In this document: one piece after another, positions 1-64,000 of the stretch | Layout of the letters: every line of letters begins with the position of its first letter | Position numbering within the stretch: the stretch's first letter is position 1 | Origin: a virus | Strand: one strand, 5' to 3' | UHGV virus genome: UHGV-0113858 | Length of the DNA: 64,000 bases | The notes under the pieces: model-generated | What the model was told of the DNA's origin: nothing | Database searches by the model: none | What the model saw: only the letters and a program-made list of their open reading frames with translations | Made by a program: the position numbers and the translations under genes

Positions 1-627
1 TCAGGTGAACAATCTTACTTCATCTTACCTTCAGATATGAATGATAAGGGCGGTGAGCAGTATAAGATGACCCTTAAGGGAATCGATGGGGTTGGTAAAC
101 AGTACAGTACCAAGGACCTAATACAAGAGCGTAAGAAGGCGATCTTGGACAGATTTGGTGCGGGATTCATCAACTTAGGGAATGATGGTCAAGGGTCTTA
201 CAACCTGTCGGAATCAAAACAAACAATCCACGGACATTTTGTTCAACGAGATATCGATATTATTTGTGAATCATTCAACAAGAACTTGATTCCTCAACTA
301 CTCGCTCTTAATAATATCCGTTTGTCTGATGAAGACATGCCAAGACTTAAGCCTGGAGCTATCCAGGAAGTTGATATGGAAAGCTTCTCCAAATTTGTTC
401 AGAGAATTGGTGCTGTTGGTTATCTGCCGAAGACACCTACAGTTATCAACAAGATCCTTGAGGTTGGTGGGTTTGATGAAGAGATTCCTGAAAACACATC
501 TCAAGAGGAACTACTCAAGATCCTTGGGGAAGATACCAGTCGCTCCGGTGATGGAATGAAGCAAGGTACTTCTGGTAATGGGACGTCTAAAGTAAGAGAT
601 AATTCTGTCTCTAACTTGGATAACTAA
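1..627 (+). CDS. C-terminal part of a larger structural protein, likely portal; the reading frame is open from position 1, so the gene is 5'-truncated by the window edge
   Basis: Frame of ORF 37..627 has no stop back to nt 1; position immediately upstream of protease/scaffold/capsid genes; acidic Ser/Gly-rich C-terminus. Confidence 0.35.
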   Translation, partial: SGEQSYFILPSDMNDKGGEQYKMTLKGIDGVGKQYSTKDLIQERKKAILDRFGAGFINLGNDGQGSYNLSESKQTIHGHFVQRDIDIICESFNKNLIPQLLALNNIRLSDEDMPRLKPGAIQEVDMESFSKFVQRIGAVGYLPKTPTVINKILEVGGFDEEIPENTSQEELLKILGEDTSRSGDGMKQGTSGNGTSKVRDNSVSNLDN

Positions 628-645
628 GCAACTCACTGAAATAAC

Positions 646-674
646 TTGCAAAAGAAAATAAACGGTGTTAAAAT
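646..674 (+). promoter_or_regulatory. sigma70-like promoter, TTGCAA-N17-TGtTAAAAT (extended -10)
   Basis: ttgcaa 646-651, 17-nt spacer, tgt+taaaat 666-674, 18 nt upstream of ATG 692; same architecture recurs at 4 other + strand sites. Confidence 0.5.
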
Positions 675-691
675 AACTATCAACGGGGAAA

Positions 692-1321
692 ATGATGAAA
701 TACTCAAGTATTGCTGACCTTCCTGCATCAGTATCGAATCTGTCTCTCATTCAGAAGAGCAAGGTGCTGGTTCTCGCAAATGGCCTGATTGATTCAGGCC
801 TATCTCCTGAAGCCGCTATTGAGAAAGCATCTAAAGATGTACTCCATGTAGGGCTGAAGAAGACAGCAATTCAAAAGAATGCCAAGCCTGTATCTGTTGT
901 CAAAGATGCTGGAGAACAAATGATTTCTTACGAAGTCATTTATGAACCAAACACTAGGGATGCCCACGGTGAATGGATGTCTCCAGAGACAATCGTCAAA
1001 GGTAAGGAAAGTTTCGATGCTGCGCGAGCGGCTGGTCTTGTTAAAGAGAACCTGTTCCACATTGTCGAGACTGATGCCTTTACCATCGAGAAGACTTGGA
1101 TTCAAGAAGAGTTTGATGTCGTGGTTATCGGTAGCGAGCAAATCATTAAAGCTGGCACCTGGGTAGCTAAGGTTAAATACAATGATCCTGAACTGTGGCT
1201 CTTGAAAAAGGCCAACGCTGTCGGTGGACTGAGCATTCAATGCTCTGGCTACACAGACAAGGAGACTGGTGAAATCACCGGACTCGATTTCGGGATTGAG
1301 ATTGCCGAGGAAAACGAATGA
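692..1321 (+). CDS. putative prohead protease / head maturation protein
   Basis: 209-aa ORF between portal-like and scaffold genes; ATGA overlap with next gene; call is by position only. Confidence 0.3.
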   Translation: MMKYSSIADLPASVSNLSLIQKSKVLVLANGLIDSGLSPEAAIEKASKDVLHVGLKKTAIQKNAKPVSVVKDAGEQMISYEVIYEPNTRDAHGEWMSPETIVKGKESFDAARAAGLVKENLFHIVETDAFTIEKTWIQEEFDVVVIGSEQIIKAGTWVAKVKYNDPELWLLKKANAVGGLSIQCSGYTDKETGEITGLDFGIEIAEENE

Positions 1322-2313
1322 GCGCACTCGTAGTCAAGGCCAAAACTATTAAGGATAAGGGTATCGCACTCTGCCACGAGAGTCAAGGTTATTCTGCAAA
1401 TATGCGTCCGGTTAGTCTTCTGATGAAGTCTGACCTTGCACCTGAACAGATTACCAAAGACGTGGTTAAGGCACTTCGCCAAGTTACTGTCGATATGAGC
1501 TTTGAAGAATTCCTTCGTCGCTTCTTCGATATGTGGAGTAGTGATGCTGAACTCCTTGCCAAACTTTTGGGCTTCGAAACAGAACTGGAAAACGCTGCTG
1601 CTGAAAATCCTGATGATGAATGGCTGCAACGTTGGAATGATGATAACCAAGAATGGTTAGAATCGAAGATGGAGTCCATCTCTATCGCCAAAGCTGCAAA
1701 TGCAGGTGAAGAGCTGGACCTTGTGAAGCAATATGAACTAATCAAACTCCAACAGATGTTTGAGAAGGGTGTTGCAGAGCACGGTGTCATTTTTGATGCC
1801 AAAGACACTCAGGAGACTGAGGTCATCAAGGACGCTGCTAAACCAGACGTACCTGTTCAAAATACAATTGAAAACAAGGAGACCTCTGTGTCCGATACTG
1901 TTGATGTAACCAAATCCCAGGAGTACCTGGACCTGGTTAAAAAGCTTGAAGAAGCTAATGCAAAAAATGCCCAAGCAGAACTGATTATCAAGGCTGCTGT
2001 TGAAGCAGAAAAGAAAAATGCTCTTACAAAAGCCAAAGGTTTTACTTTTGCCGCTGAAGAAGACCATGAATCTCTTGCTGACTTCATCATTGAAAAAGCT
2101 AACGCCCCAGTGGTAGCTCTTCTGGAAAAAGCCCAAGCTCGTATTAGCGAACTGGAAACAGAAGTTGAAACTGTGAAGAAAGAGTTCGGTACTCAGGAAA
2201 ATGGTATCAACCAAGAGGTTGTTACTGAAGACCTAGCTAAGTCCGCCGAAGATGTTCTTAAAGCTAACGTGCAGAAAGCTCTAGAAGCTGCTCGCGCTCG
2301 CAAAACTGCCTAA
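1318..2313 (+). CDS. scaffolding protein
   Basis: 331 aa, acidic, Glu/Lys/Ala-rich predicted coiled coil (EEANAKNAQAELIIKAAVEAEKKNALTKAK...), directly upstream of decoration/capsid genes. Confidence 0.55.
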   Translation: MSALVVKAKTIKDKGIALCHESQGYSANMRPVSLLMKSDLAPEQITKDVVKALRQVTVDMSFEEFLRRFFDMWSSDAELLAKLLGFETELENAAAENPDDEWLQRWNDDNQEWLESKMESISIAKAANAGEELDLVKQYELIKLQQMFEKGVAEHGVIFDAKDTQETEVIKDAAKPDVPVQNTIENKETSVSDTVDVTKSQEYLDLVKKLEEANAKNAQAELIIKAAVEAEKKNALTKAKGFTFAAEEDHESLADFIIEKANAPVVALLEKAQARISELETEVETVKKEFGTQENGINQEVVTEDLAKSAEDVLKANVQKALEAARARKTA

Positions 2314-2332
2314 TATCGAGGAGATAATATAA

Positions 2333-2755
2333 ATGGCTAATCCGATTCAAGGGTTCTACTCTGACATCGTCCTGGGTAAAGTTGATTCTTCTGATCAGGG
2401 CTACAGCTTCCTGGAAATGGAAATCACTTATTCCGCAGGGCTGAAGGCCGGTATGATCGTTAAGTCTGATGGTACTCTGGCTGCAACTGCCGACGCTGCA
2501 AGCGCATTTGGTGTAATCACCGACCGCGACCTGGTGACTTCTTCTTACACCATGCCACGTCCTTTCGTAGTTGGTCAAAAATACAATTTCGTGGTTGCTG
2601 TTCGTGGTCTGACCCTGAACAAATCCAAACTGTTCTTTGCTGACGGTACTACTGCTATCAACGCTGCTGCTATCGCTGCTCTTGAGGCCAAAGGTCTGAA
2701 GATCACTGATAAATATTACGACGGCTCCGTTGAGATCCCAGTAACGTCTATCTAA
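2333..2755 (+). CDS. head decoration / capsid accessory protein
   Basis: 140 aa, strong SD (gaggag), highly biased codon usage like the capsid gene, between scaffold and major capsid protein. Confidence 0.35.
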   Translation: MANPIQGFYSDIVLGKVDSSDQGYSFLEMEITYSAGLKAGMIVKSDGTLAATADAASAFGVITDRDLVTSSYTMPRPFVVGQKYNFVVAVRGLTLNKSKLFFADGTTAINAAAIAALEAKGLKITDKYYDGSVEIPVTSI

Positions 2756-2775
2756 TCTACACCAAGGAGAAAATA

Positions 2776-3789
2776 ATGGCAGTAGTACGCACTAATGATT
2801 TCCAGATCGTTGACCTAGGCGCAACTCTGGAAATTGTACCTCGTCAGTACCGTATGATCACCAACATGAACCTTTTCGAGGCTTATCACGGTGTCTCTAC
2901 TATCGCCCAGATCGAGCGTGTTGACGAAGTTGTAACCGACTTCCCAGCTCGTCGTCGTCAGGGTGAACGTAACTACGTTGGTACTGAAAAGGCCCAACTG
3001 AAAAACTTCAACATCCCGTTCTTCCCGCTGGATCGTCAGATCACTCCGGCAGACGTACAGAACTTCCGTAAATATTTCACTGCGGACGCTCCTAAATCTG
3101 TACAGGATGTAGTTGAACGTGTTGTTCGTCGTATCCGTGTTTCTCATGAACAGCTTAAAGAAAAAGCAATGCTTCAGGCAATCATGGGTAAATCTTGGGC
3201 ACCGCAGGACCCGACCGCTCAGTATAACTACTTCACCGAATGGGGTGTTACCCAAGAAGTTGTTAACGTAGATTTCACTGACGTTGCAGTTGACCCGTCT
3301 GACCTGCTCGAAAACGATGGTCGTGCATTCATCATCGACAACGCTGGTGACAACGGCGATAACTACGACATCGTAGTTCTGGCTTCCCGTAAATGGTTCT
3401 CTGCTTTCGTTGCTCACCCGCTGGTCATGAACGCATACCAATACTACAGCTCTACTCAAGAGCCGCTGCGTCGTCGTCTTGGTGACGGACAAGAGAACGC
3501 TAACAACCGTTCCTTCGTTCATAAGAACGTTCTGTACATCGAAGATATCTCCGGCTACATCCCGGACGGTGAAGCTTACATGCTGCCACGCGGTATCGAC
3601 AACATGTTCCAGATCCACTACGCACCAGCAGACGATGTTCGTGAAGCGAACACTCCGGCACAAGAACTGTACCTGTGGTACAAATCTTCTGCTTACCTGC
3701 GTGAAGAGAAGGTTGAATCTGAAACCTCCTTCCTGACAGTTAACTGCCGCCCAGAGCTGGTTGTTAAACTGACTGGTACTTTCGCGTAA
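2776..3789 (+). CDS. major capsid protein
   Basis: 337 aa, strong SD aaggaga, extreme high-expression codon bias (CGT/CTG/GGT), follows scaffold, followed by a strong terminator. Confidence 0.7.
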   Translation: MAVVRTNDFQIVDLGATLEIVPRQYRMITNMNLFEAYHGVSTIAQIERVDEVVTDFPARRRQGERNYVGTEKAQLKNFNIPFFPLDRQITPADVQNFRKYFTADAPKSVQDVVERVVRRIRVSHEQLKEKAMLQAIMGKSWAPQDPTAQYNYFTEWGVTQEVVNVDFTDVAVDPSDLLENDGRAFIIDNAGDNGDNYDIVVLASRKWFSAFVAHPLVMNAYQYYSSTQEPLRRRLGDGQENANNRSFVHKNVLYIEDISGYIPDGEAYMLPRGIDNMFQIHYAPADDVREANTPAQELYLWYKSSAYLREEKVESETSFLTVNCRPELVVKLTGTFA

Positions 3790-3810
3790 TATAGCTTAAA
3801 GCTACCTCTA

Positions 3811-3846
3811 AGAGGGGGAGGTGTTAATCACCTCTCCCTTTTTTCA
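3811..3846 (+). terminator. rho-independent terminator after capsid gene
   Basis: gagggggaggtg/cacctctccc stem followed by a T-run at 3839-3845. Confidence 0.6.
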
Positions 3847-3909
3847 TTTTAAGATTAGCATGGCTGTCTTAGATGTCAAGTAGCTTTTCTGAGGATCAAA
3901 GGAGATTCT

Positions 3910-4422
3910 ATGGCAAACCAAAATTATCGCATTTTCCCGAACAAGGTAGAGCTTTTCAAGTTCTTTGGTGCTTACATCCCTGAATTGAACATTAGTGCTT
4001 CAAGCCGTTTACCACTGAATGGGTTCGCCATTGGTAAGCAACTAAAAGCTTTCCGTTCTTTCATGGATTTCTTCCAGGAGCTTGCAGACCTGTCTGGACT
4101 CCCGGTGGATACCAAGACCTCTACCCTGAGAATGGGTAACTTCATCGTATTCTTTAACGGTGACATCACACCACCAGGTGTTAAATCGAAAGTTAAAGAA
4201 ACTGTCGTTGAACAGACTGTGGAGGATAATGCAGAGGTCGTTGAGCCAGCAAAGGTTGATGTAAAAGCAATTATTGCTGAGGCATCTGCATTGCTTGACG
4301 AAGCCGACAAAAAAGGCAGTAAAGACAGACTTGCTGAATTTGCAGCAAGCAAGGGTATTACCTTGTCGAAGAGCAAAACATTTGAAAATATGTTGGCTGA
4401 CTTCGAATCCTCACTGAAGTAA
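3910..4422 (+). CDS. hypothetical structural protein
   Basis: 170 aa with SD aaggaga; acidic C-terminal half. Confidence 0.4.
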   Translation: MANQNYRIFPNKVELFKFFGAYIPELNISASSRLPLNGFAIGKQLKAFRSFMDFFQELADLSGLPVDTKTSTLRMGNFIVFFNGDITPPGVKSKVKETVVEQTVEDNAEVVEPAKVDVKAIIAEASALLDEADKKGSKDRLAEFAASKGITLSKSKTFENMLADFESSLK

Positions 4423-4441
4423 TAATCTTAGGAGATTTAAA

Positions 4442-4738
4442 ATGGCAACATCTGGTGTAGCTGGACTGGTCTACGGTACAAAACTGATTGACATTGCAAC
4501 TGGCGACGTTATTTCCTTCGCCGACATTATCTCTGTCGCAGGTGGTGGCTCTGTCGCATGGGCAGACATTACTGGCAAACCAACCACTTTTGCTCCTGTA
4601 GCTGCAACCACTTCTGTGGTTGGTGGCGTTAAAATGGCAGCAACACAGGCCAACACGGCGGCGACCGACGTAGCTGGACTGGTTACTGACTTTAATGCCC
4701 TTCTTTCCAAGCTGAAGGCTGCTGGCATTATGGCGTAA
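4442..4738 (+). CDS. small fibre-motif protein (WADITGKPTTFAP)
   Basis: 98 aa, SD aggag; contains the ITGKPxTF motif typical of phage tail/side fibre shafts; followed by a terminator. Confidence 0.45.
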   Translation: MATSGVAGLVYGTKLIDIATGDVISFADIISVAGGGSVAWADITGKPTTFAPVAATTSVVGGVKMAATQANTAATDVAGLVTDFNALLSKLKAAGIMA

Positions 4739-4743
4739 TATAA

Positions 4744-4768
4744 AGGCCCTCCGGGGCCTTATTTTTTT
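4744..4768 (+). terminator. rho-independent terminator
   Basis: aggccctccggggcct hairpin followed by a T-run at 4761-4768. Confidence 0.6.
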
Positions 4769-5157
4769 AGTAGCGGTCTCGCCTCTGGTTTCAAAGATAC
4801 CTGAAGATAAGGTTGTCGGCCATCCTTATAATATTTACAGATATAAGTTCCTGTTGCAAGAACAGTACCGTTCACTATCCCCATATTTCTCATTACTTGG
4901 AAACTATCTTCTTGTTCTTCCATCTCATCTAACATACCTGTCTGCGTCGTCAGAGTGCCGGGAATGAATGCCTTTCTGAATTCTGTATCGCATTTCATCC
5001 CAGCAATCCGATGAATGGCCTCTGTTTTTTCTTCAGCCGACAACCAGCTTGAAGAAACATCGTCGAATTTGTTCATATTGGGGTTGGTTTTCATAAAGTA
5101 GATAAGTCCACCCGAGACAACGATGGCTGTGATAACACCTGCTATTACTGCTTTCAT
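4759..5157 (-). CDS. moron: N-terminally membrane-anchored protein of unknown function
   Basis: Opposite-strand gene inside the late block; real start MKAVIAGVITAIVVSGGLIYF at 5157 with SD gaggag; own promoter at 5184-5211. Confidence 0.5.
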   Translation of the reverse strand: MKAVIAGVITAIVVSGGLIYFMKTNPNMNKFDDVSSSWLSAEEKTEAIHRIAGMKCDTEFRKAFIPGTLTTQTGMLDEMEEQEDSFQVMRNMGIVNGTVLATGTYICKYYKDGRQPYLQVSLKPEARPLLKK

Positions 5158-5183
5158 GGGATTCTCCTCAATAATTTTCTTTG

Positions 5184-5211
5184 AGAATAGCATCCTGCAA
5201 CATGATGTCAA
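5184..5211 (-). promoter_or_regulatory. sigma70 promoter for the moron (TTGACA-N16-TATTCT)
   Basis: Reverse complement of 5206-5211 is TTGACA, of 5184-5189 is TATTCT; 16-nt spacer. Confidence 0.45.
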
Positions 5212-5281
5212 GTGTTTTTGATGACAAAATCGATGTTCTATGATAAGATATTGATAAATAGAAGAGCTTGAAGGAGCGAAA

Positions 5282-5800
5282 ATGACAGACCAAGAAATTG
5301 TTGCTTATATCCGCCTGCTCCTTGGGTCCATTTCCCCGGAAGTCCTGCCAGATGATATCATCCTTGCCTTTTTGGCAATCGAGAAATCAAAGGCTAATTA
5401 TCCCGGTGATGATAACACACCATGCACAGTTTATTACGTTATTTACAATACCCTTGTTGACGTGGTACGTTGGTTGATTCTTCAGGAAGTGAACACAGGG
5501 GAGGCATCGATCACGGATCGTCTTGAAAAGATTGGTGATGAGACTATCCAGGTCAAAGGTGGTTCCCCGTATCAGAACTGGAAAGACTTCCTCGCCTGGC
5601 TGCTTGAAAACCCTGATTATGTCAATGATTGCTTAAGCGCAGTCAGAGGACTTATTATCGTTGGTGGTGTTCGTGAAGACGAGTTCAACCGTGTTAAATA
5701 CGACAGAAACTCCCGTGGTCCTTTCGATGTCGGCGGTGTAATTCCACAGACCGGGGTTCCAGGAATTCCTCGTCGATACCCTCGCCGTTGGCCTTGCTAA
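5282..5800 (+). CDS. putative head-tail adaptor / connector protein
   Basis: 172 aa, SD aaggag; first of four short genes between the capsid module and the sheath-like gene. Confidence 0.3.
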   Translation: MTDQEIVAYIRLLLGSISPEVLPDDIILAFLAIEKSKANYPGDDNTPCTVYYVIYNTLVDVVRWLILQEVNTGEASITDRLEKIGDETIQVKGGSPYQNWKDFLAWLLENPDYVNDCLSAVRGLIIVGGVREDEFNRVKYDRNSRGPFDVGGVIPQTGVPGIPRRYPRRWPC

Positions 5801-5818
5801 TTATCCAAACCTTTATCG

Positions 5819-5847
5819 TTGATTTTGCTAAGATAATGTGGTAAAAT
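5819..5847 (+). promoter_or_regulatory. promoter motif TTGATT-N17-TGgTAAAAT
   Basis: Same architecture as 646-674; 18 nt upstream of ATG 5866. Confidence 0.45.
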
Positions 5848-5865
5848 ACCTAAACGGATACAGTC

Positions 5866-6339
5866 ATGAGACCAAGATTCACAAGTACGCAAGACCTTAG
5901 CCAGTTAATGAACTTCTTTAATGCGGTTAAGAAGCTTGATTATCGTCAGGTAAGCTACGGCTTTTTCGACGATCCTCACTATTCCGGCCTGAATACTGCA
6001 ACGCTTGCAGCAATTCACCAAGAGGGTTGGAATAATCTCCCGGCTCGTACTTTCATGACTAGCGCGGGTGTTCTTTTCCAGAAAGAACTTAAAAAATTTC
6101 AGATCGACCTCTTTGGTCAATTGGCGGCGGGGGCACAAGACCCGACTCCAGTCCTGAAACAAATCGGTCAAGCAGGTGCAGACAAGATTCGATATGTCAT
6201 CGATGGTGGTCTGTTCCCTAATAACATCGTATCGGATGCATGGGCTGATGTCAAAGGATTTAAAGAGGCCATGTTCCACTACGGCGACCTGAAGTCATCT
6301 GCAACCTATAGGATTTCCACTGGAAAGGGGAATAAATGA
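5866..6339 (+). CDS. head-tail joining / neck protein (hypothetical)
   Basis: 157-aa ORF tiling the connector region. Confidence 0.35.
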   Translation: MRPRFTSTQDLSQLMNFFNAVKKLDYRQVSYGFFDDPHYSGLNTATLAAIHQEGWNNLPARTFMTSAGVLFQKELKKFQIDLFGQLAAGAQDPTPVLKQIGQAGADKIRYVIDGGLFPNNIVSDAWADVKGFKEAMFHYGDLKSSATYRISTGKGNK

Positions 6340-6773
6340 CACCAGGCTACAGACTAATAGGCAGGAATAAGTTGATTCCGAGAAAAACCTTCATCGGAAG
6401 ACATCGTACTTTTTCCCAGCCAGATCCAGACAATCCATTCGAAAATCAAGAGATCGCTGTTCAGTATGAAGAGTTTGATGTCTTAGAGTGTGTTGTTCAA
6501 CCCTTGACAGGCAAGGCAGCAAGAGACTACACCTCTCATTTGACCGAGGCTGGCGGTAGACAGTATGATTCATTCACTGTATATTCGTCAACTCTTCTTA
6601 AAGGTCCTGTCGAAGGTTCTTTCCTGCTAGCAGACCAAATCCAGCTCATGAATTCCCGTGGGGAAATGGAATGGTTTACTGTTATCAAGTCTGATCCGTA
6701 TCAGACGACAGGGGTTAGCCGTTACAGAGCGTATGTGATCTCTACGCCTGCGGGGACAGAAGGAGGCCTATGA
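6336..6773 (+). CDS. head closure / tail completion protein (hypothetical)
   Basis: ATGA overlap with previous gene, SD aagggga. Confidence 0.35.
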   Translation: MTPGYRLIGRNKLIPRKTFIGRHRTFSQPDPDNPFENQEIAVQYEEFDVLECVVQPLTGKAARDYTSHLTEAGGRQYDSFTVYSSTLLKGPVEGSFLLADQIQLMNSRGEMEWFTVIKSDPYQTTGVSRYRAYVISTPAGTEGGL

Positions 6774-7315
6774 TGGCAGACTTCGTAACAAACTCCGATG
6801 ATATTTTTGACGCCCTCGCAGTTACGCTCGCCAGATTTTGCAAAGAAGTCACGGGGAGAAAAATAATTGACGGGGACGGAGACGTCATATCCAAGGTAGA
6901 GGGTGAGTTCATCATGCTCAACCAAGTTACCGCTGACCAGATGGACTGGGCTGCGAACGAGTGGGTAGATGAGAGAGGTAACGCTGTAATAACTCACAAC
7001 TACGAGGTGGTTTACAACCTGACAGCATTTCGAGGAAAAGCATCAAATGCATTAACTCGGATTCTACAGGCCTTGAGCCTCCCCTACATCTGCGACAAGT
7101 ATTTTCCAACCAATTCCCCATTTGCATATTCTTCTTCCTCAACGGTATCGCGCCAGAGAGTTCCGTTGAACATGCAAACCTTCGAAAACCGTGCAACTGT
7201 ACTTATCACTTTTAACGTCTGCATTGGAGTGACAGATACAGGAGCTTTCGAGGATATCGAGAGGGTGAATGCAGAGATGGTTTATTACTATCCGGCTCCA
7301 GATGATCAACAATAA
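6770..7315 (+). CDS. tail completion / neck protein (hypothetical)
   Basis: ATGA overlap, SD gaaggagg. Confidence 0.35.
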   Translation: MMADFVTNSDDIFDALAVTLARFCKEVTGRKIIDGDGDVISKVEGEFIMLNQVTADQMDWAANEWVDERGNAVITHNYEVVYNLTAFRGKASNALTRILQALSLPYICDKYFPTNSPFAYSSSSTVSRQRVPLNMQTFENRATVLITFNVCIGVTDTGAFEDIERVNAEMVYYYPAPDDQQ

Positions 7316-7347
7316 CTTTATGAAAGAAATAGAAGAAGAGGAAATCA

Positions 7348-8844
7348 ATGGCTTATAATGATAAGGTTGTTGACGTAACGGTTGTTCTCGGGACACAACC
7401 AATCGACACCGTAGGGTTTGAAACCCCTCTATTTATCGCAATTCACAACGTTTTCCCAGAACGAGTACGTACATATACAGATCTGGATGAACTCGCTGCT
7501 GATGGTTTCGCTGTAGGTTCCCCTGCGTATACTTTTGCGACAAAAGCTTTTGCTGGGACTTTCCGCCCCCAAGCGCTTATGATCGGAAGACAAGCATGGG
7601 GATCAACAGTTATCGATTTCACAGGGCAGACTAACGTAGATCCTAATAACCCGGTAAGTTTCAACGTTGCAGCAGGTGCGTATACTAAAAGCATCGTTAT
7701 TCCTGTTACTACCGCATCTACACCAGAGAGTATTGCAACAGCCCTGGCATCTGCAATCAACTCCGATACCACGCTTAATGTAATTGTCGGTGCAGTAGCT
7801 ACAACTGGTGTTGTAACAATCACTCCGAAAGGTGATGGCTCTCTGCTAGCTACTAACAATGATGAGGTGGTTACAACCGAATCTGACCAAGGCATCATGG
7901 CAACATCTTCTGATGTTATCGGCGAGCCGTTTAGCATCGGTGTTGACTCCGGTGATTGCACACTGACTAACAACTCAACTGAGACTGTAAGCGGTGTTCT
8001 ACCACAGGTAGAAACTGCAAACAGCAACTGGTACTTCCTGAGCACAGAACAACATGTTTCTTCTGCAATTCTGGGAGCTGCCGCTTATGCTGCTGCTAAC
8101 TATAAGCTTCACGTCTATTCAACATCCGATCCGCTGTCAAAAGTTGTCGACGGAGATTCTATTGCTAATCAACTGAAAGCACTTCAGTATGATACTAGCA
8201 TTGGTATGTATGACCCGCTTGCTGATAGTGCATTCCCTGAAGGTGGTATCATCGGTGCAATGGCATCTAATGACCCATCCTATGGTGACTCAATCCACCT
8301 GAAGACAATGCCGGGTGTTATTGCTCCGACCCTGAGTTCTTCTGAGCGTCCAGCTATCTGGGGCCAGAACCTGAACTTCTATCGTATGATTAATGGTGTC
8401 GGCGCATTCTGGGAAGGTAAGTGTGCCTCCGGTCAGTATGTCGATGTTGTCCGTTTTGGTCACTGGCTGAAGTTCAGAAGTGAAGAAAGTATCTTCGCCT
8501 ACATGTCTCGCCGTTCTAATCTTGGCCTGTCCATGAAAATGAGCGATGATGATCTGCCGAACCTGAAGTCAGTCCTGATGAACAGTCCTCTGAATGTCGG
8601 TATTACCAACGGCTCTATTCTGACCGGGTATGATTCCGTCAACAAAGTGTTCTACGATCCGGTTGTAACAATCCCGCTTCGTGCAAACATACCATCTAAT
8701 GATCTGGCATCTCGTACTCTTAACAACGTTAAGGTAGAGCTAGTCTACAACAGCGCCCTGCATTTCGTCAAGATCCGCATCTCTGTTCTGCTAGACAAAA
8801 CCGGGTCTACTTCTTCCAGCGGACAAGTAACAGCAGGAGTGTAA
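7348..8844 (+). CDS. tail sheath protein (alternatively a large major tail protein)
   Basis: 498 aa; C-terminal PAIWGQNLNFYRMINGVGAFWEGK resembles the sheath motif GFRFWGNRT; followed by a 157-aa tube-like gene, G/GT chaperone and tape measure in the order seen in contractile-tail phages. Confidence 0.45.
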   Translation: MAYNDKVVDVTVVLGTQPIDTVGFETPLFIAIHNVFPERVRTYTDLDELAADGFAVGSPAYTFATKAFAGTFRPQALMIGRQAWGSTVIDFTGQTNVDPNNPVSFNVAAGAYTKSIVIPVTTASTPESIATALASAINSDTTLNVIVGAVATTGVVTITPKGDGSLLATNNDEVVTTESDQGIMATSSDVIGEPFSIGVDSGDCTLTNNSTETVSGVLPQVETANSNWYFLSTEQHVSSAILGAAAYAAANYKLHVYSTSDPLSKVVDGDSIANQLKALQYDTSIGMYDPLADSAFPEGGIIGAMASNDPSYGDSIHLKTMPGVIAPTLSSSERPAIWGQNLNFYRMINGVGAFWEGKCASGQYVDVVRFGHWLKFRSEESIFAYMSRRSNLGLSMKMSDDDLPNLKSVLMNSPLNVGITNGSILTGYDSVNKVFYDPVVTIPLRANIPSNDLASRTLNNVKVELVYNSALHFVKIRISVLLDKTGSTSSSGQVTAGV

Positions 8845-8847
8845 TAA

Positions 8848-9321
8848 ATGGATACTAGAATTTTAACCCCGTATGCTTACGACCCACAGAAAGCGCGTCT
8901 CTATATGATGACTCAGCGCGTCACTGGGTTCGCAGCAGATACCAAGATCGTCGTTGCTCGCAACGAAGATAACATCATCCCCCACATGGGGGTTGATGGT
9001 GAACTGTCAGCAGCGCTGTCTCGTAACCAATCTGGTGTCCTGACGGTCTCTCTACAGAACACTTCGGTATGGAACGGATACTTGGCTAACTGGCAGAAAC
9101 AAGCTTCCATCACTGGCCTGATTTTCTTCCCTGTCCTTCTTGAAGGCTCCCAAGGTATGGGTCTGAGCACAGTTGGTTGGATTCAGAAACAGCCTGACCT
9201 GACCTACGGTACTGAAGTGGGCCAGATGGATTGGGAAATAGGAATCCTGGACGCATGGTTAAGCCCAGATACTCTGTACGCTACAGGCTTCGGTCTGGCA
9301 GGCCTTGCAGGTATCGTCTAA
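8848..9321 (+). CDS. tail tube protein (putative)
   Basis: 157 aa immediately after the sheath-like gene and before the chaperone pair. Confidence 0.4.
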   Translation: MDTRILTPYAYDPQKARLYMMTQRVTGFAADTKIVVARNEDNIIPHMGVDGELSAALSRNQSGVLTVSLQNTSVWNGYLANWQKQASITGLIFFPVLLEGSQGMGLSTVGWIQKQPDLTYGTEVGQMDWEIGILDAWLSPDTLYATGFGLAGLAGIV

Positions 9322-9327
9322 TAGCGT

Positions 9328-9352
9328 TTCGTGTGCCACAAGGATGTGGCCT
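9328..9352 (+). terminator. weak hairpin / possible attenuator between tube and chaperone genes
   Basis: gccacaaggatgtggc stem then cttttc. Confidence 0.3.
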
Positions 9353-9402
9353 TTTCAAACACGCATGGATATAACAACCTTAAAAGACGCAGGAGCGTAC
9401 AC

Positions 9403-9882
9403 ATGATGAATTTTAGACCTACCACAGAAATTGATCTGGCGGGTAAGAACTTTGTAATTACACACTGGTCTCCGTCCAAGGTTATGAAAAACCTTCCGAA
9501 GATTGGTCGTTATATCGCAGTTCCAATGGCTACTATTAGTGGTGCATTGTTTACCGGAGGCTCTAACCTCTCTGAAGCACTACCTACCGCAATTCTATAC
9601 CTGTTTGAACAGATGGAGCAAGATGATATAGAAAAATTATTCGAACTCATCCTTGAAGATGTATCTGTGAACGGAATGGCTGGCAAGATTGATATTGATA
9701 CCGTCTTCCAGGATAAGATGTTGGACCTGATCAAATTGGTAGCGGAGGTTCTGAAGATTAACTACGGCTGTTTTTTCACGAAAGACGGTTTCGCAGACCT
9801 TCAGGGACTTCTGGGCAACTTCGGGATGGTTCACCAAGTGGCGACGGTGGATCAGGAACCGACGGAAGTGGCAGCGGAGTAA
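9403..9882 (+). CDS. tail assembly chaperone (gpG-like, zero-frame product)
   Basis: Start ATGATG at 9403 with SD aggagcg; position between tube and tape measure; contains slippery heptamer T_TTT_TTC. Confidence 0.6.
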   Translation: MMNFRPTTEIDLAGKNFVITHWSPSKVMKNLPKIGRYIAVPMATISGALFTGGSNLSEALPTAILYLFEQMEQDDIEKLFELILEDVSVNGMAGKIDIDTVFQDKMLDLIKLVAEVLKINYGCFFTKDGFADLQGLLGNFGMVHQVATVDQEPTEVAAE

Positions 9883-10157
9883 CACCGTCCAAAATTTCTA
9901 AAGTCGTCCAAAGAGCTATTGATTATGCAAGAAAAAATAGTTCCCTGACGTGGTTCGACTATCTCTGGTGCCGTGCTCTGAAGAACTTTAAGGGAGAGTC
10001 TTATATCTCCCTTGAGTCTGCCGATATGGAATATTTGCTTAAGCTAAACGAGTATCTCGATGTCGAAGATTTCATCAACGATGTCCATGAGAAAGAAGAG
10101 AAATCGAGAGCGGACGCCGAAGCAGCTAAACCCCGAAGCAAAGGCAGAAGAGGTTAA
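9403..10157 (+). CDS. tail assembly chaperone frameshift fusion (gpGT-like), made by a -1 shift at 9771-9777
   Basis: Canonical G/GT arrangement upstream of tape measure; the downstream frame encodes ...ALKNFKGESYISLESADMEYLLKLNEYLDVEDFINDVHEKEEKSRADAEAAKPRSKGRRG. Confidence 0.5.
9771..9777 (+). promoter_or_regulatory. -1 programmed ribosomal frameshift slippery heptamer T_TTT_TTC
   Basis: tgT TTT TTC in the chaperone frame; the -1 frame is open from 9762 to the TAA at 10155-10157 with no ATG near its 5' end. Confidence 0.55.
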
Positions 10158-10161
10158 TCTC

Positions 10162-10195
10162 AAGCCAGGTTCCTTTTCAGGAGCCTGGCTTTTTT
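10162..10195 (+). terminator. hairpin with T-run after the GT gene
   Basis: agccaggttcc...ggagcctggct then tttttt. Confidence 0.4.
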
Positions 10196-10207
10196 ATTGA
10201 GGAAATT

Positions 10208-12619
10208 ATGGCAAATATTATAGTGACTTCCACAGTCAACAAGGTGACATGGGATGTTGACAAAACATCCTTTGGACGCGCCTTGAAAGCTGTAAAGCAA
10301 ATTCGTTCCGAATGGGAAAAGACCGGGAAGGCTTTTTCTTCTGCTAAGGCCGACCCTGCTGCTGCCCTGAAACGTTCCGCTATGCAGGCGAGAATGGTTA
10401 ATAAACGACTCAATCAAACTGAACGTGCAGAGGCAGCTAAGACCACAGCTCACAATATCGCAATGGCAAAGAAAGAAGCTCGTGCTCGTGAAGCCATTGA
10501 TAAGATTGAAAAGGCACGTCGTAAGGCTGCTGTATCCAGACTAACTACTGGTCGATCTCCAGAGTCTCAGGCAAACTATAATGCCCTAAAGGCACAGCTC
10601 CGTCAACAAGAAAAACTTGCTGCTAAGAACGGCAATTATGGAACTAACCCTTCCATTTCTGCTGCACGTATGGCAGCATATGAAGCAAGCCTGAAAAATA
10701 AGGGCGCGGGGAGCGGCGGATCCTCAATCCTGAATCCTAATGCAACACCTCACGATCCTCGTCTTGCAGAGCAACAACGTAAGGCAATGGAGCGTGACCA
10801 TGCACGTATGCGTCGTGAGCAAATAAAGCAGGATAAGGCAGACAATAAGACCAGAGAGAAAATGGCCCGCGATGCAGAGCGGGAAGCGGGGAGAAGAGCA
10901 AGAGCGCGTGAAGCAAAGATAAGTACAATCTCTAACGCCAATATTCGTCTTCGTGCCAAGTATGGTGATAAATATGCAAGGCAACTGCCTGGTTATGATT
11001 CTTTAGTCAACCGCTATATGAAGAGCGGGAACATGAAGGCATCAAACTTCCGTGCAGAGCTTGCTGCTATGGAAACTGGACTCCGTAAAGCTAATGCCAA
11101 TACTCTTTCTCTGAATGATGGCCTGAGAAATCTACGTAGTACATTAATCAGCGTAACAGCAGCATACGGAGCATTCAATGCCGCTGCAAGCGTTCTGAAA
11201 ACTGGACAGTTCTTCCAGGGTATGGAAGCAACAATGCTGATGGTGTCCGATGACTCCGCAGAGGCTGGTAAGCGTATTGAATTTGTGAGAAACCAGGCGT
11301 ATCGTTTAGGTCTCGACCTTAAGGTAGCTGCGCAGGGTTACACACAAATGTCTATCGCAGCAAACGGTGTGCTTACTAAATCACAAAACGACGAACTCTT
11401 CAAGTCATTCTCTGAGTATGCAACTGCTCTTCAGGTTGACCCTGTAAAATACCAACGCGGTATTACAGCTATTCAACAGATGATGGGCAAAGGACAGATC
11501 ATGTCTGAAGAACTTAAGCAACAGCTTGCCGAGGGTATCCCCGGATCATTACAGGTGTTCGTGAAGGCATCGCAAGAAGCTTTTAACGACTCCTCCATCA
11601 ACGTGGAGAAGTTGATGGATATGATGAAGGATGGGGAACTGAAAGCTGCTAAAGTGCTTCCGTTCGTTGCTAAATACTATGCTGAAGCTGCTAACAAGGG
11701 AGGAGCACTACAGAAAGCTTTACAAGGTAACCGGGTTGCTATGCAACGTCTTGGTCAGACTTGGATGAACTTCCAGAACAAGATCTTCGAATCTGGTTTT
11801 GGTGATAAGATGACAGAGACATTTAATAACCTTGCCAAGATTCTTGACTCTAATGGTCCTCTTGCGGCTGCGGTAGGTCAGTTTGTGGCAGGGTTTATTG
11901 ATGGCTTCATGAAGATACCTTATGCCCTGTATAATGCCTTTACTATGGTCAATGCGATCTTGGAGAGATATATCCCCATATTCAGAAAGAATGGGGAAGA
12001 TATTTCTAAGACATGGAACTGGGTTGGCTGGGGCATTGGCGCTCTCTTCTTCGCAACATCGCTGGTCCGTGTATTCAATATCCTTGCTAAGATTGCAGGT
12101 CTTGCTGGTGCGATCAAGGGAATTGGGGCTGTTTTTGGTAAAGGCGAGGGCGCTCCACCGGGCGGAGGGGAAGGTGGCGGCGGGTCCGGTCCTGCCAGGG
12201 GTGGCAGATTCTCTCGTATAGGTAAGTTCTTTAAAGGAGCGGGTTCTTTAGGTGGACTGCTGTCTCTGTTCACCTTAGGGTCTGAACTTAACGACAGATA
12301 TAACCCCTACAGTGACTTCAACGAAGAGCGTGGTAAAGTTTTCTCCAATGTTCATGACAGTATTGTTAGTGGCAAAACAGGAGGATGGTTCTCTAACCTC
12401 TGGGGGCCTGATAAGGCAACCCTGGATTATCTGAACAATCAGATGCCTGGGGCGAATGGTAAGTCTTCTGCTACCCCTCCGATGGTTATCCCTACTGAAC
12501 CTGTGGCTGGTGAAATAACTATCAAACTGGATGCCGGAGAGCTGAAGAACATGATCGACCAACGAATCGATGCTTCAAACATGGGTAACATCAATTTAAT
12601 CCTTGGTGTCCCAGATTAA
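10208..12619 (+). CDS. tail tape measure protein
   Basis: 803 aa, long Ala/Lys/Arg-rich coiled coil, internal hydrophobic segment, Gly-rich stretch, follows the G/GT chaperone. Confidence 0.75.
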   Translation: MANIIVTSTVNKVTWDVDKTSFGRALKAVKQIRSEWEKTGKAFSSAKADPAAALKRSAMQARMVNKRLNQTERAEAAKTTAHNIAMAKKEARAREAIDKIEKARRKAAVSRLTTGRSPESQANYNALKAQLRQQEKLAAKNGNYGTNPSISAARMAAYEASLKNKGAGSGGSSILNPNATPHDPRLAEQQRKAMERDHARMRREQIKQDKADNKTREKMARDAEREAGRRARAREAKISTISNANIRLRAKYGDKYARQLPGYDSLVNRYMKSGNMKASNFRAELAAMETGLRKANANTLSLNDGLRNLRSTLISVTAAYGAFNAAASVLKTGQFFQGMEATMLMVSDDSAEAGKRIEFVRNQAYRLGLDLKVAAQGYTQMSIAANGVLTKSQNDELFKSFSEYATALQVDPVKYQRGITAIQQMMGKGQIMSEELKQQLAEGIPGSLQVFVKASQEAFNDSSINVEKLMDMMKDGELKAAKVLPFVAKYYAEAANKGGALQKALQGNRVAMQRLGQTWMNFQNKIFESGFGDKMTETFNNLAKILDSNGPLAAAVGQFVAGFIDGFMKIPYALYNAFTMVNAILERYIPIFRKNGEDISKTWNWVGWGIGALFFATSLVRVFNILAKIAGLAGAIKGIGAVFGKGEGAPPGGGEGGGGSGPARGGRFSRIGKFFKGAGSLGGLLSLFTLGSELNDRYNPYSDFNEERGKVFSNVHDSIVSGKTGGWFSNLWGPDKATLDYLNNQMPGANGKSSATPPMVIPTEPVAGEITIKLDAGELKNMIDQRIDASNMGNINLILGVPD

Positions 12620-12625
12620 TACAAG

Positions 12626-12650
12626 GGGCTTCGGCCCCTTTTTCGTTGTT
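12626..12650 (+). terminator. rho-independent terminator
   Basis: aaggggcttcggcccctt then ttttcg. Confidence 0.55.
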
Positions 12651-12674
12651 TTATTTGAAGATTTATGATAAAAT
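12646..12674 (+). promoter_or_regulatory. promoter motif TTGTTT-N17-TGaTAAAAT
   Basis: Same architecture; 26 nt upstream of ATG 12701. Confidence 0.45.
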
Positions 12675-12700
12675 CATAACAAGCTTATTGAGGAGGTTTT

Positions 12701-13573
12701 ATGGCAGTTGTAGCAAGTAACCAGTCCAAACCGCAACAAGGTAAGGCTACAGCAAACGTTGAGCAAAAAGTCTCTACGGCTCAGAATGCCAGTAGTGAAG
12801 TTCAATATACTTTATTTGCAAGCGGCCTTAACAATGGCGGAAGGAATGTAGAATTAAAAAATAAAAACTATACGGACAATATTGCGATTTTATTTGATGT
12901 CGTTGAAGACCATACGTATACAAGAACTGTTGACAAAACCTCCTACGCAGTAGAGAATAAGGTCAAGTACAGTGATCATGGTGTGATAGAGGATGGTAAA
13001 TTCTCTTTCAGTGCGAGAATCAATAGCTCGCCCCTATACCTGATTGAGAATAACTACATCGATAAAGATACCGACCCTAACAACCCGGTAGAATCCCGTC
13101 GCCCAGAAAAGGCACTGGAGGTACTAGAAAGGCTTATCACTGACCGCCAAATCGTCACCATTGTTACTGAAGACCGTATCATCGAAAACTACATCTTGAC
13201 CTCCCTGGAGGCAAGCCGTAGCAATTCTGATGGTGCTGCGTTGGTATTTCAGTTAGAATTCACAGAATTCCGTACTTTTACCCTTGGGAAGACGGCCTTA
13301 GCTACAGTCTATACCGACCCTAAAAAATCAGGTGGTAAGACAAAGCAGAAAGGTTCTGTTCAGTCTTCTGCCACAGATAATGAAGTGGAAGTGACCGCAA
13401 GGAGAACCAAGTTCGCTGGGCCTAATCAAGATGGTTGGCAAAAGGTTGCAGATGAAATGGGTATTGGTGATTATACCAAGCAAGATCAAGTGGTGGGAAC
13501 ACTGACGCCGGACGGTAAACTCAAGGATCTAAATGGAAATACCCTCGACTATAATAAAGCGGTAGGTAACTAA
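12701..13573 (+). CDS. baseplate / tail protein (Mu gpN-position)
   Basis: 290 aa, SD gaggagg, first gene after tape measure. Confidence 0.4.
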   Translation: MAVVASNQSKPQQGKATANVEQKVSTAQNASSEVQYTLFASGLNNGGRNVELKNKNYTDNIAILFDVVEDHTYTRTVDKTSYAVENKVKYSDHGVIEDGKFSFSARINSSPLYLIENNYIDKDTDPNNPVESRRPEKALEVLERLITDRQIVTIVTEDRIIENYILTSLEASRSNSDGAALVFQLEFTEFRTFTLGKTALATVYTDPKKSGGKTKQKGSVQSSATDNEVEVTARRTKFAGPNQDGWQKVADEMGIGDYTKQDQVVGTLTPDGKLKDLNGNTLDYNKAVGN

Positions 13574-13926
13574 TGGCAGCGATCACATTTTCTTGGGACA
13601 TAGACGGCTTTGCTGATCAGACGATGCGTGTGGTTCTGGACAGTCAAACTTATGAAATGCGTTTTCAATGGAACGAGAGAGACGAGTCTTGGCTCGTCTA
13701 TTTCGGGGATGTTGGTTCTGATCCTACAATATCTTTCAAATTGACTACAATTTTCGATATATTCGCGCCTTTCAAATATCTTGACAATATTCCCGATGGT
13801 CAGTTGAGAGTATTTTCTTTTACTCAATCAACTAAACGTGTAGGGAGATACAATATTGGATTTTTGTCAGACTTGCAACTACTTTACTCGTCTCCTGATG
13901 ATGAGGTAACGACTGCTGAGGAGTAA
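13573..13926 (+). CDS. small baseplate protein
   Basis: 117 aa, TAATG overlap with previous gene. Confidence 0.4.
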   Translation: MAAITFSWDIDGFADQTMRVVLDSQTYEMRFQWNERDESWLVYFGDVGSDPTISFKLTTIFDIFAPFKYLDNIPDGQLRVFSFTQSTKRVGRYNIGFLSDLQLLYSSPDDEVTTAEE

Positions 13927-13929
13927 ACA

Positions 13930-14919
13930 ATGCCTGCTTACAGAACAAGAACCTATAAGCTAACGATAGGCAAACCAGTGTATGTTGGTGAAAAGCCTAC
14001 CAATATCTCAGATTACACTAATCAGAATGCCAAAGATGCGTATTATATCAGTAATGAAACTGGTGCCGCAAATATCGAGTTCGAGGTCAAAAAAGACAAC
14101 TCGAAGGAGCCTAATAAAGGGTATGTTACCATCTACAACCTCTCCGATGAGACGGTGAGCTACCTCGATGCTAACCAACGAGAGTCCATTGCTATCGTTC
14201 TTGAGGCCGGGTTTGATGGTGAGAATCAGACTATCTTTTCTGGGACCGTAGAGTTTGTTCAAGATAAGTGGGACGGCAATACCCGTCAGACAAAGATGAT
14301 CCTCGGGGATGCAACAGTAAATATTAAAACTGCAAAGACCTCTCGTTCTTATAAGAAAGGTACTCCAATAGACACGGTAGTCAGTGACCTTGCTTCTGAT
14401 ATGAAGCTCCCTGTTGGTAAAATAGTCAAGTTTGGCGACCAAACGCTTCAGCACTCTATGTCCTTTACGGGCCTCGCCGCAAATAACTTGGAGAGATTAG
14501 CCAAGAATACAGGATCTACTTTCAGTGTTCAAGATGGTGCGGTATATTGGACCACGCAAGGGAAAAGATTTCAAAGGGCAGTTTTTGAGATCAGTGCTGA
14601 ATCTGGTATGCATGATTCACCAACGCCACAGAACCCTGAGCCTGCAAAGAGGAGAAAGGAAAAAAGGGCCAAGTCTAAGAAAAAATCATCTAAGCCTCAT
14701 GTACCTACTTCCGCAGAAATAAAAGAGGACGCGGGGTTGGTGGTGGTAACAGAAATGAATGGTGCAATCATACCAGAATCAACTGTATTTTTAAAGAGCC
14801 AGAAATACACAGGTTTTTACAAGGTTGTATACTTAACTCACAAAGGCCAGCTCGAAGGTGGGGATTGGATCACAGAGTTAGGACTTGCAGAAACCCGTGG
14901 TGGAATTGTGGAGGCCTAA
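13930..14919 (+). CDS. baseplate hub protein (P2 gpD / Mu gpP-like position)
   Basis: 329 aa, SD gaggag, basic Lys-rich linker (AKRRKEKRAKSKKKSSK). Confidence 0.4.
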   Translation: MPAYRTRTYKLTIGKPVYVGEKPTNISDYTNQNAKDAYYISNETGAANIEFEVKKDNSKEPNKGYVTIYNLSDETVSYLDANQRESIAIVLEAGFDGENQTIFSGTVEFVQDKWDGNTRQTKMILGDATVNIKTAKTSRSYKKGTPIDTVVSDLASDMKLPVGKIVKFGDQTLQHSMSFTGLAANNLERLAKNTGSTFSVQDGAVYWTTQGKRFQRAVFEISAESGMHDSPTPQNPEPAKRRKEKRAKSKKKSSKPHVPTSAEIKEDAGLVVVTEMNGAIIPESTVFLKSQKYTGFYKVVYLTHKGQLEGGDWITELGLAETRGGIVEA

Positions 14920-15620
14920 TGGCAGCAATAACCCGTATGGATGCAGCACTTAATCAGTGGTTTGCAAAACAGGCCAGAGATATTCACACAGGGCTAAGGG
15001 CAACGGTAGTTGATGTGGACTATAGCATCCCGTCTGCAACAGTTCAGCCCCTTGCGAGTACAAACTTTCCAGATGGGACTGTGGATGCCTATGGCTCTGT
15101 TTTTGATGTTCCCCTATCAATGCCTTCAGGTAATGGAGGAAAAGCCCGCCTAACGATTCCTGTGAAACCTGGTGATATTGTGGGTCTGAGCTTCTCAGAA
15201 AGAAATGAGAATGATAATAATGACCAGACAACTCACAATATGTTTCCTGGGTGGGCGATAATTGGTGTTCACAGCGATGGGAATGCCATGACGATCGATC
15301 CAGACAATGTTGAACTTTGGAACGACAAGGTGCATTTCTCAATGACTCCTGCGGGTGATTTCACGCTGGAGACGCCAGTAGGTAAATTAGTAGTTGACCA
15401 ATCTGGGAATTTCAAGTTCGATAATGGGGCGGCAAACCTGACAGCAGAATCTGGTGGTACGATTAAGATGAATGGTGCTCAAGTTACCCCTGATGGCAAT
15501 ATTATTACTGCTCGGGGTGTAAACATGAATGATTTTTATGATTATTTTATTCGCCATACACATCACTATACTTGGACAGATGATGGTGGTCAGAACAATA
15601 CCGATGCTCCAAATGCATGA
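14919..15620 (+). CDS. central baseplate spike (gpV / Mu gp45-like) with HxH apex
   Basis: Start MAAITRMDAAL, TAATG overlap, SD ggagg; C-terminal FIRHTHHYTWTDDGG matches the iron-binding HxH apex of gpV-type spikes. Confidence 0.5.
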   Translation: MAAITRMDAALNQWFAKQARDIHTGLRATVVDVDYSIPSATVQPLASTNFPDGTVDAYGSVFDVPLSMPSGNGGKARLTIPVKPGDIVGLSFSERNENDNNDQTTHNMFPGWAIIGVHSDGNAMTIDPDNVELWNDKVHFSMTPAGDFTLETPVGKLVVDQSGNFKFDNGAANLTAESGGTIKMNGAQVTPDGNIITARGVNMNDFYDYFIRHTHHYTWTDDGGQNNTDAPNA

Positions 15621-15629
15621 GGGGAATAG

Positions 15630-16244
15630 ATGGCAACTCTTTATTCTGACTTCTTGATGGACCCTGTTACTGGAGATCTTGATGTTTCTACAGGTCTTCA
15701 GTTGATAGACTCCAATCAAGTAAGTCTACGACAGCGCTTATGGCTAAGGTTTAATGTGTGGGCAGGGGATTGGTATTTTGATGAGACCTTTGGATTTCCC
15801 TATAGAACCTACATAAGCAAAAAGGTTATGAAGACGGTCCTTGATAATAAGATAAAGGAAATAACCCGTCTTGAACCAGATGTTTTAGAAATTGCAGATT
15901 TCCAGTCTATAATGGACCATACAACAAGAAGCTATTCTGCCTTCTTTGAAGTCTTAACAAAAGAGCAGGAGATTGTAAGAATAGCCTTCGTAGGCGGTGA
16001 TGATTACTACTACCCTACGCCGGATCCTGAAACAACAACTCTTTGCGGGGATGAGGGTTGGATACCTTGGGGAAATAAGTTATACTACCTTATTAACTTT
16101 AGATTACCTAAGACTGGTGATGCAACTTGGTGGAATACTTGGGGAGGGGATATGGAAAACCCTGTACCGCCAGGATCTCTCTTAACCAGAAAAAGTAATC
16201 CGGTAGTCACCCCCGCCGATAAGACGATAAACACCATAAAATAA
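15630..16244 (+). CDS. baseplate protein (gp25/W-like position)
   Basis: 204 aa, SD gagggga. Confidence 0.35.
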   Translation: MATLYSDFLMDPVTGDLDVSTGLQLIDSNQVSLRQRLWLRFNVWAGDWYFDETFGFPYRTYISKKVMKTVLDNKIKEITRLEPDVLEIADFQSIMDHTTRSYSAFFEVLTKEQEIVRIAFVGGDDYYYPTPDPETTTLCGDEGWIPWGNKLYYLINFRLPKTGDATWWNTWGGDMENPVPPGSLLTRKSNPVVTPADKTINTIK

Positions 16245-16272
16245 AAATTATTACAATTCGAGATTTCTTTTA

Positions 16273-16310
16273 GGTCTGTGCTACCTAACGGCAGACCTTT
16301 GTTCTTTTAA
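16273..16310 (+). terminator. hairpin with T-run
   Basis: aggtctg...cagacct stem then ttgttctttt. Confidence 0.4.
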
Positions 16311-16333
16311 ATCTTTGAAGTTTGTGGTAAAAT
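16305..16333 (+). promoter_or_regulatory. promoter motif (weak -35 TTTTAA)-N17-TGgTAAAAT
   Basis: tggtaaaat 16325-16333; 32 nt upstream of ATG 16366. Confidence 0.4.
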
Positions 16334-16365
16334 GTACTAATGTTAAGAAGAGGGGTAAATAAAAG

Positions 16366-18252
16366 ATGCTACAGAGTGTTAAAATTTCAGAGTTGCCAAG
16401 TGCGGCCACGCTGACAGAAGACGACCTGATTGTGGTTGACCAACCAGATGATACTAAGAAAGCGACTTTGTTCCAAGTATTTTCAACTGTTATCGATGAG
16501 GTTGAAAATGCAACATTTGATGTTCTTTCCCAAGAAGACGGTGCTGAGAAGATAGGTTTTAAAGTAAATTCTACCAACGCGATTATGCGGACAGTGATGG
16601 GGAGGCTACTGGACACAATCAATGTAATGGACTTTGGAGCAAAAGGTGATGGGGTTGCTGATGATTACCCTGCATTTCAATATGCGGCTCTCTATGCAAA
16701 CTCTATCGGCGGGGCGTTGATTGAGATACCAACCCCGTCTGTTGAGTACAAGATTGGATTTCCAGTATACCTCTTCGATAATACGCATTTTAAAGGTAGT
16801 GGGATAAATTGTAGAATAAATTTCACAGACCCCCTTTATGCCCGAAAATCAAGAAGTGGATTTGTAATTGGCAGCGGGCATGAACAAAACAGGGATAAGG
16901 CGATTCAATGCCTAAATGATGGGACTTGGAAAACGACAGGGTCTGTCGTAAATACAAGTTTTGTTGAATTACCTAGAGGGAGTTATCTTCGGGATAATCT
17001 TAGTAAGGTACAATCTTCAAACTGTAGTGTCAGTGATGTATATTTGGTGGCGAGCTACCCTAATGGGACAACTCTTAAGGGTGGGTATGCAGTGTCTTTT
17101 GCAAATGCACTGGACTCTGAAGCCTATAATATTTGGGGAGAGGGGTGGACGGAGATAATAAATATCGGATCAGACGTTCCTCCAGCCACACCCAGTTGCC
17201 ATAATTGCCACGCTTATAACATTACCTGTATTGATCCTAATCAGTATGAAACATACTATAGTATGGGTTTTATAGCGAATTCAACTTCTTGCTCTATTCA
17301 CAACTTCTTCCAACTAAAACCAATCGCAGATGGCACCCCTCATGGGTCTGGCGGTTCTATGAACTACACGGAAGATTGTGCATTTTATAACATTAATATC
17401 CCCAATCTTGGAAGAACTAGTACATCTGAGGGATTACTTGTAAACAATTCTAAGAATGCAAGGACATATAATATTTATATAGGTAATGCCAAGTCTGGGG
17501 TTGCTGAATATTATACTACAGAAGCGGGGGTATTCTATGATGCTGCAAAACCTAATATCTTCGAGGATATACACGCTAATAACTGTGATCACGCTACAGC
17601 CTTGCGCTCTAAATATAGTGTTTGGAAAAATGTAACACAAACAAATTGTGTTGACCATGTATTTTTTGGCACTAGCAATGCGCAATACTGTGTGGTTAAG
17701 TTTGTTCCTGACCTCATTGGGTATGGTAGTGGATTAACACCGTGGCACATTTTACAAAATAACTACGTGGATGGTTGGAGAGTTAGAACCAAGTACCTTC
17801 GTCCTATCGACTGGCTTTTGAATGACAAGGTTGATCTCCAATCCTACGATACCAATAAAAACATGAAGGCGAAGGCTGCGGTTAATTTAAAAGTGTTATA
17901 CGACATACCTGCAAGCATACGTGCGATAGCCGAATGTCGTTGTTTCTTGACTTTCGAAGTTGGCGCTCTTAGTGCTGGATCAAATGTAAAAATGTCGTTG
18001 CGAAGAATGGTGTCATACTCTGGTAATGCCAACGAATTACCATATATCGAGGCAACAAATACAAGGGCTGCAACTGTTGATACTGTACAAGATACTACAC
18101 TTGTTATGCCTGTCACTAATTCAAAAGGGTTTGTAGAACAATCAGATACTACCAATGGATTAGCCAATGCCTTAGACCTTCTAATCGAGATAAATAGTCC
18201 AACCGTAAATATGAACTTGAAAGAAATCAAGTTGACTTATTTGGGCGATTAA
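16366..18252 (+). CDS. tailspike / receptor-binding protein 1 with conserved N-terminal anchor
   Basis: 628 aa; N-terminus MLQSVKISELPSAATLTEDDLIVVDQPDDTKKATLFQV is shared with the genes at 18278 and 22563; C-terminal region Asn/Gly/Thr-rich, beta-helix-like. Confidence 0.6.
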   Translation: MLQSVKISELPSAATLTEDDLIVVDQPDDTKKATLFQVFSTVIDEVENATFDVLSQEDGAEKIGFKVNSTNAIMRTVMGRLLDTINVMDFGAKGDGVADDYPAFQYAALYANSIGGALIEIPTPSVEYKIGFPVYLFDNTHFKGSGINCRINFTDPLYARKSRSGFVIGSGHEQNRDKAIQCLNDGTWKTTGSVVNTSFVELPRGSYLRDNLSKVQSSNCSVSDVYLVASYPNGTTLKGGYAVSFANALDSEAYNIWGEGWTEIINIGSDVPPATPSCHNCHAYNITCIDPNQYETYYSMGFIANSTSCSIHNFFQLKPIADGTPHGSGGSMNYTEDCAFYNINIPNLGRTSTSEGLLVNNSKNARTYNIYIGNAKSGVAEYYTTEAGVFYDAAKPNIFEDIHANNCDHATALRSKYSVWKNVTQTNCVDHVFFGTSNAQYCVVKFVPDLIGYGSGLTPWHILQNNYVDGWRVRTKYLRPIDWLLNDKVDLQSYDTNKNMKAKAAVNLKVLYDIPASIRAIAECRCFLTFEVGALSAGSNVKMSLRRMVSYSGNANELPYIEATNTRAATVDTVQDTTLVMPVTNSKGFVEQSDTTNGLANALDLLIEINSPTVNMNLKEIKLTYLGD

Positions 18253-18277
18253 AGATAAATTTTCAGGAGAATATTAT

Positions 18278-20827
18278 ATGGCCTTTGATACAATTAAAAT
18301 TGCGGAGCTACCCTCCGCAACACAAATAGTTGAAGACGACTACCTAGTTGTAGAACAACCAGATAAGACCAAAAAGGCCACTGCCTTTCAGGTTATCTCA
18401 GACCTTGACTTGGCAAATAAATCATCCTTGACAGGACCTGGTGGGGCTGCTATTATCGGCACAGAGGATGGACAGGGAGTTCAGAAGAATCTTGATACCG
18501 ACCGCGCAAACACAAGAGAGCTTTGGAGAAGAGCGCTGCACGACCTTGGTTTGACACTTGTGGACGGCTCTTTTGAAGAAGGTGCCGAGCTTACCTACAC
18601 AACCGATGCTATTTGGCATATGTCTGGGGCGCAATGTTACACATGGTCGGGGACTTTTCCAAAATCTGTGTCTGCTGGGTCAACACCATCCACTACAGGA
18701 TCTGGATGGATTACGGTTGGTGGGCTAAGTCTGCTAGATGAAGTCACCGAGATCAAAAATGAAGCAGTTGAGGCAAAAGACCAAGCAGAGGATGCGAGAG
18801 ATGAGGCTCAGGCATATGTATTGCAGGCCTCTGAGCTGGGAAACTTATATGCCTCTGTTAGTGAAGGTCTTGCTGCAACTACGGACGGACAATATTTCCA
18901 AGTCCCTCAAGGAAGTGATAGCTCTGTAGCGTTCAAAGTGTACAAGAATAGTGCAGGGGTTGCTCAAGAAGTTGCGCGAGTTCCAGGAACAGCCGCTATA
19001 ACTGGTACAATCCGTGAATTTCCCACGCTGGCGGCTGCGCAGGAGGATGTAGACGCTGGTAATATTTCTGTTGGGTCAACAGCGTATTATCGAAGCTCTG
19101 ACGACGCAACTCTTGCGGTTGAGGTTATTAACAACGCCGGAACACTGGAACCTACCGGGCGGAAGATGCCTTCTCATGGGTATGTTGACAGAGTAATCAA
19201 CACCTCAACGGATAATGGAAATATCACCGTTACCTCTGACTCTGATGGTAACACAGTATACGTCCGTGACGACTTTGGCGGTGTAAATATCCCCGGCATT
19301 CCTGCGCCAGTTCAGGACATATTACAGCAGGTTAAGAAAGATGCATCACCGGCAATTCTCCGCCTGACCGATGCAGAAAATGCGGCCTTTGCCTCAGTGG
19401 ATGAATATGGGCATTTACGTCTGCCGGGAATGCCGGAGAGTATGCAGGAGAGGCTCGAAGCCTTAAAAAAACGCATGGAAGTGATTCGTAAGCAAGGCAT
19501 GATTCTGGATGTGCGGGATTGCGGCTTCAACGCGAAAACAGGGCAGGATGCCCATCGCCCGCTGCAACGGGGTTACAACTGGTTATCAGCGAACGGCGGC
19601 GGATATTTATATGCACCGCCAGCTTACTACAAGTTGCCCATCCCGGTAGTTCCCAAGTCTGGCGTTTCGCTTGTCGGTGGCGGCCAGGAAGGCACAATAT
19701 TTTTACCAATGGGATATCTGCCTGCGTTTCAGTATCGGGGGAAACCAACCGAGGCATCGACGGAAGTTTACGTCGAAAATATCCAGTTCTGTGATTTTAC
19801 CGTTGATGGCGAAAATCAGCAGTTGCACCCAGAGCGTGGATATATTCCCGATATTAAAGGGATTTTTCTTCAGTATTACCGCAATGCTTACTTCGACCGT
19901 CTGACCATTCGTAACACGGGGGCCACCGGTTTTGGTGTGGATATGCCGGATAAGGTTTTTGTCGCCAACTTCATCGTTGAAAACTGCGGCAGGCTGGCGC
20001 AGGTCGGCGACCTCGGCGCGTCGGGGTTCGGCCTTGGGACCAGTTTCTTGAGCAGCGAGCCGATATTCCTATCGAAAATCGTAGGGCGCGGAAACAAGAA
20101 CTATGGTATCTTCTTCGAACCGCAGAGGGGCACAGGTACTGCACAGGATGCTATCGTCTCTATAGCTACGTTCTCCGGGAACTACGCGGGCATGGCGGAT
20201 TGCGGTATTGAGGGGCTGATTGCCTCTGATGTCAATCTGCGCGGGAACCAGTACGGATTTATGGCGGATACCGGCACCAACAACGGCGGGCGTCCAGGTC
20301 ATCGCGGTAAGCTGATTAATTTGATTGTCAAAGACAACACAAAACACGGAATGTATTTTGTCTCGGCTAAAGATGAGAACCTCATCGGTGAGTACGCCAT
20401 TATTGGGGCGCATATTTTTGGTAATGGTGAAGACGGCATTAATTTCAAGTACGCGAACAATCGGACAAATTCCGGTTTGCGTGTATCAGATTGCGATATT
20501 AATAGTAACGGTCGTCATGGTTTACATTTCGAATCTGGCCCCGTGGTTAACGCTCATGTGACAAATACCAGATTCTGGAATAACGGGAAACAGGTTTCAG
20601 GTAACGGCATCAACAGCAGCGCGAGCGTGAAGAAAAGCCGCTTCTCGATGAATAGCTATTACGATTTTCAGTCAGCACCAACGCAGCAGTACCCAGTATC
20701 CATCAGTGGGGATATGGAGGATGTCGACATTTCCTTCAATCACGGCGCAGGCAATGTGCATAACTCACTCAACCTGACCGGGAATAAAACCCGCGTCACC
20801 ACACTTTCAAATTCGGGGATCGAATAA
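18278..20827 (+). CDS. tailspike / receptor-binding protein 2 (mosaic: conserved N-anchor plus GC-rich C-terminal beta-helix module)
   Basis: 849 aa; N-terminus MAFDTIKIAELPSATQIVEDDYLVVEQPDKTKKATAFQV; visibly GC-enriched from about 19300; repeated GxxG/NxxG beta-helix-like segments. Confidence 0.6.
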   Translation: MAFDTIKIAELPSATQIVEDDYLVVEQPDKTKKATAFQVISDLDLANKSSLTGPGGAAIIGTEDGQGVQKNLDTDRANTRELWRRALHDLGLTLVDGSFEEGAELTYTTDAIWHMSGAQCYTWSGTFPKSVSAGSTPSTTGSGWITVGGLSLLDEVTEIKNEAVEAKDQAEDARDEAQAYVLQASELGNLYASVSEGLAATTDGQYFQVPQGSDSSVAFKVYKNSAGVAQEVARVPGTAAITGTIREFPTLAAAQEDVDAGNISVGSTAYYRSSDDATLAVEVINNAGTLEPTGRKMPSHGYVDRVINTSTDNGNITVTSDSDGNTVYVRDDFGGVNIPGIPAPVQDILQQVKKDASPAILRLTDAENAAFASVDEYGHLRLPGMPESMQERLEALKKRMEVIRKQGMILDVRDCGFNAKTGQDAHRPLQRGYNWLSANGGGYLYAPPAYYKLPIPVVPKSGVSLVGGGQEGTIFLPMGYLPAFQYRGKPTEASTEVYVENIQFCDFTVDGENQQLHPERGYIPDIKGIFLQYYRNAYFDRLTIRNTGATGFGVDMPDKVFVANFIVENCGRLAQVGDLGASGFGLGTSFLSSEPIFLSKIVGRGNKNYGIFFEPQRGTGTAQDAIVSIATFSGNYAGMADCGIEGLIASDVNLRGNQYGFMADTGTNNGGRPGHRGKLINLIVKDNTKHGMYFVSAKDENLIGEYAIIGAHIFGNGEDGINFKYANNRTNSGLRVSDCDINSNGRHGLHFESGPVVNAHVTNTRFWNNGKQVSGNGINSSASVKKSRFSMNSYYDFQSAPTQQYPVSISGDMEDVDISFNHGAGNVHNSLNLTGNKTRVTTLSNSGIE

Positions 20828-22248
20828 TGGCGACCATTGTAAAAAGTAATATGAAAATTAAAGGTAATATTAAATTACCTCCTGTAAATGCCCCTCTTCC
20901 AGAGGGGGCTAATCTCTTCTCGGACTTTGCAGGCTCTCGTCATGTAATCAAACATGCCAGCGGTAATGTTATTCGCTCAACTAAACTTACGGATATTCTC
21001 TCATTCTCGAGAGCAAGTACCGCAACTCGGGTCGCTGAAAGCGGATTACTGGAGTACCTCCAGGCGAATGAGCCCGCTATTGATTATCACCCAATGTCCG
21101 GGGAGTGTCTGGGTTTGCGGATTGAGCGGGGTACGTCGAATCGCCTCGCATGGAGCCAGGACTTTACTAAAACTGCCACCTGGTCTGCTTCTGGTGTTGT
21201 GCTCACGCCTGCGTCCGCTGTTTCACCGGACGGCAACCTTACAGCAACCAAGATGATTGAGGCCACAGATACCGCAGCATCAGTACGAAAACTGGCAGCA
21301 ACGACAACGGTGGATGGAACTAAAGGTAATCCCTTCGCCTTTAGCGTTTTTGCGAAAGCGAATACTGCGGACGTACTTCAGCTCTCGGCTGTGGGAGCAT
21401 TCCCTGGCCCGACCTTTGTTAACTTTGATCTGAAAAATGGCCGGCTCGGGAAAACCTCGACAGGATCAACCACAAGAGGGTTATTGCAGGCATCAATCGA
21501 ACCATTCCGCAACGGCTGGTATCGTTGCTCAATTGTCATCATCCCGTATAGCGCCATGAATCCGGAATTTACGCTGGCGTTGGTTGATAACGATACCAGC
21601 GCCGGGCCGATGCCTTCGTATTTGCCTGCAACACCTAAATCGGTATTTATCTGGGGGGCGCAGGCTGAGTTTTCCGATGGGACATCATCCTACATCCCAA
21701 CTAACGGCGCAGAGGCTCAGCGGTCGAATGATATCTGCACCACGCCGACTGTGGCATCGTTTGTGACTGCCGCAGCTGGTACGGTCTTGGTTTCGGTTGC
21801 GTTTCCTCACAGTATCATGGCTCTCACCGAGACCTACGGATCGCTGTCCTGTGCTGCCGTAATTGATAATTCTGTCGTAGGCCCGCATGTGCGATTCGCG
21901 TACCGGAATGCGAACGTTGATGGCAATTATGGTGCAGTGCTCGGCGTGGTTCCTGACGCGACAGGAACGGCGCAGAATCTGGAAATTCCCAGCATGGCTC
22001 CCGTGCCTGACAGCGAGCAATCGTGCATTTTTTCGTTCGACGCGACTGCGCTGAATTCCAGACTGTTTGACGGGTATAACTGGTATGAGCGGAGTTTTAC
22101 TGCAGCACCACCAGCCCTGAATCGCCTGTGTATCGGCCGGGGATATCTGGATTCCAGCAACTACCTGAAGGGATACATTAAAAAGATCATTTACTGGCCT
22201 ACAGCTTTGTCTGAGAGCGAAATGGAAGAAATTCTCTCTTATCAGTAA
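20827..22248 (+). CDS. putative receptor-binding / tail-associated protein within the GC-rich block
   Basis: 473 aa, start overlaps the previous stop, SD gggga; GC-rich composition continues from the RBP2 C-terminus. Confidence 0.45.
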   Translation: MATIVKSNMKIKGNIKLPPVNAPLPEGANLFSDFAGSRHVIKHASGNVIRSTKLTDILSFSRASTATRVAESGLLEYLQANEPAIDYHPMSGECLGLRIERGTSNRLAWSQDFTKTATWSASGVVLTPASAVSPDGNLTATKMIEATDTAASVRKLAATTTVDGTKGNPFAFSVFAKANTADVLQLSAVGAFPGPTFVNFDLKNGRLGKTSTGSTTRGLLQASIEPFRNGWYRCSIVIIPYSAMNPEFTLALVDNDTSAGPMPSYLPATPKSVFIWGAQAEFSDGTSSYIPTNGAEAQRSNDICTTPTVASFVTAAAGTVLVSVAFPHSIMALTETYGSLSCAAVIDNSVVGPHVRFAYRNANVDGNYGAVLGVVPDATGTAQNLEIPSMAPVPDSEQSCIFSFDATALNSRLFDGYNWYERSFTAAPPALNRLCIGRGYLDSSNYLKGYIKKIIYWPTALSESEMEEILSYQ

Positions 22249-22493
22249 GTTCGCCCTGTCCTAAATAGTGATAGGTGCAATCACACTTGATCTTCACTTT
22301 CGATAAAAATGCTGTATATAAAAACAGTGCTTATCGGATTGCAGATCATGCTTCGACATCCAGAAGTAGCCCGCTTTAGCCAGCAGTCCCTCAGTTTTCT
22401 TTTCAGATAAAAACTGTATGTAGAACCAGTTTTGATCGGGAGGACCATGTTCCAGCATAGATTAATAGGGTAGGTATAACAGTTAAATTCTCC

Positions 22494-22511
22494 CCAGCAC
22501 CTAGGTGCTGG
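22494..22511. promoter_or_regulatory. perfect 18-bp palindrome ccagcacctaggtgctgg
   Basis: Self-complementary; lies in a 300-nt noncoding gap upstream of the 22563 gene. Confidence 0.4.
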
Positions 22512-22528
22512 TATGCAAAAAAAAAATC

Positions 22529-22544
22529 CACAGATGCATCTGTG
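22529..22544. promoter_or_regulatory. perfect 16-bp palindrome cacagatgcatctgtg
   Basis: Self-complementary; 19 nt upstream of ATG 22563. Confidence 0.4.
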
Positions 22545-22562
22545 TCTCATATCGGGGTTAAA

Positions 22563-23390
22563 ATGGCAACAACAGAACTCTCAGTTATCAAGATAAAAAA
22601 TCTTTCTGATAAGACCCTTGTAACAGGCAGTGATGAAATTATTATCCAATCTTCCACTGACACTGAGAAGACGTCCATTAATAAGTTCATCACTGATATA
22701 GGGCTTCTTAAAAGAAGTGAAGTAACAGGCATCACAGGTGCCTCCGTTATTGGCACTCACTCTGGGGCTACTGTCCAGCAAGTTTTGGACAGCCTTTCTA
22801 ATAGTTGGCAGAATTTGTACTATTTCTCCACTACTGGGAATGAGATCGGAACACATGTTGACACCATTGCCCTTAGCCCTGTGCAAAGAACTTATGGTGT
22901 TCAAATATCAACACCTTTAGCATCATTTTCTCCTAAGGTAGACAATGTATTGTCCAACGGTACAACATCTCTACGTTGGAGTCAAGTGTATGCAGTTAAC
23001 AGTGTAATCTCCACATCAAATAAAAAGAAGAAAACAAATCTTCGACAAATTACACCTACAGAAGCAAAAGCTTTTTATGAAATTGGGAAACTAGATTCCG
23101 TATGGCAATGGTTGTCTAAATATTCTTCCGAAAAGGGTGCTGCTAGGCTTCATTCAGGGCCTACTGTGCAGGATGCTATTAAGGTCATGCTCAAACACGG
23201 TCTCGATTGGACCAAGTATTCAGCTTTCTGCTATGATAGCTGGGAAGCGAATGGGGATACTCCCGCAGGTGAAGAATTCGCTTTTAGAAAAGAAGAACTC
23301 TTATTTTGGATACTTAGAGCAACAATTGCGGTGCAGGAAGATCTTGACAAGCGCCTTTCAGCCTTGGAAAATTCTCTGTCCGGTAACTAA
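22563..23390 (+). CDS. tail fibre with shared N-anchor and a C-terminal peptidase-S74-like intramolecular chaperone domain
   Basis: N-terminus MATTELSVIKIKNLSDKTLVTGSDEIIIQ parallels the other two anchors; C-terminus ...SNKKKKTNLRQITPTEAKAFYEIGKLDSVWQWL...HSGPTVQDAIKVMLKHGLDW resembles endosialidase/T5 pb1-type chaperone domains. Confidence 0.45.
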   Translation: MATTELSVIKIKNLSDKTLVTGSDEIIIQSSTDTEKTSINKFITDIGLLKRSEVTGITGASVIGTHSGATVQQVLDSLSNSWQNLYYFSTTGNEIGTHVDTIALSPVQRTYGVQISTPLASFSPKVDNVLSNGTTSLRWSQVYAVNSVISTSNKKKKTNLRQITPTEAKAFYEIGKLDSVWQWLSKYSSEKGAARLHSGPTVQDAIKVMLKHGLDWTKYSAFCYDSWEANGDTPAGEEFAFRKEELLFWILRATIAVQEDLDKRLSALENSLSGN

Positions 23391-23391
23391 C

Positions 23392-23416
23392 CACCCTCCG
23401 GGGTGGTTTTTTCATT
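23392..23416 (+). terminator. rho-independent terminator
   Basis: accaccctccggggtggt then ttttttc. Confidence 0.55.
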
Positions 23417-23436
23417 TATGACCCCTCCCCCTTTAT

Positions 23437-23465
23437 TTGCAAAACACTGCCACGTATGGTAAAAT
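23437..23465 (+). promoter_or_regulatory. promoter motif TTGCAA-N17-TGgTAAAAT
   Basis: Exact 17-nt spacer; 35 nt upstream of the TTG start at 23501. Confidence 0.5.
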
Positions 23466-23500
23466 ATACAAAAGAATCATGGTCCTGAAAGGAGGACGAA

Positions 23501-24994
23501 TTGGCAACTCAATATGGATTGAGCGATTACGGTTTCACTATCCCCTCTCTTGATGACCTTATCGCAGACACAAAACAGACCCTCATTAGAACTTTCGGTG
23601 AAAATTTCAACACGCAAGCTAACACAATTGCTGACAAGTTGACAACCATCTTTAACGAGAGAGAATACCAGATTATCCTTCTGGCAGCATCCATCTATTC
23701 CGCTCAGACCCTTGCTGGGGCCGAAGGTATTTACCTTGATGAGTTGCTTTCCAGAAGAGGTGTTTATCGTCGAGGAAAAACAAAAAGTTCAGGGTCTGTT
23801 GAGATGACAGTTAACAACACTGTCCCTTACAACATGGTATATTCCCAAAACACATATACACTTGATAGTGGTACATTTGTATTAAATGACGACACCACCC
23901 TTGCTGGTAACATACTGGCACAAAAAATTCTCAATAAGGACTGGGTTGTAGGTACTTATAGTTTACAGATCAATAATCAAAACACCGGAACAACAAGTCA
24001 AACAACTCTTCAGTTGACCAATAAAACCCCTAATAGCTCTCAGCTTAACACTTTCATGGCCTCTGTCAAGAGCTTTGTTGTCAACAACACCTCCGAGCTT
24101 AATAATGATAGGATCATCATTGACTCTCAAAACGGGGCATTGTACATTGGGTATGATACTAATCTTGAAATGATCGGACTTAACAGCCGTGTGGATTTCA
24201 GAACATCACCGATTGTTGGTGAGCGTACAATCACAATGGATGTTGTTGCTGTTGAGGCAGGTGAACTCTCCAGAGAGAAAAACACCGTAACCTCGATCTC
24301 CCCAACACCAGGTGGGTTCATCAGTCTTAACAACATGAATGCCTTCACAGAGGGGACAGATGTTGAGACTGATACCGAATATAAGGTTAGGGCTTCTAAC
24401 ACAACAGCATCGAGTGCTGCTGCGACCAGGCCTGCGGTGGTGAGTGCTGTCCTTGGGGTGAGTGGTGTAAGTAAGGTTAAAATCTTCTCAAATAACACAG
24501 GGACTACAGACCAGAATGGAATACCACCGTACAAGTTTGAGACCGTGGTGTATGGTGGGTCTACTGAAGATATTAGCAAGGCACTTTATAATTCAATTGC
24601 TTTGTCTAACGCTACCTATGGTAATGTTTTTTATGATGTCCCTACTGAGGATAATCAGACAGAACGAATTTATCACAGTAAAGCACAGGCACGGGATTTG
24701 GCTATCCGTGTCCGTTATAAAGGAAAGGTTCTCTCAACAACTGAACAGGATACTATAAAGTCCGCTCTCAAAGGGGTTATTGACCCGCTTAACATTGCTG
24801 ACACTTTATACAACATCCAGCTTGTATCTGCTGTAGGTTCTTCTATCTCTGCTGGTAGATTTACACAACTTTATATGGATGTCAAGAACGTCAGAGATCC
24901 TGATACTTCCTATACAACCTCTGATGTTGTTGCAGGGATGGATGAGGTATTCTCTATCGACACTGATAATATTACATTCCTACAGATAATCTAA
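23501..24994 (+). CDS. baseplate wedge protein (gpJ / gp6-like), TTG start
   Basis: 497 aa; the only start with SD (aggagg, 7-nt spacing) is TTG at 23501; followed by a gpI-like gene as in P2/Mu baseplate cassettes. Confidence 0.45.
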   Translation: MATQYGLSDYGFTIPSLDDLIADTKQTLIRTFGENFNTQANTIADKLTTIFNEREYQIILLAASIYSAQTLAGAEGIYLDELLSRRGVYRRGKTKSSGSVEMTVNNTVPYNMVYSQNTYTLDSGTFVLNDDTTLAGNILAQKILNKDWVVGTYSLQINNQNTGTTSQTTLQLTNKTPNSSQLNTFMASVKSFVVNNTSELNNDRIIIDSQNGALYIGYDTNLEMIGLNSRVDFRTSPIVGERTITMDVVAVEAGELSREKNTVTSISPTPGGFISLNNMNAFTEGTDVETDTEYKVRASNTTASSAAATRPAVVSAVLGVSGVSKVKIFSNNTGTTDQNGIPPYKFETVVYGGSTEDISKALYNSIALSNATYGNVFYDVPTEDNQTERIYHSKAQARDLAIRVRYKGKVLSTTEQDTIKSALKGVIDPLNIADTLYNIQLVSAVGSSISAGRFTQLYMDVKNVRDPDTSYTTSDVVAGMDEVFSIDTDNITFLQII

Positions 24995-25002
24995 GAGGGA
25001 TT

Positions 25003-25632
25003 ATGGCAGATACGCTAAAAGATGTCAACCACATCCATCCATTGGATGATTTCGTTTCGGACGGTATTAACTACCTGCCGGGGGACTTTTTACGGGAAAA
25101 AGAAAACCTTGTAAAATTTTTATCCGTGTATTTGGAACGAATGAAGGCTGTAGATGAGATGATGGTCAATCTTGCAGAAGGGCGTCTCCTCCAGAATGCC
25201 GGAGGGGTCAACTTGGATGAGATTGGTGCTCAAGTGGGGATTGACAGAAATGGCTTGAGTGATATGAATTATCGTGCCATTATCACAATCCTGCTCTCAA
25301 GCACAGCTAAACACGGGACCAGACCTGAGGTAATTGGGACGCTGAAGCAACTCTTCGGAGCCGAGAATTTTACCACTTACAAAGGTGATAATTATCGTTT
25401 TGATATCAATATCTTTAATAGCTGTTTCGAGATAGAAACAGCTATACAAGAAATAAAAGATATGCTCCCTATGCCTACGTACCTTCGACTGGTAAAATCA
25501 GAAGGGCTACCCTTTGGGTTTAAAAACGATTCCTATGCAATCGGTTTTGGGTCTGTAAGCACATCGCGAACAGGGACTGGTGGCCTATCCAGTCTTATCT
25601 ATACCTCCGAAGAAGAGAACACACTATTATAA
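25003..25632 (+). CDS. baseplate protein (P2 gpI / Mu gp48-like)
   Basis: 209 aa, SD gaggga, position after the J-like gene and before fibre plus chaperone. Confidence 0.4.
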   Translation: MADTLKDVNHIHPLDDFVSDGINYLPGDFLREKENLVKFLSVYLERMKAVDEMMVNLAEGRLLQNAGGVNLDEIGAQVGIDRNGLSDMNYRAIITILLSSTAKHGTRPEVIGTLKQLFGAENFTTYKGDNYRFDINIFNSCFEIETAIQEIKDMLPMPTYLRLVKSEGLPFGFKNDSYAIGFGSVSTSRTGTGGLSSLIYTSEEENTLL

Positions 25633-25641
25633 GGGAGAATC

Positions 25642-26688
25642 ATGGCAATTCCTACTATTCCTCTTCAGATATGGGCTGAAAGTGACGTCGTGTTACCTAA
25701 TGCTCATACTGCAAATAAAATCTCCCCTATCGCGGACCTTTGGGACAAGGGTTGGGATTTGGGTGAGAAGCCCGCTTGTGAAGAACTTAACTATGTTCTT
25801 AACATGATGACTTGGTGGATGACGTACATCTCAGAAGAGCAGATCCCCGGACTCTCTAATGATTATCTGAGAAAAGATCAAAACCTTAGCGATGTATCTG
25901 ATATCCCAACGGCAAGAAGCACTCTGGATGTTTACAGCAAGGGGGAAAGTGATACCCGGTATGTAAATGTTTCTGGTGATACAATGACTGGGGCGCTGAC
26001 AGTACCCAGAATAACATTCCCCTCTGATTCTAGCGATACCGCTCATATCACCACCACAACAGGTGCGGATCAAGTCTATTTGGACTTCGTTATTGGTGAT
26101 AATTTAGGAACAGCGGGGCAACCAACTGTAGATATCATGAGGTTCCGCTTTGTTCCTGTAAACAACTCTGGTACATTATCACCATTCAACATGATGGAGC
26201 TTAATGCAACGTCTAATGGCGTTGCGCTGCTAAAGGTGCAAGGGAATATTACGGCAACAGGAACTACCACAACGGGGACATTGGCCTCGACAACCATCAA
26301 CAATGGTGGTAATATACAGACAAACAGTTTGGGTGTCAACGGTACTACAACGTCCCAGAACTTGGTCGTTAACTCTAACAACGCAACTGTTGGTGGAAGA
26401 TCCATTGTTCGTGCAGTAAACAGCACTGCTGCGAATGCCAATGGGGACCTTTATATCAGTATTGGTGTTTCCGACATTCGTTGGAGTGGTGAGCAAAACA
26501 AAGTTAATGTTAACTTTGAAAATTATGGTTCAGGTGGACGTTTTGCGCGTGGACCAGACGGCTCTGTATTGACTGGCTTGATTGATGCAAACGCCAGTGG
26601 AGATCTTTATCTGCATGATATTGACGAGATAAGATTCCGATTCTTACAGAAAGCTCTTGATGGCGTTTGGTATACAGTGGGGCTTTAA
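25642..26688 (+). CDS. tail fibre protein
   Basis: 348 aa, Thr/Gly/Asn-rich with TATGTTTTGTLAST repeats, followed by a Tfa-like chaperone. Confidence 0.55.
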   Translation: MAIPTIPLQIWAESDVVLPNAHTANKISPIADLWDKGWDLGEKPACEELNYVLNMMTWWMTYISEEQIPGLSNDYLRKDQNLSDVSDIPTARSTLDVYSKGESDTRYVNVSGDTMTGALTVPRITFPSDSSDTAHITTTTGADQVYLDFVIGDNLGTAGQPTVDIMRFRFVPVNNSGTLSPFNMMELNATSNGVALLKVQGNITATGTTTTGTLASTTINNGGNIQTNSLGVNGTTTSQNLVVNSNNATVGGRSIVRAVNSTAANANGDLYISIGVSDIRWSGEQNKVNVNFENYGSGGRFARGPDGSVLTGLIDANASGDLYLHDIDEIRFRFLQKALDGVWYTVGL

Positions 26689-27167
26689 TGAAAATAACTG
26701 ATATGAAATGGGTTAGGTATTCTCCAGAAAAGGTTGCAGTTCCTGGTGCCTTATATCTAAAAGATGAGAACGGCCAAGATTGGTACGATTTCGTATCTCA
26801 ACTGAAAGAAATACAAAAAGGCCTATATATTCAATACGATTCTAACGGCCAGGTCTATATGACAGATACGGACCCAACCAAATTCTTCCCGGAAGATTGT
26901 TACTTTCGTCTTGTAGATTCTCTTCCAAGTGACTTCTCTAATAGAACTCATATCTTTAACGGTGAAGAGTTCGAAAAAGTGGATTGGATGGAAGACAGAA
27001 TCTTTGAAAATAAGAAACAAGGACTTTTCCAAAGGGCCGCGATACTGCTATCAACTTACGCTGCACTGGGTGAAGAAGATAAGGTTGAGACAATGAAGAA
27101 ATATATCATCGATCTCAGAGGATGGACCAAGGGAGACCCTCAACCAGAGCTTCCGCAGACAGCCTAA
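26688..27167 (+). CDS. tail fibre assembly chaperone (Tfa-like)
   Basis: Start MKITDMKWV, TAATG overlap; Tfa-like size and immediately downstream of the fibre gene. Confidence 0.5.
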   Translation: MKITDMKWVRYSPEKVAVPGALYLKDENGQDWYDFVSQLKEIQKGLYIQYDSNGQVYMTDTDPTKFFPEDCYFRLVDSLPSDFSNRTHIFNGEEFEKVDWMEDRIFENKKQGLFQRAAILLSTYAALGEEDKVETMKKYIIDLRGWTKGDPQPELPQTA

Positions 27168-27176
27168 GGGGGCACT

Positions 27177-27491
27177 ATGTCTATTGACCTGTTTGCTATC
27201 CTGAAGGCGGTCTGGGGGGTTATTACCTTTGTCCTGATCGGAGTCCTAAGAATAACGTACTCGGATTACAAAAAGACTCAAGAGCGCCTTGATGAGCTTG
27301 ATAAAGATATCATCCGTATAAGGGCCGAAATGGTCACTAAAGAAAAGCTGGATGATATCTTAGATAAAAAGCTAAAAGCGATTAGGGATGATGTTTCCGA
27401 TCTTAGAAGGGACATCAAGGGAGATGTTGGTGATTTAAGAACAGACCTCACCAAGCAATTCCAGATGTTAATGGAAAGATCCGCAAAATGA
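27177..27491 (+). CDS. single-TM plus coiled-coil protein (holin or i-spanin-like)
   Basis: 104 aa; N-terminal TM LFAILKAVWGVITFVLIGVL then charged coiled coil; SD aggggg. Confidence 0.45.
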   Translation: MSIDLFAILKAVWGVITFVLIGVLRITYSDYKKTQERLDELDKDIIRIRAEMVTKEKLDDILDKKLKAIRDDVSDLRRDIKGDVGDLRTDLTKQFQMLMERSAK

Positions 27492-27961
27492 TAAGCTCAG
27501 TATTCTATTTTCTGTGCTTTATTATTTTGTTGTTTCATTCTGACAAAGGTATAAGGATCATGTCTGTTTTTGGCATGGTCCATATCTTTCTTGAGAATAC
27601 CCTCCTATGGTGGTTTTCTTCAAACACCCAGTTTTTCGATCTATCTCTTTACCTTAATCTTTGTTGGTTCCTGGATATCTCTTTTATCTTTGGTGCTGCG
27701 TGTATATTATCGGGATGGAAGAAAAAGCTAACACTCTCTGTAGCAGTGCCAATTCTCTTCTGCCAGATAATATCCATGCAGTTTCCGTTAATAATCCCCG
27801 GACTCTTTGATTTTGTAATAAATTCTTCCTACCAAACTTGGATGGAAATTATCATACTTTGTGCAAATTTTAAAGACACGACGATAAAGGAATGGATAAA
27901 AACTGCAACTGTCATAAGCCTGTTGGTGATTGCCAGGGCATTATCATTCTTCACTCATTGA
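27488..27961 (+). CDS. polytopic membrane protein in an AT-rich (about 36% GC) insert
   Basis: 157 aa with 4-5 hydrophobic segments; ATGA overlap with previous gene; composition differs from its neighbours. Confidence 0.45.
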   Translation: MISSVFYFLCFIILLFHSDKGIRIMSVFGMVHIFLENTLLWWFSSNTQFFDLSLYLNLCWFLDISFIFGAACILSGWKKKLTLSVAVPILFCQIISMQFPLIIPGLFDFVINSSYQTWMEIIILCANFKDTTIKEWIKTATVISLLVIARALSFFTH

Positions 27962-27974
27962 TCCCCGAGGTAAA

Positions 27975-28250
27975 ATGCCAACTCGAATAATGAAGTTCCT
28001 AAAGGACTTAGTCAGGTCCCCTATAGACCCTGATAAGGCCTCACATACCAAGTTTTGGAGCAATATAGGTCTGGCATCCATGACGGCTGTTTTCCTGTAC
28101 TGGGGATTTAAAGGAACCCTTACAGAATGGTACATGTGGGTATATGCACCTACTGTAGCAGCTCCACAACTTATAAGCAAGCTAATCTCACTTCGCTGGG
28201 GTTTAGCTATAAAGGCAGCGGAAGATGAAGATAAACAAGAAATTAAATAA
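27975..28250 (+). CDS. small membrane protein (holin-like)
   Basis: Start MPTRIMKF at 27975 with SD gagg; one TM (IGLASMTAVFLYWGF), charged C-terminus. Confidence 0.4.
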   Translation: MPTRIMKFLKDLVRSPIDPDKASHTKFWSNIGLASMTAVFLYWGFKGTLTEWYMWVYAPTVAAPQLISKLISLRWGLAIKAAEDEDKQEIK

Positions 28251-28261
28251 GGAGACCTTAA

Positions 28262-30022
28262 ATGGCTGATACAACACAATTTGAACAGGCTGTGGATCAG
28301 GTTATCGAGGATTCTGAGCGTCTCCATAAGGTGGTCAACGGATCGGCGATCGACACTGTTATTGTAGAAGATGGTAGCACGATTCCAACATTACGTAAAG
28401 CGCTTCTTGACAATGTGTATTTTAAAACACCACCACAACCTTGGGCTGCGGGGACACAGACAACAGTTTTTAACCAACTGTATTCCTTTACCAATTCAGC
28501 AGGGACGTTCTGGTGGTATGCTCCTGGTGCGTCACCATCTACACCTGTCACCTTACCTACTGATCCGTCTACAAGTACCGCTTGGAAAGTTTACAATGAT
28601 TCCGTTGTAGTTTCTGAAAAATTTGCGCCTCTTAACACCCCCGCATTTGTCGGTTCTCCGACAGCTCCTACCCCTGCTCAGGGAAGTAATAGTGGTGCAA
28701 TAGCGACAACTGCATTTGTCAACTTGGCTGTCGCAGCAGCGATCAATTCTCTTGCTGGGTCTTCTCCAAGTTATGCTGCTCTTACGGTGGTTGGTGCTTC
28801 AACCCTTAACACATTGGTTGTTTCTGGGACATCCCAATTTGGTGGGACGCTTGATGCCTCTGGTGTGCTTGGTAAATTCCAGAAAATTTCGTTATCTGGA
28901 CAAACTGCCACTCTTTCTTTTGACTACACCGCTGCCTCTAACTATCTGAAGACTATCATATCTCCGAACTCTGTTCAAACCAATAATCTGACTTCCGCAG
29001 TTATTGTGAATGGGACAGCTAGTGCAGACAACACCACAATGTCATTAACTGGTGTCGGTAATAACACCTTCGACTATGTGTATATCCGAGGTAACTCTTC
29101 CAAGGCCTCTACGGAACCAAGGCTTAAGGTAACCGGAACGACAGAACTTGAAAACGTAAGAGTAACTGGTTCGTTGTCCGGTGTCAATGTCGGTGTTGAT
29201 GGCTTAGACATTCACCCCAACTCTATTATCACAACGACAACAGCCCAGATAGGGTCAGATCTAACTGTAAACGGTGTAACAACTCTCGGAAGTGCCTCTA
29301 TTCAGAATTTAGGTGTAGTAAGTTCATTAACAGTCAATGGAAACAGTACATTAACTGGAGGATTTACAGCCGGTAGTGCTAGCTCTGTTGCAGGAAATCT
29401 GTCCATCACAGGCCTGCTTGCAGTTACTGGGGCAGCTACGGTAAGCACCAACCTTACAGTTACTGGAAACGCCAATCTTAATAATGGTGGGACAGGGACA
29501 ACAACTGTAAACAACCTTAACGTACTTGGTACTTTGACGGGTGTTTCTGTTGATGTCAATGGGAAGAACATTAACCCTAACTCCGTTCTGGCAACAACTA
29601 CAATAGAGGCATACGGATCTCTAAAAGGTGCATCCCTCGTTATTACAGGTGAAGCAACGGCTCCGAAGGTCACTGCGAATTTCGTAGGAACAATCCCCGG
29701 TTCTGTTACCACACCTTCCGCAGGGACAACTTGGACACCGGGAGGGACAGGCTCCGATCTAACGAAGATGAATAACATCTATAACGTAGATGTGACAAAT
29801 ACTTTAACTATCGGGCCTTGGGCAAATCTTGGTAGTGCTTTTACTGCTACGATCTATCTGTTCCAGGATGCAACTGGCGGACATGCCGTCACCCTTGATG
29901 CATCTTATAAAATCATAAATGGTGGTACGATCAGCACTGCTGCAAATTCAGTTACAATTCTACAAGTAACCTATTGTGGAAGAGGGACTGTATATGATGT
30001 AGCTATCTATCAAAGACCGTAA
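28262..30022 (+). CDS. long tail fibre protein
   Basis: 586 aa, SD aaggaga; repetitive Thr/Gly/Val/Asn segments (LTVNG, TVTGNANLNNGGTGTTTVNNLNV); last gene of the + strand block. Confidence 0.55.
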   Translation: MADTTQFEQAVDQVIEDSERLHKVVNGSAIDTVIVEDGSTIPTLRKALLDNVYFKTPPQPWAAGTQTTVFNQLYSFTNSAGTFWWYAPGASPSTPVTLPTDPSTSTAWKVYNDSVVVSEKFAPLNTPAFVGSPTAPTPAQGSNSGAIATTAFVNLAVAAAINSLAGSSPSYAALTVVGASTLNTLVVSGTSQFGGTLDASGVLGKFQKISLSGQTATLSFDYTAASNYLKTIISPNSVQTNNLTSAVIVNGTASADNTTMSLTGVGNNTFDYVYIRGNSSKASTEPRLKVTGTTELENVRVTGSLSGVNVGVDGLDIHPNSIITTTTAQIGSDLTVNGVTTLGSASIQNLGVVSSLTVNGNSTLTGGFTAGSASSVAGNLSITGLLAVTGAATVSTNLTVTGNANLNNGGTGTTTVNNLNVLGTLTGVSVDVNGKNINPNSVLATTTIEAYGSLKGASLVITGEATAPKVTANFVGTIPGSVTTPSAGTTWTPGGTGSDLTKMNNIYNVDVTNTLTIGPWANLGSAFTATIYLFQDATGGHAVTLDASYKIINGGTISTAANSVTILQVTYCGRGTVYDVAIYQRP

Positions 30023-30024
30023 TA

Positions 30025-30056
30025 AAAAAGGCTCCCAAATGGGAGCCTTTTCTTTT
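30025..30056. terminator. bidirectional rho-independent terminator between the convergent late (+) and early (-) units
   Basis: aaaaaaggctcccaaatgggagccttttctttt: an A-run, a GC stem, then a T-run. Confidence 0.65.
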
Positions 30057-30067
30057 ATACGGCGTTA

Positions 30068-31255
30068 TCAAAACGGTATTTCTTCGTCCCAGTCCATCGG
30101 CGGCTCATCAAAATCCATAGCCGGAGCATCTTGGGCAGGAGGTGTCGTTAAACGCTCCTGGACGGGCTGTGACGGAGTTTGATCGGCACCCTTGGCACTT
30201 TCACTAATGAACGTATAAAGCGGCTCAGAGAGCTTTGTATACACGTCCTTGGCTGCGTCCAGAATCGTTGCTTCAGAGACATCTGACTTAGCATTGAAAC
30301 GGCTACATGCAACCAGAATTGCGTTGCCAGCACTTGCACCTACCGGATTGGAATCGACTGGCTTACCAGTACGCTCCGCAACGAAAGCTTTCATATCCAA
30401 TGTGGCACGGTGAATGGCTTTAGCTGTCTCCAGCTCATCCTTCACTTTATAACCAGCACCCATCAACTCTTTCAGACCATTAATGGCGTGACCTGTTTCA
30501 ACACCAAATTGGTCGTAACCACTACTCTTTTTACCACCAGAACTACCACTGTTCTGACCCGCGGGGCCATAAGCTTTGAATCCGTTCAGGATGTTACCGT
30601 TAGACATATCCACAAAGGCAGTCATTCGTCCACCAACAGATACCTGTGCCAGTTGTTCATCGGAAAGAACTACACCGCCGGGTCCGTTCTTCTCGTCATT
30701 AACAGTCGCCAGATTACCTACGATTTCGGTAATCTCACCGTAGATCTTAACACCACCGCCTGACTGTGCTGCTGCGGCAGAAGACTGCTGCTGACGAGGT
30801 GCAGCTTGACCAGCTTTGCTTTCATCCAGAATGTTGAATGTCTTGCCGCTTAAAGTACCGTTGATATAGGTTTTATCCCCATTCTTAGAGACTTTCAGCG
30901 GGAAAGATACAACCATGCCAGCTAGAATATCTTTATAACCGGAATCAAACTTGACCTGAACCTTATCCGTGTGACTGGCGTGAAGTTTCTTCTCACCCAT
31001 ACCGATCCAATCGCCTTGGCTCTGTGGATCTACCACGTTATTATCTGCATCAACTTCCTGCATTAAAAAGCTGATAGTGTGGGTGGCTTCAATCACCTTA
31101 GCAGGTTGACCGTTACGTGCAGGGATATGGGTACGCTTAACACCGTCCTGATCGGCATTCTTCACAGGTTTGATGCTGATGAATTTGATGCTGCCTTTTG
31201 CGAAGTGGTTTACTTTGCCAGACATCGGGTCTTTGTATTCGTTTACTACGCTCAT
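30068..31255 (-). CDS. ssDNA-binding protein with a host-SSB-like C-terminal tail
   Basis: Start MSVVNEYKD at 31255 with SD aaggaga; C-terminus ...MDFDEPPMDWDEEIPF closely matches the E. coli SSB tip PPMDFDDDIPF; Gly/Ser/Gln-rich linker. Confidence 0.5.
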   Translation of the reverse strand: MSVVNEYKDPMSGKVNHFAKGSIKFISIKPVKNADQDGVKRTHIPARNGQPAKVIEATHTISFLMQEVDADNNVVDPQSQGDWIGMGEKKLHASHTDKVQVKFDSGYKDILAGMVVSFPLKVSKNGDKTYINGTLSGKTFNILDESKAGQAAPRQQQSSAAAAQSGGGVKIYGEITEIVGNLATVNDEKNGPGGVVLSDEQLAQVSVGGRMTAFVDMSNGNILNGFKAYGPAGQNSGSSGGKKSSGYDQFGVETGHAINGLKELMGAGYKVKDELETAKAIHRATLDMKAFVAERTGKPVDSNPVGASAGNAILVACSRFNAKSDVSEATILDAAKDVYTKLSEPLYTFISESAKGADQTPSQPVQERLTTPPAQDAPAMDFDEPPMDWDEEIPF

Positions 31256-31268
31256 CTTCTCTCCTTTA

Positions 31269-31610
31269 TTACTCAGATTTTTCTTCAACGACTTGTGTAA
31301 CTGGTACAGCAAGAAGTTGATCAACCAACATATCTTCAACTTGCGCCAAAAGATTTTGCGCGAAGGTTGAAGCTCCACTCAGTTGCATCACAGCATTACG
31401 CTGACCACGAATCCAGGCCAACGCCGTTTCGATAGTTTCGTGTTTGCCTTCACTGATCAAACGTTCCATTTCTTTTCTGACGGGTTCAGAATTTATATGG
31501 TCAGCCATCTGAACGCTGGCACTTGAGAGGAAAATCACAGTTCCGAACTGATTGGGGTCTAGTCCCAGGAAGCGTGCTTCGTTGGTAGGGGTTACTTCTT
31601 CAGTCATCAA
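31269..31610 (-). CDS. hypothetical protein
   Basis: 113-aa ORF, SD ggagg. Confidence 0.4.
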   Translation of the reverse strand: MMTEEVTPTNEARFLGLDPNQFGTVIFLSSASVQMADHINSEPVRKEMERLISEGKHETIETALAWIRGQRNAVMQLSGASTFAQNLLAQVEDMLVDQLLAVPVTQVVEEKSE

Positions 31611-31663
31611 TCCTCCATTTATTAGTGAAGGGGTATCTTACCCCTTTACACTTGTTATGTCAA

Positions 31664-31882
31664 TTACTTTCTTTTCTTTTTTGAACTTGACATCATTTCA
31701 GCCACACGGCCTACACTTGCCAGTCCCAGCCACCCGATAATCGCCATCAGGAAGAAGAAAAGAAGAACGGCAACACCGAAGTAGAGCGGTAGTAAAACAA
31801 GCCACCACGACCAGGCGATCACGCCGCACAGTTTAAGCGTGATAAATACCAACGCCAAAAGACCTAAGAAACCAATTTTCAT
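31664..31882 (-). CDS. small 2-TM membrane protein
   Basis: 72 aa, two hydrophobic helices, Lys-rich C-terminus. Confidence 0.45.
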   Translation of the reverse strand: MKIGFLGLLALVFITLKLCGVIAWSWWLVLLPLYFGVAVLLFFFLMAIIGWLGLASVGRVAEMMSSSKKKRK

Positions 31883-31891
31883 TTTATCTCC

Positions 31892-32296
31892 TTAATCACA
31901 ACTACCTGAAAATGATGAACTCGAATCACAGGAGGAATACGAGTCATGACTACTTGACGAGTGACTTGGCGTATGATGAGTATACGTATCACTAATCGTG
32001 GTTGTACTGATGATCGCCGCATCATCATTTCTCCGGCGATAACCGCCATCCTCCACGACTACACGCCTTTTAGGCGGTGAAGGTGGCGTTGATGGGGACA
32101 TTTTCAATCTCCGCTCATTGTTTTGTCTTGCTTGACGAAGGGCCTCGTTAAGCGTCTCATTAAGCGCTTCAGAAGATATTGTGGTCACCTTGGTTGTTTG
32201 GCTAACAAAAGTGCTGTTTCCCTTCCCTATAGATACGACCGTTGTTGTACTGAATAATCCCAATAACCATTTGAAAAATTTTCGGATTTTATTCAT
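31892..32296 (-). CDS. signal-anchored secreted/periplasmic protein
   Basis: 134 aa, N-terminal hydrophobic segment WLLGLFSTTTVVSIG, Ser-rich C-terminus. Confidence 0.4.
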   Translation of the reverse strand: MNKIRKFFKWLLGLFSTTTVVSIGKGNSTFVSQTTKVTTISSEALNETLNEALRQARQNNERRLKMSPSTPPSPPKRRVVVEDGGYRRRNDDAAIISTTTISDTYTHHTPSHSSSSHDSYSSCDSSSSFSGSCD

Positions 32297-32618
32297 CCCG
32301 ATCTACCTCTTCAAGAATTTCTCTCAGCGGAGGAACAGTAACCCCATTCTCCAACAAGAGGTTAGCAAGCTTCCGGTAAACATATCGAGTTTCTTTTCCC
32401 GATAGGTGCCACAGTTTGATCGCCCGAACATGTTCGGTCTCTTCAGAGTACATATACTCATAACCGATCACCTTTGCTTGTTGTCGCGTTACACCAAGTA
32501 GTTCTGCGAAAACAGAGTGAGGATCAGCTTGTGGCTTACCATAGGCCTCTGCCCAAGCATCTGGGACAAGGCTACGAACACCAAGTTCATCGACTAGCAT
32601 AAAATTCCTCCAATACAT
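32289..32618 (-). CDS. hypothetical protein
   Basis: 109-aa ORF tiling. Confidence 0.35.
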   Translation of the reverse strand: MYWRNFMLVDELGVRSLVPDAWAEAYGKPQADPHSVFAELLGVTRQQAKVIGYEYMYSEETEHVRAIKLWHLSGKETRYVYRKLANLLLENGVTVPPLREILEEVDRDE

Positions 32619-32874
32619 CCCAAATTGCTACACTTGGCCCACCAGACATAAGACTCCAAATGACCATATCCTGGTATCCTTGACGACAAACGTCCGTTTG
32701 TCTGAACGCTTTGTGGAAAGATGTTGGATCGCCCCAGTCAACCGGGAGATCATCCACGTTCTCCTTGAAGTATGCAAGCATCAGTTGCTCTTCAAGAGTG
32801 GGTTTCGAACCGACACGGGCCTCATACATCTCTACAAACTTAGCCCCGGTGCGTTCTTCACGAGTTAAAGCCAT
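32587..32874 (-). CDS. hypothetical protein
   Basis: 95-aa ORF tiling. Confidence 0.35.
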   Translation of the reverse strand: MALTREERTGAKFVEMYEARVGSKPTLEEQLMLAYFKENVDDLPVDWGDPTSFHKAFRQTDVCRQGYQDMVIWSLMSGGPSVAIWDVLEEFYASR

Positions 32875-33236
32875 TCTCCAGTCTCCATTTGTTTCGGTGT
32901 CAGAGTCTTTACCTGATTATCATCAACAGGTGCAAATCCAACAACAGGTTTATAACAGCGCTCTTTCTTTGCATCAAACACATAGAATGATGCCACAGCC
33001 TCTGGCTTTGCGCAAGTAGTATAATGGCGCTGGTACATTCCATAACCACCTAAGTAAGTCACTGCCCAGAACATTACCCCAAACATTACGGCTGAAAACA
33101 CATAGGAGGCCACTTTTCCCTTCCAAGTAAGCCCTCCCGACAATAACCATCCTATGTAGGAAAACATAGCAAGCGGGATCAGGCTAGATACCCAATTGTG
33201 ATTCATTGTAAACCATTCCCAGAACCCAATCATCAA
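32865..33236 (-). CDS. membrane protein
   Basis: 123 aa with 3 hydrophobic segments. Confidence 0.4.
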   Translation of the reverse strand: MMIGFWEWFTMNHNWVSSLIPLAMFSYIGWLLSGGLTWKGKVASYVFSAVMFGVMFWAVTYLGGYGMYQRHYTTCAKPEAVASFYVFDAKKERCYKPVVGFAPVDDNQVKTLTPKQMETGEWL

Positions 33237-33812
33237 CTACCCTCCAAAAGATGAGCGACTGCTAACAGAGCTACCAAAACCACCACGAGAAGATGTGGTG
33301 CTACGAGAAACTATTGTACGGGGAGACTGTACTGTTGGCTTTGCCGCAGAGCTTGTCACCTTGAACGTTTGACCAGGTCGTGCATTGTAGCTGCGGAACT
33401 TGTTGTCCATATACTGACCTGAACGATCCTGATACAGTGGTGCTGAATGATAACCGGAATTCATGCTATTGCCCATCATGTACCCCATCATCAACGGCAT
33501 CCACGAAGAACCACCATCTGAGCTGCTTGGGTTGTGTCTGCACTGGTCACCGAACTCCGCGTAGCAGTCAGAATAAGTCGCATAGCGTGGTGCAGTTTCA
33601 TTTGCAACCTTTTCTGCTTCTTGTCTTGCTGCCCGACACTGATCCGGTTTGTGAGTATCTGCAATACACTCGTCAACATTTTTGTACATCTTCATGTCAA
33701 TGTTTTCTTGCTCACAACCTGCAACTGTGATTGCCACCACGAATGGCAGGGCATAACGCCCCACCTTGCGGAAAGCATTCTTATTGATATGCTTTGTTCT
33801 TTTCACACTCAC
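33237..33812 (-). CDS. lipoprotein (candidate superinfection-exclusion type)
   Basis: Signal peptide plus lipobox ITVAGC; Cys-rich middle; Gly/Ser-rich tail. Confidence 0.45.
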   Translation of the reverse strand: MSVKRTKHINKNAFRKVGRYALPFVVAITVAGCEQENIDMKMYKNVDECIADTHKPDQCRAARQEAEKVANETAPRYATYSDCYAEFGDQCRHNPSSSDGGSSWMPLMMGYMMGNSMNSGYHSAPLYQDRSGQYMDNKFRSYNARPGQTFKVTSSAAKPTVQSPRTIVSRSTTSSRGGFGSSVSSRSSFGG

Positions 33813-34024
33813 TCCACCCCTGAACTTATGCCGAAAGATACTATGCCGAGAACTAATCCCAAAAACCCACCAAGTATTACAGAGGTTTGGGCGTACTCGC
33901 CAAAGCCAGGTGTTCCGAATACTTCCCCCGCACTGATACCAACATAGTATCCGAGAGAGATAGATATTGCAAGCACAAAGAAGAACACCACTACACTGAT
34001 GGTTGTGGGAATGATTAAATCACG
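33809..34024 (-). CDS. small 2-TM membrane protein
   Basis: Start MRDLIIPTTISVVVFFFVLAISISLGYYVG; the listed ORF 33809..34066 has an earlier start, but an internal Met is preferred. Confidence 0.35.
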   Translation of the reverse strand, partial: RDLIIPTTISVVVFFFVLAISISLGYYVGISAGEVFGTPGFGEYAQTSVILGGFLGLVLGIVSFGISSGVE

Positions 34025-34742
34025 CATGTGTAGTTTCCTTTTCTGTTTTACGCCATTTGTAAGCACCGTACACAGAGTTTAACAGGAAAGTTACCCACAT
34101 TGCAAGGACTGCCCATCCTTGTATTTCATGATGCATTGCTGTCTGAATCCACAGAGCCACAGCAACCACGTTAACAATAATCCAGACATACCATTGTTCT
34201 GCATAACGAACCATCATCAGGTAGGTTGCCAGAACCGACAGGATTGCTGTAGCAGAATCGAGACCCGGCATATTCCCTTTCAGCAGGCTAACGAACTCGG
34301 CGTATAATCCGATCGTCACCAATGTCCCGATACCAACAATCCAGCGCTGTTTTGTGGTCAGATACTTCTTGATGACATCCGCACGTTCACCATCCGCAGA
34401 GACGGTTAACTTACGCGCCCAGATTATCCCACCAATGACCTGCATGGGTGTGAACAACAGGGTGTACATGATCGTTTCTCCGTAGAGTTTGTACGTGAAC
34501 GACACATAAGCATACAACACCGTTGCCACAAAACCCCAGTAATAACTGGAGAGCTTACCTTTTGCCACCAGGATAGCCCCGATGATCCCGGTAACAGAAG
34601 AGATGAACTCTACTAACCCACCGCCCATAGTCAAGGAGACAATGGCGATCGATGCCGAGCAGATGAGGAGCCAAAGATATTCAAGTTTTGACCAGCCATA
34701 AAAGTCAGTCCATGCTGTCTTAATGTACAGATTTGTATTCAT
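34020..34742 (-). CDS. pnuC: nicotinamide riboside / NMN transporter PnuC
   Basis: 240 aa, 7-8 TM, PnuC-like length and pattern (LVAKGKLSSYYWGFVATVLYAYVSF...); sits in the same gene block as a NadR-like enzyme. Confidence 0.6.
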   Translation of the reverse strand: MNTNLYIKTAWTDFYGWSKLEYLWLLICSASIAIVSLTMGGGLVEFISSVTGIIGAILVAKGKLSSYYWGFVATVLYAYVSFTYKLYGETIMYTLLFTPMQVIGGIIWARKLTVSADGERADVIKKYLTTKQRWIVGIGTLVTIGLYAEFVSLLKGNMPGLDSATAILSVLATYLMMVRYAEQWYVWIIVNVVAVALWIQTAMHHEIQGWAVLAMWVTFLLNSVYGAYKWRKTEKETTHA

Positions 34743-34744
34743 GG

Positions 34745-35002
34745 TTATTCTCCTGTTAATCGTTTAAGAAGCGCTTCGATTTTAGGATTCGCCGCGCCGT
34801 CACCGTATAACTTATACTTCAGATCCAACACTGCGTCAAGCAGTTCTGGTGCTGCTGCGATAAGATTTGCATCTTCAATACTATTAATCTCTGAACACAC
34901 GTCGCTGTAAGATCGCCACCCGGAACCTACCTCAAGAGAGCCTGAGACAATGACCTTTATTTCATCGTCATCATGAAATACTTCCCATGTATCTTTAGCC
35001 AT
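34745..35002 (-). CDS. hypothetical protein
   Basis: 85-aa ORF. Confidence 0.35.
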   Translation of the reverse strand: MAKDTWEVFHDDDEIKVIVSGSLEVGSGWRSYSDVCSEINSIEDANLIAAAPELLDAVLDLKYKLYGDGAANPKIEALLKRLTGE

Positions 35003-35294
35003 TTTTGCGCCCCTTTTTCTTTTTATTTTTCATTTCTGACCGAACTTTAGTTTGCCAAGCCATTGCTTCGTCAACAGCATTCGGTCCGTCAAAAACTTGG
35101 TTCTTCTCATCTGACTTGAACACAAAATTAGTACCTTTGTTATCCATTGCCTGGAAAACCCAGCCTGTCAGTGTCTCCTCGATGATCTTACCGCCGATCA
35201 GCAGACCATTACTTTTTGCATGAATTGCCATTTTTAACCCTCCATTACAACTGGTAAGACAGACCTGATCCCATCTCGCCATGCTAACCAACAC
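34995..35294 (-). CDS. hypothetical protein
   Basis: 99-aa ORF, Lys-rich C-terminus. Confidence 0.3.
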   Translation of the reverse strand: MLVSMARWDQVCLTSCNGGLKMAIHAKSNGLLIGGKIIEETLTGWVFQAMDNKGTNFVFKSDEKNQVFDGPNAVDEAMAWQTKVRSEMKNKKKKGRKNG

Positions 35295-35375
35295 ATCACT
35301 TGTAGGTTTTCACGCTCCTCTGCATCTGGAAAAAGATGCGCGGGTGCGTTTTTATCAAACCAGCCCATAAATTCT

Positions 35376-35762
35376 TTAGACATTTTGACTCCTCTGTTTT
35401 GCCCATTCGATTGCCGCAAGTATCACATCACAGTGACATGCTACCTCTTTGTTCGGCTGTTTACAGAAGCATACAAGGTCTTTACCATCCAAGTCAAGAA
35501 GATCTTGAATAGTAATTTTCCCAGCACGGATCTGTTGCCATAACCATACGCGATAGCGCTCAATCGTTGCCCCGCGAGGCTCATCCTTCGACAACTTATA
35601 TGGGTTAGCGAATTTAGATTGCTTCAGGCCCAAGTGGGGCATTGCTCGCCCCATGTACTCAGCATTTTCAGGGATCACTTTACCGATGTGGTAAAAGTTG
35701 AGAACTTTAGCCATTATACAGATACACGGCTGTGCAGCTCGCGAGACATAGCCACCAACCAT
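35376..35762 (-). CDS. hypothetical protein (DUF4326-like)
   Basis: Contains MAKVLNFYH...CFCKQPNKEVACHCDVIL, a Cys/His cluster. Confidence 0.35.
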   Translation of the reverse strand: MVGGYVSRAAQPCICIMAKVLNFYHIGKVIPENAEYMGRAMPHLGLKQSKFANPYKLSKDEPRGATIERYRVWLWQQIRAGKITIQDLLDLDGKDLVCFCKQPNKEVACHCDVILAAIEWAKQRSQNV

Positions 35763-36133
35763 TGTGTGATGCCATAACCCTCGTACTCATCAGTAAGACT
35801 GGAGTCTGTCAGCAACCAAATGATGGCGTTCCGCAAGTGGTCATCTGACATATGGGTCAGCCTGACAACCTTCCCGGATTCTGTTTTCCACACCATGATA
35901 CGTTTTGGTGGGCGAATATCCTCAAGACCCGCAGGGGTGATCATCATACCGGAACACCCGCAGCCACAAGCTATCACTTTACCATGCCCGATAAGAGAAG
36001 AGAGAGCCTCTGTAGTGGCAGGCTCGCCAAATTTATCAGCTACCTCTTTGTGGTACGTCCATCCCTGCTTTTCCTCCAAAGACTTCTCTAAGAAGTGGAG
36101 AATTTCCAGATTAGTTTGATCCATCGTTATCAC
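35714..36133 (-). CDS. hypothetical protein with CGCGCSG cysteine cluster
   Basis: 139-aa ORF. Confidence 0.35.
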   Translation of the reverse strand: MITMDQTNLEILHFLEKSLEEKQGWTYHKEVADKFGEPATTEALSSLIGHGKVIACGCGCSGMMITPAGLEDIRPPKRIMVWKTESGKVVRLTHMSDDHLRNAIIWLLTDSSLTDEYEGYGITQWLVAMSRELHSRVSV

Positions 36134-36476
36134 CTTTTAGGTACGCCACAATCCAATCCGCCGCCTCCTCGTACTCCTCATAGCCGAAGAATTTACGGCG
36201 AGCAAAATATGTATCGTCATCAGGCACATTCGTCTGGTAGTTGAAGTTACCAGGCTGACCCCAGTACACATTGATCTGATCACTGTTCCGGCACTCAGAA
36301 AAAGAGACTTGCTTTGAAAGGTCATTATCACATTTGTGATTCCATTTGGTTATGGAGAACCCTTGCTCACGACAGTTGGCATAAGCTTGAAGACCTTCCG
36401 CTAATTCAGGTGCCTTTTCCAAAATAATCTTCAGAACACCAAAAGCCTGCTTCATGCTTGAATTAGTTACGTTCAT
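36111..36476 (-). CDS. hypothetical protein
   Basis: 121-aa ORF, SD aaggaga; promoter-like TGGTAAAAAT 25 nt upstream. Confidence 0.4.
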   Translation of the reverse strand: MNVTNSSMKQAFGVLKIILEKAPELAEGLQAYANCREQGFSITKWNHKCDNDLSKQVSFSECRNSDQINVYWGQPGNFNYQTNVPDDDTYFARRKFFGYEEYEEAADWIVAYLKGDNDGSN

Positions 36477-36500
36477 CTTGTTCTCCTTTTTGTGCGGATA

Positions 36501-36540
36501 TTTTTACCATGAGTCTAGCCCATGCCTCTGAATCGCTCTT
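36501..36540 (-). promoter_or_regulatory. candidate promoter (cATGGTAAAAAT) for the gene at 36476
   Basis: Reverse complement of 36501-36511 is ATGGTAAAAAT, related to the + strand motif; weak -35. Confidence 0.3.
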
Positions 36541-36585
36541 ACGAACGATGCTAACACTGTACGGCATACTGTCGGTGTCCCGAAT

Positions 36586-36720
36586 GAAACGCTCACTTTG
36601 AGATTTCAAATTGCATCAGGATGGTATACCATCAACATCAGGCTTCCTGTTGCCCCACGGTATTGACAAATCTCTACAGATTCCTCACCGTTCCACTGGC
36701 GAACCAATACTAAATCGCCA
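36586..36720 (-). CDS. small ORF (45 aa) MGFPKLEVGDLVLVRQWNGEESVEICQYRGATGSLMLMVYHPDAI
   Basis: SD aaggaga 7 nt upstream; not in the ORF track (under 60 aa). Confidence 0.3.
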
Positions 36721-36729
36721 ACCTCAAGT

Positions 36730-37818
36730 TTAGGAAACCCCATTCTGTTCTCCTTTGATATTCAGCAATTTACGGACAGCTTCGGCGGCTTTCTGAGTAC
36801 GTTCTTTGTAATCACTTCCTGAGATAACTACCACCTTGCTTGTATCGTAAGATGTCCTGATCATTGTGTCAAGCAAAGAATGTGTTTCTTTACGCTTTTC
36901 TGGCGTATCCTGCAAGCGAAGAGGATCAGCAACCCACGGAACCTCTGGTGTGAGGAACAGGAATAGGTCGTAGAAGTTGTAGCTCTCTTCACGGCTCAGT
37001 GTGCGGAACAGAAGATCGGAGTAGTCGATCTTTTCTGCACAAATGCCAGAGAAGTGAGTGATCAGGTTTGTGGTGTCAGAGAACATAACCCCACAACCAC
37101 CCCAGCCAGCTAACTCCATTTCCTTCAGGCGATGCTCCATTGCGATACGAAGATAGTCTCCACGAGACATTGCTAACTCACTGGAGTGGTATTCACGCTC
37201 ACAGATAAGCCTCCCGATCTCAGGAATCCAACCAGCACCGAAGGTATGCGCCAGATGTTTTGTCAGGGTTGTCTTGCCCGTACTCTCAACACCAATGATG
37301 GCAACCTTCTTCATGAAGCGCTTACGTGCAGGCCACGCTAGGTTGTAGAAGTTGTTGTACGGATCATTACGGATCATCGTGGCTGAGATAGGAACAGCTT
37401 TACGTTCTGCGTCGATAACTACATGCTTCGCTTCAGGGAAGAACTCACTGAAGTAAGACTCATACTCCGGCTCAGAAGAGAAAGCAAAATCGTACTTAAC
37501 GAACGGTTGCTTTTCACGGATCAGTTTTGCATAGGCAGCACTGCCTTCAGGGTATCCTGGGATATTCGACTCATCAACGTAGTCTACCTTCACGTTGTCA
37601 AGTCCCTCGTCGGCAATGACATCCAGCAGGTCACGATAACGATCAGCAAGTCCCAGCTTAGGACGAATCCACTCTGGTTGTGCGTCAACGAATTTCTGGT
37701 CATAGGACAGGAACAGATACAGAGCACTAACCTGAGAAGCCGCCTGGCGAATGAATTCAATATGTCCGTTGGTCAGCGGTGCAAACTTTCCGAAGATAAG
37801 GCCGCGAGTAATCGTCAT
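36730..37818 (-). CDS. nadR: NadR-like bifunctional NMN adenylyltransferase / ribosylnicotinamide kinase (no HTH domain)
   Basis: N-terminal GKFAPLTNGH (nucleotidyltransferase HxGH-type motif), ATMIRNDP; C-terminal P-loop GVESTGKTTL kinase domain; 362 aa. Confidence 0.65.
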   Translation of the reverse strand: MTITRGLIFGKFAPLTNGHIEFIRQAASQVSALYLFLSYDQKFVDAQPEWIRPKLGLADRYRDLLDVIADEGLDNVKVDYVDESNIPGYPEGSAAYAKLIREKQPFVKYDFAFSSEPEYESYFSEFFPEAKHVVIDAERKAVPISATMIRNDPYNNFYNLAWPARKRFMKKVAIIGVESTGKTTLTKHLAHTFGAGWIPEIGRLICEREYHSSELAMSRGDYLRIAMEHRLKEMELAGWGGCGVMFSDTTNLITHFSGICAEKIDYSDLLFRTLSREESYNFYDLFLFLTPEVPWVADPLRLQDTPEKRKETHSLLDTMIRTSYDTSKVVVISGSDYKERTQKAAEAVRKLLNIKGEQNGVS

Positions 37819-37870
37819 TTGTTTTTCTCCATTGATTCAAGGGCAATGCTGTATAGAACTTGAGTCTTCT

Positions 37871-38062
37871 TCATTTGGCAAGTTCCACTTCAAGCTCTGC
37901 GATTTTAATTTTCAATTCAAGGGTGTCGCGTTTCAGTAGGGACTTTGCCAGTTCACTATCAACGGACTCGTTAATATCATTCGGGTTTGCTTCAGGATAA
38001 AACTCTGTTGCTTGTGCAGAGCAAGAAAGCGCGAGCAGGGCGGCTAGGATAATCTTTTTCAT
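37871..38062 (-). CDS. small coiled-coil lipoprotein (Lpp-like)
   Basis: Signal peptide plus lipobox LALSC; C-terminal heptad LKIKIAELEVELAK. Confidence 0.4.
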   Translation of the reverse strand: MKKIILAALLALSCSAQATEFYPEANPNDINESVDSELAKSLLKRDTLELKIKIAELEVELAK

Positions 38063-38095
38063 TTGAATCTCCTCTTGAGATTATTTAGTCAGAAT

Positions 38096-38302
38096 TTAGT
38101 AGCGAGACCACTTCACTCGACCACCGTCGCAGATCAGTTTGTTCTCAACGATAACACCATCAACCGAGTTAGCAAGGCGTTGCTCACCGTTAGGCTTGCA
38201 ATTATGGGTCACGTTATCTGCGATGTCAAGCGATATGTAGGCGACAACTGCAACAACAATCACAATAACCAACGGACGCACCCAAGGCATGAATCCACGC
38301 AT
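38096..38302 (-). CDS. small membrane protein
   Basis: 68 aa, one TM (PLVIVIVVAVVAYISL). Confidence 0.3.
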   Translation of the reverse strand: MRGFMPWVRPLVIVIVVAVVAYISLDIADNVTHNCKPNGEQRLANSVDGVIVENKLICDGGRVKWSRY

Positions 38303-38312
38303 TTATTTCTCC

Positions 38313-38558
38313 TTACCAGCCGGAAGTATCGACAATCACGCCACCCAAAAGAAGCAGGAAGAATTCAAGCATAAACATACCGAAACCTGCTCCCAAAATT
38401 TCTTTTGTTTGTTGCTCATGGTCTGCTGTAAATGAAAGCCCCAACGTTGTCAGCATGGTCAGGGCCATAAGGCCTAACACTGCATAAATAAAATGTGAAA
38501 GCTTCATAGGGCGATACTCCAGAGATGCACCGTAAAAGCAGCGTTGATGACTGCACAA
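38313..38558 (-). CDS. small 2-TM membrane protein
   Basis: 81 aa with two hydrophobic segments. Confidence 0.35.
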   Translation of the reverse strand: MCSHQRCFYGASLEYRPMKLSHFIYAVLGLMALTMLTTLGLSFTADHEQQTKEILGAGFGMFMLEFFLLLLGGVIVDTSGW

Positions 38559-38740
38559 CCTACGTACACCGTGCGGTGTGTTTCATCTTTTGAAAAGACA
38601 GCGCCGAAGGCACAAGAAACACAGGCCACTGCTGCCAGAACTAAAAAGAAATAATTGATTGCCTCTAACATACACCCTCCAGGTTATTTAGCTTCCATAA
38701 CAATAAAGCCCCTCAACCATGAAGTCAAGAGGCTTTTGAA

Positions 38741-39100
38741 TTATTTTTGCAGCTCCTTAATGTAGTCCCGCAAACCGCAAATCATATTATATTTTGCCGT
38801 TTCTTCTTCGGTGAGCGGTCTGACTTCTTCATCCACACCAACATTGTTGTGGTAGTCCCACCAGGCGTCTACATGGACAAGTACAAGAAACGGTTCATAT
38901 CCTCTTTTACGTGTTTCCCACACGGCCCGCTCACCAGTAAAATCTGCTGGTAAGCTATAGATGAAGTTCCTCAGCAGTTCTTTGGTGAGGACATCTGCGA
39001 GGTAGTCTGGTGTTTGTGCCTTGACAATATTCATGATCTCTTCATCAGAGATATCTACTTCCACATTCTGTACAATAGTTTGTTTGCCAGTTACTTTCAT
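38741..39100 (-). CDS. hypothetical protein
   Basis: 119-aa ORF. Confidence 0.4.
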   Translation of the reverse strand: MKVTGKQTIVQNVEVDISDEEIMNIVKAQTPDYLADVLTKELLRNFIYSLPADFTGERAVWETRKRGYEPFLVLVHVDAWWDYHNNVGVDEEVRPLTEEETAKYNMICGLRDYIKELQK

Positions 39101-39117
39101 TTATCCTCCAACACAAA

Positions 39118-39141
39118 AAGGCCCCGAAGGGCCTTGGCGGG
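39118..39141 (-). terminator. rho-independent terminator downstream of the 39146 gene
   Basis: - strand reads ccgccaaggcccttcggggcctttttgtgtt. Confidence 0.5.
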
Positions 39142-39145
39142 CAGA

Positions 39146-39565
39146 TTACAGAGATTCCAGCTCTTTCAGGATCTCTTCACGAGACATCGCTGCATCTTTC
39201 TCGTTATCCTTCTCTGCCAGCAGGTCCAGAAGTTTACGCTTACGCTCAACCTTCTCTTTCGCTGCCTGGCGATCCGCGATCTCCGCTTTACGCACCGAGA
39301 TGATGTACTTCAGGATATCCAGCTTCAGGTTTGCTTCGCCATTTACAGCACTGGCCTCGACAACGAAACTTTCTTCAGCAGATGCTTTCACATCACGGTT
39401 AGCCAGTTTGGAAACCGTATCCAGGCTGGTATTACCAGTCATCGGCAGATCCCACAGATCTTCTGTGGTCAGTAGACCTTTCGGGCTTGCAAAACGCAGT
39501 TTTTTACGGGTAGCCAGTTCGAACAGGGTAGCGGTATTTGCGATGGTAGTATTGATGATTGACAT
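39146..39565 (-). CDS. hypothetical protein with C-terminal coiled coil
   Basis: 139-aa ORF. Confidence 0.4.
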   Translation of the reverse strand: MSIINTTIANTATLFELATRKKLRFASPKGLLTTEDLWDLPMTGNTSLDTVSKLANRDVKASAEESFVVEASAVNGEANLKLDILKYIISVRKAEIADRQAAKEKVERKRKLLDLLAEKDNEKDAAMSREEILKELESL

Positions 39566-39581
39566 ATTTTTGTTCTCCTCT

Positions 39582-39794
39582 TTAGTTTTTCAGTAAGCTG
39601 CGTTCTTCAAGAATCTCAGCCAATTGTTGTTCAGTTGCCCGGTACGTAAAGGAGTGCAACATTTTCTTTGCAGTTATGTACGCACACCCGAACTCATTGC
39701 ATATCCTTTGGTAAGGATTTTCTGGAGGAGCGAACCCCTCCAGACATGCAACGAGTCTATCAGTTACCGGGGTTGGTTGCAACCCCGTTTTCAT
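39582..39794 (-). CDS. hypothetical small protein
   Basis: 70 aa, start overlaps the upstream gene's stop. Confidence 0.3.
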   Translation of the reverse strand: MKTGLQPTPVTDRLVACLEGFAPPENPYQRICNEFGCAYITAKKMLHSFTYRATEQQLAEILEERSLLKN

Positions 39795-41824
39795 CAGAAT
39801 TTAATCTTCAGGGTGCGGTTGAAAGAACCAGTAACCTTCACAACCAACTCGTTACGCTGGGTAGACGAGAAGCCCAGGCCGCTCAGTTGGTCAGTGGAGT
39901 GTTCAGCTTTGAGCTTGGAACCCAACACTTCGAACACTTTACGATGCTCATGCAGCTCGTCACGCAGATACTCATTGTAGAAGCCACGAGTATCGTCAGG
40001 GTTAATGCAACCTTCCAGCATAAAGAAGTAGTGTTTGTTACCTTTGGTCTGACCATCCCAGAAGTTAGGAGAATTCAGCACCAGAGAAACTTTCTGGAAG
40101 GTCTCGGTAGAGACGCCCCATACTTCTTTAGATTGCTTAGTATGCCCGATGCTGTCTACAATTTCAACACCTTTCGCACGAGAATACTTAAAGGTTACAA
40201 CGGTCTGGCTCTTGCTATTACCCAAAGCTTGCGGGTATGCAAAGTTGAACACTTGGCCTTTGTACTCCATCTGTACTTCGAAGCCAACGCGATCAGTCAT
40301 GCGCTTATTATAGTTGTTAACAACAACCTTGTAAACACCTTCCGTGATATTACGCTCATTTTCCCACGTAACGTTCTCAACCGGATGGTGTGCGTCTGAC
40401 TTGCCATAGGCATTCATATCCACATCCAGCGTACCCGTTGAGCGACCACGTTTGTTACCGAAGTAAATTTGACCGCCACCAGGCTCGAATACATGCAGGT
40501 CGAGGTCATCACTGTTGTACCAGGACAACGAAACACGCAGGTCACCAGTCACGCTACCGCCAGCGGCTTTCACACGCTCCTTGATGGAGTCAGTTACTTC
40601 GCCATTATACGACCAGGAGAAGCCGTTATCCCATTTGAACAGGTTAGGAGCACCTGCGTTTGCCGGGGCAACCAGGCTCATCAGGTTCGGTGTCAGACGA
40701 CCTTCAACCAGCGCTTCGATAGTGTCCGCTTTCGGCAGAACGTTATTGATGAAATCCTCAATGCTGATCTCTTCTACTTTCGACAGTGACTTCGGCGCGT
40801 TTTTGGTTGACGCTGCCAGTTGCTCGAATACGTTCATCTGGGCCTTTGCAGAACGGTCAGCAAACAACACGTTGTTGATCGTCAGGTCAGAGGTCACCGC
40901 AAAGCGACGTGCCAGAGATTCAGTCAAGCCGAGGGCTTCAACCTTCTCTTGTGCTGCCTTGATCATGCCCGGAGTTACCAGAGCTGTAGTACGCTTGTAG
41001 TTGGTCCCTGAGACTTTGTCTTCAAAGGACTTCACTGCGGCTTCAAGATCAATACCTTCTGCCAGATCGCTCATCAGTGTACCGATGACATCATTACGGA
41101 AGCGGCCCAGTTTACCCAGCGTTTCACTTTGTTTCCAGCAGAAGTTCATTCGCTGATCTTCCGGCGTTTTGTCGTATGCACGTTTCGCCTTAATAAAGGC
41201 AGCAACAATGTGCTTTTTCTCATCACCACGGTACAGAGAGCCTTGGTTGATCAGGTCCATTACCGTTTCGGCAGAGTCCATATCGATATCTTTCAGAGAA
41301 CGTGCCAGCACAGTTGCGTTGTCACGGTACTCACCCAGGGCAGAAGGGATATCTTCACCACGTTTAACCAGTTCGCGAGGCAGGGCCTGATGGAAGTGGG
41401 TCCAGGTTTTGGTTTTCCCATTTTCCAGCAGAGCTACGTTGCTCTCAGTACCAACGCGGCCTTCGAAGTGGAAGAAGCGATCGCGGATCTCGGCGCTTTC
41501 AACACGCGCTTTCATCGCATCGGCAACAACTTGGTAGTAACCACCAACTTTAACGTCCCAAATAGAGACCAGCTTGCCGTTGTGAATCGCGACTACTCGG
41601 CCCAGAGTACGGATGTAGCTCTTGCAGCAGTTACAGTCATATTCACGGCGCTCTTTATACATCAGATTGGTGCCTTCCGGGAAAGAGTCGAGGTACAGGT
41701 AGTACAGTTCATCTTTCGGTACATCGACCGTGTAAAGCGCACCCAGCGCTTGCATGACAGCGAACTGAGCTTTCAGAGCTTTTACGAAGTCAGCGTAAGG
41801 TACGGTTTCATATTTTGCGGTCAT
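39794..41824 (-). CDS. large early protein of unknown function (676 aa) with N-terminal YDCNCCKSY cysteine cluster
   Basis: Long ORF with a strong sigma70 promoter 60 nt upstream; no P-loop or ligase (KxDG) motif seen; C-terminal DLDLHVFEPGGGQIYFGNKRGRSTGTLDVDMNAY segment. Confidence 0.5.
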   Translation of the reverse strand: MTAKYETVPYADFVKALKAQFAVMQALGALYTVDVPKDELYYLYLDSFPEGTNLMYKERREYDCNCCKSYIRTLGRVVAIHNGKLVSIWDVKVGGYYQVVADAMKARVESAEIRDRFFHFEGRVGTESNVALLENGKTKTWTHFHQALPRELVKRGEDIPSALGEYRDNATVLARSLKDIDMDSAETVMDLINQGSLYRGDEKKHIVAAFIKAKRAYDKTPEDQRMNFCWKQSETLGKLGRFRNDVIGTLMSDLAEGIDLEAAVKSFEDKVSGTNYKRTTALVTPGMIKAAQEKVEALGLTESLARRFAVTSDLTINNVLFADRSAKAQMNVFEQLAASTKNAPKSLSKVEEISIEDFINNVLPKADTIEALVEGRLTPNLMSLVAPANAGAPNLFKWDNGFSWSYNGEVTDSIKERVKAAGGSVTGDLRVSLSWYNSDDLDLHVFEPGGGQIYFGNKRGRSTGTLDVDMNAYGKSDAHHPVENVTWENERNITEGVYKVVVNNYNKRMTDRVGFEVQMEYKGQVFNFAYPQALGNSKSQTVVTFKYSRAKGVEIVDSIGHTKQSKEVWGVSTETFQKVSLVLNSPNFWDGQTKGNKHYFFMLEGCINPDDTRGFYNEYLRDELHEHRKVFEVLGSKLKAEHSTDQLSGLGFSSTQRNELVVKVTGSFNRTLKIKF

Positions 41825-41882
41825 TTCGTTCTCCTATTTGTGAAGTTATTTTGAAGCGAGGTCTCTCGTCTTCATGTGATAC

Positions 41883-41912
41883 ACTTTAATGCTATTCGAA
41901 ACAGCTGTCAAC
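41883..41912 (-). promoter_or_regulatory. strong sigma70 early promoter TTGACA-N18-TAAAGT
   Basis: Reverse complement of 41907-41912 is TTGACA, of 41883-41888 is TAAAGT; AT-rich upstream region. Confidence 0.55.
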
Positions 41913-41919
41913 ACTATTT

Positions 41920-42147
41920 TTAAATTTCTTGCAAATATTCAATCATGGTCTCGAAGCTTTTATTCTTATAGCGTCTAGAAGCCAATGACCAGCCGGGGTA
42001 CTCATTGTCGGTATCGGTAGTGTACACCATCCACTCTCCTGCAACTTTCCTGAAAAAGCTGACATAGTACGCCCAATTGCCGCCAGGAGTAGGATGTCCT
42101 GGATACATAAAATAATGGGTTGCTTCTTTAGGTTTGTTCGGAAACAT
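41920..42147 (-). CDS. hypothetical protein
   Basis: 75-aa ORF. Confidence 0.35.
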   Translation of the reverse strand: MFPNKPKEATHYFMYPGHPTPGGNWAYYVSFFRKVAGEWMVYTTDTDNEYPGWSLASRRYKNKSFETMIEYLQEI

Positions 42148-42155
42148 GGTCTCTC

Positions 42156-42782
42156 CTATTGTGATAGCGGCTTAGTCTTGGCTGCACGTTTTCCTTTGTT
42201 ACGCTCTTTACGAGGTATGCCTGTATATGATGACCAAGACCTCCCGGTAAAGATGTTGCTGATGGTGATCTGCTTCACACCAAACATATCGGCAATTGCC
42301 TGCTGACTCATTTTACCACGAAGTCCCAGTATCCTATCAACATCCGATTCCTTAAGGACTGCGTGTTTGCAATTATCCCCAGATCTGTTCGAATAGTCTT
42401 GTGGACTATACTCATTGTTGTATGAAGGAGTACACCACTCAAGGTTGTCAACGTGATTATTAAGCGGGTTTCCATCCTTGTGGTTGACAAGAACAACTTT
42501 GTGACCACCTTTCAGGCACTCGTCTATTAATTCTTGACCCGGAGGCGCAAGAAAGGCCTCGGCTACAAGGCGGTGTACAAACGGCATCCATCCAGGGGCT
42601 AGTGTAACCTGCCGATAACCGTGACTGTCTAATTGTCCCCACAAATGTTTTTCTGGGAAAGTCTGCATCCAAGTGGTAAATTGATTCTTTGTCAGTACCT
42701 GGTACTCTTTACGCCTTACAAAGCCATAATTACTAACTTGGTACTTCCCCTCCGTAGAGGGGATGTCCTTCCATATCTCCAT
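42156..42782 (-). CDS. HNH homing endonuclease (NUMOD4 plus HNH_3 plus C-terminal HTH)
   Basis: Start MEIWKDIPSTEGKYQVSNYGFVRR (NUMOD4-like); HRLVAEAF...VNHKDGNPLNNHVDNLEW (HNH_3); SD ggag; lies just downstream of DNA polymerase exon 2. Confidence 0.6.
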   Translation of the reverse strand: MEIWKDIPSTEGKYQVSNYGFVRRKEYQVLTKNQFTTWMQTFPEKHLWGQLDSHGYRQVTLAPGWMPFVHRLVAEAFLAPPGQELIDECLKGGHKVVLVNHKDGNPLNNHVDNLEWCTPSYNNEYSPQDYSNRSGDNCKHAVLKESDVDRILGLRGKMSQQAIADMFGVKQITISNIFTGRSWSSYTGIPRKERNKGKRAAKTKPLSQ

Positions 42783-42808
42783 AAAACTCCTTATAAAACA
42801 GTATGTTA

Positions 42809-43492
42809 CTAGTGGCAATCGGCCCAGGATCGCCCAGTCAGATATGCCCCTGTGATATGTACAGGACTGCCCATGATACGAGCTGCCTTCTCTACACATC
42901 TTACGACCATTTCACCTACAGGGCAATACTGGATGTGAATTTTACCATCCTCTCCAAAAATACCCTCGTAGACTGTATTGCCTTCCGCATCCTTGACTTT
43001 ATCACCATTTTCATCTTTGACGGCCTTTCTCCACTCATGCCCGTCAAATACGCGGCCTTTTGCTTCCCATTCTTTTACGAAAGCTGTTGCCTCTTCCAGG
43101 GTGTCAAACTCCCACTTCTTCAAGTATTTCTTAGGAACCTGGAGCTGGTATTCATCATGGTAGTAAATCAGGCGACGAACGTCATCATCATACCAGCCAC
43201 GTTTGATCAGTTCCCAGTGAAGCAGGATACCAACCAGATCGAATAGAGATGCACCACCGTTTTGCTGGAAAGCATTCAGAAGAGAGTGCTTAGAACGGGT
43301 CCAAATCTTACGACCATCGAGACCAGGGATATAACGTTTACCCGTTGCTTCCCAGAAGTTTTCAAGCCATTCCTTACGACCTTTCAAACCAAAGTTACTA
43401 TCCCAGAAAGCATCGATTACCGCCTGTGCCTTGTCAAGGGAAATGTGAAGCATTGCTGCAATCTTAGCTGCCTGAGCACCATACATGATCCT
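42809..43492 (-). CDS. DNA polymerase (family A, T7-type), exon 2: motif B/C and C-terminus
   Basis: IMYGAQAAKIA continues polymerase motif B (T7: FLYGAGDEKIG); ends ...SWADCH like T7 gp5 ...WAICH. Confidence 0.65.
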   Translation of the reverse strand, partial: RIMYGAQAAKIAAMLHISLDKAQAVIDAFWDSNFGLKGRKEWLENFWEATGKRYIPGLDGRKIWTRSKHSLLNAFQQNGGASLFDLVGILLHWELIKRGWYDDDVRRLIYYHDEYQLQVPKKYLKKWEFDTLEEATAFVKEWEAKGRVFDGHEWRKAVKDENGDKVKDAEGNTVYEGIFGEDGKIHIQYCPVGEMVVRCVEKAARIMGSPVHITGAYLTGRSWADCH

Positions 43493-43620
43493 AATGTTCG
43501 ACATGGGACGCTACCACCATGCCCGTTCTCTTATGAACTGCTGCATGTTTCCATGCAGAGCAGACTATATCTTCACCCACTTGGGGTGTCCACCGCTTCG
43601 GGCCGCTTGGCCCTACTCCG

Positions 43621-44022
43621 TTACCGGATAGTCGTTGGGATTTTACCTCTTGCCAAATACCACTCTTCACCACTACAGTAAAGATTGTTGCAAACAGCAT
43701 GTTCTACATTAGATGCACGGCATGATAATTCTATATTTTCCCAGCAATTATTCAATGTGTTTGCATCTAGGTGGTTGACCTCTTCCTCTTCAAGAAGGTC
43801 TCTACCGACCTTTGCCGCACAAATCAACCTGTGCAACAAATAGTGTTTGCCATTTTTCAAACAGATACGCTGATAAAATTTCTTTCCCTTACCTTTGTGT
43901 AGATAGGGCTTCAACTTTCTTAGTTTTCCACGATTGCTGGAGTATATATTACCTTCGTGGTCACAAAAGTATCCGTTTGATATTGGTATTTTAGCCAAGG
44001 TACTTATCTGCTGATTGTCCAT
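43621..44022 (-). CDS. intron-encoded HNH homing endonuclease
   Basis: 133 aa; HNH_3-type motif (LHRLICAAKVG...VNHLDANTLNNCWENIE); own SD aggagg and an internal TTGACA-N16-TATGAT promoter at 44044-44071. Confidence 0.6.
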   Translation of the reverse strand: MDNQQISTLAKIPISNGYFCDHEGNIYSSNRGKLRKLKPYLHKGKGKKFYQRICLKNGKHYLLHRLICAAKVGRDLLEEEEVNHLDANTLNNCWENIELSCRASNVEHAVCNNLYCSGEEWYLARGKIPTTIR

Positions 44023-44043
44023 TTCATCCTCCTAAAAGGAGAA

Positions 44044-44071
44044 ATCATACATAAATTTTTCAAACTGTCAA
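44044..44071 (-). promoter_or_regulatory. sigma70 promoter inside the intron driving the HNH ORF
   Basis: Reverse complement of 44066-44071 is TTGACA, of 44044-44049 is TATGAT; 16-nt spacer; 22 nt upstream of the ATG. Confidence 0.45.
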
Positions 44072-44173
44072 GCCCATCCTCGCGGATCACTTTGTAGTAT
44101 TTATGTCTTTAGGATTTCCCAGCAATTCAATGGATGCACCTTATAAATTACTTCATAAGGGGGCTATCAATTA

Positions 44174-46210
44174 ACCGTAGGTTACCCCTTTACCACCGTT
44201 ACGCGTTACCAGAGTACCAGAAGCTTTGGTGTATGCCTCGGCGTTTCGTGCGTGGGCATCTCCACTTTCCATGATACGGAGGTATTCACCACCATCGAAC
44301 TGATATGCACCCCATGCCGCGATCATACCTTCGAGGTTAGAACCATCGATACCGACCTGGTAATATTCATCGGTAACACCCCAGAGGCCACGCATCTCTT
44401 TACCCAATAACACCTTAGGGTCTGGTTTAGGCATGTTTGCACAGATGGTGTGCTTACAGCGCCCGGTATTGGTGATGCCGGAGAAACGAGCTGGAAGTTT
44501 TCCATCAATCGCCAAACGAGGGTGATTCAACAGCCCTGTGTCGTTTTTGTCCTCGTCAATCGGGTCGAGAACAGAGCGACGGTTACGTAATGACAGCCAC
44601 TTAACAATCTGTTTAGCCAAGTGAACATCAATAACTTCAAGGTTAGGACACAGCTTGCCAAAGTTATCCTTCAACTGTGGTGAAGTCGGCAGTTGACGAG
44701 CTTTGCGTCGGAACTTCTTGAAGATCTCCTCGTAAACACGATCAGAACCATGACGATGGTCGAACTTGTTTTCCGAGATATTGAACTTTGCGTCACTATT
44801 ATTTAAGTGCTCAAGAATCAGAGATTTATACTCGGACTCTCCAAGTTCTTCGATGTACTTACGCACCAGACCATCAACCTCCGCATCATCGCGGGTCTTT
44901 TTGAACTGGTCTTTCGTCACATCTTTAACACGCCAGAGCGTTGGTTTCCATCCCGCATCGCGGATCAGGTACTTCTTGATGTCGTCCTGGTTCGAGATCT
45001 TCATCGGAACCATCAGGTCTGGCATCTTTCCAGCACGAAGATCGGCAATTGCCTTTTCCATTAGGTCTGGTGGCAATGGGACAAGGGTATTCTCTTTCTT
45101 TATCTGGCTTCTAATGAAGTCTGGCATCGCTGCCGGGTCTTCAACACCATTCTGGATACAGTATCTTTCCCCTGCTGCACTTACATCACCGTTACCTTTA
45201 AACGCCGTCTTCGGTGGACCTTTGAATTCCAGTGCTTCACGATTAACTGGATATCCCAGCTTGTATTCTAACCAATTCCACCCGTGATGGGAAATTCTTC
45301 CTGCACCATCAAAAGGATTAGCAGGGAATTTTGGCTGTTGAGACTTCGTCATCTCTTTGAGCGGGAGTTGAGGTTCTACTTCTTCCTCAATCTCTTTCAT
45401 CATTACATCAATACGGTCTCTCAGCTTTTCAGCTTCATGCTTATTGAATGGAACACCCTGAATTTCTTGCTCAATCATCAGGTAATCAGTCAACATACGG
45501 CGGCGTAGCGCGTTCTTCCAGTTGATCTGCCGCATCCCTTCCGGTTTATCTTTGTACATGAACTGCTTGTCATCAGGCCAGCGAGCACCTGTAGATTCAT
45601 CGATCAGGGATTGCCATACTAACTCGTTGATTAAAACGTCTTCCCAGACACGATTAACGTATTCCCACAAGGGTTGGTTACGCCAGTCATCGATCTGAAC
45701 TTTCTTGTTTGCTACACGGTAGCCCCAGGCCAACAGGCCATGAGGACCTACACGATCTCGCTTCCCGGTTACCGGGTTAAGAACAGAGTCAGGGCAACCG
45801 TTAGGTAATGGACGGTCAGGATAAAGCACACGGCTCATAGAGAGGGTGTCGTAGAGATTTACCTGTGTATCCCCAATCGTCCCCATGCACTTCGGGTCTT
45901 TGAACATATCATATTCAATGCCCGATAACTTCTTCCATAGACGCAGGTCATAGCCAAAAAGGTTGTGAATCGCAATGCCGCGAGGCTCCGTTTGCAACCA
46001 AGTGTACAGCTCGTCATAAGAAAGAATCCTAAGGTTAGCCTCTGTCTTGCTACGAGCGTAAGCTACTGCGCTTTCATATTCCGGGTGGTTTGGGTCAAGG
46101 AAGAGGACCCAATTGTTAACACCAAACTCTTTCAGTAGTGTGCAGTGGTACTTTGTAACTTCATCAAGCAGCCCATCTGCTTCATTATCCCCTATAAAAA
46201 GACCTCTCAT
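44174..46210 (-). CDS. DNA polymerase (family A, T7-type), exon 1: N-terminal exonuclease-like region, motif A, first half of motif B
   Basis: 679-aa ORF ending ...RNGGKGVTYG at the splice site; completed by exon 2. Confidence 0.6.
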
Positions 46211-46716
46211 TCATCCCTCGCAAAAGTGTTATGGTACTTGGCTCTTTCTCTTTTAGCTACATCTGCCGCTTCTTCAAGACTGTCAAAATATCCGCAGTGG
46301 ATTTGTTTTCTGTTAACACAGATCTGCACCTGCCATTTACCAGCATGTTCTTTCCAGTAGACACACTTATGGCCGGAGGTGTTAGTGACCCTTTTCCTAC
46401 TATTATGCATGTTTTGGTTTGTTGTTGCGGGTCTCAGGTTTTCTACGTGGTTATTTTGAGGATTGCAGTCTTCGTGATCCACAACATCAGGAAGCCATCC
46501 ATGATGGTACAAGAAAATCACCCTGTGAGCGAGAAATCTTCCTAACGGGGTGCTTATCTCAATGTACCCTGTGTTCATCACGCTTCCAGCTTCCTTACCG
46601 CCATACTTGGTATTGAAGGTTTTGTTGAACCTGTTTGTTGCGGGCCTTAATCTGTGGTAAAGTTTACCATCTCTGTATTCAAACAACTTCCTAACGTACT
46701 CTTGCGAGAGTGTCAT
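46207..46716 (-). CDS. HNH-AP2 homing endonuclease
   Basis: HRVIFLYHHGWLPDVVDHEDCNPQNNHVENL (HNH) plus AP2-like GHKCVYWKEHAGKWQVQICVNRKQIHCGYFDSLEEAA; hairpin (46733-46760) just upstream. Confidence 0.6.
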   Translation of the reverse strand: MTLSQEYVRKLFEYRDGKLYHRLRPATNRFNKTFNTKYGGKEAGSVMNTGYIEISTPLGRFLAHRVIFLYHHGWLPDVVDHEDCNPQNNHVENLRPATTNQNMHNSRKRVTNTSGHKCVYWKEHAGKWQVQICVNRKQIHCGYFDSLEEAADVAKRERAKYHNTFARDE

Positions 46717-46772
46717 TGTTCCTCCTATTCAAGGTGGGCTAGACTGTACCGTCGCCCACCTCTCAGTTGGTA

Positions 46773-48833
46773 TTAAATTACATAAATTGCATGTTTTGCG
46801 TATTGCAATCCTATCGGGGCGAAAGGCGTATCATCGTCAGGACCAAGAGTAGGAACGGGGGTCCTGTCAAGATCGATGGTTGGCTTATACTCAGGTGCCG
46901 GAACATTTACCTTTCCAACCGGAGTTTCCAGAGAGAGTTGATGGATCAGGCTCTGAGGACGAAGCATAACTTCACCATTAAGCTTGAACATCCCATCTTC
47001 CCATTCCCAGCCGGAAGCATCGGAGAACTGCCCGTTGTCATCCATAACCATTGTATCAGCGATACCCAGTTTTTTGTGTGGGCGGTTCTTCAGCACCACG
47101 ATACGTACACGTCCACGGGAGCGGTCAGGAAGCTCTTCTGGTTCAACACCCAGAACCACCCATGAGAGTTGTTCAAGGGCCGCAGAACCGCGCAGGTCTT
47201 CTTTACGGACCGGATACCAGAACGGTAATAGATTCCCATCTTTATCTTTCGGAAGCTGAAGTTCTTTACGCTTCATGTGACTGATTGATAAGATGAAAAC
47301 ATCGTACTTCTTACAGAAAGCTGCCAGCTCGGTCATGATGTTATCAAGGTCTCGACGTTCGTTGTCGGACTTAAGACCAGAGATTACCATTGACAGGTGA
47401 TCGAGGATGATCCATTTACAACCATCAAGGAACACCATCTGCTTAAGTTTCTGAATAAGCTGGTCTGTCGGGATAGAACCGAAGTGATCAAAGATCTTAA
47501 TCTTATCTTCCCGAATCCAGCGTTGGTGAATCTCAAGGTGTTGCTCTTCGGTTAAGAACTGCTCCGGGTCAGCAACAAATGCCTTAGGGTCCACCTTCAG
47601 CTCTTCAGCATACAAGCTGTTTACAGACTCTTCTTCATCCTCTTCCAGACGGATGATGGCTACTTTCTCACTCTCGGTCCAGCCATCTAGGCGGGGAATT
47701 GACATATCACGAAGATAATCAATGATCGCGTATTCAATCTTACGAGAGATTGTAGACTTACCACCACCAGACGGTCCTGTCAATGTCCAAAGCTCACCAG
47801 TACGGGGACCACGGGTCAGGTTATATAGGCCGGGAAGCCCTGGTAATGGAACACCATCTTTTTTCTTCTTGCGAAGATTCTCAATGGTAATATCCTTAAG
47901 ACCGATAAGCTTATCAGGGACATAGCGATCGTCTGCTTTGGTAAACATTGCATAAAGCTCGCGTACCTTACCTGCATCATACATGTCACGAATGTCTTTA
48001 AAGCCATCCGGGTCATTACGCTCGTTAGGATATCGCACAACGTAAATGTTTTCTGACAGCAGGAAGCTAGCGACATCGTCGGTTGCTTCTTTACCTTTCT
48101 TTATTTTCTTTTCTTTTTCTAATGCTGTGGCTTCGTCGTTATCAAAGCCCAAGACTACCTTCTCATAACTGCGAATGAACTTCTCGTTGTTTGCGAAAGT
48201 ATCAACAGCGTTTGCAGTACCACAGTTTAATCCAACATAGGGTAGTGTCGGAAGACCTCCAATGTCCTCGTCGTTCTGAATATGACGGATACCTTTTAAG
48301 ATGCTATCCGCCCAGTCTTTAACGCCTTTACTGGCCTTTGGACTGGTGGACATAGCCTTAACCATCTCATACGCTGCCTGCCATGCGGCGCATACGTCAC
48401 CTTCACCTTCCACGATATTGATCTGCTTACGACCAACACCCATAGAGGCTTCATGCTGCCCGAAGAACTGAGATGATGCCTTCACAGCACCAACAGTTGA
48501 AAAGTGTCCTGTCTTTTCCTTCTGTAACGTCCAATCACGTTTCTTGAATCCCGTTAGTTTCCCATACTTATCATAATAGGGCAAGTATGTTGCTACCGGG
48601 GTGATACCATCCGCCGGGGATACCGCAGAACGGATCTTAAAATACTGTGCTGCTTCAAGAGAGAGACTCATTTCGGGAACAGCCATGATGCGGGTGCCAG
48701 ACAGCACTGATTCCAGGGTCTCTTCTGCTCGATTGTTACTATAACTCAACTTGCCTCCGCGATTACTTCCAAAACCTGCTCTTGGGTTTTCATTGCCACC
48801 TTTCCTATAGGCAGAAAAGTCAAAATTACTCAT
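46773..48833 (-). CDS. primase-helicase (TOPRIM primase plus DnaB-family helicase)
   Basis: 686 aa; central EGEGDVCAAWQ / GLNCGTANAV TOPRIM-like; Walker A TLTGPSGGGKSTISRK; Walker B ILDHL. Confidence 0.6.
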   Translation of the reverse strand: MSNFDFSAYRKGGNENPRAGFGSNRGGKLSYSNNRAEETLESVLSGTRIMAVPEMSLSLEAAQYFKIRSAVSPADGITPVATYLPYYDKYGKLTGFKKRDWTLQKEKTGHFSTVGAVKASSQFFGQHEASMGVGRKQINIVEGEGDVCAAWQAAYEMVKAMSTSPKASKGVKDWADSILKGIRHIQNDEDIGGLPTLPYVGLNCGTANAVDTFANNEKFIRSYEKVVLGFDNDEATALEKEKKIKKGKEATDDVASFLLSENIYVVRYPNERNDPDGFKDIRDMYDAGKVRELYAMFTKADDRYVPDKLIGLKDITIENLRKKKKDGVPLPGLPGLYNLTRGPRTGELWTLTGPSGGGKSTISRKIEYAIIDYLRDMSIPRLDGWTESEKVAIIRLEEDEEESVNSLYAEELKVDPKAFVADPEQFLTEEQHLEIHQRWIREDKIKIFDHFGSIPTDQLIQKLKQMVFLDGCKWIILDHLSMVISGLKSDNERRDLDNIMTELAAFCKKYDVFILSISHMKRKELQLPKDKDGNLLPFWYPVRKEDLRGSAALEQLSWVVLGVEPEELPDRSRGRVRIVVLKNRPHKKLGIADTMVMDDNGQFSDASGWEWEDGMFKLNGEVMLRPQSLIHQLSLETPVGKVNVPAPEYKPTIDLDRTPVPTLGPDDDTPFAPIGLQYAKHAIYVI

Positions 48834-49381
48834 ATTCCTCCATAGCTGTCGTTACAATACTGTTTTTCCCAATCTTCCCTTTGCTTGACAGCATCGTCGA
48901 AATCTTTGAAATTTTTCATCAGCACCTTCCCATCAACAGTGATTCGTGCTCTCCACGGTTTTGTCGGATACCCTCTGTCCAATGAAACCCCTCTCCGAGA
49001 AGAATACTTGTTGGAAATATTGGCAGTCTTGCCACCACCCTTACGAGTATTCGTTCCTCTCCTTAGTAATTGGAGATTTTCAATCCTATCGTCGGCGACT
49101 CCGCTGGTCTCCCTTACAGACTTAATGTGATCAACCTGAAGGCCATTGGGGACTGGACCGTGATGGAGCATCCAGACAATGACGTGGCGATAGCATCTGT
49201 GCCCCTGATAGCGAATTGTATAATAACCTTTCCCGGATTTGCTCCCAGCTTCATTACCAGCAATAGCCGCAGGATGATTATAATTCCTTCCAGAAAAGGT
49301 ATTCACTTTCCAAAACAGCTTTCCGTCACGATACTCTAAGATTTCTCCCCAATCCGGTCCATTTCCCATTATCCCTCTCAT
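48830..49381 (-). CDS. HNH-AP2 homing endonuclease
   Basis: HRCYRHVIVWMLHHGPVPNGLQVDHIKSVRETSGVADDRIENLQLL plus AP2-like GVSLDRGYPTKPWRARITVDGKVLMKNFKDFDDA; 4-nt overlaps with both neighbours. Confidence 0.6.
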   Translation of the reverse strand: MRGIMGNGPDWGEILEYRDGKLFWKVNTFSGRNYNHPAAIAGNEAGSKSGKGYYTIRYQGHRCYRHVIVWMLHHGPVPNGLQVDHIKSVRETSGVADDRIENLQLLRRGTNTRKGGGKTANISNKYSSRRGVSLDRGYPTKPWRARITVDGKVLMKNFKDFDDAVKQREDWEKQYCNDSYGGI

Positions 49382-50112
49382 TTATTTTTCTGGTAAAACG
49401 CCTCCGCAAAACCGCGAGGTGTACAACTACGAATATTTTTAGTCTTGGTGGATTTGCCACCACACTTCTTCCAGCCTGGATTGTCCTTGTACAATTCCTT
49501 CACAGGAAGCTTGTCAGGCTGTTTTGCGCCATTGCCCATCCAAATGCACGTCTTCTTGTTATACGCGTCCTGAGGAGGGTATACGTGCGGATATAGTGGG
49601 TGTATATCAGTGGTTGGGAGATACCCGCCGTAATCCTTAGGATCAAACATGTAATCAGGTTTTCGATACATTGAAGAGAGAACACCGACAGGGTTTTCAA
49701 AGGCCCACGGAACATTATATAAATCTCCAACCTTCTCTACCAATAGGCAAAGTTCCATTGCTTCTTTCTGGAAGTTAGGGTTTGCTGCTCTTTTCTTAGC
49801 CCAATGACGTGAACCTGCATTGGTCAGGTGAGTACATTCCGGGAAACCAAAGACGATGTGAACATTGTCACCAACCATTTCTTTGATCTCTTGAGCTTGT
49901 TGAACGGTCTTGTCGTGGAAGAACCACATCCCGACTTTAACAAGGTCACCCTCGCGGGTGACTCCTGGTGAATGTTGACCATCAAAAGTCCAAACTTCAT
50001 AGCCAGCCTCTAACCAAGGACGAGCCATGACCGAAGTGTAATCATAAAGAATGATCACTTTCTTCTTCAAACGGCCTCCGTTAGTGGAAACTGACTCCTT
50101 GGTGATCGACAT
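49378..50112 (-). CDS. C5-methyltransferase-like protein with deviant motifs (FPEC / FENPVG)
   Basis: GFPECTHLTNAGS (compare PCQ motif IV) and AFENPVGVL (compare ENV motif VI); no recognisable AdoMet motif I (FxGxG). Confidence 0.35.
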   Translation of the reverse strand: MSITKESVSTNGGRLKKKVIILYDYTSVMARPWLEAGYEVWTFDGQHSPGVTREGDLVKVGMWFFHDKTVQQAQEIKEMVGDNVHIVFGFPECTHLTNAGSRHWAKKRAANPNFQKEAMELCLLVEKVGDLYNVPWAFENPVGVLSSMYRKPDYMFDPKDYGGYLPTTDIHPLYPHVYPPQDAYNKKTCIWMGNGAKQPDKLPVKELYKDNPGWKKCGGKSTKTKNIRSCTPRGFAEAFYQKNK

Positions 50113-50326
50113 TTGTTACCGTACCCGTCATAGAAATTGGGATAATTTTAACTAGAGTGTAGGTCAGATATCTAGCGCTTTCAGATTGCCCTGCGATAGT
50201 ATATCCTTCATCAAGATGTTCTGCCAACACTTTAGCCACGTAATTTGGACCACTGTGGTTATTGAATTCGAATTCGACGACTTTAACTTCGTGTTTCATT
50301 AAAACTCCTCCTCTTCCTGGAAGCAA
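50081..50326 (-). CDS. hypothetical protein
   Basis: 81-aa ORF. Confidence 0.3.
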   Translation of the reverse strand: MLPGRGGVLMKHEVKVVEFEFNNHSGPNYVAKVLAEHLDEGYTIAGQSESARYLTYTLVKIIPISMTGTVTNVDHQGVSFH

Positions 50327-50583
50327 CCTACAATTTCAAGATTGCGAATATACTCGCGTAAATGATGGTATAGGACATCATCTGGAATGTCAACGTAGAT
50401 CTGTTTGCCTCCAGAGAATACAGCATAATACTCCAAATCTTGGAAACCGTTGTAATCTACATCGCTTTCACGACTGTTACGGTCGCCTTCCATCACAGAA
50501 TAAAGTGCTTCGACGGTGACGACACCCGCAGTAGGGTGGTCATAACTGAATTCGATCTCTACAGGAAGTGCGGCTTTACTCAT
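50299..50583 (-). CDS. hypothetical protein
   Basis: 94-aa ORF. Confidence 0.3.
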   Translation of the reverse strand: MSKAALPVEIEFSYDHPTAGVVTVEALYSVMEGDRNSRESDVDYNGFQDLEYYAVFSGGKQIYVDIPDDVLYHHLREYIRNLEIVGCFQEEEEF

Positions 50584-50812
50584 TAAGTCCTCTCGCTTCT
50601 AAATTAATTACGAACGCGCCTTCTCCACGGCGAAGCTCGGTATCATCACGCCAGTCACGGAACATTCCCCCGGCGCGACCATGAAAATATATGCACTTAT
50701 CGGTTATCCGGGTAATCTCCCCGAATTCCCACTTTTTTGCTCCAGCATTGCCTTGAGAGAAGGCGATCTTGTCGCCAACTCTTGCCTCATTCCCAAAACA
50801 ATCTTTGATCAT
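50576..50812 (-). CDS. hypothetical protein
   Basis: 78-aa ORF. Confidence 0.3.
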   Translation of the reverse strand: MIKDCFGNEARVGDKIAFSQGNAGAKKWEFGEITRITDKCIYFHGRAGGMFRDWRDDTELRRGEGAFVINLEARGLNE

Positions 50813-51306
50813 TTAGACTCCAGTTCGGCCTTTAATTCAATATTCTGGTCAATCAGTGCCTCGATAAACTGAATTGCATGGACTGCTGCACTATGACAAC
50901 CGTCATCAAACAACTTCCGGCTTACATCATTACGTAAAGCGGCTGCATCACCATGCAGGCGAGTTTCCATATAAGTGCTTATGGTATTCCACGCGTTAGC
51001 ACCAGAACTTAGATATTCCAAAACTGCCAGCACATTCTGAGGGCAGGCAGTCGCAATGTATGTTGCATCCATATCATTGCGCCAAGCCGAAAGATTACCT
51101 GTGTTCTCATGGCGCACAACCGGGCCCATATTCCCGTCTGTCACAAACACTGTTTCCATGCCAGCATCTTCCGTTGAAAATGCAACCATAGCATGACCAT
51201 GTGAATCTATCCACCACTTACCTGGTGTTGCTTGTCTTGCGATGCGCTCCAAATCATCAATAAGCTTACAAATATTTTCACGATGTTTCATCTTCTGCGC
51301 CTTCAT
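50809..51306 (-). CDS. hypothetical protein
   Basis: 165-aa ORF. Confidence 0.4.
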   Translation of the reverse strand: MKAQKMKHRENICKLIDDLERIARQATPGKWWIDSHGHAMVAFSTEDAGMETVFVTDGNMGPVVRHENTGNLSAWRNDMDATYIATACPQNVLAVLEYLSSGANAWNTISTYMETRLHGDAAALRNDVSRKLFDDGCHSAAVHAIQFIEALIDQNIELKAELESK

Positions 51307-51616
51307 AACGAGTTAGGGTCAATTTAGTAACAGTCAGGCTCACACCTTCTGAAGTTTCTACCACAAAAGTATTGTGGACACCATCTAAAACTACGACGAT
51401 GAAGTCACCAACCGCAGGCGGCAGATCCGCAAGTTTCAGGGCAACCACTGCCTCTGCGTATTCACCATCATTGATGACTCGTATAGCGATATCATGTCCA
51501 GGACCTTGTTCTGTGAAGTCAAATACCCGAACTTCATTTTCTGTGGTTTCATCCTCTTTGGCAAAGAGCCAGTTAATTAGACGTTTGAACATTCTTCGCC
51601 CTCTTGACAATTTCAT
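51278..51616 (-). CDS. hypothetical protein
   Basis: 112-aa ORF. Confidence 0.35.
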   Translation of the reverse strand: MKLSRGRRMFKRLINWLFAKEDETTENEVRVFDFTEQGPGHDIAIRVINDGEYAEAVVALKLADLPPAVGDFIVVVLDGVHNTFVVETSEGVSLTVTKLTLTRYEGAEDETS

Positions 51617-51866
51617 GAATTATATCTTGGAGTCTTTCCCACGCTTCCAGTTCAGCTTGCTGCATCTCATCGTGATAATCTTGAGCGATATCACGGAGTT
51701 TCATTAGCTTTTCTGTTGTTACCTTACTCAGGTCAGTGAAGTCTTCAACCTGCATTTTTGTTCTCCTCATAGAACTTAATCCACTTCTTAGTTGATTTGA
51801 TACCACCTTCCAAAGACTTGTCCCTCTGAACCGCCACCTGCTCAACAATACGGTTCTGTAGAGCAA
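51573..51866 (-). CDS. hypothetical protein
   Basis: 97-aa ORF. Confidence 0.3.
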   Translation of the reverse strand: MLYRTVLLSRWRFRGTSLWKVVSNQLRSGLSSMRRTKMQVEDFTDLSKVTTEKLMKLRDIAQDYHDEMQQAELEAWERLQDIIHEIVKRAKNVQTSN

Positions 51867-52203
51867 AACTCATGCGATCCCCCAACCTACGGAATGGATT
51901 CCCCTTGTACCCATTGCCATTATGGATGCTAACTGCATCCTGTAACGAGATAAAGAATGGGCGACAAAGCTTTTTACATCGAGGGAATGCAAGCTGGTAG
52001 CCAAAGCGACCATCTTTAACTTCTGGGAAGTTAGAAAGACGACGAGGGACATACCCATAAGCAGACATCATCTCGTCAAGAGAGGCCATTTGGATGTGGG
52101 TAGTGTCCATAGCTTTTTCAGAGCGAGGAACCTGCCATTGATTCCATACTTCAAGTTCTTTGCGGAACTTGTCTACCAGCTCCAGACGAGAATATGATGC
52201 CAT
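51745..52203 (-). CDS. hypothetical protein
   Basis: 152-aa ORF. Confidence 0.35.
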   Translation of the reverse strand: MASYSRLELVDKFRKELEVWNQWQVPRSEKAMDTTHIQMASLDEMMSAYGYVPRRLSNFPEVKDGRFGYQLAFPRCKKLCRPFFISLQDAVSIHNGNGYKGNPFRRLGDRMSFALQNRIVEQVAVQRDKSLEGGIKSTKKWIKFYEENKNAG

Positions 52204-52212
52204 TATTTTCTC

Positions 52213-53523
52213 CTAAAATTTTCCTGGGAATGTGTCTTTGTAGAATTTAACAATTCTTTGGTCTACGATAATATCACGTTCTTTAACCGGACGCAACAAT
52301 CTTAAACCTTTTGTAGAAGTGGCCCTGCTAAAGGCAACATAGGCCATCCCAGGAGCAAAAGCTCCATAACCAAAGTCTATATTAACCTCTGGCAAAGTCA
52401 AGCCTTGAGCTTTGTGAATGGTCACTGCATAACCAAGGCGAATGGGTAAGTTTGTGTATGTTCCAACAACAATCTTTTCCAATTCCTCTTCAGTCTTACC
52501 ATTCTTGATAACCTTTCTTGGGAAGTATTCAACATTTTCCCAGACATTCTTTTCGATCTCTACAACCTTGCCATCTTCCAGTTCTACATCTACCGAAAAC
52601 TTCCTTAGGGCCTTGATGATACCCCGTGTTCCGTTTACAAATTTAGGACCGTCTTCATCTGGATTCTGATCATTAACGGTGATCATGACACGAGTCCCTA
52701 CCTTGAGGTGTAGACTCTCAGCAACTGGACGCTGGGCAAAATCTCCTGTTTTGGAGGCTTTGTAAATAACCTCTTCACCCTGTATCTGATCGTAATGCTT
52801 TTTGTTGATACGCTCCGCTGCGGCATTAGTTGAAGTTAGGGTAATCGCATTCAGTGCTGCACCTTTTGAATAGCACTGATTGTTGAGGAATTTAACTATT
52901 TCATCAATACGCTCGCCTTTCCTCATATGATTCAATAGCGATGAAAAATGCACGCTGTTTTGACGATAAATCTTGTCAAGAAGTACAGGGTATGGATTTA
53001 TCTCTCTCCAAGTGTCTGAGAAACACGACAATTCTGTGCTGTGGAGTTCGAAGTAAGCGTTTTCTTCAGAATCTGTCAGAACTGGAGGATTCTGAAAGAA
53101 ATCACCAAACATGATGACCTGAAGACCGCCGAAAGCTTTCTTAGGCTCCCTTCTCGCAACACGTAGTTTCTGATCCATTTCCCACAATTTGTCGGCTCGC
53201 ACCATAGATATTTCATCAATAATGATACGCTCAAGAGATTTGCTTTTTAAAAGTTTTTTAGGTTTAGTTTTTACTGTCTTACCATCATCTTCTGTGGCTA
53301 TCCCCATTGATAACCCGAAAGCTCGATGAGTTGTCATTCCATCAACATTAAGTGAAGCGACCCCTGTCGGGGCCACTGTTAATGTTGAACTTGGATACAG
53401 GGATTGGATTGTTTTGATCAGATGGCTCTTGCCACTGCCCCCCGGCCCAGTAATGAAAACGTTTTTGCCTTCAATGATAGCACCTAAGGCCTCTTCCGTT
53501 CCCACTCCAAAATCCTCTCTCAA
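52213..53523 (-). CDS. Dda / RecD / Pif1-family SF1B DNA helicase
   Basis: Walker A ITGPGGSGKSHL; DEISMV (Walker B); C-terminal AVTIHKAQGLT motif; 436 aa. Confidence 0.65.
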   Translation of the reverse strand: MREDFGVGTEEALGAIIEGKNVFITGPGGSGKSHLIKTIQSLYPSSTLTVAPTGVASLNVDGMTTHRAFGLSMGIATEDDGKTVKTKPKKLLKSKSLERIIIDEISMVRADKLWEMDQKLRVARREPKKAFGGLQVIMFGDFFQNPPVLTDSEENAYFELHSTELSCFSDTWREINPYPVLLDKIYRQNSVHFSSLLNHMRKGERIDEIVKFLNNQCYSKGAALNAITLTSTNAAAERINKKHYDQIQGEEVIYKASKTGDFAQRPVAESLHLKVGTRVMITVNDQNPDEDGPKFVNGTRGIIKALRKFSVDVELEDGKVVEIEKNVWENVEYFPRKVIKNGKTEEELEKIVVGTYTNLPIRLGYAVTIHKAQGLTLPEVNIDFGYGAFAPGMAYVAFSRATSTKGLRLLRPVKERDIIVDQRIVKFYKDTFPGKF

Positions 53524-53524
53524 G

Positions 53525-54208
53525 TTACCCTCCTAATAAATTTTTTGTCTCGATACCGTATTGCAAGTCTCGCCTTATGTTTTTTACTATCATAAGCAAT
53601 CTTTCGGAGACTCTGTGGTCGCAAACACCACTGTGCGAATATCTGTCATGAATGTCTATTATATCCAAGATCTTAGCATTTTGCCACGCTTGATGTGCTT
53701 TGAACGGGTCATCAAAATACCCCAGATGCTGGCCTCTTCTTCTTGATTGAAATTTTTTAACCACAGAATGCCAAGAAACCCCAATGGGGAAATCCCCCCT
53801 AGCTGAATCCCGCAACAGAAAAAATTTATTCAGATAAGAAGGTACAAGCACAGATGTATTCCAACTGTAAATTTTTGACCCAGGTACAAGAATGTCCTTA
53901 TCTAAATTAAAATTATACACCTTGTCAACTATTCTTTTCCCACTTTCCTCGAGCCAAGCAACGTGTTGATCTTGACATTCAACCCACTCTCTGAAATTAG
54001 AGAACGTTTTCCACGCCTCTTCCACAACAACCCCGGAGTAGGTCGGTTTTTTATTCAGGGCTTTGTCTGAGTAACATCTTTCCAACATTTTACGCCACAG
54101 GGTGTAGTACGGGCACCTCCACGCCTGTGTGCGCTTACCACCAACAAGAGTGTACCGGGTTGTGGGATAAGGGGCATCATTAATGCCCTGTCCGTGGACT
54201 AAGGACAT
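53525..54208 (-). CDS. AP2-domain putative homing endonuclease (paralog of the gene at 58122)
   Basis: WRCPYYTLWRKMLERCY...YSGVVVEEAW plus AP2-like GVSWHSVVKKFQSRRRGQHLGYFDDPFKAHQAW; alignable along its length with the protein at 58122. Confidence 0.5.
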   Translation of the reverse strand: MSLVHGQGINDAPYPTTRYTLVGGKRTQAWRCPYYTLWRKMLERCYSDKALNKKPTYSGVVVEEAWKTFSNFREWVECQDQHVAWLEESGKRIVDKVYNFNLDKDILVPGSKIYSWNTSVLVPSYLNKFFLLRDSARGDFPIGVSWHSVVKKFQSRRRGQHLGYFDDPFKAHQAWQNAKILDIIDIHDRYSHSGVCDHRVSERLLMIVKNIRRDLQYGIETKNLLGG

Positions 54209-55443
54209 TAATCCTCCTTATCGAGATAAATTTCGTCCAGGATAGCACCCCTTACACCCACAACAATAACATCAGGAGCACCTGCTGGCTTTTCTTTTCC
54301 TGTCAATACCTCATAGCGGCAGCAGCGGCATTTCTTGTTATTGTAGTTATATGGTACGCTAACAATGTCTGCCGGGTCAACAGATACCTCAACCACATTA
54401 CCATAATCACGGGCATATTCCTTGGAGGCGATATGTAAACCCTGGCTACAAGCTTTGGTTGGGTCATCTTCAACCATGTTTCTTGGCATAGTGACTGTGG
54501 TGTTAGCCCAGTTAGGGACCAAGCCTGTGAACCAGTCACGAGGACCATTCTCAGTGCGTTTAAGACCCTTGTAGGCCAAGATGTTGCCATTCTCCAGAAT
54601 CTCGAACTTGTTATGCTCCAAGAAGTCGTACAGCATTTCAACCGATTTGTAAGAAGGATTGAGCATCAGCTTCCGCATGAACTCGACATAACGGTTATCG
54701 AACTTCCCCGTCTCGATATCGGAAACAATACGGCGAGCAATACCGCTTTCTTGTTTGATACCGTGCCAGTACAGAATTCCGTCTAGCAGCTTCATATCCG
54801 GTCCAAAGTCGATTGCCACTTCAGCTTTTGCAGCGATCCCCGCTTCAATAAGCGCTACGGCTTCGTCGATCTTGTTGTTTAACAGCAACATACCGACGTC
54901 GTTAAAGATTTCGCTGTTACTGCCCAGAGTATGAATGGTTCCATCTGGAAGTGTGATGGAAACGTTGCCTGGTGTCATGATGACAATGGGATCAGCTTTC
55001 GTGTCATCAACAACCGAAATCTTAATAGGCACAGGTGTAGGTTCTGGAAGCTGAGGAACAGTAACGCTCACTTCTACATCAGAAACTACGAACACCACTT
55101 CCCAGCGCTTACCACGCTTGCCAAGGTCCTTTACAACCCCCTCCTCTTTGTCATGTCCTGCTGTTGTCTTTGCATGATCGATAATCTTCGCATTCTGTAC
55201 AGTCTTAGAGAATGCTCGGGCTTCTCCCCGACTCGCAAAGAACATAGAAGCAGTTGGCGCAGGGTAAGTTTCCATATCGAAGGAAATCGTTTTTTCCGGG
55301 GAAGCACCAATACTGTCTTTGGGGACAACCATCCAACGCCCCTCTGCCAGCACCGCTGGGGATACACCACGGTCCACAACCTTCATACCACGACTTGCAG
55401 CACAAACACGAGCATCTGCACGGGATTTAAAAAGATCACTCAT
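54208..55443 (-). CDS. rIIB: rIIB-like protein
   Basis: 411 aa immediately downstream of, and start/stop-overlapping, an rIIA-like GHKL ATPase gene; call is by position and size. Confidence 0.4.
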   Translation of the reverse strand: MSDLFKSRADARVCAASRGMKVVDRGVSPAVLAEGRWMVVPKDSIGASPEKTISFDMETYPAPTASMFFASRGEARAFSKTVQNAKIIDHAKTTAGHDKEEGVVKDLGKRGKRWEVVFVVSDVEVSVTVPQLPEPTPVPIKISVVDDTKADPIVIMTPGNVSITLPDGTIHTLGSNSEIFNDVGMLLLNNKIDEAVALIEAGIAAKAEVAIDFGPDMKLLDGILYWHGIKQESGIARRIVSDIETGKFDNRYVEFMRKLMLNPSYKSVEMLYDFLEHNKFEILENGNILAYKGLKRTENGPRDWFTGLVPNWANTTVTMPRNMVEDDPTKACSQGLHIASKEYARDYGNVVEVSVDPADIVSVPYNYNNKKCRCCRYEVLTGKEKPAGAPDVIVVGVRGAILDEIYLDKED

Positions 55444-57431
55444 TATTTCTCTCCTTTGCTATCAATAAATTTACGATACTCAGCCACCTCTGGTGAGTTA
55501 AAATGTTCCATCGGGATGTGCTTCAGCAACGGGTAACGTTCTTTTACCTTGTTAATCAGGCTTTTCCCAACACGAATCCGTCCACTAACGATTCTTTCCG
55601 CAGTTTTTTCTGCTCGATAATACCCTTTAATATTGTAAAGGGTGTTAGCCATATTAACCTTTTGCTTGTACTCAGGGTCTTTAACTATCTCAACACCCAA
55701 GACTTTCAAGTCTTTAACAAGAGAAGAATACTCCGAGCGCTTAGTTAACTGGTTAAGATGATACTCTAACAGATTTGAACTTGCAACCTTATAAAGGTCG
55801 TCCTGTGTGATCATCCTAACATCATCATCCAACCAACTAACCCGATTTAAAGGTACGATGTACAATTTATCATCAATACCAAGATCCGACAAGAAGGTCT
55901 CTGGTTGATGACGGTTAGAAAGGTACGCCGTAGACCCAAGATCACAAGTCCCACGCGCCTGACCACCAGAATAAATCATGGCATATTTGATATCATCAAA
56001 TTCCGCACGGGAGATACGTGTTTTCCTAATAGATCCACTCTGCTCAATGATCCATACCGGATGCCCTGGTTCATACAGGCTATAGCCGCCATACTTTTTA
56101 TCCGATTTAGATGCTGGGCGTTTTTCAAGATCAGACAACTTGTGGATCATACCGGAAAAGAATGGGTTTTCAGACATTTCCAACACTTTTGCATTATCTG
56201 TCAGATAAACCGCCTTCCCAGATACGTCGAACAACTGATTACATTTGCTCCTAACCAGCTTATTGTCGTCGTTGTATACAAGATGGTAACCATTCATCAT
56301 CTCCGCATATGAATAGTCTTTGTCAGTTCTACGCTTCTCCCCGTGGCCGTTGTAAGTTACACATTCCTTCACGCTCACAGTGTCAACATAATCTCTGAAC
56401 AATTCTGCAATGTATTTTGCGCCGTATTTTGTAGCAAACCACCCGCCAACTCGCTTCATATACTCCAGAACATCCGCAAGTTTTGGAAGCTTGCGGAGTT
56501 CATGGTAAATTTCTTCACCACGGCGATCAAGGGCCGTCTGAACGAATGTCTTAAGGCGCTCTTCGAAGCCACGGTCATTCTTGCCCTCGATAGTCCATTC
56601 ACGTCCCGGATTGACATCGCAATCCCCGATTGGGATGGACACCATTATCAGGGGCCATTCAGGGTTATTGCTCAGAAACTTTGATTTGTACGGCTGTTGT
56701 CCCATAACCACAACGCTATCAGCATTGTTAGATACCGACGAATACATTTCCAGCATCCAACCAGATTCTTCATCTTTGAACGTATACTGCACCGGGTAGG
56801 TACGGTCTCGAATAGATGAAGTCACAAATGGGTCATTGATCTCGTAAGGGAACTTAGCATAACGCAGGCAACTGATAATTGCACGGCGGTATTTCTCAGT
56901 CTCTGCCGGGTCAACGTTGAATTTGATTTCAACACCATTTTCTTCTATGGTTTTTGACTCGTGGAGAGGCACAACCTCAGGTATCCCTTGGTCTTTATGA
57001 ACAGAGTACACAGTTTTAGTACCATCTTTGATGGAGATGACACTGAACATGTCCGTAACGGTGAACGGGGCCTTGGAACCAATACCTTTCGCACCGATCA
57101 GATCGTTGGATTCACGTTTGGTGGACGACCCCAGCATCATGAAGGTCTGGGTAACCATGTCAAAGTCCATCCCAATACCACCATCCTTGACAGAATACCA
57201 CGGTTCTAGGTCAGTTGGGGAGTGGATGATAATCGGTTTATCCCGGCATCCGGCTTCTGTGTGTGCATCTACCGCATTGAACAGGGGTTCACGACAGGCA
57301 GCAAGGATCTTGTCCTCATAAATACCATCGATCAAGATACTGAAAGTTTCAGCATTAATCGCGATACCAGCCTGATAGCGTTTGACGTTGGTACTAACTT
57401 CTACCTTCTTCTCATTACGCTCGATTATCAT
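55443..57431 (-). CDS. rIIA: rIIA-like protein (N-terminal GHKL/HATPase_c domain)
   Basis: N box LFNAVDAH, G1 DGGIGMD, G2 GAKGIGSKAPF; 662 aa. Confidence 0.6.
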   Translation of the reverse strand: MIIERNEKKVEVSTNVKRYQAGIAINAETFSILIDGIYEDKILAACREPLFNAVDAHTEAGCRDKPIIIHSPTDLEPWYSVKDGGIGMDFDMVTQTFMMLGSSTKRESNDLIGAKGIGSKAPFTVTDMFSVISIKDGTKTVYSVHKDQGIPEVVPLHESKTIEENGVEIKFNVDPAETEKYRRAIISCLRYAKFPYEINDPFVTSSIRDRTYPVQYTFKDEESGWMLEMYSSVSNNADSVVVMGQQPYKSKFLSNNPEWPLIMVSIPIGDCDVNPGREWTIEGKNDRGFEERLKTFVQTALDRRGEEIYHELRKLPKLADVLEYMKRVGGWFATKYGAKYIAELFRDYVDTVSVKECVTYNGHGEKRRTDKDYSYAEMMNGYHLVYNDDNKLVRSKCNQLFDVSGKAVYLTDNAKVLEMSENPFFSGMIHKLSDLEKRPASKSDKKYGGYSLYEPGHPVWIIEQSGSIRKTRISRAEFDDIKYAMIYSGGQARGTCDLGSTAYLSNRHQPETFLSDLGIDDKLYIVPLNRVSWLDDDVRMITQDDLYKVASSNLLEYHLNQLTKRSEYSSLVKDLKVLGVEIVKDPEYKQKVNMANTLYNIKGYYRAEKTAERIVSGRIRVGKSLINKVKERYPLLKHIPMEHFNSPEVAEYRKFIDSKGEK

Positions 57432-57443
57432 CTACTTCTCCTA

Positions 57444-57596
57444 CTTTTTGCAGTTATTTATATTTAGTCTAAAGGCCGCTGTAGCCATACCTATTGCGTA
57501 TGCTCCGCAAATTTGTTCCCAATACATGGGCTGTGACAGTGACAATATCACACACAGAGGGGTAATGCAAACAAATATTACTAAGAATTTCTTCAT
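57444..57596 (-). CDS. small ORF (51 aa) with N-terminal hydrophobic segment, just downstream of the lysin gene
   Basis: MKKFLVIFVCITPLCVILSLSQ...; SD aggggg; not in the ORF track. Confidence 0.3.
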
Positions 57597-57600
57597 GAGT

Positions 57601-57996
57601 TCATGCCCCCTGAGAATCTTCTTTCTCTTTATAATATATATGGTTATCGATCCTGACTGTGCGTAGCATGGCCTTTGTCCAGTAGGGTTTTACTTTTCGT
57701 GAATGGTAGTGAGTGGCCCCGTGTGTTATGTCCAGAGCATCGTAAACGATCCTGTTCTGTTTATGAATCTTGATCAGAACTTTAGCAAACTCTTGTGCCT
57801 TATCCCAGCGATCCTTTTCATAGACTTTAAACGTTGTTCCTGAAGATGTCCAGGAGAATTGTCCGGGCTGGTAGACAATCTTCTTTACTGTTCCAGGATA
57901 CTTATCGTTATCCTTACGATTCAAAGTTACGAATGCGATCGACATTAACCCGGAATCACTTTCTCCACGGGCCTCTCGATACATATTACATGCCAA
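57601..57996 (-). CDS. SleB-type cell-wall hydrolase (candidate endolysin)
   Basis: NMYREARGE and GATHYH motifs of the Hydrolase_2 / SleB family; track start is TTG; upstream in-frame codons encode a signal-like LFLIALLTTLSTGPVIAEP without a canonical start. Confidence 0.55.
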   Translation of the reverse strand: MACNMYREARGESDSGLMSIAFVTLNRKDNDKYPGTVKKIVYQPGQFSWTSSGTTFKVYEKDRWDKAQEFAKVLIKIHKQNRIVYDALDITHGATHYHSRKVKPYWTKAMLRTVRIDNHIYYKEKEDSQGA

Positions 57997-58121
57997 GATG
58001 TTTACCGCTGTATCATCTTTTTTGCACAGATGAATTACCTTGGGCTTCTTTGCAGCACTTTTAAGAGGCTCCGCGATGACTGGGCCTGTTGAGAGTGTTG
58101 TTAGTAGTGCTATTAAAATAG

Positions 58122-58817
58122 TTAGATATTTGATGTTAACCTCCCATTTTTGATGTCTTCTTTTAGTACGTTTGCCTTTCTACAAAGGCCATCTTTAAGT
58201 CTTTGGTCCTCAACTGTAGCAATGATGTTATTTATTTGCAATATCTTTCTTTTTTGCCATGCCTGATGGGCAAGAATTTGGTCATCATATCTTCCTAAAT
58301 AGATACTTTTACCGTTCTCTCGAATTGTTGCACAAAACTTACCTTTGTAAAAAGATACCCCTAGCGCATAATCGCCCCTTGCAGAATCCCTAGACAAAAA
58401 GAAGTTATTCAAAGATTGAGTAACAAAAACACAGGTCTCTGGGGAATATAATTTACCATTACCAAGGATATCCTTGTCAAGAGCCTTATTTTCCCAATCT
58501 TGAGACATCATCCATGCTTTGAAATTGCTGAATACGAGCCATTCAGAGCATACGGACACCCCGTTATAAGAGGGATGGTTCTCCAAGTATTGTGGGTCAT
58601 AGCATCTTGTCAGCATCCACAACCATCTTGAATAGTATGGGCACCTCCAGTTTGGGTTTCTTGTAGCCACAGGTGTGGTTACATCCATTATTCCAACACT
58701 AAAAACCTTTTTTCTTAATTTCAAATTTACACTCCAAATTAAAAAGCCCCATGCGGGGCTGTATTGCATATCAACGATGGGAGACATCTCCTGTGACTGT
58801 TCTAACATTACCTTCAA
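58122..58817 (-). CDS. AP2-domain putative homing endonuclease (paralog of the gene at 53525)
   Basis: WRCPYYSRWLWMLTRCY... plus AP2-like GVSFYKGKFCATIRENGKSIYLGRYDDQILAHQAW. Confidence 0.5.
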   Translation of the reverse strand: MKVMLEQSQEMSPIVDMQYSPAWGFLIWSVNLKLRKKVFSVGIMDVTTPVATRNPNWRCPYYSRWLWMLTRCYDPQYLENHPSYNGVSVCSEWLVFSNFKAWMMSQDWENKALDKDILGNGKLYSPETCVFVTQSLNNFFLSRDSARGDYALGVSFYKGKFCATIRENGKSIYLGRYDDQILAHQAWQKRKILQINNIIATVEDQRLKDGLCRKANVLKEDIKNGRLTSNI

Positions 58818-59253
58818 TGGTTTCTGCTACAACGTCTCCCGAGACGGTGGTCACATCTGCAAGTGACCCTGTTTCGATACGGACATCACCAGAAACAGTC
58901 TTAACATTACCTGCTGTGCCATACACCTTCACATCCCCAGATGTGGTGTTTATGCTCCCGGTATTTCCGTGGATGACCACGATAATGTTTTTATCAGAAG
59001 TGGTATAGACTTCTTTTCCGTTGATGAGGATTTTATCCCCATTTGCAGAAATACTCAAGTCTCTACCAATAATGTCACCATTAACGACGGTATCCCCGTT
59101 GATCGTGATGGTATTACCATCCACTTTAACCATAGATTGCTCCTTTGCATGTTTTAATTTCACTGCTAAGTATTCACGCAGACCCATTAAACCGCCTCCA
59201 AGTCCGACTCTGGATGGAATAACCACCCGATATGGTCTATAGAATATGCCCAT
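58771..59253 (-). CDS. bactofilin-like repeat protein
   Basis: Repeats TSGDVKVYGTAGNVKTVSGDVRIETGSLADVTTVSGDVVAETIEGNVRTVTGDV typical of bactofilin/CcmA beta-helix. Confidence 0.4.
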   Translation of the reverse strand: MGIFYRPYRVVIPSRVGLGGGLMGLREYLAVKLKHAKEQSMVKVDGNTITINGDTVVNGDIIGRDLSISANGDKILINGKEVYTTSDKNIIVVIHGNTGSINTTSGDVKVYGTAGNVKTVSGDVRIETGSLADVTTVSGDVVAETIEGNVRTVTGDVSHR

Positions 59254-59429
59254 TCGGCCTTGTTGTACTCATCCCCTTCTGAAAAGTACATGGTTGAAAT
59301 AGGGCCTATCTTACCGCTCCAAGTATCTTTGACTATCTGCCCGACTTTAAACTTCGGTTCTGGTCTCACCATTCTTAATGACCCTCGCTTTTTGGACATG
59401 ATAGACAAACTGTTTGTTCTCTTTAACAA
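59187..59429 (-). CDS. hypothetical protein
   Basis: 80-aa ORF. Confidence 0.3.
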   Translation of the reverse strand: MLKRTNSLSIMSKKRGSLRMVRPEPKFKVGQIVKDTWSGKIGPISTMYFSEGDEYNKAEWAYSIDHIGWLFHPESDLEAV

Positions 59430-59534
59430 ACTTTTTGCCCTGTTCTTCGTCTTCGAAAATCAAGGTATCACACTCGGTGAAAGAATGTCCAGGTCTTTTT
59501 TCAACAGACCGCGTTGTGGCTACAATGAGGGCCA

Positions 59535-60626
59535 TTAGCCCTCCTCACTCAGACGAGTCATGTACCATGCACGAGCTTTGTTGCTGATAAACTTGCCAAC
59601 ATCTTTCATGGTCATGGAGCTGGCTTCCAGAACATCACCCTCTTCCTTGTTGATGTCTCGGTTAATCCATCCAATGAATTCACCAATCTTAGTCTGGTCA
59701 AGACCGACTTCGCTAACACCCTGCTCAAGACGTGCTTCCGTCACAGCGTACTCAACGAACTCACGCATACTTGCGAGGCGTTCTGGGTCGATTGCCGCCA
59801 GGGTCTTAACTTTGGATACAGAATGTTTATCACCCTTAACTTTAAACCACAGGCCAGAGATTTTAGAAAGCTCAGGATCTTTTGGAGACCAGACAATGCC
59901 TTCACCGATACCTTCTACGCCAAAGAACTTACCTGCCGGGCATTTGTTTTCCACTTCACGAGTCAGTTCTGCCAGGTCATTCTGGACAAGTTCCGGCTCA
60001 TTGAATGGGATATTAGCCATCCAGTAACCGAAGTCAAGGATACTGTAGATACGAGCATCCGGCAATCCAATTCCAAACTGGAACGTTGGCGGTAGCCAGT
60101 TGAGGGTATCCGTTGCCTCATCCCGGCCCACAGCCACACGGAAGATAGCAAAGAATGGCTCTACCTCAGTGATGGCAACACCTTTCTGAATGCCACGACC
60201 AGCCCATTCACCAGCAATTTCAACCGGGAACTGGAACTCAACGTCATTGACTTCACACAGATATTTAACCTGAGAAAGCAACTCTGCGGTGTCTTTTCGA
60301 GACATGAAGGCCGCGAAGCCATTGTTATCGTCACCTACAGTCACGACACGCTCTTTGGACTGGAAGACAACTTCATCCTCAGAGTGGAATACCACACTGC
60401 CATTAGTGCCGTGAAGCTTAACCGTACCGATGTACGGGATCAGGTACGCTTCCGGTGGCAACACCTTCCGCTTGATATTACCCTCTTCATCAATACCGTC
60501 GAACGTCAGTTTATCATGCATGGTGCGGATAACCTGACGGAACTGTGCGGTGCTTGGGTATTTAATTGGTTTTGTCAATTTTATTCTCCTCAAATAATTT
60601 GCTAATGTGTCCGCCAGAAAGTTCAA
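59535..60626 (-). CDS. ATP-dependent RNA ligase (Rnl2-like nucleotidyltransferase)
   Basis: Motif I VKLHGTNGS (T4 Rnl2 KIHGTN), motif IV GEGIVW, motif V FKVKG; 363 aa. Confidence 0.55.
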   Translation of the reverse strand: MNFLADTLANYLRRIKLTKPIKYPSTAQFRQVIRTMHDKLTFDGIDEEGNIKRKVLPPEAYLIPYIGTVKLHGTNGSVVFHSEDEVVFQSKERVVTVGDDNNGFAAFMSRKDTAELLSQVKYLCEVNDVEFQFPVEIAGEWAGRGIQKGVAITEVEPFFAIFRVAVGRDEATDTLNWLPPTFQFGIGLPDARIYSILDFGYWMANIPFNEPELVQNDLAELTREVENKCPAGKFFGVEGIGEGIVWSPKDPELSKISGLWFKVKGDKHSVSKVKTLAAIDPERLASMREFVEYAVTEARLEQGVSEVGLDQTKIGEFIGWINRDINKEEGDVLEASSMTMKDVGKFISNKARAWYMTRLSEEG

Positions 60627-60819
60627 GAACTACATATCTTTGTTGGTCATCAAAATACTGCTTCCCACTCCATGTTGCGTGGACAAGATTCCACGCATTC
60701 TTGGCAGCGCCAGAGCTAATCCATCCAATCTTGGCTTTGTGGTTCCAGAGGCATCTGTCAACAGTGTCATAGATGACAAAAACCGATTTACTCATCAGGA
60801 CCCTCCAGCTTCCAGCCAC
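60562..60819 (-). CDS. hypothetical protein
   Basis: 85-aa ORF. Confidence 0.3.
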   Translation of the reverse strand: MAGSWRVLMSKSVFVIYDTVDRCLWNHKAKIGWISSGAAKNAWNLVHATWSGKQYFDDQQRYVVLELSGGHISKLFEENKIDKTN

Positions 60820-60976
60820 GACTATTCAGCCATTCGTCAATCTGAATACCCGTGCCGTCACCACTTGGTTTCTCTACCCCAAGTAGTAGTATGGCAAAGC
60901 TCTGACCACGAGGGGCGTTATAGGTTAACACCGTATTACCCACATAAAGGTCGATCTTTTTGGTATGTGCTACCAT
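60788..60976 (-). CDS. hypothetical small protein (start chosen to avoid overlap with the macro gene)
   Basis: MVAHTKKIDLYVGN...; the longer ORF 60788..61111 would overlap 60985..61596 by 127 nt. Confidence 0.25.
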   Translation of the reverse strand: MVAHTKKIDLYVGNTVLTYNAPRGQSFAILLLGVEKPSGDGTGIQIDEWLNSRGWKLEGPDE

Positions 60977-60984
60977 ACCGTCTC

Positions 60985-61596
60985 TCAATTTAACCACGAT
61001 AATCCAGTCCCCCCTGTGGATAATCCACATTTTGTCATTTCCCGAATGGCAGCGATCTGTTCTGATGTCAGAGGGCCGTCGTCTGGAGGGTAGTAACCAG
61101 GGATTTCCCATTCTTTCAAGACATAAACTGTCACATCACAATCAAAGAAGATTGATTTGATCATTGCCTCGATGACGTTCCAGTCACCGCCTGCAAGGCC
61201 AGCACCGATTTTAGGGAACCCGATTCGATAGGTGTCCATAGGGCCGTCTGTATAGCTCTGTAAGAGCTTTTTCATCTCAACCATCGAATCGTACAGGGCA
61301 TTGTAATCAAGGTCCCTGAGGCCCTGTTTACGGCGATTATAGCCGTATTGCGAATACAGATTAAATCCTGCGAGAGATCCATCATTCAAAAAGGCCATTG
61401 TACAGGTTCCCAGCTTGGTCTTATCGCCCTTCTCAGTTTTCAGATCGGCAGCGTACATCTTAGGGAATGCTTCTTTGATCAACGGGGCGATTCCGCTCCC
61501 CATTGTGCAATAGCAATTACAGCCATGTCCAAAGACATTAATCTCACCACTTTTTGCAGCATCGATCAGGTCACCAACTTTGTATTTGAAGCTCAT
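60985..61596 (-). CDS. macro-domain protein (ADP-ribose binding/processing)
   Basis: NVFGHGCNCYCTMGSGIAPLI and RIGFPKIGAGLAGGDW match the macrodomain core (…GGGV…/…FPxISTGxxGxP…); 203 aa. Confidence 0.55.
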   Translation of the reverse strand: MSFKYKVGDLIDAAKSGEINVFGHGCNCYCTMGSGIAPLIKEAFPKMYAADLKTEKGDKTKLGTCTMAFLNDGSLAGFNLYSQYGYNRRKQGLRDLDYNALYDSMVEMKKLLQSYTDGPMDTYRIGFPKIGAGLAGGDWNVIEAMIKSIFFDCDVTVYVLKEWEIPGYYPPDDGPLTSEQIAAIREMTKCGLSTGGTGLSWLN

Positions 61597-61766
61597 CGCA
61601 CTTCCTCACATTCGTATGGATAGATATCGAGGTCTTGGCCTTTCCACTCACAACGGTAATAATCAATAAATGTCCCATTATACACTTCCTCCAGAACATC
61701 CAGAATATCACCTTTTTGGGGGGCGCGCCCTTGTTCGCTGTAACTTGCGGTCATTTTAACTTTCAT
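61593..61766 (-). CDS. small ORF (57 aa) MKVKMTASYSEQGRAPQKGDILDVLEEVYNGTFIDYYRCEWKGQDLDIYPYECEEVR
   Basis: SD gagaggag; ATGA overlap with the macro gene start; under the ORF-track cutoff. Confidence 0.3.
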   Translation of the reverse strand: MKVKMTASYSEQGRAPQKGDILDVLEEVYNGTFIDYYRCEWKGQDLDIYPYECEEVR

Positions 61767-61938
61767 TTACAACTCCTCTCTTTAAACTCTTTCATGGATT
61801 CAATAGCATCCGAACGATTTTTCGCGCAGACAACAAACACCCGATAACGTCGATAGGTGTATCCTGCCATAACACAGTCGGCAGTGTCAAGCCACCAACA
61901 CTCGTTTAGTTCAGAAACTGGGAATTTGAATTTTGCCA

Positions 61939-62247
61939 TTATTTCCTCTTCTTCTTTTTCTTCTTTAGTTTGTTGTGACCACGCCCCTTAAAGATCTTAA
62001 ACTTAGCATAGTCAACATCATCATTATCAATCATAATGATATTGTTTGCAGGACGGGCAGATATCGCGTCCAAAGAAATGGTTTCTGCATCCCACAAAGA
62101 CGCTAGTGTTGAGTACCCTACAGGGTTACCGCAGCCAAGAACAACAATCTTTCTATCGCCAACCATTTCTTTGAGGGCTTCACGGACCTTTTCCAGTTCT
62201 TCTTTCTGGTCTTCTGTTAACTCTGGCCCAATGTTCTGAAGATTCAT
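61939..62247 (-). CDS. hypothetical protein with poly-Lys tail
   Basis: 102 aa ending KLKKKKKKRK. Confidence 0.35.
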   Translation of the reverse strand: MNLQNIGPELTEDQKEELEKVREALKEMVGDRKIVVLGCGNPVGYSTLASLWDAETISLDAISARPANNIIMIDNDDVDYAKFKIFKGRGHNKLKKKKKKRK

Positions 62248-62250
62248 TCA

Positions 62251-62583
62251 TCACCCCTGTTGTACAAAAAGATGAGGGTAGACCTCATAGACCTCTTTTT
62301 CAAGCCCTCCGAGAGCCTTGCAACGGCGAACACGGTCCTCATTCCAACCGAATTCCCTCACTTCATCAGCCAAACGTTGGACACGATCATATGCAGGGCG
62401 GAAAGTTTCACGGTCCCCATACACCATGCAGTGCGTAAAGAAACAGATCATCGCCTCGATATCGAACCAGTGTGGCTGATATGCCTGCACTAGGTCATTA
62501 GCACCTCCGACATTTTTGAAATGCGCTTCAGTGATCGGTACAGAAGAAGGGATCTCGTCAGAATTCGAAAAGTTTTTTACCAT
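62251..62583 (-). CDS. hypothetical protein
   Basis: 110-aa ORF. Confidence 0.35.
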   Translation of the reverse strand: MVKNFSNSDEIPSSVPITEAHFKNVGGANDLVQAYQPHWFDIEAMICFFTHCMVYGDRETFRPAYDRVQRLADEVREFGWNEDRVRRCKALGGLEKEVYEVYPHLFVQQG

Positions 62584-62876
62584 AATTCCCCCTTCATGAG
62601 GACAATCCGGTTACGATGTGCATAATCACGGAAGGCCCCAAGATTATCTTTATCGTGTTTAGCAATCTTCTCAAGAACTTCCATTGCAGTTATGCCAGAT
62701 GTCCAGCCTGACTGACAGAAGCCATTGTCTGTACGAAGATAACACTCTTTTCCAGCCTGTCCATATCGTGCCTGGTTTTCAATATCACTGATGTCAAGGT
62801 CACTGATCCTAACAAGGCGCTCTTCCCCAGTAAAATCGGGAATGTAGATATAACCAAAACCTGGTGAACGTCTCAT
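62577..62876 (-). CDS. hypothetical protein
   Basis: 99-aa ORF. Confidence 0.35.
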   Translation of the reverse strand: MRRSPGFGYIYIPDFTGEERLVRISDLDISDIENQARYGQAGKECYLRTDNGFCQSGWTSGITAMEVLEKIAKHDKDNLGAFRDYAHRNRIVLMKGELW

Positions 62877-63021
62877 ACTTTAACCTCCACGTAATAAGGT
62901 AATCGCTTGATCAAGTCCTCAGGGGCACCGTTTTCTGTCCAAGTGAGGCCTTGGTCACCAGACACATAGCCTTTACCGTTAACAAACTTGCGCCAGATGT
63001 TACGAAACTGGTTTTTGTAGA

Positions 63022-63213
63022 TCATTCGATCACACTCCAGCCTTCATCCTGCCATGATTCACCACGATACCAGCCTGCCATAGGGCAACCGTCTTCTGCG
63101 TAGATACGCCCATCAACCATTTCGAACCATTCATCAGAAGTGAAATATTGGTTACGGATACGTTTACCTTCACGCATAGCCTGCTGTGCTTCTTTCCAGT
63201 TTAATTTCGGCAT
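63022..63213 (-). CDS. DUF2829 / Tad2-like small protein (candidate Thoeris-signal sponge)
   Basis: Start MPKLNWKEAQQAMREGKRIRNQYF (DUF2829-type [FW]xEAxxA[LM][KR]xGK[KR][VI]) and C-terminal ...GWYRGESWQDEGWSVIE (compare ...DWEIVE); SD gagga; 63 aa. Confidence 0.45.
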   Translation of the reverse strand: MPKLNWKEAQQAMREGKRIRNQYFTSDEWFEMVDGRIYAEDGCPMAGWYRGESWQDEGWSVIE

Positions 63214-63274
63214 GAGTATATCCTCGTTTTGTTTGATGCATAAAGCATAACAGCCCCCGGAGGGGCTGTCAATA

Positions 63275-64000
63275 TTATTTTCCTTCAATAAGCTTAATAT
63301 CTTCAGCGTAGTTGACCTGGAAGTCTGCCATAATTTTCATTATGATAGGCTTTGCCTTCAACAAACGTGCAGGAAGCTTGTCACGGTTGCTCGCAGTGGT
63401 CAACAAAGCCTTACCAAACGCATTTTCCTTAATGAACGACAGGAAGATAGAGCTTACGAAGTCTCGGTTCTGGTCCATAAAGTGGTCGTAAAGATACTGA
63501 AGGAAGTTTCCAGAGAATTCAATAATCTGGTCATCCGTGTAATTGGTATCTGCAATAGCCTTACGCAACCAAATGGCGCCTTCTGAACCCAAAATCCACA
63601 GACTGTCTGATGGAAGGTCTCCAGGATCTTTGGCAGTGCCGTTCATAACGTCTTCGATCGGAACCATATTACGGATCTTGGTGTGGTATGCCCACAGTTC
63701 AGCCATTAAAGGTGTGCCAATGAAGCCCTGAAGGGCCACTTTAGCTAGGTTGGCAGGCAGCAAATTAGCATCGTAATCGTACAATACATCACTGGCGTAA
63801 GTTAAAGTACGCGGTGTGGCGAAAGAAGGACACCCGATATCCAGCATTTCTTCATAGTTTTCAATAGCACTGTTCTTACGAGACAGAAAACCAATGATTG
63901 ACGAATGAATACCGTTCTGCATGGCATAGTCTTCGATGAACACCGATGCGCTATAGGTTAGCTCTACCAGCATCATACGGTTAGCCAAAGGGGCTTCCAG
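63275..64000 (-). CDS. hypothetical protein, 5' end outside the window
   Basis: ORF runs to the window edge; no confident motif. Confidence 0.3.
   Translation of the reverse strand: MEAPLANRMMLVELTYSASVFIEDYAMQNGIHSSIIGFLSRKNSAIENYEEMLDIGCPSFATPRTLTYASDVLYDYDANLLPANLAKVALQGFIGTPLMAELWAYHTKIRNMVPIEDVMNGTAKDPGDLPSDSLWILGSEGAIWLRKAIADTNYTDDQIIEFSGNFLQYLYDHFMDQNRDFVSSIFLSFIKENAFGKALLTTASNRDKLPARLLKAKPIIMKIMADFQVNYAEDIKLIEGK

What the first reader, a model, noticed from the sequence alone, without database searches (positions are those of the whole stretch)
646..23465. Five copies of a conserved promoter architecture TTGnnn-N17-TGnTAAAAT across the late module
The sites are 646-674 (TTGCAA/TGtTAAAAT), 5819-5847 (TTGATT/TGgTAAAAT), 12646-12674 (TTGTTT/TGaTAAAAT), 16305-16333 (weak -35/TGgTAAAAT) and 23437-23465 (TTGCAA/TGgTAAAAT). 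Each lies in an intergenic gap, several right after a terminator. An invariant extended -10 with a variable -35 suggests a phage-specific middle/late promoter class. It may be recognised by host sigma70 modified or assisted by a phage factor. A related cATGGTAAAAAT lies upstream of the - strand gene at 36476.
Basis: seen in the sequence. Interest (0 to 1): 0.55.

Follow-up and report, generated by a model that had tools for sequence, protein, structure and literature searches.

The report
Late-gene promoters of an rV5-like phage
The five sites are real, strongly conserved promoters at the heads of the virion-gene operons of a Klebsiella rV5-like phage. They look like ordinary host sigma-70 "extended -10" promoters, and the same motif was already reported for phage rV5 in 2013.

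Summary
All five TTGnnn-N14-TGnTAAAAT sites lie at the stated coordinates, in intergenic gaps 17-35 nt upstream of + strand morphogenesis genes. Five intergenic copies compare with 0.2 expected by chance.

The window is a Klebsiella Mydovirus (Vequintavirinae), about 95% identical to phage KB57. The element stays in place upstream of orthologous genes in five genera while its flanks diverge. For the baseplate-wedge gene, 22 of 23 distinct relatives keep it.

The anatomy fits a sigma-70 promoter of the extended -10 class:
- TTG lies exactly 17 bp from the -10 hexamer in 26 of 38 sites.
- A purine precedes TG in 35 of 38 sites.
- The -10 hexamer is TAAAAT.

The early and DNA-metabolism genes use a different class, TTGACA-N16/17 with a variable -10 and almost no TG.

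Kropinski et al. (2013) published this motif (TggTAaAAtA) as the putative late promoter of rV5, with the same speculation about modified RNA polymerase. Novelty is therefore low. Whether a phage factor is needed remains untested. I found no sigma, AsiA, MotA, gp33 or gp55 homologue.

The parts
646..674 (+). Late promoter 1. -35 TTGCAA at 646-651, TGT at 666-668, -10 TAAAAT at 669-674, predicted start near 681. It heads the protease (692-1321, Peptidase_S78_2/XkdF), decoration and major capsid operon.
   Evidence: TTGCAA-N14-TGnTAAAAT is kept in all five genera, including rV5 (L005 43331) and CR9, where the flanks differ. The protease assignment comes from Pfam.
5221..5249 (+). It lies upstream of the gene at 5282-5800.
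   Evidence: The orthologous position carries TGATAAGAT (Seunavirus), TGTTAAAAT (Henunavirus) and TGGTAACAT (Certrevirus).
5819..5847 (+). Late promoter 2. -35 TTGATT, TGG, -10 TAAAAT at 5842-5847, predicted start near 5854. It heads the neck/tail-completion, sheath and tube operon (gene 5866-6339). A second TGCTAAGAT sits in its spacer at 5826-5834.
   Evidence: TTG(A/C)TT-N14-TGGTAAAAT is kept in five genera and corresponds to rV5 P056.
12623..12640 (+). Intrinsic terminator after the tape-measure gene, immediately upstream of late promoter 3.
   Evidence: 7-pair stem, 5 G-C pairs, T-run. One search gives -12.7 kcal/mol.
12646..12674 (+). Late promoter 3. -35 TTGTTT, TGA, -10 TAAAAT at 12669-12674, predicted start near 12681. 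It heads the Dit-like (12701-13573) and baseplate hub/spike operon.
   Evidence: Relatives carry TGATAAAAT in three genera, TGCTAAAAT in CR9 and TGATACAAT in rV5.
16272..16298 (+). Hairpin followed by a T-rich run, a probable terminator, upstream of late promoter 4.
   Evidence: 8-bp stem, -11.2 kcal/mol. The simple scan did not call it because the loop is 11 nt.
16305..16333 (+). Late promoter 4. Weak -35 TTTTAA, TGG, -10 TAAAAT at 16328-16333. It heads the tailspike gene 16366-18252.
   Evidence: The same site is present in KB57 at 39542. It could only be compared within Mydovirus.
23389..23408 (+). Intrinsic terminator immediately upstream of late promoter 5.
   Evidence: 8 pairs, 5 G-C pairs, T-run. 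One search gives -14.6 kcal/mol.
23437..23465 (+). Late promoter 5. -35 TTGCAA, TGG, -10 TAAAAT at 23460-23465, predicted start near 23472. It heads the baseplate wedge gene (23501-24994, TTG start codon) and the tail-fibre genes.
   Evidence: 22 of 23 distinct relatives (52-99% protein identity) keep TG(G/A)TAAAAT after a terminator while the flanks diverge. It corresponds to rV5 P036.
31635..31663 (-). Contrast class: early/middle-type promoter TTGACA-N17-TAAGAT, without TG, in the DNA-metabolism block.
41883..41911 (-). Contrast class: TTGACA-N17-TAAAGT, without TG.
   Evidence: The KB57 counterpart is at 13464.
44044..44071 (-). Contrast class: TTGACA-N16-TATGAT, lying inside the group I intron and upstream of its HNH ORF.
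5184..5211 (-). Contrast class inside the late module: TTGACA-N16-TATTCT. It drives the only - strand gene there (membrane protein, 4759 to about 5157) and diverges from the 5221-5249 promoter.
   Evidence: The gene annotation comes from KB57_068.

Best explanation
These are the internal promoters of the late (virion morphogenesis) gene block of a Klebsiella rV5-like myovirus.

Architecture. Each is a sigma-70-type promoter of the extended -10 class: TTGnnn, then 14 nt, then (A/G)TGn, then TAAAAT, then usually A.

Inferred recognition by the host RNA polymerase holoenzyme:
- sigma-70 region 2 reads TAAAAT (5 of 6 matches to TATAAT, with the key T-12, A-11 and T-7 present);
- region 3.0 reads the TG;
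- region 4.2 reads the partial -35 TTG.
Transcription should start 6-8 nt after the hexamer. That gives short leaders of about 10-30 nt ahead of the ribosome-binding site.

Role. The promoters head successive sub-operons:
- protease to capsid;
- neck, sheath and tube;
- Dit-like protein and baseplate hub;
- tailspike;
- wedge and tail fibres.
Three of them restart transcription just after an intrinsic terminator.

Status of each step.
- Shown here: position, orientation, enrichment, conservation across five genera, the sigma-70 geometry, and the contrast with the TTGACA class used for early and DNA-metabolism genes.
- Inferred: The last rests only on the kind of genes they precede.
For: Enrichment and placement:
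- 5 intergenic copies against 0.2 expected; all are co-oriented and lie 17-35 nt from a start codon.
- The full architecture occurs 4 times against 0.11 expected.

Conservation:
- The element is retained upstream of the orthologous protease, neck, Dit-like and wedge genes in Mydovirus, Seunavirus, Henunavirus, Certrevirus and Vequintavirus, while the flanks change.
- 22 of 23 distinct wedge-gene upstream regions keep it.

Sigma-70 geometry:
- TTG lies exactly 20 nt before TG in 26 of 38 sites (T 37/38, T 34/38, G 27/38).
- A purine precedes TG in 35 of 38 sites. This matches the E. coli TRTGn extended -10 preference (own knowledge).
- Nothing else upstream is conserved, so there is no shared activator site.

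Independent support:
- The generic sigma-70 scan picks four of the five sites on its own.
- In the complete relative KB57, the intergenic copies sit before structural genes. These include the large terminase and a virion structural gene (KB57_162) embedded in the opposite-strand block.
- KB57's 13 intergenic TTGAC(A/T) promoters all lie outside the late module. None has TAAAAT, and only 1 of 13 has TG.
- No sigma or sigma-appropriator homologue was found.

Prior report: the same motif in rV5, PMC3606486.
Against: - There are no 5'-end or expression data for any member of the subfamily. None was found in the held library.
- The hexamer is always TAAAAT or a near variant. It is never the sigma-70 optimum TATAAT: 0 of 92 non-coding TGnTAnnnT sites in six loci, against 28 TAAAAT. 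Plain sigma-70 recognition does not explain this.
- The clean split into two promoter classes hints at a temporal switch, and the model does not account for it.
- The 38 sites used for the logo were selected by the exact motif and include orthologues, so they are not independent.
Confidence: 0.7

Rival explanations
1. The sites form a dedicated late-promoter class that host RNA polymerase uses only after a phage factor changes its specificity. The factor could be a sigma-like protein, a sigma-70 appropriator, a flap or region-4 binder, or a late-promoter-binding protein.
For: - The motif is confined to morphogenesis genes, wherever they lie in the genome.
- There is a strict class split from the TTGACA promoters.
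- The third -10 position is A and never T.
- In relatives the motif sits in tandem with a TTGACA promoter before a tRNA-region gene. That arrangement suits expression in two temporal phases.
- KB57_114 gives a weak Phage_DsbA match (20.9 bits, E 4e-4).
- Kropinski et al. noted the resemblance to the T4 late motif TATAAATA.
Against: - A conserved TTG at sigma-70 spacing, and R-TG, point to an intact sigma-70 with region 4 engaged. AsiA-type or gp55/gp33-type systems do not use a -35 (own knowledge; T4 late system reviewed in PMC2988020).
- No sigma, AsiA, MotA, gp33 or gp55 family hit at E < 4e-4 among 150 small KB57 proteins, or at E <= 1e-3 among 10 large ones.
- The DsbA hit falls below Pfam's cut-off of 25 bits.
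- The rV5 'Srd-like' gp11 orthologue (KB57_222) has no family hit, and RefSeq annotates it as an HNH endonuclease.
- Some rV5 copies combine the motif with a consensus TTGACA or TTGACT -35 (P036, P051). Unmodified polymerase should use those strongly.
Confidence: 0.22
2. The motif acts at the RNA level, for example as a processing site, a leader element or a translation signal, and not as a DNA promoter.
For: It always lies on the sense strand, close to start codons.
Against: - A second conserved element (TTG) sits at a fixed 14-nt distance upstream. This is promoter geometry.
- Three sites lie downstream of terminators, so the downstream genes need a new start there, and this motif is the only conserved element in those gaps.
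- The distance to the start codon varies from 17 to 35 nt in the window and up to about 55 nt in relatives.
Confidence: 0.03
3. The sites are chance or compositional matches in A+T-rich intergenic DNA.
For: Seven further exact copies lie inside genes, at about the background rate.
Against: - 0 of 5000 intergenic shuffles reach the observed count.
- The element is retained in 22 of 23 diverged relatives.
- TAAAAT makes up 30% of non-coding TGnTAnnnT sites (28 of 92) against 3% of coding ones (29 of 856).
Confidence: 0.01

Closest known systems
Putative late promoters of coliphage rV5 (motif TggTAaAAtA; Kropinski et al. 2013, Virol J 10:76, PMC3606486)
   Same: - Same phage subfamily and same motif, upstream of late morphogenesis genes.
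- Several sites are orthologous: P036 is the wedge gene, P056 the neck gene, and the P048 region the Dit-like gene.
- Same speculation about modified polymerase.
   Different: - The rV5 sites were found by MEME in one genome, without comparison to relatives, and were likened to the T4 late motif.
- This work adds a fixed -35 TTG, a purine before TG, and conservation in five genera.
- It also adds one rV5 site not on the 2013 list (L005 43331, before the protease gene).
- Mydovirus has no copy before the chaperone gene, where rV5 has P051.
E. coli sigma-70 extended -10 (TGn) promoters
   Same: TG lies one base upstream of a TAnnnT hexamer. A purine precedes TG. The -35 is weak or partial at 17-bp spacing.
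   Different: The hexamer is fixed as TAAAAT and never TATAAT. The sites form a regulon limited to phage late genes.
T4 late promoters (TATAAATA, read by gp55 with gp33 and the gp45 clamp; PMC2988020)
   Same: An A+T-rich -10-centred motif before late genes. The 3' half, AAATA, is shared. This is the resemblance noted in PMC3606486.
   Different: - Only 5 of 8 positions match when GTAAAATA is laid against TATAAATA.
- A conserved -35 TTG and the TG dinucleotide are present.
- No gp55, gp33 or gp45 homologues are reported for rV5, and no sigma-like hit was found here.
T4 middle promoters (MotA box at -30 plus a sigma-70 -10, with AsiA)
   Same: A sigma-70 -10 element, often with TGn. Some -35 hexamers here read TTGCTT, which resembles the TGCTT core of the MotA box.
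   Different: - The hexamer sits at the sigma-70 -35 position (17-bp spacer), about 2 bp away from the MotA-box position (own knowledge of the T4 geometry).
- Most sites read TTGCAA, TTGATT or TTGTTT.
- No MotA or AsiA family hit was found.
Thermus phage P23-45 middle/late promoters (extended -10 without -35; phage gp39/gp76 bind host polymerase) - own knowledge
   Same: Late genes are served by extended -10 promoters, while another class serves early genes. This offers a possible model for a switch based on dependence on the -35.
   Different: Here the -35 TTG is conserved.

Membership tests
Sigma-70 extended -10 promoter | A -10 hexamer of the form TAnnnT close to TATAAT | tested here: met
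   TAAAAT in all five sites (5 of 6 matches); TAAGAT in the variant at 5244-5249.
Sigma-70 extended -10 promoter | TG dinucleotide one base upstream of the -10 hexamer, preferably preceded by a purine | tested here: met
   TGn is present in all sites. A or G precedes TG in 35 of 38 sites across genera.
Sigma-70 extended -10 promoter | A -35-like element at 17 +/- 1 bp, which may be weak | tested here: met
   TTG lies at exactly 17 bp in 4 of 5 window sites and in 26 of 38 sites overall. No other offset is enriched.
Sigma-70 extended -10 promoter | Transcription starts 6-8 nt downstream and depends on sigma-70 holoenzyme | not testable with these tools
   This needs 5'-end mapping or in vitro transcription. 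No such data were found in the library.
rV5-type putative late promoter (PMC3606486) | Motif TggTAaAAtA upstream of late morphogenesis genes of a Vequintavirinae phage | tested here: met
   The window is a Mydovirus (Vequintavirinae). The motif matches, and the sites are orthologous to rV5 P036 and P056.
T4-type late promoter (gp55/gp33/gp45) | TATAAATA at -10 | tested here: not met
   The consensus is (A/G)TGnTAAAAT(A); 5 of 8 positions match at best.
T4-type late promoter (gp55/gp33/gp45) | No -35 element | tested here: not met
   TTG is conserved at sigma-70 spacing.
T4-type late promoter (gp55/gp33/gp45) | The phage encodes gp55-like and gp33-like proteins | tested here: not met
   No sigma-like or gp33/gp55 family appears among 150 small and 10 large KB57 proteins. 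rV5 is reported to lack them. Caveat: only the 25 best of 51 families were listed.
T4 middle promoter (MotA/AsiA) | MotA box centred at -30 in place of the -35; MotA and AsiA encoded by the phage | tested here: not met
   The conserved TTGnnn sits at -35 with a 17-bp spacer. No MotA or AsiA hit was found.

The most novel reading that the evidence does not exclude
The TGnTAAAAT sites form a true late regulon. Host polymerase uses them only after modification by, or with the help of, a Vequintavirinae protein unrelated to gp55, gp33, AsiA or MotA. That would be a new early-to-late switch in a phage subfamily that one recent preprint calls 'poorly studied'. The invariant A at the third -10 position, never T, would then be the specificity mark.
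Probability: 0.2. Interest if true: 0.55.

Novelty: already known. Interest (0 to 1): 0.22.

Why it matters
This work yields a checked promoter and terminator map of the late module of a Klebsiella phage group that is used for therapy. Such a map is useful for placing reporter or payload genes under late control.

It also defines a compact, testable regulon: about ten sites per genome, conserved across five genera. With it, one can ask how rV5-like phages time late gene expression. No experiment on that question was found.

As a discovery it is minor. The motif and its reading were published for rV5 in 2013, and the anatomy is that of an ordinary sigma-70 extended -10 promoter.

Tried and rejected
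1. My first full-architecture pattern used a 20-nt gap and found nothing. The corrected pattern gives 4 hits.
2. Literature searches for 5'-end or transcriptome data on Vequintavirinae, Mydovirus, rV5-like phages and PVP-SE1 found none.
   - The CB7 paper describes only the early TTGAC class in Certrevirus.
   - The KPP-1 (Mydovirus) paper has no promoter analysis.
   - The HIDEN-SEQ preprint has nothing on transcription.
3. The search for a phage specificity factor by Pfam covered 150 small and 10 large KB57 proteins. It found no sigma, anti-sigma, AsiA, MotA, gp33 or gp55.
   - The only lead is a sub-threshold Phage_DsbA match in KB57_114, which lies outside the window.
   - The rV5 'Srd-like' gp11 maps to KB57_222. 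It has no family hit and also lies outside the window.
4. The search for related loci with a single protein reached only close relatives. An alignment query reached proteins down to 52% identity. One coordinate set failed to translate.
5. The T4 late-promoter and MotA-box readings were rejected on geometry.
6. The sixth site, near 36476, was rejected because it is coding and off-consensus.
7. My greedy ORF maps over-extend some genes. Intergenic counts in KB57 were therefore checked by eye against the RefSeq tables.


Full report
**What the window is.** The first 24 kb match Klebsiella phages of the genus Mydovirus (Vequintavirinae, the rV5-like myoviruses). Identity is about 95% over 78% of the length, and KB57 (NC_028659) is a good reference.
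- Positions 1-30022 are the + strand morphogenesis block. It runs from the protease through decoration protein, major capsid, neck, sheath, tube, tape measure, Dit-like protein, baseplate and tailspikes to wedge and fibres.
- From 30068 onward the genes lie on the - strand and encode DNA-metabolism functions.

TGNTAAAAT occurs 12 times in the window against 3.8 expected.
- All five lie in intergenic gaps, which make up only 4.9% of the window.
- All five are on the + strand, 17-35 nt upstream of a + strand start codon.
- Shuffling the intergenic sequences gives 0.2 copies on average, and none of 5000 shuffles reaches five.
- With the -35 TTG included, the pattern occurs four times against 0.11 expected.
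- The other seven exact copies are intragenic, at about the background rate. TAAAAT makes up 3% of coding TGnTAnnnT sites and 30% of non-coding ones.
- Two one-mismatch variants in gaps were missed: ATGACA-N17-TAAGAT with TG at 5221-5249, and TGCTAAGAT at 5826-5834 inside the spacer of the 5839 site.
- Clear intrinsic terminators precede the 12666 and 23457 sites, and a weaker hairpin precedes 16325. The 666 and 5839 sites have none.

**The sites are conserved.** I took the late modules of rV5 (Vequintavirus), FENT2 and 4MG (Seunavirus), Erwinia phage pEp_SNUABM_01 (Henunavirus) and CR9 (Certrevirus), and read the sequence upstream of each orthologous gene.
- The element is retained before the protease, neck, Dit-like and wedge genes in all five genera, while the surrounding intergenic sequence changes.
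- The variants seen are TGCTAAAAT, TGATACAAT, TGGTAACAT and TGATAAGAT.
- For the wedge gene, an alignment-based scan of viral contigs gave 23 distinct upstream sequences from proteins 52-99% identical. Of these, 22 carry TG(G/A)TAAAAT a few tens of bases after a terminator hairpin.
- In the complete KB57 genome there are 22 exact copies. The intergenic, co-oriented ones sit before the wedge gene, a tail protein (two copies), the tailspike, the Dit-like gene, the neck gene, the protease and the large terminase. Another sits before a tRNA-region gene. One more sits before a 'virion structural protein' gene (KB57_162) embedded in the opposite-strand block.

The motif therefore follows late genes, not a genome region.

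**Anatomy.** I aligned 38 sites from these genomes.
- Apart from the selected core, the only conserved positions are T, T and G at exactly 20-18 nt before the TG (37, 34 and 27 of 38).
- The full trinucleotide TTG is present there in 26 of 38 sites and is enriched at no other offset.
- A purine directly precedes TG in 35 of 38 sites, and an A follows TAAAAT in 26 of 38.
- This is the geometry of a sigma-70 promoter: a -35 TTG, a 17-bp spacer, the TRTGn extended -10 and a TAnnnT hexamer.
- No further upstream element is shared, so there is no sign of a common activator site.
- The generic sigma-70 scan picks up four of the five sites by itself.
- Predicted starts lie near 681, 5854, 12681, 16340 and 23472, which gives leaders of about 10-30 nt.

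**A second promoter class.** The - strand block of the window has TTGACA-N16/17-TAnnnT promoters in its gaps: 31635-31663, 41883-41911 and 44044-44071. The single - strand gene inside the late module has one too, at 5184-5211.
- In KB57 the 13 intergenic promoters of this kind all lie outside the late module.
- They have 13 different -10 hexamers, none of them TAAAAT, and only one has TG.
- This class matches the early/middle promoter AAAA(N3)TGTTGAC(N19)TATAAT described for Certrevirus (PMC7344957) and the 33 sigma-70 promoters listed for rV5.
- In relatives, a late-type site and a TTGACA promoter stand in tandem before a gene in the tRNA cluster.

**Prior art.** Kropinski et al. 2013 (PMC3606486) submitted the upstream regions of rV5 late genes 27-66 to MEME. 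They reported eight copies of TggTAaAAtA as putative late promoters.
- They noted a resemblance to the T4 late consensus TATAAATA and the absence of gp33, gp45 and gp55 homologues.
- They suggested a Srd-like protein (gp11) as a possible switch.
- Their P036 and P056 are orthologous to the 23457 and 5839 sites.
- I found no experimental follow-up in the held library.

What this analysis adds is modest:
- conservation across five genera;
- the fixed -35 TTG and the purine before TG;
- the complete absence of TATAAT;
- one rV5 site not on the 2013 list (before the protease gene, L005 43331, TTGCAA-N14-TGATAAAAT), which also suggests that the annotated start of rV5 gp063 lies too far upstream.

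**How it most likely works.** The simplest reading is that host sigma-70 holoenzyme uses these sites directly, and that they head or restart the late sub-operons. My confidence is about 0.7.

The rival reading is a class that needs a phage factor. My confidence is about 0.2.
- In its favour: the restriction to late genes, the clean class split, and the never-T third position of the hexamer.
- Against it: the conserved -35 contact, which gp55/gp33-type and AsiA-type systems do not use.
- Also against it: rV5 copies that combine the motif with a consensus -35.
- Also against it: no recognisable factor. Pfam scans of 150 small and 10 large KB57 proteins gave no sigma, anti-sigma, AsiA, MotA, gp33 or gp55 family.
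- The only lead is a sub-threshold Phage_DsbA match in KB57_114 (20.9 bits against a cut-off of 25).
- The orthologue of rV5 gp11, KB57_222, has no family hit. Both genes lie outside the window.
- 'Late' timing is inferred from gene content only.

**The sixth site.** ATGGTAAAAAT at 36500-36510 (- strand) exists.
- It has an extra A, so the hexamer lacks the final T.
- It lies inside the 3' half of a Phage_tudor gene, which in this window is split by a one-base deletion relative to KB57.
- It is not a member of the class on present evidence.

**Verdict.** The feature is real and functional by conservation, and its anatomy is ordinary: sigma-70 extended -10 promoters. It was already described for this phage subfamily. 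The open question, untouched by experiment, is whether and how these promoters are timed.

Noticed in passing
window 43541-44182 (- strand); ORF 43621-44022: A group I intron (Rfam RF00028, 66 bits) interrupts the DNA polymerase gene, leaving exon ORFs at 44171-46210 and 42809-43504. It carries an HNH_3 endonuclease ORF with its own TTGACA promoter at 44044-44071. KB57 has an uninterrupted polymerase gene (10547-13189).
   Followed up: partly
window 36466-36743 (- strand): A Phage_tudor domain gene is split into two ORFs that match profile halves 1-45 and 46-89. The cause is a one-base deletion in a T-run relative to KB57_024. It could be a real frameshift, a pseudogene or a sequencing error.
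   Followed up: partly
window 22249-22541 (boxes at 22312-22327 and 22414-22429): This 293-nt gap holds two LexA-box-like palindromes, CTGTATATAAAAACAG and CTGTATGTAGAACCAG. Part of it (about 22270-22365) resembles temperate Klebsiella phages. KB57 has two TGATAAAAT promoters before the orthologous tail-protein gene; this window has none there. The region seems to have arrived with a swapped tailspike cassette.
   Followed up: partly
window 4759-5211 (- strand): This is the only - strand gene in the late module (a membrane protein, orthologue of KB57_068). It has an early-type TTGACA-N16-TATTCT promoter at 5184-5211, arranged back to back with the late-type promoter at 5221-5249.
   Followed up: no
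window 10162-10191: A strong hairpin with a T-run lies 16 nt before the tape-measure start codon. It is conserved in four of the five genera compared; Certrevirus CR9 lacks it. It may act as an attenuator limiting tape-measure expression after the chaperone genes.
   Followed up: no
KB57 63835-63877 (- strand), with counterparts at L006 6165, L007 10318 and L008 8355: A late-type TGnTAAAAT site is followed 5 nt later by a TTGACA-N14-TGATAACAT promoter, ahead of a small gene in the tRNA cluster. The tandem is conserved in four genera. It suggests expression in both temporal phases.
   Followed up: partly
L005 43331 (rV5 record, about 56330, - strand): TTGCAA-N14-TGATAAAAT lies 19 nt before an in-frame ATG of the rV5 protease homologue (gp063, annotated as a DNA methyltransferase). 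The site is absent from the 2013 list. It implies that the annotated start, which overlaps gp064, lies too far upstream.
   Followed up: partly
window 3852-3879 (- strand): An antisense TTGACA-N16-TAATCT promoter-like site lies in the gap after the major capsid gene, next to the strong terminator at 3810-3842.
   Followed up: no

What the first reader, a model, noticed from the sequence alone, without database searches (positions are those of the whole stretch)
16366..23390. Three receptor-binding proteins share one N-terminal anchor, with a GC-rich acquired distal module (about 19300-22250)
The N-termini MLQSVKISELPSAATLTEDDLIVVDQ, MAFDTIKIAELPSATQIVEDDYLVVEQ and MATTELSVIKIKNLSDKTLVTGSDEIIIQ are clearly homologous, while the C-terminal parts are unrelated. 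The distal part of RBP2 and the following 473-aa gene are visibly richer in G+C than the rest of the window. That is consistent with recent horizontal acquisition of a host-range module from a higher-GC donor. With the fibres at 25642 and 28262, the phage carries at least six adhesin genes, implying a branched multivalent adsorption apparatus.
Basis: seen in the sequence. Interest (0 to 1): 0.6.

Follow-up and report, generated by a model that had tools for sequence, protein, structure and literature searches.

The report
Phage tailspike cassette captured from prophage
A virulent Klebsiella phage (genus Mydovirus) hangs three tail proteins on one shared N-terminal docking peptide, and one of them has recently swapped its outer half, plus a neighbouring sugar-binding-like gene, for a 3.2-kb cassette almost identical to one in Klebsiella prophages; this is a clean natural case of a well-known way phages change host range.

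Summary
Both observations hold. The three N-termini are homologous: RBP1-RBP2 E=6e-12, RBP2-275aa E=3e-10, RBP1-275aa E=0.035, and no fourth copy occurs in the window. Region 19300-22250 has GC 0.507 against 0.452 for the window (z=3.7), above every other same-length stretch.

The window is a Klebsiella Mydovirus, 97-98% identical to KpS8-type phages outside this locus. Segment ~19119-22310 comprises the distal RBP2 (neck plus right-handed beta-helix), the 473-aa gene and a 3' tail with a LexA-box-like palindrome. It is 99-100% identical per 100 bp to Klebsiella prophages over most of its length. Its GC (0.507) and GC3 (0.51-0.55) match prophage backbones (0.505-0.513), not Mydovirus genes (GC3 0.35-0.43). 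This supports temperate-to-virulent transfer.

The 473-aa protein has no anchor. It is a two-domain lectin-like protein (RcGTA head-spike-fibre domain) that lies directly downstream of the beta-helix gene in all 17 related loci examined. I read it as a partner subunit of the spike; this is inferred, not shown.

RBP1 is also a chimera: a 39-aa anchor plus a Webervirus-like depolymerase body. The third anchored protein is a short fibre with a self-cleaving chaperone domain.

RBP module swapping and anchor sharing in Mydovirus are already published, so this is a new member of a known kind.

The parts
16366..16482 (+). RBP1 N-terminal anchor (aa 1-39), conserved among Mydoviruses
   Evidence: Nucleotide similarity to Seu621 and Mydo runs through the upstream baseplate genes and stops at 16482. 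BLASTP to the RBP2 N-terminus gives E=6e-12.
16483..18252 (+). RBP1 body: pectate-lyase-like depolymerase module shared with Webervirus and Przondovirus
   Evidence: Pfam PF12708 and phrog_14442 at E=4e-245. By tblastn, aa 37-628 are 78-79% identical to Webervirus tail proteins and 65-69% to Przondovirus tail proteins. No DNA match in Seu621 or Mydo. GC 0.406, GC3 0.355.
18278..18502 (+). RBP2 N-terminal anchor (aa 1-75)
   Evidence: BLASTP to RBP1 and to the 275-aa protein. The anchor profile finds 97 cluster representatives, nearly always at residue 1.
18566..18721 (+). RBP2 Tail_spike_N domain (aa 97-148)
   Evidence: Pfam PF18668, E=3.4e-10. PDB sequence hits to the tailspike N-domains of 8x8m, 5w6h and 4oj5.
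18845..19118 (+). Conserved linker domains (aa ~190-281) that serve as the left homology and crossover zone
   Evidence: About 75-87% identical both to other Mydoviruses and to prophage RBPs. The same segment is shared with Webervirus, Jedunavirus, lambda-like and Pectobacterium phages. Dense mismatches to L010 end at 19118.
19119..20827 (+). Acquired distal RBP2: helical neck plus right-handed parallel beta-helix (putative capsule depolymerase)
   Evidence: 99-100% identical per 100 bp to prophage loci L006, L008 and L010, except 19800-20300. In the AF2 model the beta-helix (aa ~406-849) runs to the C-terminus. Foldseek matches AlgE4/AlgE6, GH28 enzymes and the HK620 and Sf6 tailspikes. GC3 0.55.
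19800..20300 (+). Internal divergent patch within the acquired beta-helix (secondary mosaic)
   Evidence: 77-97% identical to every available relative, whereas sister phages L020 and L007 are 99-100% identical to L010 here. Across the whole distal RBP2 the differences from L010 are mostly synonymous (50 synonymous, 6 non-synonymous codons).
20827..22248 (+). 473-aa lectin-like partner gene (RcGTA head-spike-fibre domain plus a second beta-sandwich), with no anchor
   Evidence: NCBIfam NF048003 at 111 bits against a cutoff of 36. PDB 6tb9 Rcc01080 E=8e-17, and E217 gp45 / Pa193 gp46. AF2 pLDDT 84; Foldseek finds the Pa193 and E217 wedge proteins, LamG/neurexin and CBM40. 96-99% aa identical to Klebsiella chromosomal proteins. 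Directly downstream of a beta-helix gene in 17 of 17 related loci, with a stop/start overlap (TAATG or ATGA) in 15.
22249..22364 (+). 3' non-coding tail of the cassette, with a LexA/SOS-box-like palindrome at 22310-22329
   Evidence: Identity to L010 continues to ~22310-22364. The palindrome is TGCTGTATATAAAAACAGTG in the window and a perfect TACTGTATATAAAAACAGTA in L010. Its core also lies downstream of the RBP gene(s) in L009 and pKp383 and, degenerate, in Mydo.
22563..23390 (+). Conserved Mydovirus short fibre: anchor (aa 1-75), short shaft, and intramolecular chaperone domain (aa ~121-264)
   Evidence: Pfam PF13884; phrog_23437 at E=2e-183. PDB hits to T5 pb1 4uw8, 7y5s and endosialidase 3gw6. 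93-97% nt identical in other Mydoviruses. A terminator-like hairpin lies at 23389-23408.

Best explanation
This is the variable receptor-binding locus of a virulent Klebsiella Mydovirus (Vequintavirinae), placed between conserved baseplate genes.

Three proteins (RBP1, RBP2 and a 275-aa short fibre) start with one homologous 40-75-residue module. I infer that this module plugs each of them into a site on the baseplate, so any cargo fused behind it is displayed on the virion.

RBP2 is a recent chimera. Homologous recombination inside a widely conserved linker domain (crossover between 19118 and 19177, aa 281-300) replaced its distal part with a ~3.2-kb cassette from a temperate Klebsiella phage. 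The right edge lies at ~22310-22365. The cassette carries a beta-helix polysaccharide depolymerase body, a translationally coupled 473-aa lectin-like gene, and a fragment of the donor's downstream SOS-box element.

Because the 473-aa protein lacks the anchor yet travels with the beta-helix body through myovirus, lambda-like siphovirus and virulent backbones, I infer that it binds the spike itself. It would act as a separately encoded carbohydrate-binding subunit, an accessory adhesin. The net effect would be a change or extension of capsule-type specificity.

Shown here: the homologies, breakpoints, composition, strict gene adjacency and predicted folds. Inferred: docking to the baseplate, enzyme activity, spike-partner binding, and the effect on host range.
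For: Identity of the phage:
- 97-98% nt identity to KpS8-type Mydoviruses across 24 kb.
- The gene order around the locus is conserved in Seu621 and Mydo.

Anchor:
- A profile of the three N-termini finds only 97 of 1.84 billion cluster representatives, nearly all at residue 1, on proteins from about 40 to over 1400 aa.
- The cargo behind it includes pectate-lyase-like, alginate-lyase, SASA esterase, S74 chaperone and RCC1 domains.
- The Mydovirus RBP2 N-terminus also occurs with SGNH, SASA, S74 and alginate-lyase C-termini on ~140-kb contigs.

Transfer:
- Window 18983-22283 matches a K. pneumoniae chromosomal prophage over 3301 bp without gaps at 95.0%.
- The lambda-like contig L010 matches 18887-22364 at 95.7%.
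- Per 100 bp, identity is 99-100% outside one patch.
- The cassette of sister phage L020 is 98-100% identical to L010 per 100 bp from 19200 to 22300.

Direction of transfer:
- Cassette GC is 0.507, prophage backbones 0.505-0.513, Mydovirus neighbouring genes 0.41-0.45.
- GC3 is 0.51-0.55 in the cassette against 0.35-0.43 in neighbouring genes.
- Dozens of Klebsiella, Raoultella and Serratia chromosomal protein clusters carry the beta-helix body (40-93% identity) and its partner (53-99%). The Mydovirus chimera forms a single 849-aa cluster.
- A LexA-box relic lies at the right end.

Not an artefact: the same in-frame chimera occurs in two independent assemblies.

Pair:
- The two genes are adjacent in 17 of 17 loci.
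- A stop/start overlap (TAATG or ATGA) is kept in 15.
- Their identities to the window's proteins covary across 11 loci (r=0.95).
- The pair is kept even at 40-45% aa identity in the isolated phages RAH2 and Kmi2C; Ec1-ASingh also carries both homologues, by tblastn coordinates.

Folds.

Precedent:
- Mydovirus H gained a complete RBP by recombination, 'likely from a prophage', in experimental evolution (PMC12654880).
- N-terminal sharing across RBP classes is general in Klebsiella phages (bioRxiv 10.64898/2026.05.12.724579).
Against: - No structure or interaction data exist for the anchor. It has no detectable solved relative, and the N-terminal 150 residues of the RBP2 model have low confidence.
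- No evidence shows that the 473-aa protein is in the virion or touches RBP2.
- Its closest solved relatives sit on a capsid vertex (RcGTA) or inside a baseplate wedge (E217, Pa193), not on a tailspike.
- The three sister Mydovirus genomes differ by 4-5% in the flanks. Either the chimera is not brand new or it moves among Mydoviruses.
- The exact donor is not identified. Relative to the window itself, every candidate has a diverged 500-bp patch.
Confidence: 0.8

Rival explanations
1. The transfer went the other way: temperate Klebsiella phages picked up the cassette from a Mydovirus.
For: High nucleotide identity alone does not give a direction. The left homology zone is shared by both kinds of phage.
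Against: - The cassette's GC and GC3 equal those of prophage backbones and differ from every neighbouring Mydovirus gene.
- The beta-helix body and its partner occur in many diverged chromosomal clusters (40-93% and 53-99% identity) and on three prophage RBP N-termini. The Mydovirus fusion is a single cluster.
- The right end carries a LexA-box element typical of temperate phages.
Confidence: 0.05
2. The GC-rich block is an assembly chimera: host prophage reads joined to a phage contig.
For: Prophage DNA from the propagation host can contaminate phage lysates. The block is 99-100% identical to host-borne sequence over most of its length.
Against: - The junction is in frame within a conserved domain.
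- The same locus, collinear over 14.5-15 kb, occurs in an ENA metagenome contig of 144 kb and in an NCBI assembly contig of 38 kb.
- The right junction returns to Mydovirus sequence, with KNP2 similarity from 22383.
Confidence: 0.02
3. The raised GC reflects amino-acid composition or selection on this protein, not foreign origin.
For: In RBP2 aa 1-203, total GC is raised only through codon positions 1 and 2 (GC1 0.58, GC2 0.46, GC3 0.40). Part of the visible GC rise (18400-19100) is therefore compositional.
Against: From ~19150, GC3 jumps to 0.55 and 0.51. The DNA there is near-identical to prophages.
Confidence: 0.02
4. The 473-aa protein is not a virion adhesin. It is either an assembly chaperone for the beta-helix trimer or a non-structural cargo gene.
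For: Phage fibre genes are often followed by dedicated chaperones, and translational coupling fits a fixed-ratio helper. There is no direct evidence that the protein is in the virion.
Against: - It has two concanavalin-A/LamG-like beta-sandwiches and a domain homologous to structural proteins (the RcGTA head-spike fibre and the E217 and Pa193 wedge proteins).
- The homologue in Kmi2C is annotated as a tail protein.
- Known tail-fibre assembly proteins are much smaller and have other folds (my own knowledge).
Confidence: 0.2

Closest known systems
RBP swapping in Klebsiella Mydovirus H (vB_Kpl_K54lambda1.1.1 to the K54_rec1-6 recombinants; Ferriol-Gonzalez & Domingo-Calap, PLoS Biol 2025, PMC12654880)
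   Same: Same genus and a near-identical backbone (97.6-97.8% nt). The event there was also replacement of an RBP by recombination, attributed to a prophage and linked to a host-range shift.
   Different: In that study the donor sequence was of unknown origin and the acquired RBP resembled those of other Mydoviruses. Here the counterpart is found in K. pneumoniae chromosomes and in a lambda-like contig at 99-100% local identity. The breakpoints are mapped, only the distal part of the RBP was exchanged, and a second gene came with it.
Modular tailspikes with conserved N-terminal anchors (CBA120 TSP1-4, G7C gp63.1/gp66, and the Klebsiella RBP atlas in bioRxiv 10.64898/2026.05.12.724579)
   Same: A conserved N-terminal attachment module is followed by exchangeable enzymatic bodies. 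RBP2 contains the Tail_spike_N domain PF18668 of TSP1/gp66. Several RBPs sit on one virion.
   Different: The first 75 residues have no detectable solved homologue and form a small family of 97 cluster representatives. No T4 gp10-like branching domain was detected by Pfam or PHROGs.
RcGTA head-spike fibre Rcc01080 (PDB 6TB9) and Pbunavirus wedge proteins E217 gp45 / Pa193 gp46 (8ENV, 9B45)
   Same: The central domain of the 473-aa protein is homologous (E=8e-17 and ~1e-10; NF048003; top Foldseek hits).
   Different: Different location and context. The gene is the last of a tail-fibre cassette, always behind a beta-helix gene. It has an extra C-terminal beta-sandwich and shares no homology with the rest of the wedge proteins.
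Separately encoded distal adhesins (T2 and S16 gp38 on gp37) and fused CBM-lectin C-terminal domains of Klebsiella depolymerases (KP32gp38-type; DepoCatalog, PMC13385381)
   Same: The proposed logic is the same: a carbohydrate-binding unit at or next to an enzymatic or fibrous RBP. The beta-helix of RBP2 ends without a C-terminal sandwich, while the next gene supplies two.
   Different: No sequence relationship to gp38. A physical association is inferred only from the strict gene adjacency and covarying identities.

Membership tests
Mydovirus (Vequintavirinae) variable RBP locus | Backbone nucleotide identity and conserved gene order between the baseplate genes | tested here: met
   97-98% nt identity over 24 kb to KpS8-type phages. 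Flanks 13001-16482 and 22560-30175 are 92-94% identical to Seu621 and Mydo, with the same gene order.
Mydovirus (Vequintavirinae) variable RBP locus | RBP1, RBP2 and the short fibre each begin with the shared N-terminal module | tested here: met
   The N-terminal DNA of all three genes is conserved in Seu621 and Mydo.
Beta-helix tailspike depolymerase | Right-handed parallel beta-helix body | tested here: met
   The AF2 model has high confidence over aa ~406-849. Foldseek finds AlgE4/AlgE6, GH28 enzymes and the HK620, Sf6 and phi29 gp12 proteins at E down to 5e-12. Homologues carry PF13229 and PF12708.
Beta-helix tailspike depolymerase | Homotrimer with polysaccharide-cleaving activity on a defined capsule type | not testable with these tools
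   Needs expression of the protein and halo or enzymatic assays on a K-type panel.
Phage head-spike-fibre domain family (NCBIfam NF048003, RcGTA Rcc01080) | HMM score above the curated cutoff and homology to the solved chain | tested here: met
   111.1 bits against a cutoff of 36. 6tb9 matches at E=8.1e-17 over aa 56-340.
Phage head-spike-fibre domain family (NCBIfam NF048003, RcGTA Rcc01080) | Location on capsid vertices | not testable with these tools
   The gene context (last gene of tail-fibre cassettes) argues for a tail location, but no virion data exist.
Fibres with a C-terminal intramolecular chaperone (Peptidase_S74) | S74 domain above the Pfam cutoff and homology to solved chaperone domains | tested here: met
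   PF13884 at 36.9 bits against a cutoff of 22. PDB hits 4uw8 (T5 pb1), 7y5s, 6eu4 and 3gw6.
Fibres with a C-terminal intramolecular chaperone (Peptidase_S74) | Autoproteolytic release at the conserved serine | not tested
   The catalytic residues were not inspected.
Horizontally acquired cassette from a temperate phage | Near-identical DNA in prophages, sharp breakpoints, and donor-like composition | tested here: met
Branched RBP systems with a T4 gp10-like docking domain (KP32, K11 and PhiK64-1 types, as I recall from Latka et al. 2019) | A T4 gp10-like domain in the first RBP and a conserved docking peptide in the second | tested here: inconclusive
   Pfam and PHROG scans of RBP1 and RBP2 report no such domain. 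The 473-aa N-terminus (MATIVKSNMKIKGNI) is conserved among its homologues. No structural comparison of the N-terminal region was possible because the model confidence there is low.
LexA (SOS) operator | CTGT-N8-ACAG palindrome matching TACTG(TA)5CAGTA | tested here: met
   The window has TGCTGTATATAAAAACAGTG at 22310-22329. L010 has a perfect TACTGTATATAAAAACAGTA; the identical 16-nt core also lies in pKp383 and L009. LexA binding itself was not testable.

The most novel reading that the evidence does not exclude
The 473-aa protein defines an undescribed class of detachable lectin subunit for prophage-type beta-helix depolymerases. On this reading the spike is 'split': the carbohydrate-binding module is a separate, translationally coupled polypeptide that docks on the spike rather than on the baseplate. 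That would make the two-gene unit portable between myovirus, lambda-like siphovirus and virulent Mydovirus virions. The conserved linker on the left and the SOS-box element on the right would act as the recombination handles.
Probability: 0.35. Interest if true: 0.5.

Novelty: new member of a known kind. Interest (0 to 1): 0.35.

Why it matters
The locus is a naturally occurring, base-pair-resolved example of a virulent therapeutic-type Klebsiella phage re-arming itself from the prophage pool of its host. It shows the crossover point, the donor type and the direction of transfer.

This matters for phage-therapy design. It indicates where RBP2 can be cut and re-joined (aa ~281-300), and that the downstream 473-aa gene probably has to be moved along with the beta-helix.

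It also flags a lectin-like partner gene that may escape pipelines built to find primary RBPs or depolymerases; the atlas preprint itself lists separately encoded accessory adhesins as a caveat. The general principle is already established, so the value is as a worked example and an engineering lead, not as a new concept.

Tried and rejected
- Megablast and blastn of the block against 50,697 phage records found only the conserved N-terminal and linker parts. No deposited phage carries the cassette at high identity.
- Plasmids gave no match.
- The scan of GTDB species-representative genomes with six peptide patterns found no relative. The alignment A1 was too diverse for that tool. This is a sampling limit, because the protein database holds many Klebsiella chromosomal copies.
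- A PDB sequence search with RBP2 residues 1-81 found nothing even at E<=10. The AF2 model of RBP2 is unreliable for residues 1-150, so the fold of the anchor remains unknown.
- Rfam found nothing at 22100-22700 (E<=1) and only sub-threshold hits, none reaching gathering score, downstream of the cassette in L010.
- The promoter and terminator scan gave no convincing terminator after the 473-aa gene. The only strong one follows the 275-aa gene.
- Full-text literature searches for 'head spike fiber' together with Klebsiella returned no paper, and DepoCatalog does not mention such a partner gene.
- I considered that RBP1 might also be a recent import. I rejected 'recent' because its similarity to Webervirus is only 78-79% at the aa level, there is no megablast hit, and its GC3 is backbone-like.
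Full report
**What is at the coordinates**

The region holds four forward-strand genes:
- RBP1, 16366-18252, 628 aa.
- RBP2, 18278-20827, 849 aa.
- A 473-aa gene, 20827-22248. Its ATG shares an A with the TAA stop of RBP2.
- A short gene, 22563-23390, 275 aa (282 aa if read from the GTG at 22542).

Baseplate genes flank the region. A sheath-initiator-like gene lies at 15630-16244 and a Baseplate_J gene at 23501-24994. Two further tail-fibre genes lie at 25642 and 28262.

The window belongs to a Klebsiella Mydovirus (Vequintavirinae). A 24-kb replication block is 97-98% identical to K54lambda1.1.1, Seu621, K23PH08C2 and KPP-1. The gene order around the locus matches Seu621 and Proteus phage Mydo.

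**Check of the observation**

The three N-termini are homologous:
- RBP1 vs RBP2: E=6e-12.
- RBP2 vs the 275-aa protein: E=3e-10.
- RBP1 vs the 275-aa protein: E=0.035, so this pair is linked through RBP2.

Nothing else in these proteins aligns significantly. An HMM of the three N-termini finds no fourth copy among the 720 six-frame ORFs of the window.

GC of 19300-22250 is 0.507, against 0.452 for the whole window. That exceeds every non-overlapping stretch of the same length (maximum 0.488, z=3.7).

Codon-position analysis sharpens the picture. The visible GC rise from ~18400 comes from first and second codon positions (RBP2 aa 1-203: GC3 0.40). GC3 jumps only from ~19150, to 0.55 in distal RBP2 and 0.51 in the 473-aa gene, against 0.35-0.43 in the neighbouring genes.

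**The acquired block and its source**

The 473-aa protein is 96-99% identical to proteins on large K. pneumoniae and K. variicola chromosomal contigs. At the DNA level:
- Window 18983-22283 aligns without gaps over 3301 bp at 95.0% to a K. pneumoniae prophage. That prophage lies next to an isochorismatase-family gene and aspS, ruvCAB and znuABC (L006).
- Two more myovirus-type prophages at the same chromosomal site match at 93-96% (L008, L009).
- A lambda-like contig with J, I, K, L, M and tape-measure genes matches 18887-22364 at 95.7% (L010).

In 100-bp steps, identity is 99-100% from 19200 to 19800 and mostly 97-100% from 20300 to 22200, apart from one 94% window at 22000. A diverged patch lies at 19800-20300.

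Two independent assemblies carry the same chimeric locus: an ENA contig of 144 kb (L007) and an NCBI contig of 38 kb (L020). This excludes an assembly artefact.

In L020 the cassette is 98-100% identical to L010 in every 100-bp window from 19200 to 22300. A lambda-like temperate phage of that type is therefore the best candidate donor.

The window's own 500-bp patch is a later mosaic. Across the whole distal RBP2, the differences from L010 are mostly synonymous (50 synonymous against 6 non-synonymous codons).

Mismatch maps place the left crossover between 19118 and 19177 (aa 281-300) and the right edge at 22310-22365. Similarity to Mydovirus KNP2 resumes at 22383.

**Direction of transfer**

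Several lines point from temperate phage to Mydovirus:
- Cassette GC (0.507) equals the prophage backbones (0.505-0.513). It differs from the Mydovirus neighbouring genes (0.41-0.45) and from the host chromosome (0.588).
- The beta-helix body occurs in many chromosomal clusters of Klebsiella and Raoultella at 40-93% identity, behind at least three unrelated N-termini. Its partner occurs in Klebsiella, Rahnella, Serratia and Raoultella clusters at 53-99%.
- The fusion to the Mydovirus N-terminus is a single 849-aa cluster.
- The right end of the cassette carries a LexA-box-like palindrome. The window has TGCTGTATATAAAAACAGTG at 22310-22329, and L010 a perfect TACTGTATATAAAAACAGTA.
- The palindrome's 16-nt core also sits directly downstream of the RBP gene(s) in L009 and in Jedunavirus pKp383 and, degenerate, in Mydo. 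An SOS operator is a temperate-phage feature, so I read it as a hitch-hiking relic.

**The recombination handles**

The left crossover lies in linker domains (RBP2 aa ~190-300). These are 75-87% identical both to other Mydoviruses and to the prophage RBPs. They are also shared with Webervirus, Jedunavirus, lambda-like and even Pectobacterium phages.

In Mydovirus-sized contigs, the same RBP2 N-terminus (85-90% identical over ~36% of the protein) is joined to SGNH, SASA, alginate-lyase or S74 C-termini. RBP2 is therefore a slot with exchangeable cargo.

RBP1 is built the same way. Mydovirus DNA similarity stops at 16482 (aa 39). Residues 37-628 are 78-79% identical to Webervirus tail proteins and 65-69% to Przondovirus tail proteins. 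That exchange looks older, because there is no megablast hit and its GC3 is 0.355.

**The anchor**

A profile of the three N-termini, searched against 1.84 billion cluster representatives, finds only 97 proteins at E<=0.001. The match is almost always at residue 1, on proteins from about 40 to over 1400 aa.

Of 37 long members:
- 17 continue with Tail_spike_N.
- Their cargo includes pectate-lyase-like beta-helices, an alginate lyase, a SASA esterase, S74 chaperones and an RCC1 propeller.

This fits a generic docking module. However, no solved relative is detectable, and the model of this part of RBP2 has low confidence. Docking to the baseplate is therefore inferred by analogy with other tailspike anchors (bioRxiv 10.64898/2026.05.12.724579).

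**The proteins of the cassette**

In the AF2 model of RBP2, a right-handed beta-helix runs from aa ~406 to the C-terminus, with no terminal beta-sandwich. Its best structural matches are alginate epimerase/lyase A-modules, GH28 enzymes and the HK620, Sf6 and phi29 tailspikes.

The 473-aa protein models well (pLDDT 84) as two beta-sandwiches.
- It meets NCBIfam NF048003, 'phage head spike fiber domain'.
- It is homologous to RcGTA Rcc01080 (6tb9, E=8e-17) and to a domain of the Pbunavirus wedge proteins E217 gp45 and Pa193 gp46.
- It structurally resembles LamG/neurexin and CBM40 domains.
- It has no anchor.

A homologue of the beta-helix body lies immediately upstream in all 17 related loci examined. 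These comprise four prophage-type loci (three chromosomal prophages and the lambda-like contig L010), two sister Mydoviruses, two isolated phages and nine IMG/VR contigs. A stop/start overlap (TAATG, or ATGA in RAH2) is kept in 15 of the 17.

Across 11 loci, the identities of the two genes to the window's proteins covary (r=0.95). The pair persists down to 40-45% aa identity, in phages whose loci have 37% and 56% GC.

Because the pair works behind different attachment modules in different virion types, the partner most plausibly binds the spike itself. It would supply a separately encoded carbohydrate-binding unit. This is an inference. A chaperone role is the main alternative.

**The third anchored protein**

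The 275-aa protein is conserved in Mydoviruses at 93-97% nt identity. It consists of the anchor, a short shaft, and an intramolecular chaperone domain homologous to those of T5 pb1 and the endosialidases.

After self-cleavage it would be only ~120-150 residues long. Calling it a receptor-binding protein is therefore provisional.

**Comparison with what is known**

- RBP replacement in a near-identical Mydovirus, attributed to a prophage, has been seen in experimental evolution (PMC12654880).
- N-terminal sharing across RBP classes, recent Webervirus-Mydovirus exchange of receptor-binding domains, and eleven co-occurring RBP classes in Mydovirus are described in a 2026 preprint.

The finding is thus a new, well-resolved member of a known kind. 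I could not find any description of the conserved beta-helix plus lectin-like two-gene unit, or of its SOS-box tail.

**Verdict**

Interest is moderate to low for a specialist, because the principle is established. The partner protein is the part worth an experiment.

Noticed in passing
window 22270-22364 (palindrome at 22310-22329); L010 6778-6797; L009 11486-11501; L003 (pKp383) 7354-7369: A LexA/SOS-box-like palindrome (TACTGTATATAAAAACAGTA in L010) lies directly downstream of the RBP cassette. It is preceded by a -35-like TTGATC and followed by GGAGGG plus ATG. In L010 an intrinsic terminator follows about 120 nt further on. It looks like a small SOS-controlled transcript of temperate Klebsiella phages. 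The window keeps only a truncated, slightly mutated relic. No Rfam family matches.
   Followed up: partly
window 19800-20300: Inside the acquired beta-helix, a ~500-bp patch is only 77-97% identical to every relative found. The sister Mydoviruses L020 and L007 are 99-100% identical to the lambda-like contig in the same stretch. The differences are mostly synonymous, which suggests a second, smaller gene-conversion event from an unsampled allele.
   Followed up: partly
window 16366-18252: RBP1 is also a chimera, with a very short anchor (39 aa). Its body is 78-79% aa identical to Webervirus tail proteins and 65-69% to Przondovirus (K11-type) tail proteins. Its GC (0.406) is below the window average.
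   Followed up: partly
window 12278-26827 vs L020 and L007: The three sister Mydovirus genomes are fine-scale mosaics across the whole baseplate and fibre block. Neighbouring 300-bp windows switch between 82-90% and 99-100% identity, and which two of the three genomes are closest changes from segment to segment.
   Followed up: no
L007 7451-10001: In the 144-kb metagenome contig, the RBP2 homologue is called as two ORFs (404 + 448 aa) rather than one of 849 aa. The cause may be a frameshift or an assembly error near window position ~19450.
   Followed up: no
L001 (Seu621) 13579-14406 and 14606-15433: Seu621 has two consecutive 828-bp (275-aa) genes after its RBP2, where this window has one. 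The first may be a paralogue of the short anchored fibre.
   Followed up: no
window 40001-41500: This is the second most GC-rich patch of the window (0.49-0.52 in 1-kb windows). It lies within a 676-aa minus-strand ORF (39794-41824) that has no Pfam hit.
   Followed up: partly

What the first reader, a model, noticed from the sequence alone, without database searches (positions are those of the whole stretch)
34020..37818. Phage-encoded nicotinamide-riboside salvage pair: PnuC transporter plus HTH-less NadR (NMNAT/NR kinase)
A PnuC-like 7-8 TM transporter (34020-34742) and a NadR-like protein (36730-37818) sit in the same early-gene block. The NadR-like protein has the GKFAPLTNGH adenylyltransferase motif and a C-terminal GVESTGKTTL kinase P-loop. 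Together they would take up NR/NMN and convert it to NAD+ with no host regulator domain. Published phage NAD reconstitution pathways use NAMPT/NMNAT or ADPR-PP routes. A PnuC-NadR (NR-based) route serving as counter-defence against NAD+-depleting immunity (Thoeris ThsA, DSR, TIR-CBASS, SIR2-pAgo) would be a distinct variant. It is flanked by further candidate counter-defence genes: a macrodomain and a Tad2-like protein.
Basis: partly seen in the sequence, partly recalled or inferred. Interest (0 to 1): 0.85.

Follow-up and report, generated by a model that had tools for sequence, protein, structure and literature searches.

The report
Phage PnuC–NadR NAD+ salvage pair (NARP3-like)
This Klebsiella phage really does carry a nicotinamide-riboside transporter and a regulator-less NadR enzyme that together should rebuild NAD+, but the same two-gene strategy was published and tested in 2026 as "NARP3", so this is a correct but already-known finding.

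Summary
ORF 34020-34742(-) is a PnuC-family transporter. ORF 36730-37818(-) is an HTH-less NadR-type NMN adenylyltransferase / NR kinase. Both quoted motifs are present.

The window is a Vequintavirinae-like Klebsiella myovirus, 98.7% identical to vB_Kpn_K54_rec6. Records of close relatives already annotate both genes.

The proposed role, NR import then NR→NMN→NAD+ to counter NAD+-depleting immunity, is no longer new. Osterman et al. (2024) suggested it. Yan et al. (Sci Adv, Aug 2026) demonstrated it as "NARP3" with Bas30_86/87 of a T5-like phage. The best solved-structure match of the window enzyme is Bas30_86 (9X6F, E=1.8e-59, 36% identity). The residues mutated in that study are kept.

Differences from the published system:
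- The proteins are only about 36-37% identical to it.
- The genes are not adjacent: 1,987 nt and seven small genes lie between them, including a DUF4326 gene.
- The NMN-loop Trp is replaced, as in the whole branch.
- A 98.7%-identical relative also carries a NARP1-type pair and a Sir2 gene outside the window.

The "flanking" claim fails. The macrodomain is 23 kb away, and the "Tad2-like" ORF has no sequence support.

Verdict: real, correctly interpreted, already known, low interest.

The parts
36730..37818 (-). NadR-like bifunctional enzyme, 362 aa, no HTH domain. It has an N-terminal NMN adenylyltransferase and a C-terminal ribosylnicotinamide kinase.
   Evidence: The best PDB match is Bas30_86 (9X6F/9X6H), E=1.8e-59, at 36.1% identity. 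Residues that are functional in Bas30_86 are conserved.
37366..37797 (-). NMNAT (HIGH-superfamily nucleotidyltransferase) domain, aa 8-151. Carries GKFAPLTNGH and ISATMIR.
   Evidence: PF01467, E=1.6e-5, aa 8-151. K11, G18, H19, E83, Y89, P90, G92, F113-E116, I144-T147 and R150 are invariant across six phage lineages.
36799..37308 (-). Ribosylnicotinamide kinase (P-loop) domain, aa 171-340. Walker A is GVESTGKTT; Walker B is the conserved FSDT.
   Evidence: PF13521 AAA_28, E=1.7e-21, aa 171-340. K171, G176, E178, S179, G181, K182, E233, D248 and D284 are invariant. E233 and D284 align with Bas30_86 E230 and D275, which mutagenesis showed to be essential.
34020..34742 (-). PnuC-family nicotinamide riboside transporter, 240 aa, multi-pass membrane protein.
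   Evidence: 37.2% identical to the T5-like Bas26_0087, which stands in for Bas30_87, and 35.6% to N. mucosa PnuC. Q101, E182, Q183, W184, W187, N191 and N222 are invariant across phage lineages.
34745..36743 (-). Block of seven small co-directional genes between NadR-like and PnuC-like, called as eight ORFs here because one is frameshifted. All abut or overlap their neighbours.
   Evidence: The relative K54_rec6 has seven CDS in this interval. PHROG hits have unknown function, apart from DUF4326 and a Phage_tudor domain. No convincing terminator lies between the two genes of interest.
35376..35762 (-). DUF4326 protein, 128 aa, located between the pair. Possible link to ADP-ribose and NAD metabolism.
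   Evidence: PF14216, E=4e-18. Iyer et al. 2022 classify DUF4326 as a rhodanese-phosphatase clade often fused to Macro, NADAR or SLOG domains, and predict that it processes ribose-linked phosphates of ADPr derivatives. In Erwinia Henunavirus the homologous 'NrdA-like' gene lies two genes upstream of NadR.

Best explanation
The two genes form a NARP3-type NAD+ reconstitution pathway in a Vequintavirinae-like Klebsiella phage.

Proposed mechanism:
1. The PnuC-like membrane protein lets external nicotinamide riboside (NR) into the infected cell.
2. The kinase domain of the NadR-like enzyme phosphorylates NR to NMN. This also traps it inside.
3. The adenylyltransferase domain joins NMN to the AMP moiety of ATP to give NAD+.
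4. The enzyme has no HTH domain, so it has no repressor role.
5. Expressed with the replication-gene block, the pair would keep NAD+ available when host NADase defences (Sir2-HerA, DSR, Thoeris-type) try to deplete it.

What is shown and what is inferred:
- Shown here: family membership, domain layout, conserved functional residues, conserved NadR→PnuC order, and co-occurrence across phage lineages.
- Shown by others on a homologue about 36% identical: NR transport, NR→NMN→NAD+ chemistry, and rescue from Sir2-HerA and DSR1.
- Inferred: that this lineage's proteins do the same, that they are co-transcribed, and that counter-defence is the selected role.
For: Family and domain hits.

Relation to the characterised system:
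- The closest solved structure is the characterised NARP3 enzyme Bas30_86 (9X6F/9X6H).
- Bas30_86 residues K10, F11, S37, E80, P84, G89, F110, S112, V139, I141, K163, K168, E230 and D275 are identical in the window enzyme. D115→E and R167→K are conservative changes.
- Both catalytic domains keep many invariant positions across six phage lineages 38-60% identical to the window enzyme.
- The PnuC-like protein passes the NCBIfam PnuC equivalog cutoff. It keeps Q101 and N191, which align with Bas30_87 Q94 and N180.

Genomic linkage:
- NadR-like and PnuC-like genes occur in 729 and 803 phage records. The counts per host genus nearly match: Salmonella 176/178, Klebsiella 48/47, Escherichia 38/38, Bacillus 24/24, Lactobacillus 18/18, Erwinia 14/14.
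- The NadR→PnuC order on one strand holds in T5-like, Aeromonas, ICP1, Erwinia jumbo and Henunavirus phages.
- The ORFs between the pair are tightly packed, with no convincing terminator.

Published experiments:
- The Bas30 pair gave NR-dependent rescue from Sir2-HerA and DSR1, including in K. pneumoniae.
Against: - No experiment exists for this lineage.
- The enzyme is only 36% identical to Bas30_86. It scores below both NCBIfam NadR cutoffs (176 against 341, and 165 against 201), whereas the T5-like enzyme passes one of them.
- Bas30_86 W90, said to stabilise NMN, is Ser here. The whole non-T5 branch lacks that Trp, however.
- Bas30_87 N45 is Gly here.
- The genes are 1,987 nt apart rather than adjacent. 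Co-transcription is only inferred.
- Even NARP3 itself was not tested in its native phage.
- A 98.7%-identical relative also has a NARP1-type pair. The NR route may therefore be redundant or conditional on NR supply.
Confidence: 0.78

Rival explanations
1. General metabolic booster rather than counter-defence. The pair raises NAD+ supply for phage replication, or for phage NAD+-consuming enzymes such as the Sir2-family protein seen in the relative, whether or not the host has NADase immunity. This does not exclude the main explanation.
For: Genome papers list these genes simply as nucleotide-metabolism genes. The relative encodes a Sir2-family protein (PF02146, E=1e-23). The pair sits among replication genes. 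The NARP3 paper reports minimal cost of expression.
Against: The homologous pair specifically rescues phages from Sir2-HerA and DSR1. The lineage also carries a NARP1-type pair, which suggests strong selection on NAD+ restoration. In ICP1 the block occurs in only nine records, an accessory pattern typical of arms-race genes.
Confidence: 0.25
2. The NadR-like enzyme mainly serves as the NMN adenylyltransferase partner of the lineage's NAMPT-like enzyme, a NARP2-like route from nicotinamide. The kinase domain and PnuC would then be secondary.
For: The relative has a NAPRTase-family protein (PF04095). Iyer et al. note that NadR can co-occur with NadV in phages.
Against: The NAMPT-like gene is adjacent to a Prs-like gene. 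That is the NARP1 signature, in which the product is NAD+ directly, so no NMNAT is needed. The kinase Walker A and B motifs and the NR-site residues are conserved. PnuC tracks NadR across lineages.
Confidence: 0.1
3. The PnuC-like protein carries another substrate, as some PnuC-family members do (thiamine, deoxynucleosides), and is not functionally linked to the NadR-like enzyme.
For: Some PnuC-family hits in phages are annotated as deoxyribonucleotide transporters (Enterococcus EFDG1). Two of the four N. mucosa NR-contact residues cited by Yan et al. differ here: Q196→T173 and Y242→F219.
Against: It passes the PnuC equivalog cutoff. The same two substitutions occur in Bas30_87, a demonstrated NR transporter (M and F at those positions). 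It is tightly co-distributed with NadR.
Confidence: 0.05

Closest known systems
NARP3 (Bas30_86 NadR-like + Bas30_87 PnuC-like) of T5-like Escherichia phage TrudiRoth; Yan et al., Sci Adv 2026 (PMC13464706)
   Same: Same two protein families. Same HTH-less NMNAT+RNK architecture. Same NadR→PnuC order and strand. The mutationally defined residues are conserved. The predicted chemistry is the same (NR import, NR→NMN→NAD+).
   Different: Only 36-37% identity. A different phage subfamily (Vequintavirinae-like myovirus rather than Demerecviridae siphovirus). The genes are separated by seven small genes and 1,987 nt instead of 2 nt. W90→S and N45→G. The lineage was largely missed by the paper's BLAST survey, which found 124 hits with only one from Klebsiella. 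Untested experimentally.
Bacterial NadR (E. coli 8X7F, H. influenzae 1LW7) with chromosomal PnuC
   Same: Homologous NMNAT and RNK domains (E=2e-30 and 3e-26). Homologous transporter (4QTN). From my own knowledge of the Salmonella and Haemophilus literature, NR uptake there is driven by kinase trapping.
   Different: No HTH repressor domain. 26-30% identity. Below the NCBIfam NadR cutoffs. Encoded in one co-directional cluster on a virulent phage, whereas the bacterial genes are unlinked.
NARP1 (Adps + Namat) and NARP2 (Nampt + Nmnat); Osterman et al. 2024
   Same: Same goal of restoring NAD+ during infection. A NARP1-type pair is present in the near-identical relative.
   Different: Different substrates (ADPR + nicotinamide, or PRPP + nicotinamide) and unrelated first enzymes. 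Neither includes a transporter.
Annotated homologues in Klebsiella, Proteus, Raoultella and Salmonella Vequintavirinae-like phages (KB57, KNP2, Mydo, KpS8, and the Salmonella phage of PMC11358711)
   Same: 93-99.7% identical proteins, the same split layout, and already named 'nicotinamide-nucleotide adenylyltransferase' and 'PnuC-like transporter'.
   Different: None of substance. These records are the same thing, listed but never studied functionally.

Membership tests
NARP3 (phage PnuC + HTH-less NadR NAD+ reconstitution pathway) | A PnuC-family nicotinamide riboside transporter gene | tested here: met
   TIGR01528, 114 bits against a cutoff of 42.45. PF04973, E=1e-38. 4QTN, E=8e-41.
NARP3 (phage PnuC + HTH-less NadR NAD+ reconstitution pathway) | A NadR-type enzyme with NMNAT and RNK domains but no N-terminal HTH | tested here: met
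   PF01467 aa 8-151 plus PF13521 aa 171-340. Aligns to positions 65-408 of 411 in the NadR profile. Only 9 residues lie before the GKFAPLTNGH motif.
NARP3 (phage PnuC + HTH-less NadR NAD+ reconstitution pathway) | Conservation of the Bas30_86 residues shown by mutagenesis to be needed (K10, F11, S37, E80, P84, G89, F110, S112, D115, V139, I141, E230, D275) | tested here: met
   All are identical except D115→E118, a conservative change. Most are invariant across six lineages. W90, which was described but not mutated, is Ser here and is absent from the whole non-T5 branch.
NARP3 (phage PnuC + HTH-less NadR NAD+ reconstitution pathway) | Conservation of the Bas30_87 NR-binding residues N45, Q94 and N180 | tested here: inconclusive
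   Q101 and N191 are conserved. N45 aligns with G52, which is also Gly in N. mucosa PnuC.
NARP3 (phage PnuC + HTH-less NadR NAD+ reconstitution pathway) | Compact adjacent two-gene operon | tested here: not met
   The order and strand are the same, but 1,987 nt and seven genes lie between the two. They are adjacent in T5-like, Aeromonas, ICP1 and Erwinia jumbo phages, and one ORF apart in Henunavirus. Co-transcription is plausible but unproven.
NARP3 (phage PnuC + HTH-less NadR NAD+ reconstitution pathway) | NR-dependent restoration of NAD+ and rescue of phage from Sir2-HerA or DSR1 | not testable with these tools
   Shown only for Bas30_86/87 expressed from plasmids.
Bacterial trifunctional NadR (NCBIfam PRK08099 / TIGR01526) | Score above the curated equivalog cutoffs, and an HTH domain | tested here: not met
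   164.7 against a cutoff of 201, and 176.1 against 341.15. The HTH part of the profile is unmatched. The T5-like enzyme scores 256 and 273 on the same models.
Tad2 (DUF2829) anti-Thoeris sponge, claimed for a nearby ORF (63022-63288) | Sequence or fold similarity to DUF2829/Tad2 | tested here: not met
   No Pfam hit at E<=1. No PDB sequence hit at E<=10. Only PHROGs of unknown function. The single-sequence AF2 model has pLDDT 45, too poor for a fold search.
Macrodomain, claimed as flanking | Macro domain hit, and proximity to the pair | tested here: inconclusive
   The domain is present (PF01661, 23.5 bits against a cutoff of 22; phrog_335, E=4e-64). It lies at 60985-61596, 23 kb from NadR, next to an RNA ligase (59535-60626).
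NARP1 (Adps + Namat) in the same phage lineage | A Prs-family gene next to a NAPRTase-family gene | tested here: met
   Met in the relative PQ569692 (PF14572, PF00156 and PF13793, adjacent to PF04095). This matches the operational criterion of Osterman et al.. The region lies outside the 64-kb window, so it could not be checked for this genome.

The most novel reading that the evidence does not exclude
In Vequintavirinae-like phages the NR route may be one arm of a larger, layered NAD+/ADP-ribose toolkit rather than a stand-alone two-gene cassette. The toolkit would be the NadR-like and PnuC-like pair with a DUF4326 phosphatase-like gene embedded between them, plus a NARP1-type pair, a Sir2 protein and a macrodomain elsewhere in the genome. 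NARP1 would recycle ADPR and nicotinamide, while the NR route would bring in fresh pyridine when defences destroy or divert those breakdown products. DUF4326 could be a functional third component of the NR block.
Probability: 0.15. Interest if true: 0.5.

Novelty: already known. Interest (0 to 1): 0.2.

Why it matters
The pathway itself matters, because NAD+ depletion is a common bacterial anti-phage strategy and NR-based restoration helps phages escape it. That is relevant to phage therapy against Klebsiella. The concept, biochemistry, structure and anti-defence activity are already published, and this phage group's genes are already annotated.

The window adds modest points:
- NARP3-type genes are common in a second large phage group (about 48 Klebsiella phage records) that the published survey barely touched.
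- They can be split by inserted genes.
- They can coexist with a NARP1-type pair.

NARP3 has not been tested in any native phage, so culturable KB57/KNP2-type Klebsiella phages would be a practical system for that experiment.

Tried and rejected
1. I scanned the other minus-strand ORFs as concatenated pseudo-proteins joined by GS linkers. It worked, but the linkers produced spurious 'Serglycin' hits, which I ignored. The marginal macro hit had to be re-tested on its own.

2. The Python sandbox lacked most fetched loci, so I made the multi-lineage alignments with align_proteins instead.

3. I searched with the conserved 676-aa neighbour (39794-41824) to locate rV5/Bas63-type genomes and ask whether the pair is accessory within the subfamily. 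That protein is too widespread (552 records, many families) to be useful, so I dropped the question.

4. I looked for native-context evidence on whether NadR-PnuC alone is enough, using the ICP1/Nezha study. I rejected this line, because only nine ICP1 records carry the block and the Nezha-sensitive isolates lack it. It says nothing either way.

5. The fold-level test of the 'Tad2-like' ORF gave a single-sequence AF2 model with pLDDT 45. A fold search on it would be meaningless, so I did not run one. I ran no further search on this peripheral claim.

6. The promoter and terminator scan found no more sites than chance, so co-transcription is inferred from gene packing only.

7. I considered that W90→S marks an inactive enzyme. 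I rejected this, because the whole Vequintavirinae/Erwinia/Aeromonas/ICP1 branch lacks that Trp while keeping all other catalytic positions.


Full report
**What is there**

The minus strand of the window carries the two ORFs exactly as reported: 34020-34742 (240 aa) and 36730-37818 (362 aa).

The 240-aa protein is a PnuC-family transporter:
- Pfam PF04973, E=1.1e-38.
- The NCBIfam equivalog model TIGR01528 'nicotinamide riboside transporter PnuC', 114 bits against a cutoff of 42.45.
- phrog_1880 'PnuC-like', E=6e-80.
- A gap-free alignment of residues 14-235 to the crystallised Neisseria mucosa PnuC, 4QTN, E=8e-41.

The 362-aa protein is an HTH-less NadR-type enzyme:
- A cytidylyltransferase-like domain (aa 8-151) followed by a P-loop AAA_28 domain (aa 171-340).
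- It aligns to positions 65-408 of the 411-position NadR profile PRK08099, that is, everything except the HTH.
- phrog_3462 'nicotinamide-nucleotide adenylyltransferase', E=1e-139.
- The ORF starts nine residues before the first motif and cannot be extended, so there is no HTH.

**Where the window comes from**

The region is 98.7% identical to Klebsiella phage vB_Kpn_K54_rec6. It is 94-98% identical to KPP-1, KNP2, Proteus phage Mydo, KpS11 and KB57. These are myoviruses of about 145 kb. More distant relatives with the same genes are classified in Vequintavirinae.

Most of these records already name the two genes 'nicotinamide-nucleotide adenylyltransferase' and 'PnuC-like nicotinamide mononucleotide transport'. 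A 2024 genome paper on a Salmonella phage of this group lists Prs, NAMPT, PnuC-like, NMNAT and SIR2 genes together. There PnuC is ORF161 and NMNAT is CDS167.

**What is already published**

- Osterman et al. (2024) stated that some phages encode NadR homologues, usually in an operon with PnuC. They suggested this could be a further NAD+ reconstitution pathway.
- Yan et al. (Sci Adv, 12 Aug 2026, PMC13464706) named it NARP3, using Bas30_86 (HTH-less NadR) and Bas30_87 (PnuC-like) from a T5-like coliphage.
- They showed NR binding and import, and NR→NMN→NAD+ conversion. They solved crystal structures 9X6H and 9X6F.
- They also showed NR-dependent rescue of T7, λ and Klebsiella phages from Sir2-HerA, and counteraction of DSR1.

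**How the window's proteins compare with the characterised ones**

- The best solved-structure match of the window enzyme is Bas30_86 itself (E=1.8e-59, 205 bits). E. coli NadR scores 110 bits and H. influenzae NadR 96 bits.
- For alignments I used the T5-like protein of phage Bas26. It differs from the 9X6F chain at one position over the aligned region. Identity to the window enzyme is 36.1%.
- Every residue mutated or highlighted in Bas30_86 is identical here, except for two conservative changes (D115→E, R167→K) and W90→S93.
- An alignment with Erwinia Henunavirus, an Erwinia jumbo phage, Aeromonas PAc, ICP1 and the T5-like enzyme shows the Trp only in the T5-like branch. The aromatic residue three positions later, and a long list of positions in both domains, are invariant. 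The substitution is therefore a clade feature, not a sign of decay.
- The enzyme is more diverged from bacterial NadR than Bas30_86 is. It falls below both NCBIfam NadR cutoffs, while the T5-like enzyme passes one.
- The transporter is 37% identical to the T5-like PnuC and 36% to N. mucosa PnuC. It keeps Q101 and N191 (Bas30_87 Q94 and N180), but has Gly where Bas30_87 has N45, as N. mucosa PnuC does.

**Genomic organisation**

In T5-like, Aeromonas, ICP1 and Erwinia jumbo phages, NadR is immediately followed by PnuC. In Erwinia Henunavirus one ORF separates them.

In the window the order and strand are the same, but 1,987 nt lie between the two genes. The interval holds seven small genes, which appear as eight ORFs here. 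All ORFs in the interval abut or overlap. The only terminator-like matches are weak, lie inside the two coding sequences, and are no more numerous than chance. Co-transcription is plausible but not shown.

The only intervening gene with an informative domain is a DUF4326 protein (35376-35762). Iyer et al. place this domain in the rhodanese-phosphatase superfamily. They note fusions to Macro, NADAR and SLOG domains and predict a role on phosphorylated ADP-ribose derivatives. That is a lead, not a finding. Its linkage to the pair is seen only within one phage subfamily, where shared synteny explains it equally well.

**Functional linkage of the pair**

NadR-like and PnuC-like genes occur in 729 and 803 phage records. 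The counts per host genus nearly match: Salmonella 176/178, Klebsiella 48/47, Escherichia 38/38, Bacillus 24/24, Lactobacillus 18/18 and Erwinia 14/14. Together with the conserved gene order, this supports their acting together.

From my own knowledge of the Salmonella and Haemophilus literature, PnuC is a facilitator whose net uptake depends on NR phosphorylation by NadR. This fits the report that neither Bas30 gene works alone.

**The 'flanking counter-defence genes'**

- A macrodomain protein exists (60985-61596; PF01661, 23.5 bits against a cutoff of 22; phrog_335, E=4e-64). It is 23 kb from the NadR-like gene and lies next to an RNA ligase (59535-60626). An RNA-repair role is at least as likely as counter-defence.
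- The ORF that best fits 'Tad2-like' (63022-63288) has no Pfam hit at E<=1, no PDB sequence hit at E<=10, and only PHROGs of unknown function.
- A single-sequence structure model of that ORF was too poor (pLDDT 45) to search with.
- This part of the finding is not supported.

**Wider context outside the window**

In the 98.7%-identical relative, outside the part matching the window, a Prs-family gene sits next to a NAPRTase-family gene. That is the arrangement Osterman et al. use to recognise NARP1 (Adps + Namat). Nearby are a Sir2-family gene and an ATP-dependent ligase. The lineage thus probably carries two NAD+ reconstitution routes.

In ICP1 the NadR-PnuC block is present in only nine records, MW794141-MW794149, which include a 2017 DRC isolate. 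A separate study reports that functional NARP1 (nrsAB) in ICP1 is limited to a few pre-2002 Bangladesh isolates and six 2017 Congo isolates. The overlap is suggestive, but I did not follow it further.

**Verdict**

The pair is real and its predicted function is very likely right. I put the chemistry at about 0.85 and counter-defence as the main selected role at about 0.65.

It belongs to a system that has been hypothesised, named, structurally solved and functionally demonstrated. Its sequences are already annotated in public phage genomes. The differences (sequence divergence, split layout with an embedded DUF4326 gene, likely coexistence with NARP1) are incremental. The novelty class is 'already known' and interest is low.

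Noticed in passing
window 35376-35762 (-): A DUF4326 protein (PF14216, E=4e-18) lies between the NadR-like and PnuC-like genes. The literature predicts that this domain processes phosphates on ADP-ribose derivatives and reports fusions to Macro, NADAR and SLOG domains. In Erwinia Henunavirus the homologue lies two genes upstream of NadR. It could be a third component, or simply inherited synteny.
   Followed up: partly
window 36463-36743 (-), indel near 36608: The Phage_tudor-domain gene immediately downstream of NadR is split into two ORFs. The cause is a single-T deletion in a T-run relative to the otherwise identical K54_rec6 sequence. It is either a homopolymer sequencing error or a recent pseudogene.
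   Followed up: yes
L003 (PQ569692.1) 29248-31789 (-) and 37326-39406 (+); outside the window: The 98.7%-identical relative has a Prs-family gene next to a NAPRTase-family gene (the NARP1 signature). It also has a Sir2-family gene next to an ATP-dependent DNA ligase. The lineage probably carries both NARP1 and a NARP3-type pair.
   Followed up: partly
window 59535-61596 (-): The macrodomain protein (60985-61596, phrog_335 'phosphatase') sits beside an RNA ligase (59535-60626, PF09414/phrog_548). The pairing suggests RNA repair or ADP-ribose-1''-phosphate processing rather than anti-defence.
   Followed up: no
window 63022-63288 (-): An 88-aa ORF with a 'W-EA--A---GK-IR' N-terminal pattern that probably prompted the Tad2 call. 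It has no Pfam or PDB sequence match, only phrog_3474 (unknown function), and the AF2 single-sequence model has pLDDT 45. Its identity is unresolved.
   Followed up: partly
L009 (ICP1 MW794144.1) 3989-5749; records MW794141-MW794149: In Vibrio phage ICP1 the adjacent NadR-PnuC block occurs in only nine records, which include a 2017 DRC isolate. Its genes lack the old 'GP' numbering, so it looks like an accessory insertion. A published study says functional NARP1 (nrsAB) in ICP1 is confined to pre-2002 Bangladesh and 2017 Congo isolates.
   Followed up: partly
window about 42156-46716 (-); L001 29014-33722: The DNA polymerase gene region is broken up by several HNH homing-endonuclease ORFs. The relative's annotation shows three 'DNA polymerase' pieces interleaved with HNH genes, which suggests intron, intein or free-standing endonuclease insertions.
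   Followed up: no
window 39794-41824 (-): A 676-aa protein of unknown function (phrog_1735, no Pfam domain, 'YfaP' in some records) is conserved at 40-57% identity in 552 phage records from many unrelated families, including Vi1-like phages, phiCbK, Bacillus and cyanophages.
   Followed up: no
hits H1, H14, H23 (OY979426.1, OY757067.1, OY978796.1): In these OY-series Klebsiella phage records, the features listed under the NadR/PnuC-homologous DNA are unrelated names (DNA ligase, Sir2, PhoH, tRNA nucleotidyltransferase). This suggests their annotation coordinates are offset or on the wrong strand.
   Followed up: no
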